38,584 bases of DNA, taken from a virus (Duplodnaviria; Caudoviricetes). The notes below the pieces were generated by a model. It saw only the letters and a program-made list of their open reading frames with translations, was not told where the DNA came from and did not search any database. Made by a program: the position numbers and the translations under genes. The stretch is taken from positions 1 to 38,584 of IMG/VR virus record IMGVR_UViG_3300020045_009961, one strand, 5' to 3'. Position 1 is the first letter of the stretch; each line of letters starts with the position of its first letter. This document shows, one piece after another, positions 1 to 38,584 of the stretch.

Positions 1-1639
1 CAGCGTTATTAAGTTCTTGTCGTTTTACTCCTGTTTTGGTTTTGCCCATTGCACCACTAACTATACTGGCATGACTAGGATTATCCCCTTGCTTCTTAAC
101 GTCAGCCATTGAAAGCCCGTTAAACTTGCCGCCCATTCCCGCGATAATATTTCCCCTACCATCTAACTGCACATGAGAGCCACCACCATCACCAGCGTTT
201 ACCGTTATCCAGCGTTTGCTGTCATCATCCCCAACCTGAACAGCCCCACCAGCACCAAACATAGAAAAATCCAGCCCCTCCAGCAAGTCATCCTCTGACT
301 CAGGCTGCGTTAAGTCGATATGCGCATATCCGCTGTCCTTATCCTTGCTAATCCGTTCAGCCGCCTTCTCAGGCGATATGATTTGAGACTGAACTAACTG
401 CACGTCATTAGCAACGCGCTTACTCTGAATATCGGCTAACTCAGCATCGGTTTTACTACCACATGGATTCCATTGAATTGTAATGTTTTCGTGGTCTAAG
501 CCATTACTGAGAAGGATGGCTTTGTTGTGAAACTCAATAACAGGGTTAATTTTGACCTGTAAAGTGCTTAGGTTGCTTGAATTATAAATCCTGTCCTCAG
601 CTTCACCAGAGTTAAACATTCCCGATGTTTCGTTGTTCATCATGAATCGATTTACGGGTATTTTTGCCACCGCTGCGACTATAGAATAGTACCGCGCGAA
701 AAGGTCTTCTACACCCTGTAGTGATTTCTCTACGTTTTCATAAGATTCATCTCTGCCTAAAAACAGCTTTCTAAATTGCCCTGATAATCTGGAAAAGAAC
801 GTCATTTTTGCTTCAAACCCAGCTTGGTCAAGCATTGCCATTTCTGTATCACCCTTCTGAACCTGTAGGTTTTTAGTGAACAAAATTTGCAGGGATTCAT
901 TAGCGGCTTGGTCGGCTTGATACACCTTTTCGTAGATTTCCTGCACCAACGACACCCCGCCCCCTAAATACTGGGGCAACAAATTGGGTGCAACTTCGGC
1001 GTGGTGAATAATACGAACCCATGAATAATGATACTTTCGATTTGCTACGCGCCAGTAATTGACCTGTCTGAACCGCATAGGGTCATTCATTTCAAACTCA
1101 GAAGGTACGCAGTATTGCGGTGATAGCGCAAAGAAACCTTTGTATCGGTAATTTTTCAGGGTTTCCCAGTTTATTGGTAGCGCGTAGTGTTCATCGGTTA
1201 GCCCGTCAAACTGAAACACGCACACCCTAATCCCGTACACGCGGGAATAATACAGGGTATCTTCTAACAGCTTATTAAAACCAAATTCTTTATTGAAGTT
1301 AGCAATCGCCTTAGCGTGGGTATCTGGAACTTGCTCTTGTGCCTCAGCTACCAACTCATAGCCGTTTCTTAAGCAGTCCTGCACAGGCATTAAACACGCG
1401 CGATTTATCGCCCAATACTTCACAAGCTCCTCTTGAATTTGCGGCGTTAAACGATAATTGCACCGTGCAAAATAACGCAAAATATCAATGTTCAGCACGC
1501 CGCTTTCGTCTGAAATAGTGGGCGCGTCATCACCGACAAAAACCGCATCACCTATAGTGTCGGGCAACATTAGTTTTTCGACTATTTCACCGATGATGTC
1601 GGGTTGCTTGGTTTGTTTTTTGCGGAATATGTTTAGCAT
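1..1639 (-). CDS. Portal protein, DUF1073/HI1409 type, with C-terminal extension (partial, runs off left edge)
   Basis: Not in ORF track. ATG at 1639 overlaps the terL stop (TAATG). The stretches I translated read MLNIFRKK...YSRVYGIRVCVF...YWRVANRKYHYSW...YLGGGVSLVQEIYE and, at the 3' end, WNPCGSKTDAELADIQ...ELNNA, open to the edge. Lies directly after terL. Confidence 0.85.
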   Translation of the reverse strand, partial: MLNIFRKKQTKQPDIIGEIVEKLMLPDTIGDAVFVGDDAPTISDESGVLNIDILRYFARCNYRLTPQIQEELVKYWAINRACLMPVQDCLRNGYELVAEAQEQVPDTHAKAIANFNKEFGFNKLLEDTLYYSRVYGIRVCVFQFDGLTDEHYALPINWETLKNYRYKGFFALSPQYCVPSEFEMNDPMRFRQVNYWRVANRKYHYSWVRIIHHAEVAPNLLPQYLGGGVSLVQEIYEKVYQADQAANESLQILFTKNLQVQKGDTEMAMLDQAGFEAKMTFFSRLSGQFRKLFLGRDESYENVEKSLQGVEDLFARYYSIVAAVAKIPVNRFMMNNETSGMFNSGEAEDRIYNSSNLSTLQVKINPVIEFHNKAILLSNGLDHENITIQWNPCGSKTDAELADIQSKRVANDVQLVQSQIISPEKAAERISKDKDSGYAHIDLTQPESEDDLLEGLDFSMFGAGGAVQVGDDDSKRWITVNAGDGGGSHVQLDGRGNIIAGMGGKFNGLSMADVKKQGDNPSHASIVSGAMGKTKTGVKRQELNNA

Positions 1640-3021
1640 TAGAATGAGTATGATTTTTTGTTAATAAAATGGTTGTACGCATCACTAAAAGCGTCCACTT
1701 GGTCATCGTTTACGCCGTTAGGAAATAGTCGCAATTCCTCAATAAACGGTTTATTCCACGCACCACGGCACATTTTGATATTCCCAATATTCGCCTGTGC
1801 GGCTACTGGACTTGCACGGGTTTCTTTGCTTCCTGTAACTCTATCGGCAATAACACTAAAGCCGCTTAGTATTTTAACAAAATTCTTTGCTTGATACTTT
1901 CCAGCTTGCGCTGGGTCTTGAGGTATAAGTATTTTTACCGCCCTACCATCGGCTTGTGCCGTTGCCAATAACACTCTTTCAACATCTTCGGGTGCGAACT
2001 GACCTCTAACCACATCGACAATATAGGCTGTGCGTGTTTGCGTATCATAGCCTATTTTAACGCCTGTCGTATAATCGCCGCCGTTTGCTGTTCCCGCAAA
2101 ATCCCACGCCCTGACAAATTGTAAGTTGATTGGATAGGCTTCAACGGTTTCGATAAAGTCGGGCTTGAAAAAGTTACCTTCGGCAATTGTTGGATTTTGC
2201 TGATAAAGGCTATTCCACGCCGCCGATGACATCACATCTTTTATTCCATTCAGAAATTCAAGGCTTTTGTGTTCTGGAAACAATGGTTCGCCTTGTTTGC
2301 GATTTGGCTCATCGTGTTCAGCCAGTGCGTGGTACTTTAAAACCCGTGTGCTTGGCTTTAGGTCAACTAATCGCCCTATCAAATCATCGATATGCCATCG
2401 GGTGCAAATGCAAAGGAACGCGCCATCATCACTAAAACGGGTGCTGAAATCCGATGTAAACCATTCCCAAACTTTATCACGAATAGTTGCACTGTTTGAT
2501 TCTGCCCTGCCTTTTGTATAGTCGTCTATAACACCCCACGTCATTGATTCGCCCGTAATTGCCCCGCCGATGGTGGTATTTCTGAAATAGCCATCTTCAC
2601 CGTACAGAATTAAATCAAGTGTTTTGTGGGTTGGTGTGAATTTAGGGAATACATCTTGAAAACGCTTTGTTGCTGAAAATCTTTGAATACGCCGATTAGC
2701 CCTAACTCCTAAGGCATCACTAAAAGAAGCGTAGATTATTTTTAATTCGCTTTCTGTTGCTTCGCTGTCTTTTCCAATTGACCATAGCAAAAAGTCATTG
2801 ATAATCGTACTTTTCCCATGCTGCGGTGGTGCGGTAATAATTAACTGAGGACGTAAACCCGCTAAATAATCATCGTGGAATTGCTGTAATTTATGGCTAA
2901 CTTCTTTCTGCCACCAACCAACTTTAAGCCGCTTGTGCATCAATAGGCGAAACCGCCAAAAATCAGAACGCGCTAATCGCAAAGCGCGTTCGTATTTAGC
3001 CGCCGCTAATAACTCTGTCAA
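1639..3021 (-). CDS. terL: Terminase large subunit (Terminase_6 type)
   Basis: Walker A PPQHGKS, Walker B VIDD, TRWH coupling motif, YQQNP, nuclease WDFA and FPNGVNDDQVDA. Confidence 0.95.
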   Translation of the reverse strand: MTELLAAAKYERALRLARSDFWRFRLLMHKRLKVGWWQKEVSHKLQQFHDDYLAGLRPQLIITAPPQHGKSTIINDFLLWSIGKDSEATESELKIIYASFSDALGVRANRRIQRFSATKRFQDVFPKFTPTHKTLDLILYGEDGYFRNTTIGGAITGESMTWGVIDDYTKGRAESNSATIRDKVWEWFTSDFSTRFSDDGAFLCICTRWHIDDLIGRLVDLKPSTRVLKYHALAEHDEPNRKQGEPLFPEHKSLEFLNGIKDVMSSAAWNSLYQQNPTIAEGNFFKPDFIETVEAYPINLQFVRAWDFAGTANGGDYTTGVKIGYDTQTRTAYIVDVVRGQFAPEDVERVLLATAQADGRAVKILIPQDPAQAGKYQAKNFVKILSGFSVIADRVTGSKETRASPVAAQANIGNIKMCRGAWNKPFIEELRLFPNGVNDDQVDAFSDAYNHFINKKSYSF

Positions 3022-3271
3022 GTTCTGCGTCCGTCAATTCTTGAATTGGCTTAGTGTTTATGCCGCCACTATGCTTTATCTCGGTTTTTACAACAAAATC
3101 ACCATCAATCTTGCCAATAATTTCAATAGCTTTAATTTTTTCCATCGGCTTAGTTAATTCCCATTTTGCAATTTTCTCTAGCCCACGCAAACGCCCGCCT
3201 TTTGTTTGCAAGTCGCAATCATCAAGCGTTAATGGGTCGGTGAATATGTCGGTGGTTTTGTTGTCGTTCAT
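2996..3271 (-). CDS. Probable terminase small subunit
   Basis: Overlaps terL start; KIKAIEIIGK...EIKHSG...ELTDAEL resembles TerS C-termini. Confidence 0.55.
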   Translation of the reverse strand: MNDNKTTDIFTDPLTLDDCDLQTKGGRLRGLEKIAKWELTKPMEKIKAIEIIGKIDGDFVVKTEIKHSGGINTKPIQELTDAELDRVISGG

Positions 3272-3512
3272 TATCTGTTTTTAATAAAATCTATCGGCTT
3301 CTTGCTCTCAACACGCGCCACCTGAACACGATTAGCGGTTGTTGATCTGTGTTGTCGCAACCATCGGCTATTATCAAACCAATCACGATGAGCTGTGTAG
3401 TTGCGTTGGTTAATCGGAGGCATTGTCGTCATATTTACCACCACACACAATCATCAAAAACAACACCATCAACACGCCACCTGCTATTAGTAAGCAATAG
3501 CCGATTATTGCC

Positions 3513-3686
3513 TCAAGCACTTTCAATGCTTACGAAGTCTTCACACCTATCACTATCGCCACCTTGACCAAAAAAATAATCATGTTGGTTACTTATGTGG
3601 GCTAACGCGCATTTATCGCGTGATGTGCAGTTATGTGTATGGCAATATTGCGCAACAGGCGTGGTATTTTCGGTTTCTTTTTTCAT
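3513..3686 (-). CDS. Small Cys-containing hypothetical protein (57 aa)
   Basis: Translated by hand (MKKETENTTPVAQYCHTHNCTSRDKC...); start overlaps the dcd stop. Confidence 0.45.
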   Translation of the reverse strand: MKKETENTTPVAQYCHTHNCTSRDKCALAHISNQHDYFFGQGGDSDRCEDFVSIESA

Positions 3687-4273
3687 CACTTAACGCCTTT
3701 TGATGGTTGAACTCTATCCTGTCCATTGTATTGACCACGCACCGCATAGCCTTTATCATGAGGAACTGGCGCGTGCTTAAAGAATTTAACCTGTCCGATT
3801 TTCATACCTTCGGTTAAAATAAGTTTGTGAAATTGGGTGTCATTTTTTAACTCTAGCGTTACTTTTCCATTAAAGCCAGCGTCTATCCACCCTGCTAATT
3901 GGTGTGCTAAAAAATTACGCCCTAGGCTTGATTTAAGAGAGTATTCAGCACTTAACCAGCTTGGCATATTAAAGCTTTCAAAGGTGCTGGCAAGTAAAAC
4001 GGTATCAGGCATCATGTAGCCTTTGCTGTCCAACTCAAACGGCTTAGTTAGTTTTATATTTTCGCATTTTGCTAAATCAACCCTGTCCATGCCGCCGCTT
4101 AAGTCTTCAACACAGATAAACTTATCCAGCGTGACATCAATGCTTGTGCCGTTGATTTGTGATAATGGCACATCAATAACACCTAAATCAACTAACACGC
4201 ACAGGTCGTTATAGCTCAACAACCCATTAGGAATAAACCAGCGCGGGTATTTTCTTTTTAACTGATTAATCAT
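3686..4273 (-). CDS. dcd: dCTP deaminase (trimeric dUTPase superfamily)
   Basis: Motifs SIDVTL, KSSLGR, AGWIDAGFNGKVTLELKN, GMKIGQ. Confidence 0.9.
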   Translation of the reverse strand: MINQLKRKYPRWFIPNGLLSYNDLCVLVDLGVIDVPLSQINGTSIDVTLDKFICVEDLSGGMDRVDLAKCENIKLTKPFELDSKGYMMPDTVLLASTFESFNMPSWLSAEYSLKSSLGRNFLAHQLAGWIDAGFNGKVTLELKNDTQFHKLILTEGMKIGQVKFFKHAPVPHDKGYAVRGQYNGQDRVQPSKGVK

Positions 4274-4275
4274 GA

Positions 4276-4554
4276 TTAGTTTCTAGCTGTTCGTTCATTA
4301 GCTATCTCTATTTTTTCAGCAAGTCTATTTATTGACGCGGACATTTCCCTAGTCAAAAGTATTAGTTCTGCGTCAACCCTAGCGTCATTCGCTATCATCG
4401 CCTTAAGCGATTCTGCATTAGCCGCCACCTGCTCCTGTAACTTTATCTCTCGTTGTGACGATTCGGCAACAGTGTTGCCTAAAAGCGTAATCAAAGCAAT
4501 TATTACACCCCAATACCCGTATTTACCCCCAAAATCTCTAACCTGCTGAACCAT
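4276..4554 (-). CDS. Single-TM membrane protein, possible holin
   Basis: Start revised to MVQQ (AAGGA RBS); N-terminal hydrophobic segment followed by a coiled coil. Confidence 0.45.
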   Translation of the reverse strand: MVQQVRDFGGKYGYWGVIIALITLLGNTVAESSQREIKLQEQVAANAESLKAMIANDARVDAELILLTREMSASINRLAEKIEIANERTARN

Positions 4555-4584
4555 AACCGCGCATCCTTTGTTCAAATAAAATCG

Positions 4585-4593
4585 ATAATACCA
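4585..4593 (-). promoter_or_regulatory. Extended -10 promoter (TG-G-TATTAT) for the holin-like/dcd/terminase genes
   Basis: Minus strand TTTGTGGTATTAT just downstream of a terminator. Confidence 0.55.
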
Positions 4594-4612
4594 CAAATTT
4601 ATGAGTAGACAC

Positions 4613-4641
4613 AAAAAAGCCCGTACTTAGACGGGCTTTTT
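4613..4641. terminator. Bidirectional intrinsic terminator
   Basis: AAAAAAGCCCGT-acttag-ACGGGCTTTTT. Confidence 0.85.
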
Positions 4642-4650
4642 ACTTAAGAC

Positions 4651-4899
4651 TTAAACGCTTTCATCATCAGGTACGCCGTTGCATAGCCTAATTATCCCAT
4701 TTATTCGTGCGATAGCATCCCACTCAATTTCTTTTTGCCGAAGCCATGACAGTTTACGGGCTACCACTAGAGAGCGCGTTATTTCTTCATAGCCATCTAT
4801 CTTGCTTAGCAGATTATCGCATTCATGCTGAACTGCCAGCTCATGAACATAGCCCATTATTTCTTCCATTGTCAAAACTGCGAATAGTATTTTTAACAT
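4651..4899 (-). CDS. Hypothetical protein
   Basis: ORF with AGGA RBS, co-oriented with neighbours. Confidence 0.55.
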   Translation of the reverse strand: MLKILFAVLTMEEIMGYVHELAVQHECDNLLSKIDGYEEITRSLVVARKLSWLRQKEIEWDAIARINGIIRLCNGVPDDESV

Positions 4900-4932
4900 T
4901 TTTTATCCTGATTGATTGATTGGTTGATTATT

Positions 4933-5379
4933 TTATTGCCACAAAAACGGCTTTATCGGCTGGCACACTAAACTATAAATCTGATAAGGAACTCCTTTAT
5001 AATCAATATTCATAAACTCAAGCTGTGCGGTCGTGTAAAACTTTCTGGTAATCGCAGAAGCCATTGTTAGTGTTGATGCGGTAATCGGTAGATTAATCTC
5101 TATGTTAGATTTATCTTTTAAGTAATTGTAAACCGTTCCAGTTCCAGCGGTGGTAACTGGTTTCATGGTGTATAGATTGCTAACGCCATTAAATGATATT
5201 TTTGCCTGTCTATGAGTAGGGTCTGCTGGTGCTGGAAAAACCAAGTTTGTATTTAGCACAATCTCCATTGTTTGATTTGCGGGTACTGAATTTATGCTTT
5301 TGCAGTGGATGAAAGGTAGCGTTACTGCGTGGCATGGTTGAGCTGATAATAGAGCGATTGCTAGTCTAACTATTTTCAC
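4933..5379 (-). CDS. Predicted secreted/periplasmic protein
   Basis: GTG start behind CAGGAG; signal-peptide-like MKIVRLAIALLSAQPCHA-VT. Confidence 0.6.
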   Translation of the reverse strand: MKIVRLAIALLSAQPCHAVTLPFIHCKSINSVPANQTMEIVLNTNLVFPAPADPTHRQAKISFNGVSNLYTMKPVTTAGTGTVYNYLKDKSNIEINLPITASTLTMASAITRKFYTTAQLEFMNIDYKGVPYQIYSLVCQPIKPFLWQ

Positions 5380-5818
5380 CTTGATTCTCCTGTTGCTTTC
5401 TAAGTTCAATATTCAATTTTCTGTTTATCCATTTTAATTTGCCGCCGCAAATTTTAGAGCAAGTGCGCTGGTTATTATTTAGAAACGCCTTTACCTGGTG
5501 ACAAACAGGGCATTTTTTATACTCAGGATATTTTTTTAGCTTATCCTTTCTTGCCTCCATTGCCGCCGCCGCACGTTTTGTATTTACGCAGCCGATTGAG
5601 CAAAGAGCTTGCTGTTTACCTTTTAGCGACTTATTACACACGCCGCAAAAACGTCCATTGTGGTCATCAGGGTGCTTGTCGGATTCTAAATTCTCCTTTG
5701 CGTCAGCTGTGAAAAATATACCACGCGGAGTAATTACTCTAACCCGCTCTGGAATTGTCAAAAAATGATTTAATGGCAATCCTGAGAAATTATCGGCTTT
5801 AACCATTGCAGGTATCAT
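5366..5818 (-). CDS. Zinc-finger protein (two CxxC...CSxxC units)
   Basis: CGVC..CSIGC and CPVC..CSKIC; ATGA overlap with upstream ORF. Confidence 0.65.
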   Translation of the reverse strand: MIPAMVKADNFSGLPLNHFLTIPERVRVITPRGIFFTADAKENLESDKHPDDHNGRFCGVCNKSLKGKQQALCSIGCVNTKRAAAAMEARKDKLKKYPEYKKCPVCHQVKAFLNNNQRTCSKICGGKLKWINRKLNIELRKQQENQGENS

Positions 5819-5973
5819 CTCTTTTTCCTCCAATCTGGATAAACAATTTTACTCGCTGGTTCGATAACTATTTGCACGGCTTTCGTGGGTCGCTTGCGCT
5901 TTGTTGGCAGTAGTAATTCACTGGCTTTTCTATCGGCGGCTTTTTGGGCTTCGGTTTTGTGGTTGCTGCTCAT
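5815..5973 (-). CDS. Small basic hypothetical protein (52 aa)
   Basis: Translated by hand MSSNHKTEAQK...WRKKR; ATGA coupling. Confidence 0.5.
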   Translation of the reverse strand: MSSNHKTEAQKAADRKASELLLPTKRKRPTKAVQIVIEPASKIVYPDWRKKR

Positions 5974-5978
5974 AATTA

Positions 5979-6191
5979 TTACCCGTAGTCTCCAACAATC
6001 GTATCAACAACATGATGTTTTAATTCGCTATCTTTGCAATCACAATTCCAAAATGGGAATGACTCATAATATCCTTTGTACATCATGACTTTCATTTTTG
6101 AGCGACAAAACGGACAAATGGGTTTCATATATCTACCCTTTAGCATCCTTACTGATTCAACCTCTGTGTGCTTGTTTTTCTTGGTAGCCAT
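5979..6191 (-). CDS. Small Zn-ribbon-like hypothetical protein
   Basis: CPFC...CDC; AATCTGGAGAA RBS. Confidence 0.55.
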   Translation of the reverse strand: MATKKNKHTEVESVRMLKGRYMKPICPFCRSKMKVMMYKGYYESFPFWNCDCKDSELKHHVVDTIVGDYG

Positions 6192-6287
6192 TGTGCTATT
6201 CTCCAGATTTGATTGCTTCGTGCAGTTTTTTTTGCACGAAGGCTGTTAGCTACATCATTTTCGGGCGCGTACCCGTTTGATTTCTGC

Positions 6288-6602
6288 TCATGGTGTTGGC
6301 ATCGGTGTATTTGGTAATGGTAGCCACGATACAAATTCATCGCACCAAATAAATTCATTAATACAGCCAATAACATAATCACCATCACGCTTTATTAAAA
6401 TACAATCTATGTGCTGCATATCATGCGTAAACGGCTTTGGCGTGGTTAGCCATAAAAAATATTGATACTTAGATTGACTCAAAACAACGGTGTCTTCATG
6501 AGGCGGTAGCTCAATCGTTCCAAATTCATCAATATACTCACGCATTGATTTTGTGTCAGTAAACCCATTTTCTTGGGCGTATTCATCGGGCGACATTGGC
6601 AT
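6288..6602 (-). CDS. DUF551-like phage protein
   Basis: C-terminal SWLPLP motif; AATCTGGAGAA RBS. Confidence 0.55.
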   Translation of the reverse strand: MPMSPDEYAQENGFTDTKSMREYIDEFGTIELPPHEDTVVLSQSKYQYFLWLTTPKPFTHDMQHIDCILIKRDGDYVIGCINEFIWCDEFVSWLPLPNTPMPTP

Positions 6603-6623
6603 TATTTATTCTCCAGATTATAT

Positions 6624-7520
6624 TTAATTAGTTTTATTAACTGTGGTTAGCTCTTCTTTTTTAGACACTAAAAAACGACTATTGAGCTTTTCGATTCTGT
6701 CTTTTATGTATTTATCCGCTTTTACTATCCGCGATAACAAAAACTCAGCATCATCCTGAATAAGCTCAAACTCATAGTAAAAAAGCTTAAGGTGTTCGGG
6801 CGCGTAGTGGCAATAAGACACAAAGCACATTGTATTCACCTTGGCACACATAGCCTGTTTTACAAGCTGCCAATAATACACAGGGTAATCGCGCTTAAAT
6901 TGCAACACGTTTTCGATTAGACCGTATTCTAAGTGTATCGATTTTGTTGGTGGGTTTTTAATATCAAGCGTGGCGAACCTAACCCCGTTCACGAACACAA
7001 TAGAGTCAGGAGTTGCCCCCACTAACCCAAAGCCATCCAAAGTGATAAATTCCTGAGCATCATTCACAAACCTAAAATCATAATCTGGAAACCGTTGTTT
7101 CAACGCTTCAACCGCTAACGGCTCATGCTCTTTCCCGTACCGTGTTGCAAAATTATCAAAAGAAACATCCAATTTTTCTACAAAACCAAACATTCTATCC
7201 GCTGCCAACTTGTCGCACCACGCAATCGCACCTTCTGGCAATTCGTCATTCACCATCCTATCAAGCTGTTTTTGCTTTGCTTCACGCGCCTTTTCAGCGG
7301 TTTTTGTTCCGCGTGTTGAGGTGGATATTTGATAATCCAGCTCTTCTATTTCCACCTCTAGCGTGGCTATTGCTTGTGGGTCTGGCTGGTATGTTGCCAG
7401 TTTGTTTATGTTGCTTGCGGACATTACGCCGCAGTGGGTTTTTGCGTGTAGTAGTTTTTCTGAGGACTCAAAAGAATCCCCAGTGTTTAAACTTTCGAGT
7501 TGCGACAATAAATCATTCAT
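6624..7520 (-). CDS. YqaJ/lambda-exonuclease family recombination nuclease
   Basis: SAS, RYGKEHEPLA, GATPD, LDIKNP, YYWQ motifs. Confidence 0.85.
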   Translation of the reverse strand: MNDLLSQLESLNTGDSFESSEKLLHAKTHCGVMSASNINKLATYQPDPQAIATLEVEIEELDYQISTSTRGTKTAEKAREAKQKQLDRMVNDELPEGAIAWCDKLAADRMFGFVEKLDVSFDNFATRYGKEHEPLAVEALKQRFPDYDFRFVNDAQEFITLDGFGLVGATPDSIVFVNGVRFATLDIKNPPTKSIHLEYGLIENVLQFKRDYPVYYWQLVKQAMCAKVNTMCFVSYCHYAPEHLKLFYYEFELIQDDAEFLLSRIVKADKYIKDRIEKLNSRFLVSKKEELTTVNKTN

Positions 7521-7528
7521 ACCAACAC

Positions 7529-8173
7529 CTACATTAAGCTATCAAGAGAAGGAAACGCCATCAATCCGCTGTCAATCATACCCCTAACGTCAATAGCAGT
7601 TTGTTTGTGCAGTGATACGTCATCGCTCTTATCAAAAACAATGTACTTGTATTTGAAAGTTTCGCCCTTTTCATTCTTACCTTCGGCATCGGCAAAACGC
7701 ATTACAAAAGACAACCCGATAGGCGACTCATTAACAGCCATTGCGGCGCGAATCAATCCAATAATCCCTAAAATCGAGCGCGTTTTTATTAACGTGCTTT
7801 TCAGATTGCCATATTTTTCATCTACAAAAAGCAGGTGAACCCAGTCTTGATACTTCGGCTCTTCGCCTTTTTTTGTAAACAAAGCCACGTTTTTTAATGG
7901 CATAACCGCGATTAAACAGGCTTTCATTTCTTTGCCGATTGTCGTGTCACCTACTTTGAAGCACCCGCCACTCGCTGAACAATCATTGCGAACATGAATA
8001 AACGACTTATTTTCCATAGACAAAACATCGTTTGAACTTGCAAGCGTGGGGTACATTTCACCAGTAATGGGGTCTACACGCATTTTAGCTTCACTTGATT
8101 GACTAGCCACAGCAACACCGTTTTGACCATCAGCAACCGTTGAGACTTCTTTGTTTTCTGAATTTTCTGACAT
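7529..8173 (-). CDS. Putative ssDNA-binding/annealing partner of the exonuclease
   Basis: Start revised to MSENSENK (AAGGA RBS); adjacent to exonuclease; function inferred from position only. Confidence 0.5.
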   Translation of the reverse strand: MSENSENKEVSTVADGQNGVAVASQSSEAKMRVDPITGEMYPTLASSNDVLSMENKSFIHVRNDCSASGGCFKVGDTTIGKEMKACLIAVMPLKNVALFTKKGEEPKYQDWVHLLFVDEKYGNLKSTLIKTRSILGIIGLIRAAMAVNESPIGLSFVMRFADAEGKNEKGETFKYKYIVFDKSDDVSLHKQTAIDVRGMIDSGLMAFPSLDSLM

Positions 8174-8195
8174 AAATAATTTTCCTTTTTCCAAT

Positions 8196-8306
8196 AAAAA
8201 ACCCCAAGACCTGCCGCTGGTAGACGGCAAATAATGGGGCTAAGGGTTTTTATGCCTTATCAAAATAAACGCTACCAGACGCATTTGATAAGGCACTGCT
8301 ATTTTA
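8196..8306 (-). promoter_or_regulatory. Kissing-loop leader/attenuator 1
   Basis: -10 TAAAAT; hairpin TGCCTTATCAAA..CTGGTAG..TTTGATAAGGCA; terminator CCCCA..TGCCG-tCTACCAG-CGGCA..TGGGG then T-run. Confidence 0.85.
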
Positions 8307-8489
8307 ATACGTTATCGACTTATCGCCAATCAATATTTCTTGTTGATGTTCACACGCACATTCGAAGCTACATAGGTCGTCAACATCATCAATATCCATG
8401 TCACTCAAGCACCATGTGCATTGTTTAACTGGCTTGTCATCGGGCGGCGTTGAGTCGCCAAAACCTGACTTCGTATAGTTACTAGCCAT
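8304..8489 (-). CDS. Small Cys-rich hypothetical protein
   Basis: CTWC...CSFEC motif; in operon. Confidence 0.55.
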   Translation of the reverse strand: MASNYTKSGFGDSTPPDDKPVKQCTWCLSDMDIDDVDDLCSFECACEHQQEILIGDKSITY

Positions 8490-8491
8490 GA

Positions 8492-8878
8492 TTAACCCCC
8501 TGCCTTTTTACGCGTTATAAACCGTGATAAAGGCGTACTTTCTGAATAACCAACAGGGTTACAAGAACGACCTGATGGGAAGTTACAGAGACAATAATCT
8601 TCATCACTACAAGGGTAAATTTCAAACCATGCAAGAGAGTGAAACGTAAAGAATGGGACGTTTGGCACAATGTCATTATCGAATAATGAAGTTATACTAA
8701 GAACATGAAACTCACCGCCTAAATATTTACTATAACGGCGATACCATCTTGCATCATTGCGACTCGCTATTTTTTGCAAGCGGTAAAATCTATCGCTGTC
8801 ATTAACTTTAATGGCATCATTTATGGCTAGTATGATTTTTTTGTGCAGATTATCTGATTGAGTCAATAGTTCTTTCAT
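8492..8878 (-). CDS. Hypothetical protein
   Basis: ORF with AATCTGGAGAA RBS. Confidence 0.6.
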   Translation of the reverse strand: MKELLTQSDNLHKKIILAINDAIKVNDSDRFYRLQKIASRNDARWYRRYSKYLGGEFHVLSITSLFDNDIVPNVPFFTFHSLAWFEIYPCSDEDYCLCNFPSGRSCNPVGYSESTPLSRFITRKKAGG

Positions 8879-8891
8879 GCTGTTCTCCAGA

Positions 8892-9083
8892 TTAATAATT
8901 ACGCGCTTTCAAAAACTCATCAATCGCAGTTCGCACTATCCAGTTGATGCCACGCTCACTGTCTTGTTTGTACGCGGTCAATCTTGCATCTAACTCAGAA
9001 GATACTATGCTTCTGACTTCGTGACGTTTTGGACTATCACCCCTTGTTCTACCGCCGCCTATTTTTCGTTCTGCCCCAGCCAT
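8892..9083 (-). CDS. Ribbon-helix-helix DNA-binding protein
   Basis: VRSIVSSELDARL...INWIVRTAIDEFL strand-helix-helix pattern. Confidence 0.65.
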   Translation of the reverse strand: MAGAERKIGGGRTRGDSPKRHEVRSIVSSELDARLTAYKQDSERGINWIVRTAIDEFLKARNY

Positions 9084-9395
9084 TTACAAAACCCCCATTG
9101 AGCGTAAATTCAAATAAACAGACTCATTAAAGCTTCCACCTAAACTAGCCAGCGCGTTCTTAACTGCGCGGCTTTCGCTTCTATCCCATTTCAGCACGCT
9201 ATAACGCGCCTTTGCTTCTTTGCGAATAACAGCCATTTCCTTGCGAGACCATGAAAATTTATTGAATCGTTGAATGATAACCCACGCCATGCCTTTGATG
9301 GTCTTTACTACCCGAACGGCGTTTAATTTCATTTCTGCGGTGATTTCTGACAGTAGCATTAATTCTGCTATGTAGCGTTTAGTGATGTGTTTCAT
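9084..9395 (-). CDS. Hypothetical protein
   Basis: ORF with AATCTGGAGAA RBS. Confidence 0.6.
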   Translation of the reverse strand: MKHITKRYIAELMLLSEITAEMKLNAVRVVKTIKGMAWVIIQRFNKFSWSRKEMAVIRKEAKARYSVLKWDRSESRAVKNALASLGGSFNESVYLNLRSMGVL

Positions 9396-9495
9396 TTCAT
9401 TCTCCAGATTAATTTAATTTGCCCGTCCATCTATCGCACCGTTGCCGCCCGTTCCGTTAGGGCTTGCTACATGGTTTTCCTAACCAGTGGCGGCT

Positions 9496-9525
9496 ATTAT
9501 ACACACACCTGTTTTAATTCCGCAA
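9496..9525 (-). promoter_or_regulatory. Sigma70-type promoter for the recombination operon
   Basis: TTGCGG-18-TATAAT followed by a GC-rich leader hairpin (GCCGCC..GTTAGG..CCTAAC..GGCGGC). Confidence 0.55.
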
Positions 9526-9542
9526 GATTGGAATTAAAATAT

Positions 9543-9764
9543 TTATTCAGGTTCATATTTTTCACACCCTTTCGTTTCATCGCAACAAGCCCGCTCAAAG
9601 ATGTACTTGCCAGTGCAAATTCGCCCACCATTGAGTTTATCGCGTATGACTGACTCAATCATAGCGGGTGTAGCTCCACGGGCTTGATATGAGACGATTT
9701 GAGAGCATTTCCCCCAGCCATCTAGGTCGGTTGAGTGGTCAGGAATGAAGTGTTTGCAGGTCAT
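9543..9764 (-). CDS. Small Cys-rich hypothetical protein
   Basis: TCKHF...GKC...CEKY. Confidence 0.45.
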   Translation of the reverse strand: MTCKHFIPDHSTDLDGWGKCSQIVSYQARGATPAMIESVIRDKLNGGRICTGKYIFERACCDETKGCEKYEPE

Positions 9765-9787
9765 GGGTTTTTCTTATTTAGTATTGT

Positions 9788-10071
9788 GTGACTACTTTGA
9801 ATGCGTAATGTTACTGCTTTATGACTACTTTATTTTTATACATCCCATGAATTTCAAGGCTTGCGACTACTTCGACTACTGTTACGCTTTTTTAAAACTT
9901 TCATCGCCATAGAAAAACAAAATCATAAAAAATAAAAAATCATACCTAAAAGTTGTTACTGCTTTTTTTTCTCTATATACCCCCTTTTAAGTAGTAACAG
10001 TAGTCACAGTAGTAACGGGCTTTATTTATCAATAGCTTATCTGTTACTACTTTGTGACTACTGCGACTACT
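9788..10071. repeat. Iteron array, probable replication origin
   Basis: About 12 copies of a 9-mer close to G(T/C)(G/T)ACT(A/G)CT, three inverted in tandem at 9990-10016, around an AT-rich core, right after the primase-helicase stop. Confidence 0.8.
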
Positions 10072-10075
10072 AAAT

Positions 10076-12541
10076 TCAATCAACATGAACTTTAAACACA
10101 GTAACAAACACATCCTTAGCGCTATCAATACTACCTAACGACCAACCTTTAGCTAATCTAGTATCTGTCTTTGTAAAACCACAAGTCTTTAGAAACATTC
10201 CAAGCCCTATTGCTGTTTTTTTATCAAAATGTGTTATCCCTTTGTCTTTACACCACACCAAATAACTAGCATAAAGCTCTTTACTTGTATAATACTCGTT
10301 CCACTCCTCTAATCCGCCATACAAATACCCATTGTACAAACAATCAAGCAACCATTGAGCATCAGACGGTAATGAGTGGCGGCGTTGTTCTTTCAATCCA
10401 TTAGTTTCTGGTATTTTCCCAGTGTGGAAATTTGAAATATCACGATTTAACGCGCTATGCAAAAAAGCCGCCTGTACTTCTGGATTTCCGCAGTCCATCA
10501 CTAAGCTATTGAAATACTCGGTATCGCCTTTTTTATGCGGTGAAATGTCGAACACGCAGAACCGCCTACCATTTGCAGTAACAGGTACAGCATGGTCTGA
10601 GTTCGTAGACATTATTATTTTTAATCGACTTCTAAACGTTTCTTTTTCGAGTCCTTTGCCCTCAATATTGATAAACTTTTCAGTAACCAATCCCTTTAGC
10701 TTTCCCTCAGCCGCTTTATTCCCAGCAAAAAACGCCTCATCGGCAAATAAAAAACACGTTTCTCTTAATCTGGAATTAAAATTGCCAGTTAGCGATTCAG
10801 GCTCATCAATCTGCCACGCATGAATCCCCCAGATTGCCATTATCAGCTGTATTATTGTGCCTTTACCAGCACCCTCAACTCCTCGTAATACTAAAGACGA
10901 ACCTGCCACGTTTTCAGGGTTTTGGAAAATATACGCCACCCAATCATAAAAATAATCAATCAATTCTTGATTTCCAGCACACACAACATCACAAATATGT
11001 TCATGTATGAGTGCTAAACAGTCGTGGTTTTGCTTTGGTTCAACTGTAAAGCCTTGCCAAGTGTTAAGGGTGTTTTTTGGGTGATTGTTTGCTGGGTCAA
11101 AAATAGTTGATTCGTAGGTTGTTGACTTGTGATGTTTAGCCCACGCTCCGATGTGATTATCGTATTTTGCTTCACCGTTCGCCTTGTACCCGACCTGTAT
11201 TAATTTGTGTTGGTGATTCAATTCAAGTTCAAATTGATTAAAAAACTCATACTTTTTATGTTTTCCAACTTTTTCAGATAGCTCAGATATTCTTAAAATT
11301 CTATGTTTTCCCCCTAGTATTGTCTTACAAAATCTTTGGTTCATGATTTCAACGTGTTTTTCTAGTTGGTCTTGCCAATCAATAGACACTCTTTTATCAT
11401 CAACCAATACACCCTCTATTGATTGCTTGGCTATTTTATAAACAACCCCCCCATGCGCTTGGCTGTATATTTTTGGATTACCATCATTCCAAAAAAATTT
11501 GGCTTTAGTTAAACTCCCGCCATCATAATCAGGTTCAAAAGGGTCACGCATAGTCACGCCATTATGCGAGCCATCCATTTCACAAACTTTAAAAACTCCC
11601 TTCGTTGTCGTAACCTCAAAATCATGTGTTAAAACGTGGTTCTTTAATCCGTTCCAGTCTGATTCTGTTTTGCCCGTGGCAATATACGCGGCTTTCTTTT
11701 TGACAATAACCGCTTCATATTCGGGTCTAACTAACTTTTTAGCCGCGTTTTTTAGTGACTCTATTTGTGCTATTTCATCGGCGGTTAAATCTGGTATTGT
11801 TCGAGTGTCTAAAATATCGCCATCTATGACAACACAGTGATTATATTTTTGAGTTAAGCCATCGTTTAAAATTGGCTTAGCTTCAAATGCCAATCGTTCG
11901 CTATGCCCTAAAACTGTCTGGTCATAAATACCACGCTCTAAAAGCATTGGGTGTATGCCATTGCTTATTAAATAATTCCCATGTCCCGCCAACCACTGCC
12001 TACCCCATATAGCCACCGCAGCGCGTTGTATGTCGCTCATGTCTAGCACTGGTACAAAGATGTGCCGCCCTTTATCGCCAACTATTTCAACACCGTTTTT
12101 GTCAAAAATAAGGCTAGAGCTTGAAGGCTTAACAACCGCGCCAATACCGTTAAATTCTGGCAAAAATCTGTGTAAATCGGCGAATGTTTCGGGTCTACCG
12201 TCAATATCAAACAACATAAAACCAGAATGAGGCAGGTTTTTTAAAAACTCTAAAGAACGCGAAACAGCGTTGTCGCGTGGTTTGTCTTTGATAGTCAGGG
12301 CTATTTTTTCGCCAACAGCTAAAACCGTCTTATCAGGTCTAACAATTGAGCCGATGATAAGAGATTGTTTAATTGTTAGTCTGTTAATATGTTCGGCAAA
12401 ATCGTGTAATGTTTCGCAAGAATGCGCGGTGAAATGCCCGCGTGTTGGGTTTGCCAGTGATGACTTAACTAACTTGCCGTCAACTAAGGATAAGCTTTTA
12501 GCTTGGTTTGTGTCAGCGGTTAAAACAGAGTAATTAAGCAT
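10076..12541 (-). CDS. Primase-helicase (AEP-like N-terminus, SF3/DUF5906-type helicase)
   Basis: MLFDID and GRHIF primase motifs; GVEGAGKG Walker A, FADEA Walker B, MSTN, GRRF. Confidence 0.85.
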   Translation of the reverse strand: MLNYSVLTADTNQAKSLSLVDGKLVKSSLANPTRGHFTAHSCETLHDFAEHINRLTIKQSLIIGSIVRPDKTVLAVGEKIALTIKDKPRDNAVSRSLEFLKNLPHSGFMLFDIDGRPETFADLHRFLPEFNGIGAVVKPSSSSLIFDKNGVEIVGDKGRHIFVPVLDMSDIQRAAVAIWGRQWLAGHGNYLISNGIHPMLLERGIYDQTVLGHSERLAFEAKPILNDGLTQKYNHCVVIDGDILDTRTIPDLTADEIAQIESLKNAAKKLVRPEYEAVIVKKKAAYIATGKTESDWNGLKNHVLTHDFEVTTTKGVFKVCEMDGSHNGVTMRDPFEPDYDGGSLTKAKFFWNDGNPKIYSQAHGGVVYKIAKQSIEGVLVDDKRVSIDWQDQLEKHVEIMNQRFCKTILGGKHRILRISELSEKVGKHKKYEFFNQFELELNHQHKLIQVGYKANGEAKYDNHIGAWAKHHKSTTYESTIFDPANNHPKNTLNTWQGFTVEPKQNHDCLALIHEHICDVVCAGNQELIDYFYDWVAYIFQNPENVAGSSLVLRGVEGAGKGTIIQLIMAIWGIHAWQIDEPESLTGNFNSRLRETCFLFADEAFFAGNKAAEGKLKGLVTEKFINIEGKGLEKETFRSRLKIIMSTNSDHAVPVTANGRRFCVFDISPHKKGDTEYFNSLVMDCGNPEVQAAFLHSALNRDISNFHTGKIPETNGLKEQRRHSLPSDAQWLLDCLYNGYLYGGLEEWNEYYTSKELYASYLVWCKDKGITHFDKKTAIGLGMFLKTCGFTKTDTRLAKGWSLGSIDSAKDVFVTVFKVHVD

Positions 12542-12543
12542 AA

Positions 12544-12720
12544 TTAATCCCCATTTAAAATGCTTTCTATGGTTTGGTTTTTGTCTCTCGATAGCTTCTC
12601 AAATAGTGCCATCCTGATATAATCTGTGACGTGTAAAAGACCTGCTTTTTTTGATTCCTCACTTATCAGGGTTGCTATTTTTGTTGGGACTCTAGCACGC
12701 ACAACAGCATCTTTTTTCAT
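12544..12720 (-). CDS. Ribbon-helix-helix regulator (58 aa)
   Basis: Translated by hand MKKDAVVRARVPTKIATLISEESKKAGLLHVTDYIRMALFEKL...; GGAG RBS. Confidence 0.7.
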   Translation of the reverse strand: MKKDAVVRARVPTKIATLISEESKKAGLLHVTDYIRMALFEKLSRDKNQTIESILNGD

Positions 12721-12736
12721 TTACTCACTCCAATTA

Positions 12737-12762
12737 TGATATAATAAGGCTACATTGTAGCA
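12737..12762. promoter_or_regulatory. Face-to-face extended -10 promoters with palindromic operator
   Basis: Plus strand TG-A-TATAAT; minus strand TG-C-TACAAT; palindrome GCTACA-T-TGTAGC at 12749-12761. Confidence 0.65.
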
Positions 12763-12778
12763 CATGAGGGGAGAGAAT

Positions 12779-13492
12779 ATGAAGTGTAGTTGTTGTGGTA
12801 ATGAGTCTGGCTTTAAATTTTGTAACTCACTAGACTCGATAGGTAGAATTGTTATTAGGAAGTATTGCCCTAAATGTGGTGGCTATGTTGGTCAGCTGTA
12901 TTCTAAATCGGCAACCGATGGGTGTGGTTATGTTTTGGACTTCCGTGATGGTAGTACCGATGATTTTAAGGCTGTAGAATACGAAAGAACTATTGATTTT
13001 TTAGAACAAAACCATAGCCATTGCGGCAATGAAACTGGTGAAATACAGCTAGGGTATAGAATTTTTGGGGATAGAAAGATTTATTGTGTTTTTTGTACTG
13101 GGTGTAGGTCGATAATAGAAAATATTGATGATGGTATCATCACGGCATGGCAACGAGGAGAATGGTGTAGCAGTGATTCTAGGGCAGCAAGGTATATATC
13201 TTTTTCTGTTAATGCTGTGAATTTATCTAGTTTTGATATTCCCGTGGTTTCTCATAAAATCCCAAAAATCCTATTAGACGAATACAACCAATACATTAAC
13301 TCCCCAAAATGGAAACGCAAACGAGAAGCAAGATTAGCGTTAGACAATAACGAATGTAAATTGTGTTTTGCTATCGAAAACCTGAGAGTACACCATGTTT
13401 CATATCAACAACTTGGAGACGAACCCATGAAACACCTTTTAACGGTTTGCCACGATTGTCACACACTAATACATGGACACGATACAAAATGA
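12779..13492 (+). CDS. HNH endonuclease with N-terminal Zn-ribbons
   Basis: YINSPKWKRKR...CKLC...VHHVSY...CHDCHTLIH. Confidence 0.8.
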   Translation: MKCSCCGNESGFKFCNSLDSIGRIVIRKYCPKCGGYVGQLYSKSATDGCGYVLDFRDGSTDDFKAVEYERTIDFLEQNHSHCGNETGEIQLGYRIFGDRKIYCVFCTGCRSIIENIDDGIITAWQRGEWCSSDSRAARYISFSVNAVNLSSFDIPVVSHKIPKILLDEYNQYINSPKWKRKREARLALDNNECKLCFAIENLRVHHVSYQQLGDEPMKHLLTVCHDCHTLIHGHDTK

Positions 13493-13677
13493 CTGTTAAA
13501 AAACTCAAAACAACCCGCAAAGGAATAACAACCGACAAAATACCTCTAACTATCTACGCGGGTTCTGTGGTTCATTTTGTTAATATTAGAGGTTGCTATC
13601 ATGTTAAAATTTTCACTAATTGGATTGGTGAAATTCACAAGCATGGCGCGTATGATATGCACGGCAATAGACCATAA
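13489..13677 (+). CDS. Hypothetical protein
   Basis: ATGA-coupled start MTVKKLK. Confidence 0.5.
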   Translation: MTVKKLKTTRKGITTDKIPLTIYAGSVVHFVNIRGCYHVKIFTNWIGEIHKHGAYDMHGNRP

Positions 13678-13680
13678 ATC

Positions 13681-13941
13681 ATGAGAACCGCAGAATACAC
13701 GGCGTACATGAATAGCGAACGATGGCGATTAAAGCGCGGAATCATCATTCGTCTGTGCGGCTTTAAGTGCCAAATGTGCGGTAGTTCACATAGTGATAAG
13801 AACAGGCTACAGGTACACCATTACACCTACGAACGGCTATACAATGAACACACTGACGACTTAGTAGCATTGTGCAAATCGTGCCATAAAATCGCAGACA
13901 AAGAACGCAAAACACACCCACAAAAAAGGTACAAGCTATGA
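13681..13941 (+). CDS. Small HNH endonuclease
   Basis: YMNSERW...CQMCG...LQVHHYTY...LVALCKSCH. Confidence 0.85.
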   Translation: MRTAEYTAYMNSERWRLKRGIIIRLCGFKCQMCGSSHSDKNRLQVHHYTYERLYNEHTDDLVALCKSCHKIADKERKTHPQKRYKL

Positions 13942-14498
13942 AAGACAATCAAGATGACAGAACAGTAGACTTATTTCCAGAAGACATTATTATCACTAAG
14001 CTTCGGTGCGTTTCGGTATCGCTAAAAGAAAGTAAGGATGAAGTGCGAGTTAGTATGTCACTAAAGGGCTACACTAACGCCCGTTTCGAGACCGACTTGA
14101 ATAATTACGACTATCTCAACGCGGCGGCTGAATTTTTAGTAAAGCAGTGTTGTGGTTATATCAGCTTAGCCCGTGAAAACTTGGCTATGATTGATGAAAA
14201 ATATACCGCTGAAGATTTATGTAATTTCCGTGCTGGGGCTAAAAAGCCAGTTATCAGCGGCGGCAATATCAGCATGACTTACTCAACGCAAGCTGGCTTT
14301 GAGTTAGATGATATTATTGTCGAAAAAGCTACGATGGTTAAGTTGATTGCGCAATGGGTTATGATGCTGGCTAAAGGGGATATTGATATTGCTAATGGTG
14401 CGCTGAATACGGGTTATTTGCGGATTGTTAATTCAGGTGATGATGTTGTGTTTGCTGGGGTAAATTCAGTGTCTTCTAACAATGAAGCAAGGCATTGA
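13938..14498 (+). CDS. Hypothetical protein
   Basis: ATGA-coupled 186-aa ORF. Confidence 0.65.
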   Translation: MKDNQDDRTVDLFPEDIIITKLRCVSVSLKESKDEVRVSMSLKGYTNARFETDLNNYDYLNAAAEFLVKQCCGYISLARENLAMIDEKYTAEDLCNFRAGAKKPVISGGNISMTYSTQAGFELDDIIVEKATMVKLIAQWVMMLAKGDIDIANGALNTGYLRIVNSGDDVVFAGVNSVSSNNEARH

Positions 14499-14545
14499 TG
14501 ATTTAGTGGCTTTGGTTTTCGCTAAAGTCGTGTATAATTGCCGCA

Positions 14546-14645
14546 AACAGGTCTTTGGTAAGTTGTAGGCGCGGTTCGATTCCGTTATTGTTGTATGGTG
14601 GCATCGGGAGACGTAGTACCGTCAGTTCGATTCTGACCGCCTGTT
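14546..14645 (+). ncRNA. tRNA-like RNA with two T-arms
   Basis: Follows TATAAT (14533-14538); AACAGGT/GCCTGTT closing stem; GCGG-TTCGATT-CCGT and GTCAG-TTCGATT-CTGAC. Confidence 0.55.
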
Positions 14646-14658
14646 GTCAGGTTTATCA

Positions 14659-14735
14659 GTTCTCATCGTCTAAAGGTTTAGGATAGTGGTCTTTCAAATC
14701 GCCGATGTTCGGTTCAAGTCCGACTGGGAACGCCA
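14659..14735 (+). tRNA. tRNA-Glu(UUC)
   Basis: Acceptor GTTCTCA/TGGGAAC, anticodon loop CT-TTC-AA, GGTTCAAGTCC T-arm, encoded CCA. Confidence 0.85.
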
Positions 14736-14758
14736 ATTTTTAACACACAAAGGTTTAT

Positions 14759-14962
14759 ATGAGCGATTTTAGAAGCAGATTGTATGAAGAGCATAGTGAA
14801 CTTAATCAGCGCACCGAAAAGTTGAAAAACTTTATTGTTTCTGAAAAATTCGATGATTTGCCAGAAGTTGATAAGGTGGATTTAAAAGAGCAGTTTAAAC
14901 ACATGGAAGCGTATAGTTCAGTATTGAATCGCCGTGTTTCTCGCTGTTGCAATAACGGCTAA
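14759..14962 (+). CDS. crAss001_48-like small helical protein
   Basis: RLYEEHSELNQRTEKLKNFI...LKEQFKHMEAYSSVLNRRV pattern recalled from this family. Confidence 0.65.
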   Translation: MSDFRSRLYEEHSELNQRTEKLKNFIVSEKFDDLPEVDKVDLKEQFKHMEAYSSVLNRRVSRCCNNG

Positions 14963-14970
14963 ATTATTTT

Positions 14971-15041
14971 GCGGATACACAAAGGTTGTTAGCTTGCCTT
15001 CCAAGTAAGTAATTCGAGTTCGATTCTCGATATTCGCTCCA
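14971..15041 (+). tRNA. tRNA-Gly(UCC) with reduced D-arm
   Basis: GCGGATA/TATTCGC-T-CCA; CTTGC-CTTCCAA-GTAAG; TCGAG-TTCGATT-CTCGA; 71 nt. Confidence 0.75.
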
Positions 15042-15044
15042 AGT

Positions 15045-15161
15045 TTTTAAACGCAACCGTAAAAAGGCTAAGACCGAGCATAGTGAATAGGCGTGCTTAC
15101 GCTAGAAAAGTGGTGCTACTCCAATGGTTGAGCGTTAAATTATCTATTCTTGCGTTTAAAA
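15045..15161 (+). ncRNA. Candidate structured RNA
   Basis: Perfect 12-bp stem TTTTAAACGCAA/TTGCGTTTAAAA enclosing 93 nt. Confidence 0.35.
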
Positions 15162-15196
15162 TCAGAACTCACAACTGAGCAAAAGTGAATTAAAGC

Positions 15197-15230
15197 AACC
15201 CGCAACAAGATAATTGTTAGCGGGTTTTTT
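15197..15230 (+). terminator. Intrinsic terminator
   Basis: AACCCGC-AACAA..TTGTT-AGCGGGTTTTTT between convergent units. Confidence 0.8.
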
Positions 15231-15250
15231 GTTGTCTAAAGTTTTAAGGT

Positions 15251-15556
15251 TTAGTTATTTTTACCGCCCTTATATTGTTCTAGCCATGCAGTAGCACAAA
15301 GAGATTTGTATGGCGCAATTAGACCCTGCACATAAGCGTTTTTCATATCATCGTCCGTCCATAATGATTTAGATGCTTCATCAGCCGCTTGCTGGATTCT
15401 ATCAACATAAGTCTCACTATCCTCACCCTTTGATTCATCATAAGGCTCAATCCATCCCTCAGTATGATGATACGCTCTACTTGCCGACCAAACCCTATCA
15501 AGAATTTTGTCGATTGCTTGAATACCTGTTTTTTTGAAATATAAATACCCACTCAT
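15251..15556 (-). CDS. Hypothetical protein
   Basis: 101-aa ORF, AAGGGG RBS. Confidence 0.65.
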   Translation of the reverse strand: MSGYLYFKKTGIQAIDKILDRVWSASRAYHHTEGWIEPYDESKGEDSETYVDRIQQAADEASKSLWTDDDMKNAYVQGLIAPYKSLCATAWLEQYKGGKNN

Positions 15557-15642
15557 TTCAACCCCTTAAAGCATCAATTCTCTTAACACGACACACTAAA
15601 CATATAACACGGTATCGCCAACTTCCAACTCGTTTAAATCAA

Positions 15643-15921
15643 TCATTTGCAACCACCTTTATAGCGATTCTTTAATGCGTCATAAGCTCGTTTCCCACAA
15701 CAAATAACACGCGCCGCCTCATGATAAATAATTTCATCATCTTCAAGCTTAACGGCGTTAATATAACCGCCAATTAACGCCATTTTATTGTAAGTATCGC
15801 GTTCTTCTTTATTGCTAAAAAACATCGATGGATAGACGGGAGGATCTGCCGAATAAACATCAAAAGAATTAAATGGGATTATAGTAAGTATTTCTACAAT
15901 CTTTTCTGGTAATTCACTCAT
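15643..15921 (-). CDS. Hypothetical protein
   Basis: 92-aa ORF, AAGGGG RBS. Confidence 0.6.
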   Translation of the reverse strand: MSELPEKIVEILTIIPFNSFDVYSADPPVYPSMFFSNKEERDTYNKMALIGGYINAVKLEDDEIIYHEAARVICCGKRAYDALKNRYKGGCK

Positions 15922-16000
15922 TTCAGCCCCTTACGTCTAAAATAACAATTCCCATGTGTAACCTGCCTCAAATAGCCCTTTGGATTGCAGAAAAAGCCAC

Positions 16001-16252
16001 CTATTTTCCTGTGCTTTTGCGCTCGCCGCAATCACACCATCCCCACTGATTATATGAGTGGGGTACGCTTTCATCATCAATACAAAGCGCAGCAACAACG
16101 TCATACGAACGTGTGATGTGCGTAATACAGGCGAACGATTTACCACAGTGTTTACAGTATTGATGATGTACTTCACCATCGTCACAACCTACGCCGTCAT
16201 CATGACAGATATTTACACCTTCACCGCAGTACGGACATTCAGCATCACTCAT
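16001..16252 (-). CDS. Zn-finger hypothetical protein
   Basis: CPYCG...CKHCGKSF; ATGA overlap. Confidence 0.65.
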   Translation of the reverse strand: MSDAECPYCGEGVNICHDDGVGCDDGEVHHQYCKHCGKSFACITHITRSYDVVAALCIDDESVPHSYNQWGWCDCGERKSTGK

Positions 16253-16479
16253 AAATCACCCCTAAAATCAGATTCTTCAACATTCCACCCTTTAGCTACC
16301 GCCGCCGCACATATTGCCGCGCGGTGTTTAGTTGGCACGTTATTATTACGCCACCCACGACACGATAAATAATGAACGCCAACAATAGCCCCCATTTTTT
16401 CCCAAGTCTCAAAGATATGTTTTGCTAACGCTTTGCCGAGTAATCCAGCGGGCTTGCGCTTTAGCTTTTGTTTTTCCAT
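16249..16479 (-). CDS. Cro-like HTH regulator
   Basis: Start MEKQK behind AGGAG; FETWEKMGAIVGVHYLSCRGWRNNNVP; first gene of a divergent unit. Confidence 0.6.
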   Translation of the reverse strand: MEKQKLKRKPAGLLGKALAKHIFETWEKMGAIVGVHYLSCRGWRNNNVPTKHRAAICAAAVAKGWNVEESDFRGDL

Positions 16480-16517
16480 GTCATACTCCTTTGCTAAAAA
16501 TAAACTTGTATTGTACA

Positions 16518-16560
16518 CTAATAAAAACTAATAAAAAACTAATAAAAAACCAATAAAAAA
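16518..16560 (+). repeat. Four tandem C(T/C)AATAAAAA(A) repeats
   Basis: 10-11 bp period between divergent genes. Confidence 0.85.
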
Positions 16561-16563
16561 TCG

Positions 16564-16591
16564 TTGACAATAAAATTTATAGGCGTATATT
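16564..16591 (+). promoter_or_regulatory. Sigma70 early promoter
   Basis: TTGACA-16-TATATT, followed by a 12-bp hairpin (16603-16652) and a terminator-like hairpin (16681-16702). Confidence 0.7.
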
Positions 16592-16752
16592 GTCTAGCTA
16601 AGAAAACATAAACCGTTAGCCACTCACAAGCGGCTATCGGGGTTTATGTTTTGAGATACACCTAAAGGTAGCAACACTCACACCGCCCACGCGGTGCTTT
16701 TTATTCATACGCTAAGCGGTCGGCGATTAGACCGCGTAATCTGGAGAACGAC

Positions 16753-16902
16753 ATGAGACCTCATATTTTTAAATTCACTCTAAAAAGTGGCAAAGTAATA
16801 ACCGTTAAAGAGTGGTTTGTTAGTGACAAAAAAGACGCTCTTAATCAGCTTTATTCCATGTTTAAATACAAGCCCACAATCGTTGGTTTTTACTCAAATT
16901 AA
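16753..16902 (+). CDS. Small early protein (49 aa)
   Basis: Translated by hand MRPHIFKFTLKSGK...; AATCTGGAGAA RBS. Confidence 0.6.
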   Translation: MRPHIFKFTLKSGKVITVKEWFVSDKKDALNQLYSMFKYKPTIVGFYSN

Positions 16903-16916
16903 TCTGGAGGACGACA

Positions 16917-18689
16917 ATGTCAACGCATAGAAGACAGGCACAAGCCGAACAGGCAATAATTAAAATTGGGCTAACTGATTTTGAAGTAAAAAAAGATGAT
17001 GGCAGGATTTCAATGCCTCGCGGCGATGGTCGGAATCCAAAATGGTATTTGCTGATTAGCGGCAAGTATTACGGATGGGCTAGAACGCTCGATTTTCTTG
17101 TCGAATTAGCAGAAAAAGCGCAACGCGAATTTGAAGCTGAAATAGCAGAAGCAGATGATTTAGAAATGAATCAAGTCGCTCAGGAATTGCCTGAATGCGA
17201 CGGTTTTGAACTTAAAGCCGATTCTTCATTTAAAGAAGGAATGAGAGTTAAGGGCGTGTATTTCGGTCAAGAATACCGAGGATTAATAAATTCTGAAACA
17301 AGACCAACGCCAGATTATAAAAATATGCAGTTTTGCGTAACGCTTGATTCCGAGATAGTTGTTTTTGGAAAAACAAGACAGTTAATTACAGTTATAACAA
17401 ATAACGAAAACAATACTATTTTTGCTGTTGAAGAAACCGAAGAATTTGAAGCCGAGCAAGAATTAGCTGAATGTGATGAGGTTATTGCGGAGAAACCACT
17501 AAAAATCAGTGTTGTTTTTACCGCAACAGATCGTGATTATAAATTACTCGATAAAAAAATAGTCGAGTACGAAATAAAATCGGTGGCTGATTTAACTCGC
17601 GGCGAAATTGAATGGAAACGAGATTTTGATGAGTTTCGCAAACATTACAAAACACCCGCTGGATTCCCCTCTGAGTTTTTAACCGATTTCAATTTTCATG
17701 CCCCAGTAGACCAAAAAGAGCGGATGCTGAAAGCTGGATTTCAAAGAGGGTCAACCCCTAATATGCTTAGGTTTACTATTATAAATTTTCATACGGTAAT
17801 GCTCGATGCGCCTGCAAGCGATATTTGCGAGGATTTTAATGATGAACCCACCATACCAGAACAAATCGCATTAGCAGAAAAAGAGGTTATTGCGGAAGCA
17901 GAAACGCTAACACGCGCCACTAACATCTCAAGAAAAATAACATACAACAGCGGCGCATGGATTGAAATAAACTATCTTGAAAATGTCGCAACAGTTAGCG
18001 ACCCTGAAAACTCAGATTTAGTAGAGCTGGCACGGCTGATTTTGACGGGTTTTGAAGAGTGCAACAAGGCAGTTGATTTACAATCTAAATTCGCTAAATG
18101 TGACGATGCCATCATCAATACGACATTTGCTGTGCATCGCGTCGAAAGCACTGATGATTGTGATGTTATGGTTTATGAGGTCTACAATAATTGGCTTGAG
18201 CGTTACGAAACAAACAGCGAATTTAAAACGCAAAAAGAAGCCGCCGATAGAATGAGCGAGATTGTTACTGAGTACAATCAAGAATCAATACAACCAACCA
18301 TCACCTACATAGCAAAGCCACAAGACCCACGCTTCTTATGGTGGTGCGTACAAGTACCAGAAGACCAAGAATTAGACGGAAAAAGAATAAACGCGCCCTT
18401 TCTAAAGAAAGGTACTGACCTAGAGTTAAAACTAGGTGATATGCTAATCGATAGTGAAGCTAATCATCATAGAAAAAATCGCGGATTTAGCGTGGTGCTT
18501 ATCGTGTGTGATGGCGAAAAAATCAGATACATACACCCTATGGCACAGCGCAAAGCCTTCATAAAAGCAAACGGCGGGCATGACCTAATGCACGAATCTG
18601 GTGATGTTAATGGGTGTATTAGAATGGCGGTTTGGTTGCGTAGACAGCCAGACATGAAATTGGCGATTGAGCAACTTTTAAAGGCGTAG
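16917..18689 (+). CDS. Large mosaic multi-domain early protein
   Basis: 590-aa ORF, GGAGG RBS, small domains joined by repeated acidic linkers. Confidence 0.8.
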   Translation: MSTHRRQAQAEQAIIKIGLTDFEVKKDDGRISMPRGDGRNPKWYLLISGKYYGWARTLDFLVELAEKAQREFEAEIAEADDLEMNQVAQELPECDGFELKADSSFKEGMRVKGVYFGQEYRGLINSETRPTPDYKNMQFCVTLDSEIVVFGKTRQLITVITNNENNTIFAVEETEEFEAEQELAECDEVIAEKPLKISVVFTATDRDYKLLDKKIVEYEIKSVADLTRGEIEWKRDFDEFRKHYKTPAGFPSEFLTDFNFHAPVDQKERMLKAGFQRGSTPNMLRFTIINFHTVMLDAPASDICEDFNDEPTIPEQIALAEKEVIAEAETLTRATNISRKITYNSGAWIEINYLENVATVSDPENSDLVELARLILTGFEECNKAVDLQSKFAKCDDAIINTTFAVHRVESTDDCDVMVYEVYNNWLERYETNSEFKTQKEAADRMSEIVTEYNQESIQPTITYIAKPQDPRFLWWCVQVPEDQELDGKRINAPFLKKGTDLELKLGDMLIDSEANHHRKNRGFSVVLIVCDGEKIRYIHPMAQRKAFIKANGGHDLMHESGDVNGCIRMAVWLRRQPDMKLAIEQLLKA

Positions 18690-18697
18690 GTGCAACT

Positions 18698-18853
18698 ATG
18701 AAACCATCACTATTGCTAACAATCATGTGCTTTGTCTGTACATGGATAGGCGCAACACAACACGCTATACAGAACACGTTTGATTTAAGCGAGATGCTAG
18801 ACCTGCACATTGCCGCGATTGAACCAGAGCGTATGCCATTAAGACGGCATTAA
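18698..18853 (+). CDS. Small protein with hydrophobic N-terminus (51 aa)
   Basis: MKPSLLLTIMCFVCTWIGA... Confidence 0.45.
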   Translation: MKPSLLLTIMCFVCTWIGATQHAIQNTFDLSEMLDLHIAAIEPERMPLRRH

Positions 18854-18934
18854 GAAATTCAGCGGCGCGTCCGCTGCTTACCACTAGCCCGCGCGAAACA
18901 ACGCGGGCATTTTTTACAACAATGAGGATTTACA

Positions 18935-19123
18935 ATGAAAAAAGGCTTTAAAAATATAACTGCAATGATGGCGGCTTTGGCTGGATTGTCAGGAGCGCAA
19001 GCGATTTTATCCACGCCGATACTGAAAAAAGATAAGCAAAAATCAGCAAGACGATACGGAAAAACAGCCGCCGTGAAACGTGCCGCCGCTAAAAAGCGCA
19101 ATATCAAAAGAAGCAAACGCTAG
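18935..19123 (+). CDS. Highly basic small protein
   Basis: GAGG RBS; K/R-rich C-terminus. Confidence 0.6.
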   Translation: MKKGFKNITAMMAALAGLSGAQAILSTPILKKDKQKSARRYGKTAAVKRAAAKKRNIKRSKR

Positions 19124-19264
19124 CAATCAAAGCCGCCATTGCGATAATGGCGGTAATCACTCAGGAGAATGTCATGCCGCACAATAAAGAACCACACCGC
19201 CGCAAAGCTAAAATGCTTGTACACGCTGTAATAAACAACCCGATACCGTACTGGCTTAGCCAGT

Positions 19265-19534
19265 GTGGCAAAAACCGCAATTATCAATCAGGCGGGGTGT
19301 ATCGTGGCTAAAAAAATAATAATCACGACTTCAAAAGAATTTAATATTCTTGATTTTTTTGACTCTCCCAAAGAATGGGAGTCGCTTAGCGATGAAGACA
19401 TTAAAGACCTTATTGACAGCCTTAGCTCAGACATACAGTTTATTGCTTGTGTAAACAATGGTAGTGATGATTTTGCAGACGTAAGCGGAACAGTGGAAAT
19501 GTCTGAATTTTGTTATGGAGATGAAAATGAGTGA
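19265..19534 (+). CDS. Acidic hypothetical protein (start uncertain)
   Basis: ORF track; co-oriented with neighbours. Confidence 0.5.
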   Translation: MAKTAIINQAGCIVAKKIIITTSKEFNILDFFDSPKEWESLSDEDIKDLIDSLSSDIQFIACVNNGSDDFADVSGTVEMSEFCYGDENE

Positions 19535-19697
19535 TGATAACGGGCTTGACGTGGTTGATGATGTAACAATCACACGCGAGAAATATGAGTGGTTTGTGCG
19601 AATGACTACTCCGCAACCGATTGAGACTGCTCCTAAACGTGGAAAAAATATACTGCTATCAAACGGTCTTTGCTTGCTCATAAATCACCAACCTTAA
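19527..19697 (+). pseudogene. Truncated DUF551-like gene
   Basis: TTPQPIETAPKRGKNILL then loses similarity; lacks the WxPLP end of paralogue 6288-6602. Confidence 0.5.
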
Positions 19698-19848
19698 AAA
19701 ACCATCCAAAAGCCTCAAAGTGCCTTGAGTTGCGTTGACTAAATAACAGCGGATGCAGTGACACTTTCTTAATCATCAAATGCTTTTGATTATTGATGAC
19801 TAAATTTAAGAATCCTTTTTCTGCAATTATCGTGATATTAATTCTCAT
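19678..19848 (-). CDS. Small hypothetical protein in inverted block (56 aa)
   Basis: ATGA overlaps at both ends. Confidence 0.5.
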   Translation of the reverse strand: MRINITIIAEKGFLNLVINNQKHLMIKKVSLHPLLFSQRNSRHFEAFGWFFKVGDL

Positions 19849-20036
19849 GATTCATCCGATGGCAATGGTAGCCATTTTTTATAATTGTCGCGCTCAAATT
19901 CAGCCACAAGGCATATACTAAAAACTTTACCATTATTTTTAGTCACCATAATGTCAACAAGCAACGGCGCGTCTTTCATATCCCGCCACGGCGCAAAATC
20001 CCACCATTCGGCGGCGGTTAGCGGAGTCAAATAATC
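19845..20036 (-). pseudogene. 5'-truncated DUF551-like fragment
   Basis: WRDMKDAP...KWLPLP; no convincing start or RBS. Confidence 0.5.
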
Positions 20037-20163
20037 ATGATGATGAAAGGAATTGAAGATGCCGACAGAAAAGAAAACTGGAATCTTTATAAAGAACTAA
20101 AGGAAAAATCAAGTTTTTATCGATGTTACGATGAAGCTAAATCAATGTTGAAATGAGGTTGTT

Positions 20164-20319
20164 ATGAAGACAGATAGAGAAGCAGAAGAAATGCTATGTG
20201 CAATCCCGCAAGAAATGACTTTCGGAAACGATTCATATCAAGAAGGTGTTCAAGATGCGCTGAGATGGTTTTTGGGAGAGCTTAGTGATAATGAATTACT
20301 AACTGGGGACGAGGATTAA
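20164..20319 (+). CDS. Small acidic protein (51 aa)
   Basis: GAGG RBS; SYQEGVQDALRWFLGE. Confidence 0.55.
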   Translation: MKTDREAEEMLCAIPQEMTFGNDSYQEGVQDALRWFLGELSDNELLTGDED

Positions 20320-20418
20320 ATAATCAGTTGTGTGCATACCTACACAGTTTAATCAACCGTGGCGGTATCACCACGGTTCAAGTTGTAGGTATATCGCTAC
20401 AACTGAACAAAGCACCGC

Positions 20419-20452
20419 AAACCCGCAAGCCGCAAGGATTAGCGGGTTTTTT
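20419..20452 (+). terminator. Intrinsic terminator where early and tail genes converge
   Basis: AAACCCGC..GCGGGTTTTTT; same stem and GTTGTCTAAA tail as 15197-15240. Confidence 0.8.
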
Positions 20453-20465
20453 GTTGTCTAAAATA

Positions 20466-21110
20466 TCAATAAGAAGCAGCACCGCCAGCCATTGCTTCCC
20501 CAACTTTTACAATAAGGTTGTCCATTGTACCTATAACACTACTATTAGTGCCTGGGAATCCTCCAGCATAACAATTTCCAGCGGAATAGATTTCATCTGA
20601 TACAGGATAGCTAGTTCCAAGTCTAACTCTATTTTTATAGAGATACAGCACATTGTTATGCCTCTCTATTGACACCTCTGTATCCGTGTTTAGCGGTACA
20701 TCAAAAAGTGATGTAGAGTTAGTAACTAAGAAGTTGGAAGAACCATCATTTGATAATCCGACATATAGCTTTCCTGTGCCAGTAATAGTTACTTGAATCC
20801 CCCATCCGTTATTAAAGCAGTTTTGATAGCTAGAGTTATTTGCGGTTGGATTGATGTTAAATCTAACGGTTAAGTTCTCCGCCCCAAAAGCTATAGGACT
20901 GCAACTATGGTGACAGTTAATCACCTTTGCATACAATCCTTTGTTGTTTGATATTGTCGCACCTCCACTAGCTGTTATTGTCTTAGCGGAAGGACTGCTA
21001 TCGACAGGAACTGACCCATCAGCTCCATTAAAAGTTAGCCACAGTTTAGTTGTCGAGCTGCGCGACTTTGCCGACCTTGTGCGGTTTTTACTAGCAAAAG
21101 TAATTCCCAT
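20466..21110 (-). CDS. LamG/concanavalin-like virion protein
   Basis: LWLTFNGADGS..DSS, VSIERHNNVLYLYKN, GTMDNLIVKVG. Confidence 0.7.
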   Translation of the reverse strand: MGITFASKNRTRSAKSRSSTTKLWLTFNGADGSVPVDSSPSAKTITASGGATISNNKGLYAKVINCHHSCSPIAFGAENLTVRFNINPTANNSSYQNCFNNGWGIQVTITGTGKLYVGLSNDGSSNFLVTNSTSLFDVPLNTDTEVSIERHNNVLYLYKNRVRLGTSYPVSDEIYSAGNCYAGGFPGTNSSVIGTMDNLIVKVGEAMAGGAASY

Positions 21111-21805
21111 TACCAAACTCCGTGAATTTTATCGACAATTTTTGTTAGGGTTATAACGGTGTAGCCTGTAGTAACTAACGTAGGCTCACTTAATCCAGAA
21201 TCCCAAACAACTCCCAAAGCACTCCAGTTGATAGTATGTCCACCCCCGTCACTAACGTACAAAGATACACTTTGTCCGCTCTCCCAATTCTCCGCAACAG
21301 GTGTTGGGTTTGAAGTAAGATTAATCGTTTGAATGCCTCCATTGTTTGGGTCTATAATAAATGCAACACTAGGAACAATCGGATATACGGTTTCTTTTAC
21401 TGCTTTAAAGGTCTGTGTGACTGAAAATGTATTCTTTGCCGCTAAAGATGGTATCCTTCTGAACGTCCAAGTAGCTTCTGCGTATAGAAAAACAGCCATT
21501 TGTTGAGGGAGTATTGTAACTAAGGTTGAGCCACCACCTGCTGTACGGATTACTGCGTTATAGGCAGACTCATTAAAAAATACAATATCCCAACCATCAG
21601 TCATATCAGAGGGCAAATCAATATTTGCATCTGCAAAAAGAACACATCTCTGATAGCGCATAGAATCCGCAGTTAGTTGTTGGCTGCTTGTTAGGATTCC
21701 TGCGTAACTGTCACGCGCTATCACTCTCAAACTAGCATCGCTAATCGCCTCATCTAATTTAGCTAAAGTAACTGGATTAGGTATATCTGGATTATTTACG
21801 CTCAT
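21110..21805 (-). CDS. Putative fibre/virion accessory protein
   Basis: IDPNNGGIQTINL...INWS..VVW...PTL fibre-tip-like domain; position. Confidence 0.55.
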   Translation of the reverse strand: MSVNNPDIPNPVTLAKLDEAISDASLRVIARDSYAGILTSSQQLTADSMRYQRCVLFADANIDLPSDMTDGWDIVFFNESAYNAVIRTAGGGSTLVTILPQQMAVFLYAEATWTFRRIPSLAAKNTFSVTQTFKAVKETVYPIVPSVAFIIDPNNGGIQTINLTSNPTPVAENWESGQSVSLYVSDGGGHTINWSALGVVWDSGLSEPTLVTTGYTVITLTKIVDKIHGVW

Positions 21806-21808
21806 AAA

Positions 21809-23233
21809 TTACTCTTTTAGCTCAACAAAGTTAATAACTGCTTTTACTATCACGCCTGACGCGGATGATGCGCTGATTGTTAATGTTTCTTCGGGTTCTA
21901 AATAAATTGGGTCTTCTGTGCTAACAGTAAAATTATATTGACTGCCACGCGCTAAAGACAATTCAGGATAAGGAATGATAGCCGTGTTTACTGTTCCTGC
22001 AACATCACGACTGGCACACGACACTCCTGCTTCAATTTCAGCCCACGATGGACTGCCTGTCACCGCGTCACTACGCACATAAATATCGACAACGTTACTA
22101 CCTGTTCCCTCGGTAGACAGACTGACACTGATAATTTTAATTCGTCCGTGATTTAACCGCCCTTGAAACGTGCGATTATTGCGCAATGACACCACAACGG
22201 CTTCCGCTGTAATAGCTGATTTTGAATTTTTAACCGATTTTCTAACGCCTAAATCAATTGTGCTGCTGCCAGCTAAACCCGCAAACAACGATGCGCATTT
22301 GACTGTTCGTGCCGTATTGTTCGTAGTGTTTTCGCAATAAACAGTGACAGCTAAAGACGGATTTGAAAGACTTGGCACAGTGTACAAATTGGCATAACGC
22401 ACAATGTCGAATTGATGAAATTTGCCGTTATTTAGCACGAAAGCTGATATATCGCCATAGCCAAGATATGGAATATGCAGCATCCATACGTTGCCTTTTG
22501 TTCTGTCAAGATTCATTTTACTCGCGCCCGTACCGTCCAAACGGTCAATCGCGTTAGTCAATGGGTAGCACTCAATAGCAACCTTTACGCACTGCATTGA
22601 TTTACCGCTATAAGCCGTTGCTGGTGATACTGTCGCCGCGTCAACAGCGTAAGTAAATGCGTTTGCACCCGTGACAGTTACCCGCTTTACTTGGATATAA
22701 CCATCCTGAGCGGTATTGCGTATCGACACCATGTCACCGTTGGGGATATTATGCGGTAATGTGGTCGTGACTGTTGCCAATCCACCAGTTTGAGTAATGC
22801 TTGCTATTGCTATTGGTGTTCCACTGGCTTTGCCGTGGATAATCCCAAATAGCAATCCGTAGTAACCAATCCCCCATGCGTCCTCGTTGGCACTTGCCCC
22901 AACCATCTCAAGTATGCCCGCTGCACCGTTGGCTTCAAAGAGCGTGGTAAACCGCAAAATAATCGACTGCCCAGCGCGGTAGCGAATATGCTTTTTACCG
23001 TAATAAGCGGCGATAGCATTTTGAGCAGCCCCACTTGTTGCGATAATTTGATTATTGGCAAATGTTATTGCCCCGCCGCCAGCCTCTGTTTTCGTAAAGT
23101 GTTCAGCGTCATGATATTCGTGATTAAACGTGTGCTGTATGCTGGGAATGACACCAACGCTAATCTGTTCAGCAAACCCGCTAAAATTACTTTCTGATAA
23201 TGCCACGCCATCGTCTGGATTAGATACGCCCAT
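21809..23233 (-). CDS. Putative virion structural protein with small beta-barrel insert
   Basis: RYRAGQS; ATVTTTLPHN..GDMVSI...VTVTGANAFTY insert; position. Confidence 0.55.
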   Translation of the reverse strand: MGVSNPDDGVALSESNFSGFAEQISVGVIPSIQHTFNHEYHDAEHFTKTEAGGGAITFANNQIIATSGAAQNAIAAYYGKKHIRYRAGQSIILRFTTLFEANGAAGILEMVGASANEDAWGIGYYGLLFGIIHGKASGTPIAIASITQTGGLATVTTTLPHNIPNGDMVSIRNTAQDGYIQVKRVTVTGANAFTYAVDAATVSPATAYSGKSMQCVKVAIECYPLTNAIDRLDGTGASKMNLDRTKGNVWMLHIPYLGYGDISAFVLNNGKFHQFDIVRYANLYTVPSLSNPSLAVTVYCENTTNNTARTVKCASLFAGLAGSSTIDLGVRKSVKNSKSAITAEAVVVSLRNNRTFQGRLNHGRIKIISVSLSTEGTGSNVVDIYVRSDAVTGSPSWAEIEAGVSCASRDVAGTVNTAIIPYPELSLARGSQYNFTVSTEDPIYLEPEETLTISASSASGVIVKAVINFVELKE

Positions 23234-23236
23234 GAT

Positions 23237-23959
23237 TTACCACCACTTACAGGTAAAAGCCTTGCCAGTGGTTGCACAAAGAATACTAATTTCTTGACTG
23301 TCTTTTGCTCCGTGGTCGGTTACATAAGTGCCACCCGCTCTAATCAAAAAAGAACCCGCGCCAGTGGTTGCCGTGCCTGTCGGGTTTAGATACATATCGG
23401 TATCGCTGATATTCATAAAGCTAACCCCAGTCCGTGAGGCGTTGGCAACTAAAAGAGCCTGTGCAGTTCCACCTAGCGTTATGGTGCTGGACGCATCTGT
23501 GTATGTTTTAGGTGTTAGTAGCGTTGTTAGGTCATCTTGTTTTGCGGATGTTGCCAAGCCTAAGCTCTGCATTTGCGCCAAAGTAATTGCACCACCACCC
23601 ATATCAACAACATAGTTATCGACAGGACTGGGAATAACTATGTCAATCCATCCACGCCAACGCTTAGTGTAAGGAGTCCCGACTCCAGTTGTAGTGTTTA
23701 GCAAAACATACGATACGATAATGTCATCAACTACCGCATCAGTAAAAGCCTGTATCACCTTAAACCATGTAAACGGGACTTCTGTATCATTCTTTAAAAG
23801 CCCGTTTGTATTGGCTTCTATATCGGCAAGTAGCGCGGTTTGCGCTTCTTGTTCCGTAAGTGTTGCACCCTCCGACACAACACCGTCACTACCCACCACA
23901 ACCACATTTTGCGCTACTTTTCCATCCGCTAAAATTGTTTCTGAAGCTTCAATTGTCAT
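23237..23959 (-). CDS. Putative virion structural protein
   Basis: LLVANASRTGVSFMNISDTDMY beta-sandwich-like C-terminus; position. Confidence 0.55.
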   Translation of the reverse strand: MTIEASETILADGKVAQNVVVVGSDGVVSEGATLTEQEAQTALLADIEANTNGLLKNDTEVPFTWFKVIQAFTDAVVDDIIVSYVLLNTTTGVGTPYTKRWRGWIDIVIPSPVDNYVVDMGGGAITLAQMQSLGLATSAKQDDLTTLLTPKTYTDASSTITLGGTAQALLVANASRTGVSFMNISDTDMYLNPTGTATTGAGSFLIRAGGTYVTDHGAKDSQEISILCATTGKAFTCKWW

Positions 23960-23979
23960 AATATTTTCCTGTTTAAATT

Positions 23980-25215
23980 TTAACTATCTTCCCAGCCTGT
24001 GATAATAATCGCGCCGTCATTTGACTGTACGATTGCCGCAATACTTGTTGACTCTAAGTCTAGCTGGTATGGCATATTTACCACCACTTGAAAGCCAAGC
24101 CACGAGGGTTCTACCCATAGCATATTAGATGCTGGTGGCGGATTTGTTGATATTACCGCCCCATACGCGGTATTGGGTGCGACTTGAACGTAACTTGACC
24201 CCATGCCCGTACCGTCCGTTGTTCCTAATAACGACCCCTTTATTACTGTAGCAGTCGGTGGCACAAAATTAGCAACCGACAAAGCAGAATAAACGCATGA
24301 TGTATAGCCAAATGTGCCAGTTGCCGTACTTATCAGAATAACAGCGTCAGGAACATTAGACCCCGCCGCTACTTTATAAGTCACGTTTCTACCCTTTTGA
24401 CTAAAGCTAAGCGGGTATTTATTTGCTGTGCCGTCCGTGCGAATCCAACCAACACGCGCAAAGTGCGTGTAGCCCGTTGGCAGTGTTGGGTTTGTTGCTG
24501 ATAATGACATTAAAGACGCTTTTGTATTGGTGTCAACGTCATAAATAACATACACAGCATACCAAGTATTAGCCGCCAGTGTTCCAGAGTCCAAACCATT
24601 AACACCACTTGCCGCACTATTAAGCGTGTAATTGCCGCTAAGCAAAAGTTTCCTGTTAGTACCGCTTTTAACGATTAACTCAGAGTAAGTGATAACAGTA
24701 TTTGCATTTGTGCCTGTTGCTGATAACTTGAGGTTATCAGCTTGGCGGCTAATAGATGGTGCGTTATCCGCAGTAAGATAATCCCCTGCCAGTGCAAAAT
24801 CATCAGCGTGAAGCCCGTCCACTGTATCGGCATTGCCACCATCACCAATTAATAGCCACCCTGTCATATCAGTGTTGGGGTTATTGGTATTATTGTCGAT
24901 AGTCGATAAAAACAGCCTGTTGTTATCATTGCGCTGTATTACCGCGCCCAATGGATAACCGCCTATGGCAGTGCTAAACGTACCATCATGCTTGTAATGT
25001 TTGCCAGCAAAAAACGATATACACGCTTGACTAATGCGCTTTAGAATCCCGTTAAAATCAATTCTAAATGGTGGCGCGTCAACCTGCGTTTCGGTCGGGA
25101 AACCAGCATTCCATCCCGCCCTGCCCGTGTCGTTCGTGTCCAGAATATCAGCCGCATCACCTGTATCGGCAAAGGGTTTGGTCATTTTTGTAATTGCGTT
25201 AAAATCTATTGTCAT
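23980..25215 (-). CDS. Tail fibre protein
   Basis: N-terminus GFP..T..PP.R.DFNGIL...IGGYPLGA...STIDNNTNNP typical of Bcep781/PB1-type fibres; NADTVDGLHA. Confidence 0.8.
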   Translation of the reverse strand: MTIDFNAITKMTKPFADTGDAADILDTNDTGRAGWNAGFPTETQVDAPPFRIDFNGILKRISQACISFFAGKHYKHDGTFSTAIGGYPLGAVIQRNDNNRLFLSTIDNNTNNPNTDMTGWLLIGDGGNADTVDGLHADDFALAGDYLTADNAPSISRQADNLKLSATGTNANTVITYSELIVKSGTNRKLLLSGNYTLNSAASGVNGLDSGTLAANTWYAVYVIYDVDTNTKASLMSLSATNPTLPTGYTHFARVGWIRTDGTANKYPLSFSQKGRNVTYKVAAGSNVPDAVILISTATGTFGYTSCVYSALSVANFVPPTATVIKGSLLGTTDGTGMGSSYVQVAPNTAYGAVISTNPPPASNMLWVEPSWLGFQVVVNMPYQLDLESTSIAAIVQSNDGAIIITGWEDS

Positions 25216-25242
25216 GTTTATCCTTTAATAAATAGCCATCGG

Positions 25243-26718
25243 TTAATAAGCAACTCTAAGTCCTGAGTGCGTGATAACACCATATCCATAAATCGCCATA
25301 GCCGCGCTATTGCCGTCAGGGCTAACAATCACGCTTTGCGCATTACCCTGAGAGTCGCTAGTCCATGTCGCGCCTGAGTCGGTGGTAATATCCATTTTGT
25401 ACTCGCCAGCCACGATAATCACATCACCAGTCGAGCTACACGACAACGTATCACCACCTCCGATAGTAACGCCGCTTATTGCTGTTCGCGTATCACCTAG
25501 GTCAGTGCTTTTGTATAGCGTGCTGCCTACGGTGATTAATAGTCCTGAGCCGTCAGGTATGACGTGGCAACGGTTAGCTAATCCATGCTGTGTAAAAGTC
25601 GCGCCGCCGTCTGTGCTTGCCCATAGCTCATAAACAATCGGGTTCACACCATCAATGTATTGCGCTGTCACGGCAATAACACTATCATCAACTGCCCTGC
25701 TCAAATCAACAAAATAACGATTGCCACCGCTTGCTGATGGGGAAATTATCTCGCTGGTAATGCCGCCGCTCAGTAAAAGTAACGCAGAGCCGCCCGATGT
25801 GACAGCCGTTGTTAGAATAAAATCACTGTTGTTTTTTTGAATGAAATCGATTACTTCATAAGTTCCAACAGGCGGCACAGGAATTGCAGGAGTTATCGCA
25901 GGGTAAATATAAAAATACGGGTAACTTGCCCCGCCGCTTGTGTATGCTTTTAATGCTATATTTGCGTTCACATAAGCATCGTCAACCCCGATATAATCAT
26001 CCAAGGGATTCCATGTTATGCCGCTATCCGTACTTCCTGACAGTAAATTGCTATCACTCCAAGCAATGATATTTGAATAATCTGAGTTGGCAGAAACACC
26101 CATAGGGTTACTGACAAGAGTATCGCCGATATAAAACGGGCTTCTCAATATCCAAGTCTCTGGAACTACACGCACAGTCACATTCATTTTAACCCCCGCA
26201 GGACGCAACCCCAAAACATCGGACATAACCACGGCTAATTCCGTGCTACCCGCCCACAATGGATCAATTGATAGCGTGATAGTCATATCATAACCATCAA
26301 TCGCATAGCAGTCCACGTCCATAAATAACTCTAAAACAGCGTTAATATCAGGTATTGTACGCCCTGAACGGTTAGCCAACGCTTTGGCTTTTATGGCTTT
26401 ACGATAAATCGTATCACTCATTGTTACATTGCTTAAATCAGGCGTACCACCATAAAACGGCGCGTGATTAAATGGTGTAAATGGCGTATCTTTGAAGCCA
26501 AAATAATTATTACTTGGCAGTGCCACAGAACGCGGCATAGCGACAATTCGCCCCCATGCGTCTAACCACGCGCCGTCCGCTGTTTGGATATTAAAAAAAT
26601 GCGTGTAAATATCATCTAAAATGTATTGAGCATTAAACTCAATGGCTATGGCATTAGCAATCCGTGTTAGACTGAAATTGCGATTGAAAAAGGTGGATAG
26701 CGTCTTAAGGTTAGACAT
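25243..26718 (-). CDS. DUF2612-type baseplate wedge protein fused to an Asp-box beta-propeller
   Basis: TADGAWLDAWGRIV, YFGF...PFNHAPFY, RPAGV; then four (S/T)TDxGxT(W/F/R) repeats. Confidence 0.8.
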   Translation of the reverse strand: MSNLKTLSTFFNRNFSLTRIANAIAIEFNAQYILDDIYTHFFNIQTADGAWLDAWGRIVAMPRSVALPSNNYFGFKDTPFTPFNHAPFYGGTPDLSNVTMSDTIYRKAIKAKALANRSGRTIPDINAVLELFMDVDCYAIDGYDMTITLSIDPLWAGSTELAVVMSDVLGLRPAGVKMNVTVRVVPETWILRSPFYIGDTLVSNPMGVSANSDYSNIIAWSDSNLLSGSTDSGITWNPLDDYIGVDDAYVNANIALKAYTSGGASYPYFYIYPAITPAIPVPPVGTYEVIDFIQKNNSDFILTTAVTSGGSALLLLSGGITSEIISPSASGGNRYFVDLSRAVDDSVIAVTAQYIDGVNPIVYELWASTDGGATFTQHGLANRCHVIPDGSGLLITVGSTLYKSTDLGDTRTAISGVTIGGGDTLSCSSTGDVIIVAGEYKMDITTDSGATWTSDSQGNAQSVIVSPDGNSAAMAIYGYGVITHSGLRVAY

Positions 26719-27904
26719 ACGCCACACTCACATTTGAAGTGTCGATAACGGCAATCTGGTCGCCATTTACTAACACTAAGTCATGCCATGACGCGCCGCC
26801 ATTAATACTTACGTCAATATCCTGTAGTTCGATATTTGGCAGGTTAGCCTGTATATAAGCCGTGAATCTATTGGCAATAATCCGTTCACCTATGCTAATT
26901 CTCTTTTGACCATTTAAACCATTCGCACTATCGACAATCAATTGTTTAATTGTGCTTGTGGTGTTAGTTGGCAGCAAAGGGCTTGATGTAACCTTTACCC
27001 GCACGGATAGGGTTATCGGCGTAGCACGGTAAAATTTTGCAGTTTCGTTACCAATAACAACGGTTACATCGCCGTTCATATCCGCGCCCGCGCTTTTGCT
27101 ATCGATAATAGCTTGCGCAACGTCATTGTCAGTACCACCGATAACGCACACTAAAATAGAATGTGGCAATAGCGAAACACCGCGTTTAGGATAGGTTAAG
27201 TTAGTGTAATTTTCATCAACCCATAAATCGGTAACGCCAGTTACAGCAAAAACCCTGCCATAAATCGCACTGACTGAGCTATGCCCTAACGCGCCGACCG
27301 ACAAATAACGCCGCGCTTCCATTTCAGACTGCGTTTCGACATTTTCACCAACCACACCAGCGGTTAAATTATTAACCCTGTCCAGCCCAATGACTGTTAA
27401 ATCCACGCGGTTCACAGTATTTGCAGGTGTGGCTATCGCCCCCAGCGTATCACAAGCAAAATCAACCGTGACTATACCGCCCGTGATAGTACCGTTTTGA
27501 ATGCAGGTATAAGTCCGTCCGTAAATGTCAGATGCTTTTGTTGTGCCTGAGACTATTTGTGTGCCGTCTAATCCGTAGCAGGTTAAGGAAACAACAGTTG
27601 CTGTTGCTGGTTTGCGGGTTATGCCGTTAATCCATGCTAACCCGTCCTGAAACCGTCCGATAGCATAACGCGGATTAAGTTGATTAAGAACAAAACCAAA
27701 AACATCATAAGTGCGACTGACAATGTAGGCAATAGCAGAAGCCAATTGACCTTGAGGTGTTGCGAGTGATGACGGTACATTGATGTCCAGATTTAAGTTA
27801 GCCCCAAAAACCGTTTTAAACGTGTCAATAGTGCCAGATAAAACAGCGGTTTCACTTGGTACGGTTACGCCGCTTGAATTGATGGTGATTAGTGAAATTG
27901 TCAT
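26711..27904 (-). CDS. Baseplate J/gp47 family protein
   Basis: TPQGQL, LNPRYAIGRFQD, G..RKPAT, GENVETQSEMEARR. Confidence 0.9.
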   Translation of the reverse strand: MTISLITINSSGVTVPSETAVLSGTIDTFKTVFGANLNLDINVPSSLATPQGQLASAIAYIVSRTYDVFGFVLNQLNPRYAIGRFQDGLAWINGITRKPATATVVSLTCYGLDGTQIVSGTTKASDIYGRTYTCIQNGTITGGIVTVDFACDTLGAIATPANTVNRVDLTVIGLDRVNNLTAGVVGENVETQSEMEARRYLSVGALGHSSVSAIYGRVFAVTGVTDLWVDENYTNLTYPKRGVSLLPHSILVCVIGGTDNDVAQAIIDSKSAGADMNGDVTVVIGNETAKFYRATPITLSVRVKVTSSPLLPTNTTSTIKQLIVDSANGLNGQKRISIGERIIANRFTAYIQANLPNIELQDIDVSINGGASWHDLVLVNGDQIAVIDTSNVSVAYV

Positions 27905-27921
27905 AAGTTTATTGTCACCGT

Positions 27922-28257
27922 TTACCAGTCTGTTGGTGTGATATTAACATCGGCTGATAACGTCCTATCCTTGTTTAATTTGATATTGCTAACACTGACT
28001 TTAACCACATTGGCAACATCAGAAACCACCTTGTTGATGTGATAGGCGATTAATGAGTCTGGTGGATTGCCACCTAAGATATTTTCAAAATAAGGCATTC
28101 CAAAGCTTTGACGATACCAAACATCTTTTTTAAATGTTTGTACAGCCAGCCAAGCATCTTGCGCAACCTGGTCTATTCCATCGGCAAAAGTAAAATTACC
28201 CGCAGCGTCTAGGACAATATCGCCGTTGATGTCGATTAATAGGGTTGTATTTGTCAT
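27922..28257 (-). CDS. Baseplate wedge/sheath initiator (gp25-like)
   Basis: DIVLDAAGN..VAQD..TF..DVWY..GMPYFENILG; position. Confidence 0.75.
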   Translation of the reverse strand: MTNTTLLIDINGDIVLDAAGNFTFADGIDQVAQDAWLAVQTFKKDVWYRQSFGMPYFENILGGNPPDSLIAYHINKVVSDVANVVKVSVSNIKLNKDRTLSADVNITPTDW

Positions 28258-28907
28258 GGGTTAGGCGGCAATGTAGATACTAAGCCACTCATTACACCAC
28301 CATGCGTATGTGTTGCCCCGATATTAATACCCATATTCTTAACCGTTCCAAATGATTCAATATTATCAGTTACTTTCACATTGCCCCCCACTTCCAAATC
28401 CTTGCTTATTTTAACAGTATCGGCGTTAATCTGCACTTCTGTAGTCTCAATGGTTATTTTTTGTGGCTCTATCAAAACGAAATCCTCTGGGTCTTCGCCA
28501 AACAATATCCCCAAATAAATACTGTCAGAATATGAATTGTGGCGATTAGATACGGGTGGGGATTTGCGCCCTAGGCTGTTTTTGATTCCACTTATATCCA
28601 TGTGACAGATTAGTGCGTGTCCTTTGTCGCCAATTGCAGGGGCTATGATAACAGCACACTTACCGCCTTGTGGTCTGCTAACTGGCACATTATAAATAAT
28701 AGCTTGCTCTATGGGCTTACTGTCACTTGATAGCTGATAGTTTTGCGGCTCTATATCAACATAATAAAAAGATTTACCATCTTTTTTTATTTTCTGCACC
28801 CCCACCACTTCACACGGGTACGCTGTGCGCCCGTGCTTTGCCGCAATACTGTCTATCTTTGCGCGTTCCCTGCCCTGCTCCGTGCTTAGCTCTGTGTAAT
28901 TATTCAT
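28254..28907 (-). CDS. Baseplate spike (Gp138/gpV-like)
   Basis: YNVPV..QGG...PAIGDKG...DIS; C-terminal HTHGGV metal-binding tip. Confidence 0.85.
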   Translation of the reverse strand: MNNYTELSTEQGRERAKIDSIAAKHGRTAYPCEVVGVQKIKKDGKSFYYVDIEPQNYQLSSDSKPIEQAIIYNVPVSRPQGGKCAVIIAPAIGDKGHALICHMDISGIKNSLGRKSPPVSNRHNSYSDSIYLGILFGEDPEDFVLIEPQKITIETTEVQINADTVKISKDLEVGGNVKVTDNIESFGTVKNMGINIGATHTHGGVMSGLVSTLPPNP

Positions 28908-29791
28908 TATGCCCCTCTTACGCACTCTAAAACTGTTCTCCAATTGCTAGAGCCATGTGGATTCAAGCATTCTAAATCATGGCTTATTTTGACTGGCAAC
29001 CAATACCCGTTCACTGGCTTATTGTAATTACTTTCTACTTTGACCTTATCCTGATAATTAAAGCCTGTATAAAACTGAGTGGCAACGGTTAACTCATAAC
29101 CACTGCATGACGGCGTGCCAATCATTAACGGGTTATTGCCGTCTTTTGCGCTTATGACAATACCGCTTTTTGTCTCACTCCCTGATAACCAAACTGTTAG
29201 CGTATCATTATTTATATCATACTCAATGCCCGCCGCGTGACAACATTCCCGAATTTTGGCAATAGGGTCTCCAGTAAAGTAGGCATTATCAAGCGGTATA
29301 GTACCGATTCCTTTGTCAACAAAAGTTAGATTTGCATCACGCGCCAATTCAGCTAAAATCGCCGATACCCGAACACTACCCTTAAATGACGATGCTTTGA
29401 CTGAGCGCATTTGCTCAGCTAAGGCGGTGCGAGAGTGAATCTCGAATAGTCGTGATGGTTGCGTTTGTGAGTTGATAAAGCCAGTGTCTATGTAGCCAGT
29501 GTGGACAATCTGCATTAAGCCGCCGACTTCACCAGCCGATACCGACACCTTGTTAAATCGGTTTTCTTGCTGGATAGAGCCAGTGACAGTTAAACGGTTC
29601 ATGTCGCTGTGTTCCATGCCATAAATTCGTAGCACCGCAAAAGATTGATTACCGCCCGCCAACGCTTCGATTTGCGCTGATATGTGCAACCCCGAAAAAG
29701 TCTTAGCTGCCCCATAAACAGGCGCGTCTAGCGTTCCGCTGTTAAACTGGATTGTAACCTCGATTAGTTTTTTTCTAAATTCTTTTGCCAT
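28907..29791 (-). CDS. Baseplate hub protein
   Basis: LRIYGM, VSAGE, MIGTP, ISHDLE...W; position. Confidence 0.8.
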   Translation of the reverse strand: MAKEFRKKLIEVTIQFNSGTLDAPVYGAAKTFSGLHISAQIEALAGGNQSFAVLRIYGMEHSDMNRLTVTGSIQQENRFNKVSVSAGEVGGLMQIVHTGYIDTGFINSQTQPSRLFEIHSRTALAEQMRSVKASSFKGSVRVSAILAELARDANLTFVDKGIGTIPLDNAYFTGDPIAKIRECCHAAGIEYDINNDTLTVWLSGSETKSGIVISAKDGNNPLMIGTPSCSGYELTVATQFYTGFNYQDKVKVESNYNKPVNGYWLPVKISHDLECLNPHGSSNWRTVLECVRGA

Positions 29792-29856
29792 ATTTAAAGC
29801 CTGTGCGTTTTTTCTATTATAAACCTTTTGAGAATGTCAATGGTGATTTTTTGTGC

Positions 29857-29975
29857 TATAATAACCACTGGTGTCGTAGCCAAAAAAAGCAGTAATCAAA
29901 CAAAGATGGTTTTTGTTATTGAGTTGGGTAAATTATTGCACCCTCTACGACCTCAATAATAGACCGTCTTTTTTT
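29857..29975 (+). promoter_or_regulatory. Kissing-loop leader/attenuator 5 (variant)
   Basis: TG-C-TATAAT; GTCGTAG at 29873-29879 and CTACGAC at 29945-29951 in the loop of AAAGATGGT..TTATTGAG/CTCAATAA..ACCGTCTTT then T-run. Confidence 0.75.
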
Positions 29976-29988
29976 GTGGAACTTTAAA

Positions 29989-30618
29989 ATGAATACTGAT
30001 TTAGTAACAAAAGATTTAACAACCACTTCTTTGGCTTTGGCTGAATTGTTTGGGAAACAGCCTAGTTCTGTTAATAGAACAATTCGCAATATTATCAAAG
30101 ATATGAGTGAAGATGAAATAGGACTGTGCAATATTGCACAGTCGTCTTATCTTAATGAGCAAAACAAAGAACAGCCTATGTTTATCCTGGGTGAAGAAAT
30201 GGCGTTAATTGTCACAGGTAGATTTACTGGTAAAAATGCGTTGACTGCTCAAATGAAATTAGCCAAAGCCTTTATTGCTATGCGTGATTACATTAAATCA
30301 AATCAAGCAAAATTGTCAGCCGATGATGAACGAATGCTTAAGTTGACTAGAATTAACCCGCAATGTCTTAAGGCGATAACTGGCAGTAGAAATAATAATG
30401 AAGTCGGTAGAAGCTATGAAGCGTTAGAGCTGGCTGGCATTATGGAGAGCGTTATCGAGTGGAAAAGTTTCAAGCGGTGGCGATTTACAGCCGATGGCTT
30501 GAACTATTGCAACGGCTACCACCAGGGAATACCACGATTTAAGGATGAAACGCACAACAAGGTTATGACAATGATTGAATCGGTTAAAATCGATAACCCA
30601 CAATTGAGTATATTTTAA
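29989..30618 (+). CDS. rha: Rha family phage regulatory protein
   Basis: TTTSLALAELFGKQ..V.RTIR, SSYLNEQNKEQPMFIL, FTGKNA...KAFIAM. Confidence 0.85.
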   Translation: MNTDLVTKDLTTTSLALAELFGKQPSSVNRTIRNIIKDMSEDEIGLCNIAQSSYLNEQNKEQPMFILGEEMALIVTGRFTGKNALTAQMKLAKAFIAMRDYIKSNQAKLSADDERMLKLTRINPQCLKAITGSRNNNEVGRSYEALELAGIMESVIEWKSFKRWRFTADGLNYCNGYHQGIPRFKDETHNKVMTMIESVKIDNPQLSIF

Positions 30619-31043
30619 TGAAACTAAGCAAGGCAAAACTAGCAATACTAAACACGCTGGCATCAAACGAATACGACTTATCAAGTCGTGAAATCCTTGA
30701 ACAGATAACAGCTAATGGTCAATTATCAACAAGCCTTTCATCTGTTTATGACTATGTTGAAGGCTTGAAAAAAGACGGATTAATCGAAAATGGAATTTCT
30801 GAGGTAGTCAAAGGCAAAACGGTTTTGATGTGGCGAATTACCGAAGCGGGTAGAACTGTAGTTAAGTGTGATAAGGACGCGGAATCGTTTGAAGCTGAAA
30901 TGATTGATGAACCCACCGCGTTACTGCGTAGCATTGATAACTTAGATGAAAAAATCAGCGTACTGCACAAGTTGTTGGGCGTTGTGCCTGTGGAATGGGA
31001 AGCGACACTGAATAGCATTATTGAGGATTTGCGGACACCTTAA
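30618..31043 (+). CDS. Winged-helix (PadR/MarR-like) protein
   Basis: AILNTL..LSSREI...SSVYDYVEGLKKDGLIE...WRITEAGR. Confidence 0.75.
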   Translation: MKLSKAKLAILNTLASNEYDLSSREILEQITANGQLSTSLSSVYDYVEGLKKDGLIENGISEVVKGKTVLMWRITEAGRTVVKCDKDAESFEAEMIDEPTALLRSIDNLDEKISVLHKLLGVVPVEWEATLNSIIEDLRTP

Positions 31044-31054
31044 TTATTGACCAT

Positions 31055-31084
31055 AAAAAAGCCGCTTGTTGAAGGCGGCTTTTT
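31055..31084. terminator. Bidirectional intrinsic terminator
   Basis: AAAAAAGCCGC-ttgttgaag-GCGGCTTTTT between convergent genes. Confidence 0.85.
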
Positions 31085-31086
31085 AG

Positions 31087-31293
31087 TTAGTGAATCTTGT
31101 TAAAACATCGCCTTACGACATAAGACCTAACTATGCTTATCGCCGTGAACCATAAGCCTATCATCGCGTTATCGGTTATCGCAATATTAATATCAAACAA
31201 CGGGAATATTAATAATTGCGATAATAAATCCACAAAATAACCGATAAAAACATTAATAACCGATTCAATCATTGATTGTTTGCGGGTTTGCAT
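31087..31293 (-). CDS. Small two-TM membrane protein (DUF7220-like)
   Basis: MQTRKQSMIESVINVFIGY...FPLF...SIVRSYVVRRCFN; family recalled. Confidence 0.7.
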   Translation of the reverse strand: MQTRKQSMIESVINVFIGYFVDLLSQLLIFPLFDINIAITDNAMIGLWFTAISIVRSYVVRRCFNKIH

Positions 31294-31297
31294 GGCG

Positions 31298-33508
31298 TTA
31301 CAAGTCGAATAATGATTGCTGGCTAACATTAGTGGCATCATGCAAATTGCGTTTTGCAAGGTCAAAATATGACTTTTTAAGCTCGCTACCTATAAAACGC
31401 CGCCCCATACTTAATGCCACATACCCTTCGCTGCCAATCCCAGTAAACGGACTAAATACTAAGTCATCTTTTGCACTCCAAAGATTAATAGCTCGTTCGA
31501 TAACCTGTAATTGCAATGGACAAATATGGCGTTCATCGTCATTTTCACGCGCCGTTCTAAACTGCAAAGTATCAGATGGGTTTATATCCATCCATACTGG
31601 GCTGGCGTACTTTTGCCATAATTGCACTGGAAACTCATCATGAGTGTGGGATATAGGTTTATCATTATCCCCTGCTTTTCTCATTGTCACCAAATAATCA
31701 GGTATTCCTTGGCGACTCATTGCACTATCTTTACGGATAGTTTTGTGAAGTAATCCAAGTGCTTTAGTACGTTGCATTGCAGTCACTGGGTCTTTCCATA
31801 TCACCACCTCAGAATGAAAAATAAACCCAACAGACTGAAATAATCTAATTAAATCCCCGCGAAAGTCGCGAATACCGATAAAACCGTCATTTTGTTTTGA
31901 GCTTGGTAAGTTCATACAATGGAATGATACCAAACGCCCTGCACGGGTAATGCGATGCATTTCCTCTACTAAAAACTTAAAGTGAGTAAAAAACTCATTG
32001 TCACTTTTGCTGTTCCCCATGTCTCTTTCGCTATTGCTGTATGTGTACAGACTGCTAAACGGCGGACTAAAGATAGTAAAATCAATGATGCCATTCGGTA
32101 TTTCTCTAGCCAATTCTACACAATCTGACAAGTGCAACTCATACCGCGCATGGCGCACTAAATCGCGGGTATAGTCGTTGGTTTCTTTAACTGTTCCTAC
32201 TATTTCTTTTTGCATGGCGTTTCTCATATGGTCAATCATTGATATGGACATTTCATCGGCTAATTTTTGCTTTCTTTCAAGATTAGCTTTTACATTGCCC
32301 TCAATATCAGCGCTGAATAAGTGGGCATTAACTTCATTTTTTTGTCCAAATCTATAAAAACGTCTAACAGCCTGATAATAAGCCTCGAAGCTGTCGTTTA
32401 ACCCAACAAATGCAGTATTACTGCAATGTTGCCAATTTAAGCCCCACCCTGTGATAGATGGCTTTGTCACTAATACTCGTAATTCCCCACTTGTAAACTG
32501 TTCAATCAAACGCTCTTTTTTATCGATTGAATCACTGCCTTTTATGTCTTTTGCGCCGTTGATTAACTTAGCCAGTGATTCGCTTTCGTCGTTTAGATTG
32601 CACCACACTACCCATTGTTCTGTTGAGTTATTTACCAAATCAGCACACGCATCAACCCGTGATGATATTGTTCTTCGAGCAGCTTGTTTTCTTTCCATGA
32701 GTGTCGCGGCGTTTTTTATAAACAACTCGCCATCTAACAATTCATTGCTATCAATCACATGATTAACGATGTTTAGTGGAGGCAAAATATAGCCATCATC
32801 ACTATAACCTAAATCAGACGGCTTATTTATAGTGATAGCCCATGTTGCTAACCATTCCCAAAATTTAGCCGCGCCATGCCCCTTTAAACGCCACTTTGCA
32901 GTTTCACCGCCGTCATGAATAAAAAATTGAGCAAGCATTTCAGTCTGTGACATTATGCCTAAAAACTCTGACTGACTACCTAGCTCCATATAGTCGTTAG
33001 GGCTAGGCGTGGCGGTGCAAGATAGGCGATAAGGGATTAACTGGCACGACTCAATCAACTGGTTTCTAGTTTTTCCATTGATTGATTTTAGGATTGACGA
33101 TTCATCTAATACCACGCCACCGAATGATGAAAAATCAAATTTATCCATCATTTCATAGTTTGTAATATTAATTCCCTTTAATACTTGCGATTGTTCACGG
33201 CAATAATTTACATTAATCCCGTATTTTTCAGCTTCTTGCACTGTCTGTTTTGCTACGCATAAAGGAGCAAGAATTAAAACATTTTTACCAGTATGACTTG
33301 TTACATTATCAGCCCACGAACATTGACTAATGGTCTTTCCTAGACCTGTTCCAAAAAAAAGCGCGGCGCGTCCTTTTTTTAATGCCCACTTGACGCTGAT
33401 TTTTTGAAAATCAAATAGATTTGAATTTAGTGATGACAATTCCACGTCATGCCCACTTTCGACATGGATGGCTTTTTTTGAATCGATAAAATCTTGATAG
33501 CTTTGCAT
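31298..33508 (-). CDS. SNF2-like helicase fused to beta-class N4/N6 DNA methyltransferase
   Basis: GTGLGKT, LDESS, TATP, QAVRRFYRFGQ; then FSPPF (motif IV) before FSPFTGIGSEG (motif I); start revised to MQSYQDF. Confidence 0.9.
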   Translation of the reverse strand: MQSYQDFIDSKKAIHVESGHDVELSSLNSNLFDFQKISVKWALKKGRAALFFGTGLGKTISQCSWADNVTSHTGKNVLILAPLCVAKQTVQEAEKYGINVNYCREQSQVLKGINITNYEMMDKFDFSSFGGVVLDESSILKSINGKTRNQLIESCQLIPYRLSCTATPSPNDYMELGSQSEFLGIMSQTEMLAQFFIHDGGETAKWRLKGHGAAKFWEWLATWAITINKPSDLGYSDDGYILPPLNIVNHVIDSNELLDGELFIKNAATLMERKQAARRTISSRVDACADLVNNSTEQWVVWCNLNDESESLAKLINGAKDIKGSDSIDKKERLIEQFTSGELRVLVTKPSITGWGLNWQHCSNTAFVGLNDSFEAYYQAVRRFYRFGQKNEVNAHLFSADIEGNVKANLERKQKLADEMSISMIDHMRNAMQKEIVGTVKETNDYTRDLVRHARYELHLSDCVELAREIPNGIIDFTIFSPPFSSLYTYSNSERDMGNSKSDNEFFTHFKFLVEEMHRITRAGRLVSFHCMNLPSSKQNDGFIGIRDFRGDLIRLFQSVGFIFHSEVVIWKDPVTAMQRTKALGLLHKTIRKDSAMSRQGIPDYLVTMRKAGDNDKPISHTHDEFPVQLWQKYASPVWMDINPSDTLQFRTARENDDERHICPLQLQVIERAINLWSAKDDLVFSPFTGIGSEGYVALSMGRRFIGSELKKSYFDLAKRNLHDATNVSQQSLFDL

Positions 33509-33522
33509 TTTCTTTATCCAAC

Positions 33523-33638
33523 AAAAAACCCGCAATACCAAGAGTCGTGGTCTCGGCGTAAACGGGTTTAGTGTAAAAGCATTATGCTTTTCTTTAAGTC
33601 CCCACGACAGGCATACAGAAAAGCACAGACAAATAATA
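33523..33638 (-). promoter_or_regulatory. Kissing-loop leader/attenuator 2
   Basis: TG-T-TATTAT; TGCTTTTCT..GTCGTGG..AGAAAAGCA; AAACCCG..GCCGAGA-CCACGAC-TCTTGGT..CGGGTTTTTT. Confidence 0.85.
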
Positions 33639-33730
33639 ACACGATGGTATAATAATTCAAACAAATATTACGCACGACCTTGTAAATTGTTTTGGTGAAA
33701 TGGCATGATACAATCCACCGCGCCTACGCC

Positions 33731-34021
33731 CTACCCCTCATAAATCAATTCAAACCGCCCGCCCAACCCATCCCACGCAGGCGGGGTTTGTCCCTGAGTA
33801 TCTTGAAAGTAAAGTGTACCCGCAAAACCGCGATAGTCGGTAAAAATAACGGGCTGTCTATCTAGGCACAACACGTTATCACATATTTTCACATTATTTG
33901 ATACCAGACCAAAATACAACCCATTATCACGCTGTAGTAGTGTTATTGTGCAATATTGACCATTTAGCGCAACACTAAAGACTTGATTTGCATTAGGGTA
34001 TAGCGGTATTTTTAGTTTCAT
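33731..34021 (-). CDS. Baseplate plug-type protein
   Basis: IPL..ANQVFSVALNGQ...YRGFAGTLYFQDTQG..P.WDGLGGRFELIY. Confidence 0.75.
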   Translation of the reverse strand: MKLKIPLYPNANQVFSVALNGQYCTITLLQRDNGLYFGLVSNNVKICDNVLCLDRQPVIFTDYRGFAGTLYFQDTQGQTPPAWDGLGGRFELIYEG

Positions 34022-34560
34022 TGGGTAACTTCCTCTGGTGTAACCTGACCATTGTGTACCTGCTCACTGGCTGTAATTTCTGCGGTATCGTCAATGCGTG
34101 TATTGCCATTTAACCGCACTTCTCGCAACTTAAACGACACGCCAACCGATGAATAAAAGTTGTTAGGGTCACGATAGCCTTGCGCTCCAATAACGGATAA
34201 GTTGTCATGCACAATATCAGGTGTTACAAGCTTATACAGTTGAACACTATCAACCGCCACCGCCACATCTTCTAAAAATTGCCGCCGCTTTTGCGGGTCT
34301 GTCACCGTTACAAACATGGTAGCACTCATAGGGCTTCGGACTTTATCATGAGACGTGAACCCGCCCTCAATAGGGTCATCAATGATAAAAGCGGTATTCA
34401 TGTTGTCGTAACTTAGCCCCCCGTCCCATTCCAGAACAGGCAAATCGTCCATTGTTAGCAGATAAAAACGCCGTTGTTTTGTAGGCGTTAATGGAGTTGT
34501 CGTATCGCTTACCGTGATAGTGGGTAGCTCAATAATTGGGTCTATCGGCGTTAATATCAT
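34018..34560 (-). CDS. Dit-like/tail tube initiator baseplate protein
   Basis: DDPIEGGFTSHDKVRSP, LYKLVTPD, LREVR; follows tape measure. Confidence 0.7.
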   Translation of the reverse strand: MILTPIDPIIELPTITVSDTTTPLTPTKQRRFYLLTMDDLPVLEWDGGLSYDNMNTAFIIDDPIEGGFTSHDKVRSPMSATMFVTVTDPQKRRQFLEDVAVAVDSVQLYKLVTPDIVHDNLSVIGAQGYRDPNNFYSSVGVSFKLREVRLNGNTRIDDTAEITASEQVHNGQVTPEEVTQ

Positions 34561-36572
34561 GACTTCATACCGCTACTGTAAGGTGCTGTTTTTGAAATAT
34601 TTGAAAGCTCGGATTTAATCTCTTTCGCGGCTTGAGTTGGATCGGTAGATTTAACATGAATTTGAATATTGTTTGTGGTTGACGATTGTGGCGTGGCTGT
34701 TGGCTGTGGATTAGCAAGGGATTTTGTATCGACTGCGGGCGGTTGCAATGACAATGGCTGTGCAATAGATTTTGTATCAACTACGGGCGGTTTCATTTTA
34801 TTAATCGCTTCATAATACCCGTACTCTTTCGCAAGATGGGGCGTGGGATTAAATGATTCACCGTTGCGTAATCGCGTTTGATGCTTAGCCCACTTCACAT
34901 AGCCCGTTCCAATTAGCTCACTTGCTTCATCTCGCTCAATATCTGGTTTAGCTAAAAACTTTTCAGCTTTTGGGTATTTGCCGCTTTTCATTTCGGCAAC
35001 TTGGAACGCCGCCTGAGCGTCAATCGCCGCTTGAGAACGCTCCATTTTCCCGCTTTGCATCAATCCTTTTTGCTTCATGTATTCACGCAATGCGGGATTT
35101 CTGTCACCCTGCATTGAAATCATGCCGATGTTTTGCCCACCAGCTTTGTCGGTGTGCGTACCAAACATAAACTGTGAATTAAAATCATTTTCACGCCCTA
35201 CCTCGCTGGTCATTGTTGCCGCTTGATTGTGACTCAAACCTTGTTTTCTATATGCTTCATACGTCATGCTCATATTTTCTTTTTGTTCCGCGCTTGAGGT
35301 TTGCGCTTTAGGTGTGACTGGTTCGCTTTCATAGCTACTGCCGCCAATACCGCCCTCACTACTAACACCACCAGTGCCTTTGCCACCTTCCTTATCCAGT
35401 CCAAGGAAATTAATCACCGACACTGGCAACATATCCATCACAGATTTTTTAATTCTATCAAACGCGCTTTCTAGCCCTGATAAATTAGTAGTTTCAATTT
35501 TTTTTGTTGCTAACGCGGTTTTGTCAAGTTCAGCGTTAGTCTCAACAAGTGCCTTTTTACGCTCTTTTTCTTGCTTTGCTATTTTTTCAGCAGTTTTTAG
35601 CCAGTCTGCTTGCCTATCACCTACTTTAACCCATGAGTTAAGCTTAGGGGTTAGCGCGTCAATAAAGCCGTCAAAATCGCTTATTGGGTGTGTTAGACCT
35701 TGATAAATTCGTGACGATTCAGATAATAGCTCATCAATAACAACGCCCACGCCCTCAGTTAAGTCAGCAGCTAATGGCGTGAAATTTCTCGCCGTTTGTT
35801 TTGATGCTAAATCAATGCTTTGTGCTACCTTAGCCCACGCACTAGCCAATCTCTTAGCTTCCTCAGTGTCGTATTCCGTAACATGACTACGCGCCTTTTC
35901 AAGTTCTAACGCTTTTTCACGCTCATCATTACCCATTCGTAAAATTGGCAAAAACGCGGCATCAAAACCCATAGTTTGCATTCTGGTAGATGCGTATGAT
36001 TCAGCTTCTTTGTTGGTTCTGCCATGTGCTAATTGAATCTTGACAAGGTTGTCATACACTTGCTTATAAACTGCTATCGCTTTTTCAGGGTCGCCACCAC
36101 GCAATGCAGAAACATCTATACCAGCGGCAAGTGCGTCCGTGCCGACAACATCCCTAATGCCCATTTGACCACTAAGCATCTTTGCTTTATCACTGGCAAA
36201 CTTAGCAATTAATCCGCTCGTGGTCTCAATAGATACGCCAGACTGCTCGAAAGCCCGTTGCATTGCCATTATTGAATCAATGCTTATGTCGTTGGTCTTT
36301 GAGAAATTATCAAGGTTTCGGGTGGCAACTGCCACGTCTTTAATGTAGTTTGGCACGACTAACGCGGTATTAATAGCCATACCAACACCACGCCCAACAA
36401 CTGCCAATTCAGCCGATACTTTAGCCACATCACTTAATGTGCCGCTTAGTGTCCGTCCATATTTAGATGCTTCTTGATTTAAGTCAGTAATACTTTTTTT
36501 GGTGTCTTTTATGCCCTTGGCTGATTTGCTACCATCAAAACCTAGGAGTATAAGGGCTTCCTCAACTATCAT
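34557..36572 (-). CDS. Tape measure protein with C-terminal lysozyme-like domain
   Basis: MIVEEALILLGFD start, helical body, GLSHNQAATMTSEVGREN...GMISMQGDR. Confidence 0.85.
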   Translation of the reverse strand: MIVEEALILLGFDGSKSAKGIKDTKKSITDLNQEASKYGRTLSGTLSDVAKVSAELAVVGRGVGMAINTALVVPNYIKDVAVATRNLDNFSKTNDISIDSIMAMQRAFEQSGVSIETTSGLIAKFASDKAKMLSGQMGIRDVVGTDALAAGIDVSALRGGDPEKAIAVYKQVYDNLVKIQLAHGRTNKEAESYASTRMQTMGFDAAFLPILRMGNDEREKALELEKARSHVTEYDTEEAKRLASAWAKVAQSIDLASKQTARNFTPLAADLTEGVGVVIDELLSESSRIYQGLTHPISDFDGFIDALTPKLNSWVKVGDRQADWLKTAEKIAKQEKERKKALVETNAELDKTALATKKIETTNLSGLESAFDRIKKSVMDMLPVSVINFLGLDKEGGKGTGGVSSEGGIGGSSYESEPVTPKAQTSSAEQKENMSMTYEAYRKQGLSHNQAATMTSEVGRENDFNSQFMFGTHTDKAGGQNIGMISMQGDRNPALREYMKQKGLMQSGKMERSQAAIDAQAAFQVAEMKSGKYPKAEKFLAKPDIERDEASELIGTGYVKWAKHQTRLRNGESFNPTPHLAKEYGYYEAINKMKPPVVDTKSIAQPLSLQPPAVDTKSLANPQPTATPQSSTTNNIQIHVKSTDPTQAAKEIKSELSNISKTAPYSSGMKS

Positions 36573-36600
36573 AACAATACCTTAGCGCAAAAATAAAACC

Positions 36601-36634
36601 ATTATGGCACAAAAAAGCCGCTGTTACGCGGCTT
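36601..36634 (-). terminator. Terminator followed by restart promoter for the tape measure gene
   Basis: AAGCCGC-gtaaca-GCGGCTTTTTT then TG-C-CATAAT. Confidence 0.7.
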
Positions 36635-36642
36635 AGTTGGCA

Positions 36643-37275
36643 TTAATTAAAAAGTGATTCCGTCTCATGGAGTAGCCTAACCAGCTCTTTTATTTTCTGG
36701 TCATAAAGTAGTGTGTTGCCCTTTCTGCCAATACAAAGATTCCCAAGTTTAGCCGTGGGTGTTTTAACGGTGTATTTTTGCCAATAATCCTTGCTAGTTA
36801 AATATCCATGTCGCTCTAATAGGTCGTGGTCAGCCTGTACATGATAGCTTGGCTTGTCCAGTATTACCGCTAATGAATTTAAATCGCGTGGCTCACGTTT
36901 GTCGAATAATTCCATTGTGGCTGCTTGTTGCGTGATGACGGTTTGGAGATTTTTAAGTTCACGAACGGAATTATTGGCAACATAATCAAAAGTATCAATG
37001 ACGTGTAGCGCAAACTCAGAACTTAGCCACATAGCATAAGAGTAAACAAGCTGTTTTGCCACAAATGTTCCAAGTCCTTGTTTTATAACAATAGGCGGTT
37101 TTCCGCCTATTGAATGAATCAATAAAATCAATTCCTTAGCTTGCTTTGTTTGCAACCAATATTTAGGTCTATCAGCGTTTAGACCGCCGCTCGCTTTGTG
37201 CAAATCATTAACACAATAAAATCCGTTTTCATTGGTTCTTATTGATACGCTGTTAATTACTAAACCAGTATTCAT
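36643..37275 (-). CDS. KilA-N domain protein
   Basis: IRTNENGFYCVNDLHKASGG...PKYWL...GTFVAKQLVYSYAMWLSSEFALHVIDTF. Confidence 0.9.
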   Translation of the reverse strand: MNTGLVINSVSIRTNENGFYCVNDLHKASGGLNADRPKYWLQTKQAKELILLIHSIGGKPPIVIKQGLGTFVAKQLVYSYAMWLSSEFALHVIDTFDYVANNSVRELKNLQTVITQQAATMELFDKREPRDLNSLAVILDKPSYHVQADHDLLERHGYLTSKDYWQKYTVKTPTAKLGNLCIGRKGNTLLYDQKIKELVRLLHETESLFN

Positions 37276-37295
37276 TTTTTAATTTTCCTTTGGAC

Positions 37296-37408
37296 AAAAA
37301 AATACCCGTGTACCTGAATAGTCGGATATTCAAATGACACGGGCTAAGGTTTTGACCTTAAAAAGATAAACGCTCCGACACGCACTTTTTAAAGACAAAG
37401 CAATTATA
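37296..37408 (-). promoter_or_regulatory. Kissing-loop leader/attenuator 3
   Basis: TG-G-TATAAT; TTAAAAAG-TGCG-tGTCGGAg-CGT..CTTTTTAA; CCCGTGT..TGAATA-TCCGAC-TATTCA..ACACGGG then T-run. Confidence 0.85.
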
Positions 37409-37412
37409 CCAC

Positions 37413-37437
37413 AAAAGCCCCAATCAAGGGGCTTTTT
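37413..37437. terminator. Bidirectional intrinsic terminator
   Basis: AAAAGCCCC-aatcaa-GGGGCTTTTT. Confidence 0.85.
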
Positions 37438-37438
37438 A

Positions 37439-37675
37439 TCAAATAGACAACAAAGTGCGATTGTAATCATTGACTTGTATAATCTCTAACAAGTCGTAAA
37501 CATCACGCATATCATAGACCGTTTTTAATTCATGTAGTGTTGCTAAGCCGTTGCTAATAAGCAGTGAGAAGTAAGGGTGGATATTGACCGTTTCAACTAA
37601 ATCACCCGCGTGCTTATGTGGGTTAGTTTGTGAAAAAGGGCGTAGATTTAATGGTCTACGCCCCACCAAAAATCC
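37439..37675 (-). CDS. Tail assembly chaperone C-terminal (-1 frameshift) segment
   Basis: GLATLHELKTVYDMRDVYDLLEII; -1 frame relative to upstream gene, no convincing RBS. Confidence 0.75.
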   Translation of the reverse strand, partial: GFLVGRRPLNLRPFSQTNPHKHAGDLVETVNIHPYFSLLISNGLATLHELKTVYDMRDVYDLLEIIQVNDYNRTLLSI

Positions 37676-38106
37676 GTGTGCAGTGTTATTGCTTCCTCAA
37701 CTAAAAAAGCTATGTTTCGTGCATCCGTGATTTGAGCGTCAAGCATAAAATTAACCTCCTGCCCTTTGTCATTGATAAAAAGCACGGTGCTTAGTAGCTT
37801 GTCGCTCAATGTTTTAAAGTGCGTAGGCGATAGAAACCGCATAGCCTTGACAACCATCAAGCGCATATCATGCTTGGGGTCGTCGCTTTTTGGCAATTGA
37901 CCACCAAACTTTTTATAAAAAAAGTCAATTAATCCGCTAATTGCAATCGTACCCTGCCATTCATCGGTGTTAAGTGTTCCTTGCCCAAAGTAGTGTATTG
38001 ATTCCTGTGCGAATAGGTATTCAGTATAAGCGGGGAATGTGGACACGGTAAAAACTTTGCCTTTATCCGCGCCGTAGGGGAGTGTTACTTTTCTAGTTTG
38101 CATCAA
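37648..38106 (-). CDS. Tail assembly chaperone
   Basis: GADKGKVFTV...LHTDF; upstream of tape measure; slippery G GAT TTT near 3' end. Confidence 0.75.
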   Translation of the reverse strand: MMQTRKVTLPYGADKGKVFTVSTFPAYTEYLFAQESIHYFGQGTLNTDEWQGTIAISGLIDFFYKKFGGQLPKSDDPKHDMRLMVVKAMRFLSPTHFKTLSDKLLSTVLFINDKGQEVNFMLDAQITDARNIAFLVEEAITLHTDFWWGVDH

Positions 38107-38294
38107 ATAACCTCTGCATTGCGTATTAACTCTATGATTTCTTCTTTTGTTTCCATTACATGGATAAAATTATCAGCTTCCATCCATATAGTAGTTTTTC
38201 CCTCTATCGCTGTATCACTAAACATCGTTATTTTATCAGCAACAATGTTTCTCTGTGTCATGCCTTGCACTTCGGTTAGTGTGATTATTTTCAT
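38103..38294 (-). CDS. Small hypothetical protein
   Basis: Start revised to MKIITL; ATGA overlap with chaperone. Confidence 0.6.
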   Translation of the reverse strand: MKIITLTEVQGMTQRNIVADKITMFSDTAIEGKTTIWMEADNFIHVMETKEEIIELIRNAEVI

Positions 38295-38307
38295 TTCTTT
38301 ACCCAAC

Positions 38308-38446
38308 AAAAACCCCGCGTGTCATCGGTTGCTGCAATGACTAGAAGCGGGGTCTTTATAAATCAAAATAGGATTTTCATTAAGTCCAGCAACGGCTTTT
38401 CTGAAAATTACAGGGCAATTATAGTCCTGCGATTGTCTTTTTACAA
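38308..38446 (-). promoter_or_regulatory. Kissing-loop leader/attenuator 4 with its promoter
   Basis: TTGTAA-17-TATAAT; ATTTTCA..GCC-GTTGCTG-GACTT..TGAAAAT; ACCCCGC..GTCATTG-CAGCAAC-CGATGAC..GCGGGGTTTTT. Confidence 0.85.
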
Positions 38447-38584
38447 ATCAGAAACCGCCAAACTTAAAGACCTTTCATTAGCTCGCTTTTCTCTTTTCTT
38501 CATATTTAAAGCGTCTCGATTAGCCTGCTGATATTTCTTGTTTTTCTCTCTTAAAAACTCCTTGTTGTTGTCCCTCCATTTTTT
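38441..38584 (-). CDS. 3' end of a basic helical-repeat protein (partial)
   Basis: KKWRDNNKEFLREKNKKYQQANRDALN...SDL*. Confidence 0.55.
   Translation of the reverse strand, partial: KKWRDNNKEFLREKNKKYQQANRDALNMKKREKRANERSLSLAVSDL

Follow-up and report, generated by a model that had tools for sequence, protein, structure and literature searches.

In the guanidine-IV riboswitch (GGAM-1 or mepA motif), where read-through depends on the ligand, a hairpin is followed by an intrinsic terminator hairpin with its U-run, and a covarying loop-loop pseudoknot joins the two. According to two publications, this kiss hinders the full terminator, through a proposed exclusion of its outer pairs, within a narrow co-transcriptional window of 88-105 nt (PMC11611296, PMC7736828). 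Leader RNAs are also known from phages, such as the P4 CI RNA with seqA/seqC (PMC4825925) and the c4 RNA of P1/P7 (PMC12197685), where pairing between sites of one transcript is reported to control an antirepressor-type gene. In this line, IsrK of the Salmonella prophage Gifsy-1 is reported to have a promoter, a short terminated RNA and partial read-through into an antirepressor, with a short form that can act on the long one (PMC4825925). Two further reported cases are T4 mobE, where a 5′ intrinsic terminator heading a selfish or toxic gene limits the nuclease transcript (PMC2790892), and the zipper-type attenuator of pLS20, an RNA-only device heading a mobile-element operon, in which an upstream stem-loop pairs with the terminator (PMC13401043).

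The window analysed here, a stretch of 38,584 nt from an uncultured phage, holds five leaders of about 100 nt (A to E), each sitting between a predicted promoter and a separate gene cassette. Their closest working model would be the guanidine-IV architecture minus its ligand pocket: the predicted folds give a hairpin and an intrinsic terminator hairpin with a U-run, of similar size, joined by covarying loop pairing (through a side bulge in the B subtype), and a comparable effect of the kiss on the terminator is proposed below. However, the highly conserved ligand-pocket nucleotides of the guanidine-IV loops are absent from our leaders, whose 19 or more loop codes share no invariant position. 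The downstream genes are not guanidine-related ones such as sugE and mepA but Rha, KilA-N, AntA, helicase, methyltransferase and nuclease genes. Phage genomes hold several copies of the leader, each with a code of its own, and Rfam gives no match to it.

The first-pass annotation had been reminded of the P1 C4 and P4 CI RNAs, and membership in that class did not hold. RNAs of that class are processed from the leader and act in trans, with complementary targets on either side of them. Here both complementary sites lie inside one RNA of ~100 nt made of two simple hairpins, there are several independent copies per genome, and no Rfam C4-type model matches. No extra copy of either loop, as a second target site, was found within 600 nt of leaders A to D; leader E has one 7-mer loop copy within that distance, and its code occurs 11 further times on the strand. 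By position, antirepressor-type cargo is found after B, D and their homologues (Rha, KilA-N, AntA), and not after A, C or E. IsrK is reported to act mainly on translation, with the help of an upstream ORF and by pairing at length with the mRNA further down, which frees a sequestered ribosome site (PMC4825925). Our leaders, in contrast, share at most 6-8 nt of AU-rich complementarity with the 150 nt that follow them. The purine-rich stretch preceding the start codon is not part of the terminator stem, and control of translation by sequestration of the ribosome site was rejected, since the start regions of the window leaders lie past the terminator and its U-run. In mobE the terminator is a simple hairpin of 9 bp within a gene that has no promoter, with neither upstream hairpin nor loop pairing (PMC2790892). 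The pLS20 leader measures 456 nt and exchanges strands with the stem of its terminator (PMC13401043), whereas here only unpaired tip or bulge bases pair and no competing antiterminator helix is predicted.

Five leaders and their loop codes

All five leaders follow one order, namely a predicted sigma70 promoter, hairpin 1, a long terminator-like hairpin, a U-run and a start codon, this ATG being 13-22 nt downstream of the U-run (Table 1). The −10 box is TATAAT in B, D and E and carries one mismatch in A and C, and the terminator-like hairpins score about −18 to −24 kcal/mol. The first-pass annotation had proposed this common layout together with ten loop motifs, all of which are present as five exact reverse-complementary pairs of 6-7 nt (6 nt in D) between the tip of hairpin 1 and the terminator-like hairpin. 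The layout stands for all five copies, but B belongs to a different subtype, in which an A-rich linker separates a 4-bp hairpin 1 from the long terminator, and the partner sits below a small inserted hairpin instead of in the apical loop. Similarly, each copy does have its own code, but the codes are not fully orthogonal: the first loop of C can cross-pair with the B partner through six predicted Watson-Crick pairs and one G-U, at −8.2 versus −8.5 kcal/mol for the own pair of B. The folds of the five leaders are significantly stable (z −2.5 to −6.9), and in each nested ensemble the lower terminator stem has a pairing probability near 1. A sixth leader was not found in the window.

Table 1. Position of the leaders, their cargo and neighbouring elements in the window
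Feature	Coordinates	Strand	Remarks
Leader A	8196..8306	-	−10 box 8301-8306; U-run from 8201; loop code CTGGTAG 8272-8278 (long hairpin 1); partner CTACCAG 8217-8223 (terminator-like hairpin)
A cargo, 214-aa protein	7529..8173	-	no Pfam/PHROG match
Exonuclease gene after A cargo	6624..7520	-	phrog_149; weaker RecE-like phrog_434
Leader B, short-hairpin subtype	29857..29975	+	extended −10 box 29857-29862; U-run from 29969; loop code GTCGTAG 29873-29879; partner CTACGAC 29945-29951 (3′ side bulge of long terminator)
B cargo, Rha-family regulator	29989..30618	+	PF09669
PadR-like gene after Rha	30618..31043	+	
Leader C	33523..33638	-	−10 box 33633-33638; U-run from 33528; loop code GTCGTGG 33602-33608 (long hairpin 1); partner CCACGAC 33544-33550 (terminator-like hairpin)
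C cargo, SNF2-type helicase fused to N6/N4 DNA methyltransferase	31298..33508	-	
Leader D, subtype as A	37296..37408	-	extended −10 box 37403-37408; U-run from 37302; loop code GTCGGA 37374-37379; partner TCCGAC 37321-37326
D cargo, KilA-N domain protein	36643..37275	-	PF04383
Ordinary two-way terminator-like hairpin	37413..37437	.	just upstream of D promoter; predicted fold
Ordinary terminator-like hairpin	36615..36634	-	after KilA-N; closes D cassette
Leader E	38308..38423	-	−10 box 38418-38423, −35 at 17 bp; U-run from 38312; loop code GTTGCTG 38387-38393; partner CAGCAAC 38328-38334
E cargo, 63-aa ORF	38103..38294	-	no Pfam/PHROG match
Tail assembly chaperone gene	37648..38106	-	directly after E small ORF; phrog_1932

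The two-way hairpin next to the D promoter is, on its predicted fold, an insulator of the D cassette. Atlas structure rows for the A cargo resemble Pam3_Gp34 and Gp3-like proteins, and those for the E cargo a FlbD-like small fold, both as leads only.

The complementary pairs of the window leaders are far above chance. Our scanner, which looks for terminator-like hairpins with a complementary partner in the loop of an upstream hairpin and misses the true members B, G361 and G362, found 113 terminator-like hairpins in the window, 4 of them with an upstream loop partner of at least 6 nt and 3 with at least 7 nt (B missed). Random upstream windows (100 rounds) gave means of 0.82 (maximum 3) and 0.26 (maximum 2), respectively, and none appeared in any of 12 dinucleotide shuffles of the window, where only terminators of −17 kcal/mol or stronger were counted. 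Moreover, 615 kb of distant terminase loci gave a single match of at least 7 nt among 897 terminator-like hairpins.

Covariation, distribution and cargo of the family

The covariation that the first-pass annotation saw among the copies of one genome extends to other phages: loop pairing is maintained in all nine homologues coming from searches that did not require it, and most of their codes are changed. Perfect pairing is kept in 5/5 full-length blastn homologues of the window leaders, three of them with changed codes, and loop-blind patterns gave three further homologues, 3/3 complementary. A covariance model, a check already suggested in that annotation, was trained on A, D and their two homologues with the kiss information left out; in 365 kb, its next five matches (E 0.14-0.86) were four known members and a new one, H1, which was found to contain a complementary 6-nt pair. 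The relative G001 carries an orthologue of A (A1) with two compensated changes and a homologue of C (C1) with three, whereas B2 (G002) and E1 keep the same code as B and E. The code is changed and compensated in D12 (G012, homologue of D), and different in Bk1 (G001, homologue of B), in L492 (of C) and in H1, G361 and G362 (of E). The evidence for this covariation comes from pairwise comparisons with anchors; alignments across subtypes, whether by MAFFT or fitted to a model, were poor. Like the window, G001 has five leaders with five codes, and both codes differ within G003 and within G007.

We count 19 distinct codes, plus two more. No loop position is invariant among the 19, the best-kept one being position 2, a U in 18 of them, and loop 1 combines this U2 with a purine in position 4 in 10 of the 13 members not selected by that motif. 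Accelerated evolution of the codes was detected neither between orthologues, where 7/35 loop positions differ versus 70/451 in the rest of the leader (p=0.47), nor between paralogues (6/14 versus 53/170, p=0.38), and identical codes persist across different phages (B/B2, E/E1, G361/G362). In 22 of 23 elements the transcribed strand, with its G-U pairs, gives a better fold than the complementary strand. The −10 box lies 22-25 nt upstream of loop 1 in 10/10 long-hairpin elements and 9-11 nt upstream in 3/3 B-type elements, and is exactly TATAAT in 9/13 elements versus a chance expectation of 1.4%. Altogether, these sequence features argue for a real, conserved and uncatalogued RNA architecture, with covarying loop pairing and a leader terminator before distinct cassettes.

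Rfam searches gave no C4-type match in the window (E≤5), in 13 related loci (E≤1) or in 18 excised leaders (E≤10), and two tRNAs were the sole matches at gathering score, in agreement with the initial impression that this is not a named family. Literature searches returned no paper on it, and the motif is perhaps present, unnamed, in the supplement of PMC5737381 or the candidate tables of PMC10690425. In GenBank phages, neither the tail region nor leaders C and D had a DNA match, and two Bacteroidota-type leaders had no useful one; no cultured carrier was found, and no RNA runs with the leader sequence were listed. A first viral pattern scan gave true members in 3 of 39 contigs (40 loci). The 110 distinct matches of a metagenome pattern scan (4 near an end, 80 with no suitable terminator, 26 terminator-like) included 2/26 with a partner of at least 6 nt versus 10/520 shuffled, and one convincing member, L350. 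A linker pattern gave two homologues in 12 loci, the other 10 having neither layout nor blastn match, and a C-type pattern two members in five loci, the remaining three being one unrelated sequence. The model R1 matched none of 151 genomes, a search that was insensitive, since G011 holds a member and was missed, and a terminase-based viral search returned mostly distant phages. The family occurs in phage-like contigs with sigma70-type and with Bacteroidota-type promoters.

Leader subtypes reassort among the cargo genes Rha, AntA, KilA-N, methyltransferase and helicase: E-type leaders precede a small ORF, a helicase, Rha or AntA, and KilA-N follows D-type or B-type leaders. Distant members sit upstream of HNH, NUMOD4 and GIY-YIG genes. 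Cargo of these kinds apparently does not come with the leader as a fixed part: the scanner, which misses B, G361 and G362, detected no leader at the 23 Rha-like loci present in 22 of 346 genomes from the Methylobacter MAG's family, nor before the five GenBank helicase-methyltransferase homologues examined, from 436 records.

Proposed read-through at the terminator and competing accounts

Our best guess, a tentative one, is a ligand-free cis attenuator in which the kiss favours read-through into the cargo gene. The predicted promoter, two-hairpin RNA and predicted intrinsic terminator would form a portable cassette head, and transcription starting at the base of hairpin 1 would give a terminated RNA of 97-108 nt. 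The partner ends 15-19 nt upstream of the U-run in 23/23 elements (at least 9 of them chosen by patterns constraining that distance), and should therefore emerge from the RNA polymerase just as the run is reached. The footprint of this enzyme is taken as 14 nt, and under this assumption 5/5 window leaders have, at the first U, a partner that has emerged and a terminator that has not yet formed. The emerged partner would pair with the first loop, folded by then, while the 3′ arm of the terminator is still unavailable, and formation of this kissing helix during transcription is likely in our model. As in guanidine-IV, although with no ligand, the kiss would delay or block zipping of the unusually long terminator stem, and a set fraction of transcripts would read into the cargo. 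Loop pairing likely sets the amount of downstream gene transcribed. No input signal was found, and the leader may be a fixed valve instead of a switch. Its purpose would be to dose DNA-acting and potentially harmful cargo, such as antirepressor-type regulators and methyltransferases or, in the case of other phages, homing endonucleases.

Possible too, if on the unlikely side, is that the kiss coexists with the complete terminator, stabilising termination or the terminated RNA, so that the leader would be OFF by default until a phage or host factor overrides it, for example a processive antiterminator or a kissing-helix-binding protein. In a rigid-helix model, kiss and full terminator are sterically exclusive in 7/21 elements, borderline in 2 and compatible in 12, B and E among them, and this model is not decisive on exclusion; in the long subtype the hairpin heights are similar (14-19 versus 15-18 steps), so that the finished, terminated RNA could just as well hold the two hairpins side by side in a kiss. 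The terminators are strong, with their lower stems almost always paired, the cargo types would gain from tight repression, and late transcription has to cross ordinary terminators around D regardless. Since such terminators flank the D cassette within the late region, a separate antiterminator is probably needed anyway, and it could override the leaders. However, the terminators are predicted to form unaided, guanidine-IV, the one class of this architecture studied by experiment, works in the opposite direction, and no candidate factor was seen.

Less readily accepted is a barcode-specific feedback in trans, in which terminated ~100-nt RNAs pre-empt the cis kiss on nascent RNAs of the same code; entry into a naive cell would give a pulse followed by shut-off, and incoming phages with the same code would be silenced. 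Within each of the four genomes compared all codes differ, 21 distinct codes were seen in all, and a paired 5′ end is predicted, which should help RNA stability. The U2/purine-4 loop motif resembles the U-turn loops of antisense systems, as described in PMC4152353, and P4 CI and IsrK are reported as leader-derived phage RNAs acting in trans on their own operon (PMC4825925). However, the trans specificity or immunity that the first-pass annotation envisaged gets no support from codes that evolve at no higher rate than the remaining leader, from the possible cross-pairing of B and C or from the persistence of identical codes between different phages. Moreover, a kiss of 6-7 bp that does not extend into a longer duplex competes poorly with pairing inside one molecule, and neither an integrase nor a repressor was recognised in the genome, which is incomplete.

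Type III toxin-antitoxin loci consist of a promoter, a structured RNA, a terminator and a gene, a layout equal to that of our cassettes. The terminated RNA could accordingly be the product itself, a small pseudoknotted protein-binding RNA (antitoxin- or decoy-like) with the downstream gene expressed by leakage, and the stable folds agree with it, but this is improbable given that one leader subtype heads unrelated proteins, that one cargo family takes different subtypes and that the loop has no invariant position. Finally, chance complementarity within ordinary terminators, or an inverted-repeat element at the DNA level, can scarcely be the answer: the scanner does turn up random 6-nt matches and the metagenome scan showed no enrichment, but the compensatory changes already contradict it, as do the window, shuffle and terminase-locus controls, the 9/9 complementary loop-blind homologues, the strand asymmetry with G-U pairs and the constant promoter spacing.

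Significance for phage biology

The leaders make up a family absent from Rfam and from the literature searched, in which phages reuse one portable, putative RNA valve across very different DNA-acting cargo. They also offer a ligand-free natural series for an open question raised in the guanidine-IV literature, that of kissing-loop control of a terminator with no strand exchange. If the terminated RNAs act in trans, autoregulation or immunity would here be coded by RNA in a new way, and the leaders would double as a set of regulatory parts that is ready for use and close to orthogonal. A doubtful combination is an address-coded, RNA-only negative feedback, where the cis kiss would permit read-through and the leader's own terminated RNA would block same-code kisses in trans. 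If true, antirepressor, methyltransferase or nuclease would be expressed in independent pulses that limit themselves, and there would be code-specific silencing among co-infecting phages, with no need of a protein or an antisense gene, in what would be a widespread phage system.

Leaders with complementary loops

The five leaders of the window (A to E) belong to a family of kissing-loop leader terminators that is real and uncatalogued, and represents a variant of a known architecture. All five loop pairs claimed by the first-pass annotation are present where it placed them, each an exact reverse complement, and the common layout was found in every copy: a -10 box is followed by hairpin 1, then, after a linker, by a long terminator-like hairpin with its U-run, and an ATG stands 13-22 nt past the run. 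That each leader carries two complementary loops holds in general, but leader B represents a separate subtype, with a first hairpin of 4 bp and the partner of its loop 1 in a side bulge instead of a loop; the pairing of leader D comprises 6 nt only. As also proposed, the five loop codes differ, but they are not fully private, as the C loop can pair with the B partner with nearly the same strength as the B loop, whilst the remaining cross pairs are all of -5.4 kcal/mol or weaker. A scanner for hairpins with partners, which misses leader B, detected 113 terminator-like hairpins in the window, with a partner of at least 6 nt in four and of 7 nt in three, against means of 0.82 (maximum 3) and 0.26 (maximum 2), respectively, for random upstream windows over 100 rounds. 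Twelve shuffled windows gave no match as strong as the real leaders, and there was one match among the 897 hairpins detected in 615 kb of distant loci.

A blastn search of 463 fetched loci with the five leaders revealed one distinct full-length homologue for each: A1, C1 and E1 in phage genome G001, B2 in G002 and D12 in G012, all five with perfect pairing. Compared to the window, loop 1 is changed at two positions in A1, three in C1 and two in D12, the partner being changed to match. From A, D, A1 and D12, a covariance model was derived that contained no information on the kiss (the loop 1-partner helix); in a search of 365 kb, its next five matches, with weak E-values (0.14-0.86), were four known members (C, C1, G6 and G9) and a new one, H1, which has a complementary 6-nt pair and stands before the G001 helicase gene. 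Three further homologues (G361, G362 and L492), each again complementary, came from patterns written for the terminator stem alone. Altogether, complementarity is kept in 9/9 homologues retrieved without requiring loop pairing, a count that leaves aside pattern matches lacking the leader layout. Together with the compensated changes, this bears out the suggested covariation of the loop pair. Moreover, there are five leaders in G001, each with its own code, and a family member is also present on the 40-kb contig of a Methylobacter MAG with the best named relative of the window's terminase (55% identity). Among these relatives, the C-type L492 shows a swapped code polarity: its loop 1 has the motif normally seen in the partner, and its terminator loop the one normally seen in loop 1. 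Other variants form a third, small hairpin within the linker, the two G007 copies being one compensated loop pair apart.

A viral scan constrained by the terminator and four bases of the partner alone gave 108 distinct matches, of which 26 were terminator-like, and ten of these had an upstream-loop partner of at least 6 nt (10/26 vs 4/77 in swapped controls, p=1e-4, for sequences that are related and not independent). Many of these members have a TAnnTTTG box, which we take to be the Bacteroidota promoter motif, and occur upstream of GIY-YIG, NUMOD4-HNH or DUF6291/DUF1376 genes. The matching metagenome scan gave no enrichment of partners; it was dominated by something unrelated, a ~40-base element that recurs almost unchanged in contigs of ~31% GC and has two small hairpins ahead of a U-run (L273, L276, L279, L285, L287, L294, L309, L310, L317, L326, L344, L346, L348, L364).

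Leader anatomy, cargo and genome context

The -10 box, exactly TATAAT in 9 of 13 members (1.4% by chance), lies 22-25 nt upstream of loop 1 in the ten long-hairpin members and 9-11 nt upstream in the three B-type ones, so hairpin 1 starts at the predicted 5' end; the terminated RNA would be 97-108 nt long. Folding is more favourable for the transcribed strand than for the complementary one in 22/23 members, so the structure belongs to the RNA. In all 23, 15-19 nt separate the end of the partner from the U-run that follows, a distance constrained by the selecting pattern in at least nine of them.

Leaders and genes have been reassorted: KilA-N lies behind a D-type leader in the window and a B-type one in G001, the helicase behind C-type and E-type leaders, respectively, and Rha and AntA are also headed by E-type leaders. 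No leader was found at the distant cargo homologues examined, and ordinary terminators flank the D cassette on both sides; thus, the leader unit is a portable expression head of mobile cassettes. The first codons of the Rha (29989) and KilA-N (37275) genes of the window are nearly identical, a hint that the two cassettes have a common origin where leader and gene meet.

The window is a complete virus record (38,584 bases, 41% GC), with genes for terminase, primase, exonuclease, baseplate, tape measure and further tail proteins. Genes for a capsid, an integrase or a repressor were not recognised, nor was a reverse transcriptase gene, and the record is probably incomplete as a phage genome. GenBank gave no close relative. 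In G001, neither a Rha gene nor a leader was found before the PadR-like gene.

Leaders and further features of the window and related loci
Feature	Location	Strand	Remarks
Leader A	8196..8306	-	214-aa protein, exonuclease
Leader B	29857..29975	+	Rha
Leader C	33523..33638	-	helicase-methyltransferase
Leader D	37296..37408	-	KilA-N
Leader E	38308..38423	-	63-aa ORF, tail chaperone
G361			cargo Rha
G362			cargo AntA-like ORF
L492	~1500-1600	-	cargo methyltransferase
Three-hairpin variants (G007)	L171 2023-2148, 2596-2725		
Three-hairpin variant	L167 13002-13117		
Three-hairpin variant	L169 16910-17027		
Rha-like gene behind D12	L435 8690-9275 (G012)		apparently split across two reading frames
tRNA-Glu(ttc)	14659-14735	+	
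tRNA-Gly(tcc)	14971-15041	+	
590-aa ORF	16917-18689	+	opposite strand to neighbours; no Pfam or PHROG match
Long imperfect hairpin, then terminator-like element	20323-20455	+	between tail block and small ORFs; terminator part common to G001; weak Trp_leader match below threshold
Tail fibre gene	23980-25215	-	weak Mtd second-domain match under cut-off
PadR-like gene	30618-31043; L001 6173-6604		orientation relative to late genes inverted vs G001

Known architectures and candidate mechanism

No matching family was found in Rfam, in agreement with the first-pass annotation, which did not recognise the architecture as a named one. The closest system in its presumed working is the guanidine-IV riboswitch, for which two papers (PMC7736828, PMC11611296) propose that a kiss excludes the outer terminator pairs, kiss and stem elongation competing between 88 and 105 nt. 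The architecture is common to both, but the phage leaders lack the conserved pocket and their cargo is unrelated, so they fall outside that class. The likeness to P1 C4 and P4 CI RNAs advanced initially does not extend to membership of their class, since the leaders have no flanking second target sites of the kind described for CI (PMC4825925) and c4 (PMC12197685). They also differ from IsrK (PMC4825925), the mobE terminator (PMC2790892) and the pLS20 zipper attenuator (PMC13401043). A pseudoknot with the terminator loop, like the one proposed here, has also been put forward for a candidate motif of metabolic context, upstream of a formate-tetrahydrofolate ligase gene (PMC11109978). No description of the phage family was found in the literature covered, which included the main texts of motif surveys.

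The footprint of the RNA polymerase is ~14 nt. With the enzyme at the first U and this footprint assumed, the partner has already emerged and the terminator has yet to form, and therefore the kiss can form first. For this reason, and given the guanidine-IV precedent, we tentatively favour a ligand-free cis attenuator, a quite possible reading in which the kiss would form while the polymerase is at the U-run and the terminator still open, and would favour read-through into the cargo. Two points count against it: in a crude rigid-helix model, kiss and full terminator are mutually exclusive in only 7/21 members, and in the long subtype the two hairpins are of similar height. Both would suit a default-OFF leader with the kiss within the finished RNA, which we consider rather unlikely. 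More doubtful still is a code-specific action of the leader RNAs in trans, consistent with all codes differing within each of four genomes and with a U-turn-like bias in loop 1 (10/13 members; on the role of U-turns, PMC4152353), but opposed by codes evolving at no higher rate than the remainder of the leader (7/35 vs 70/451, p=0.47), by the possible cross-pairing of B and C and by identical codes shared between different phages.

The window contributes to this family a non-nuclease cargo, a loop-bulge subtype and the reassortment of leaders and cargo.
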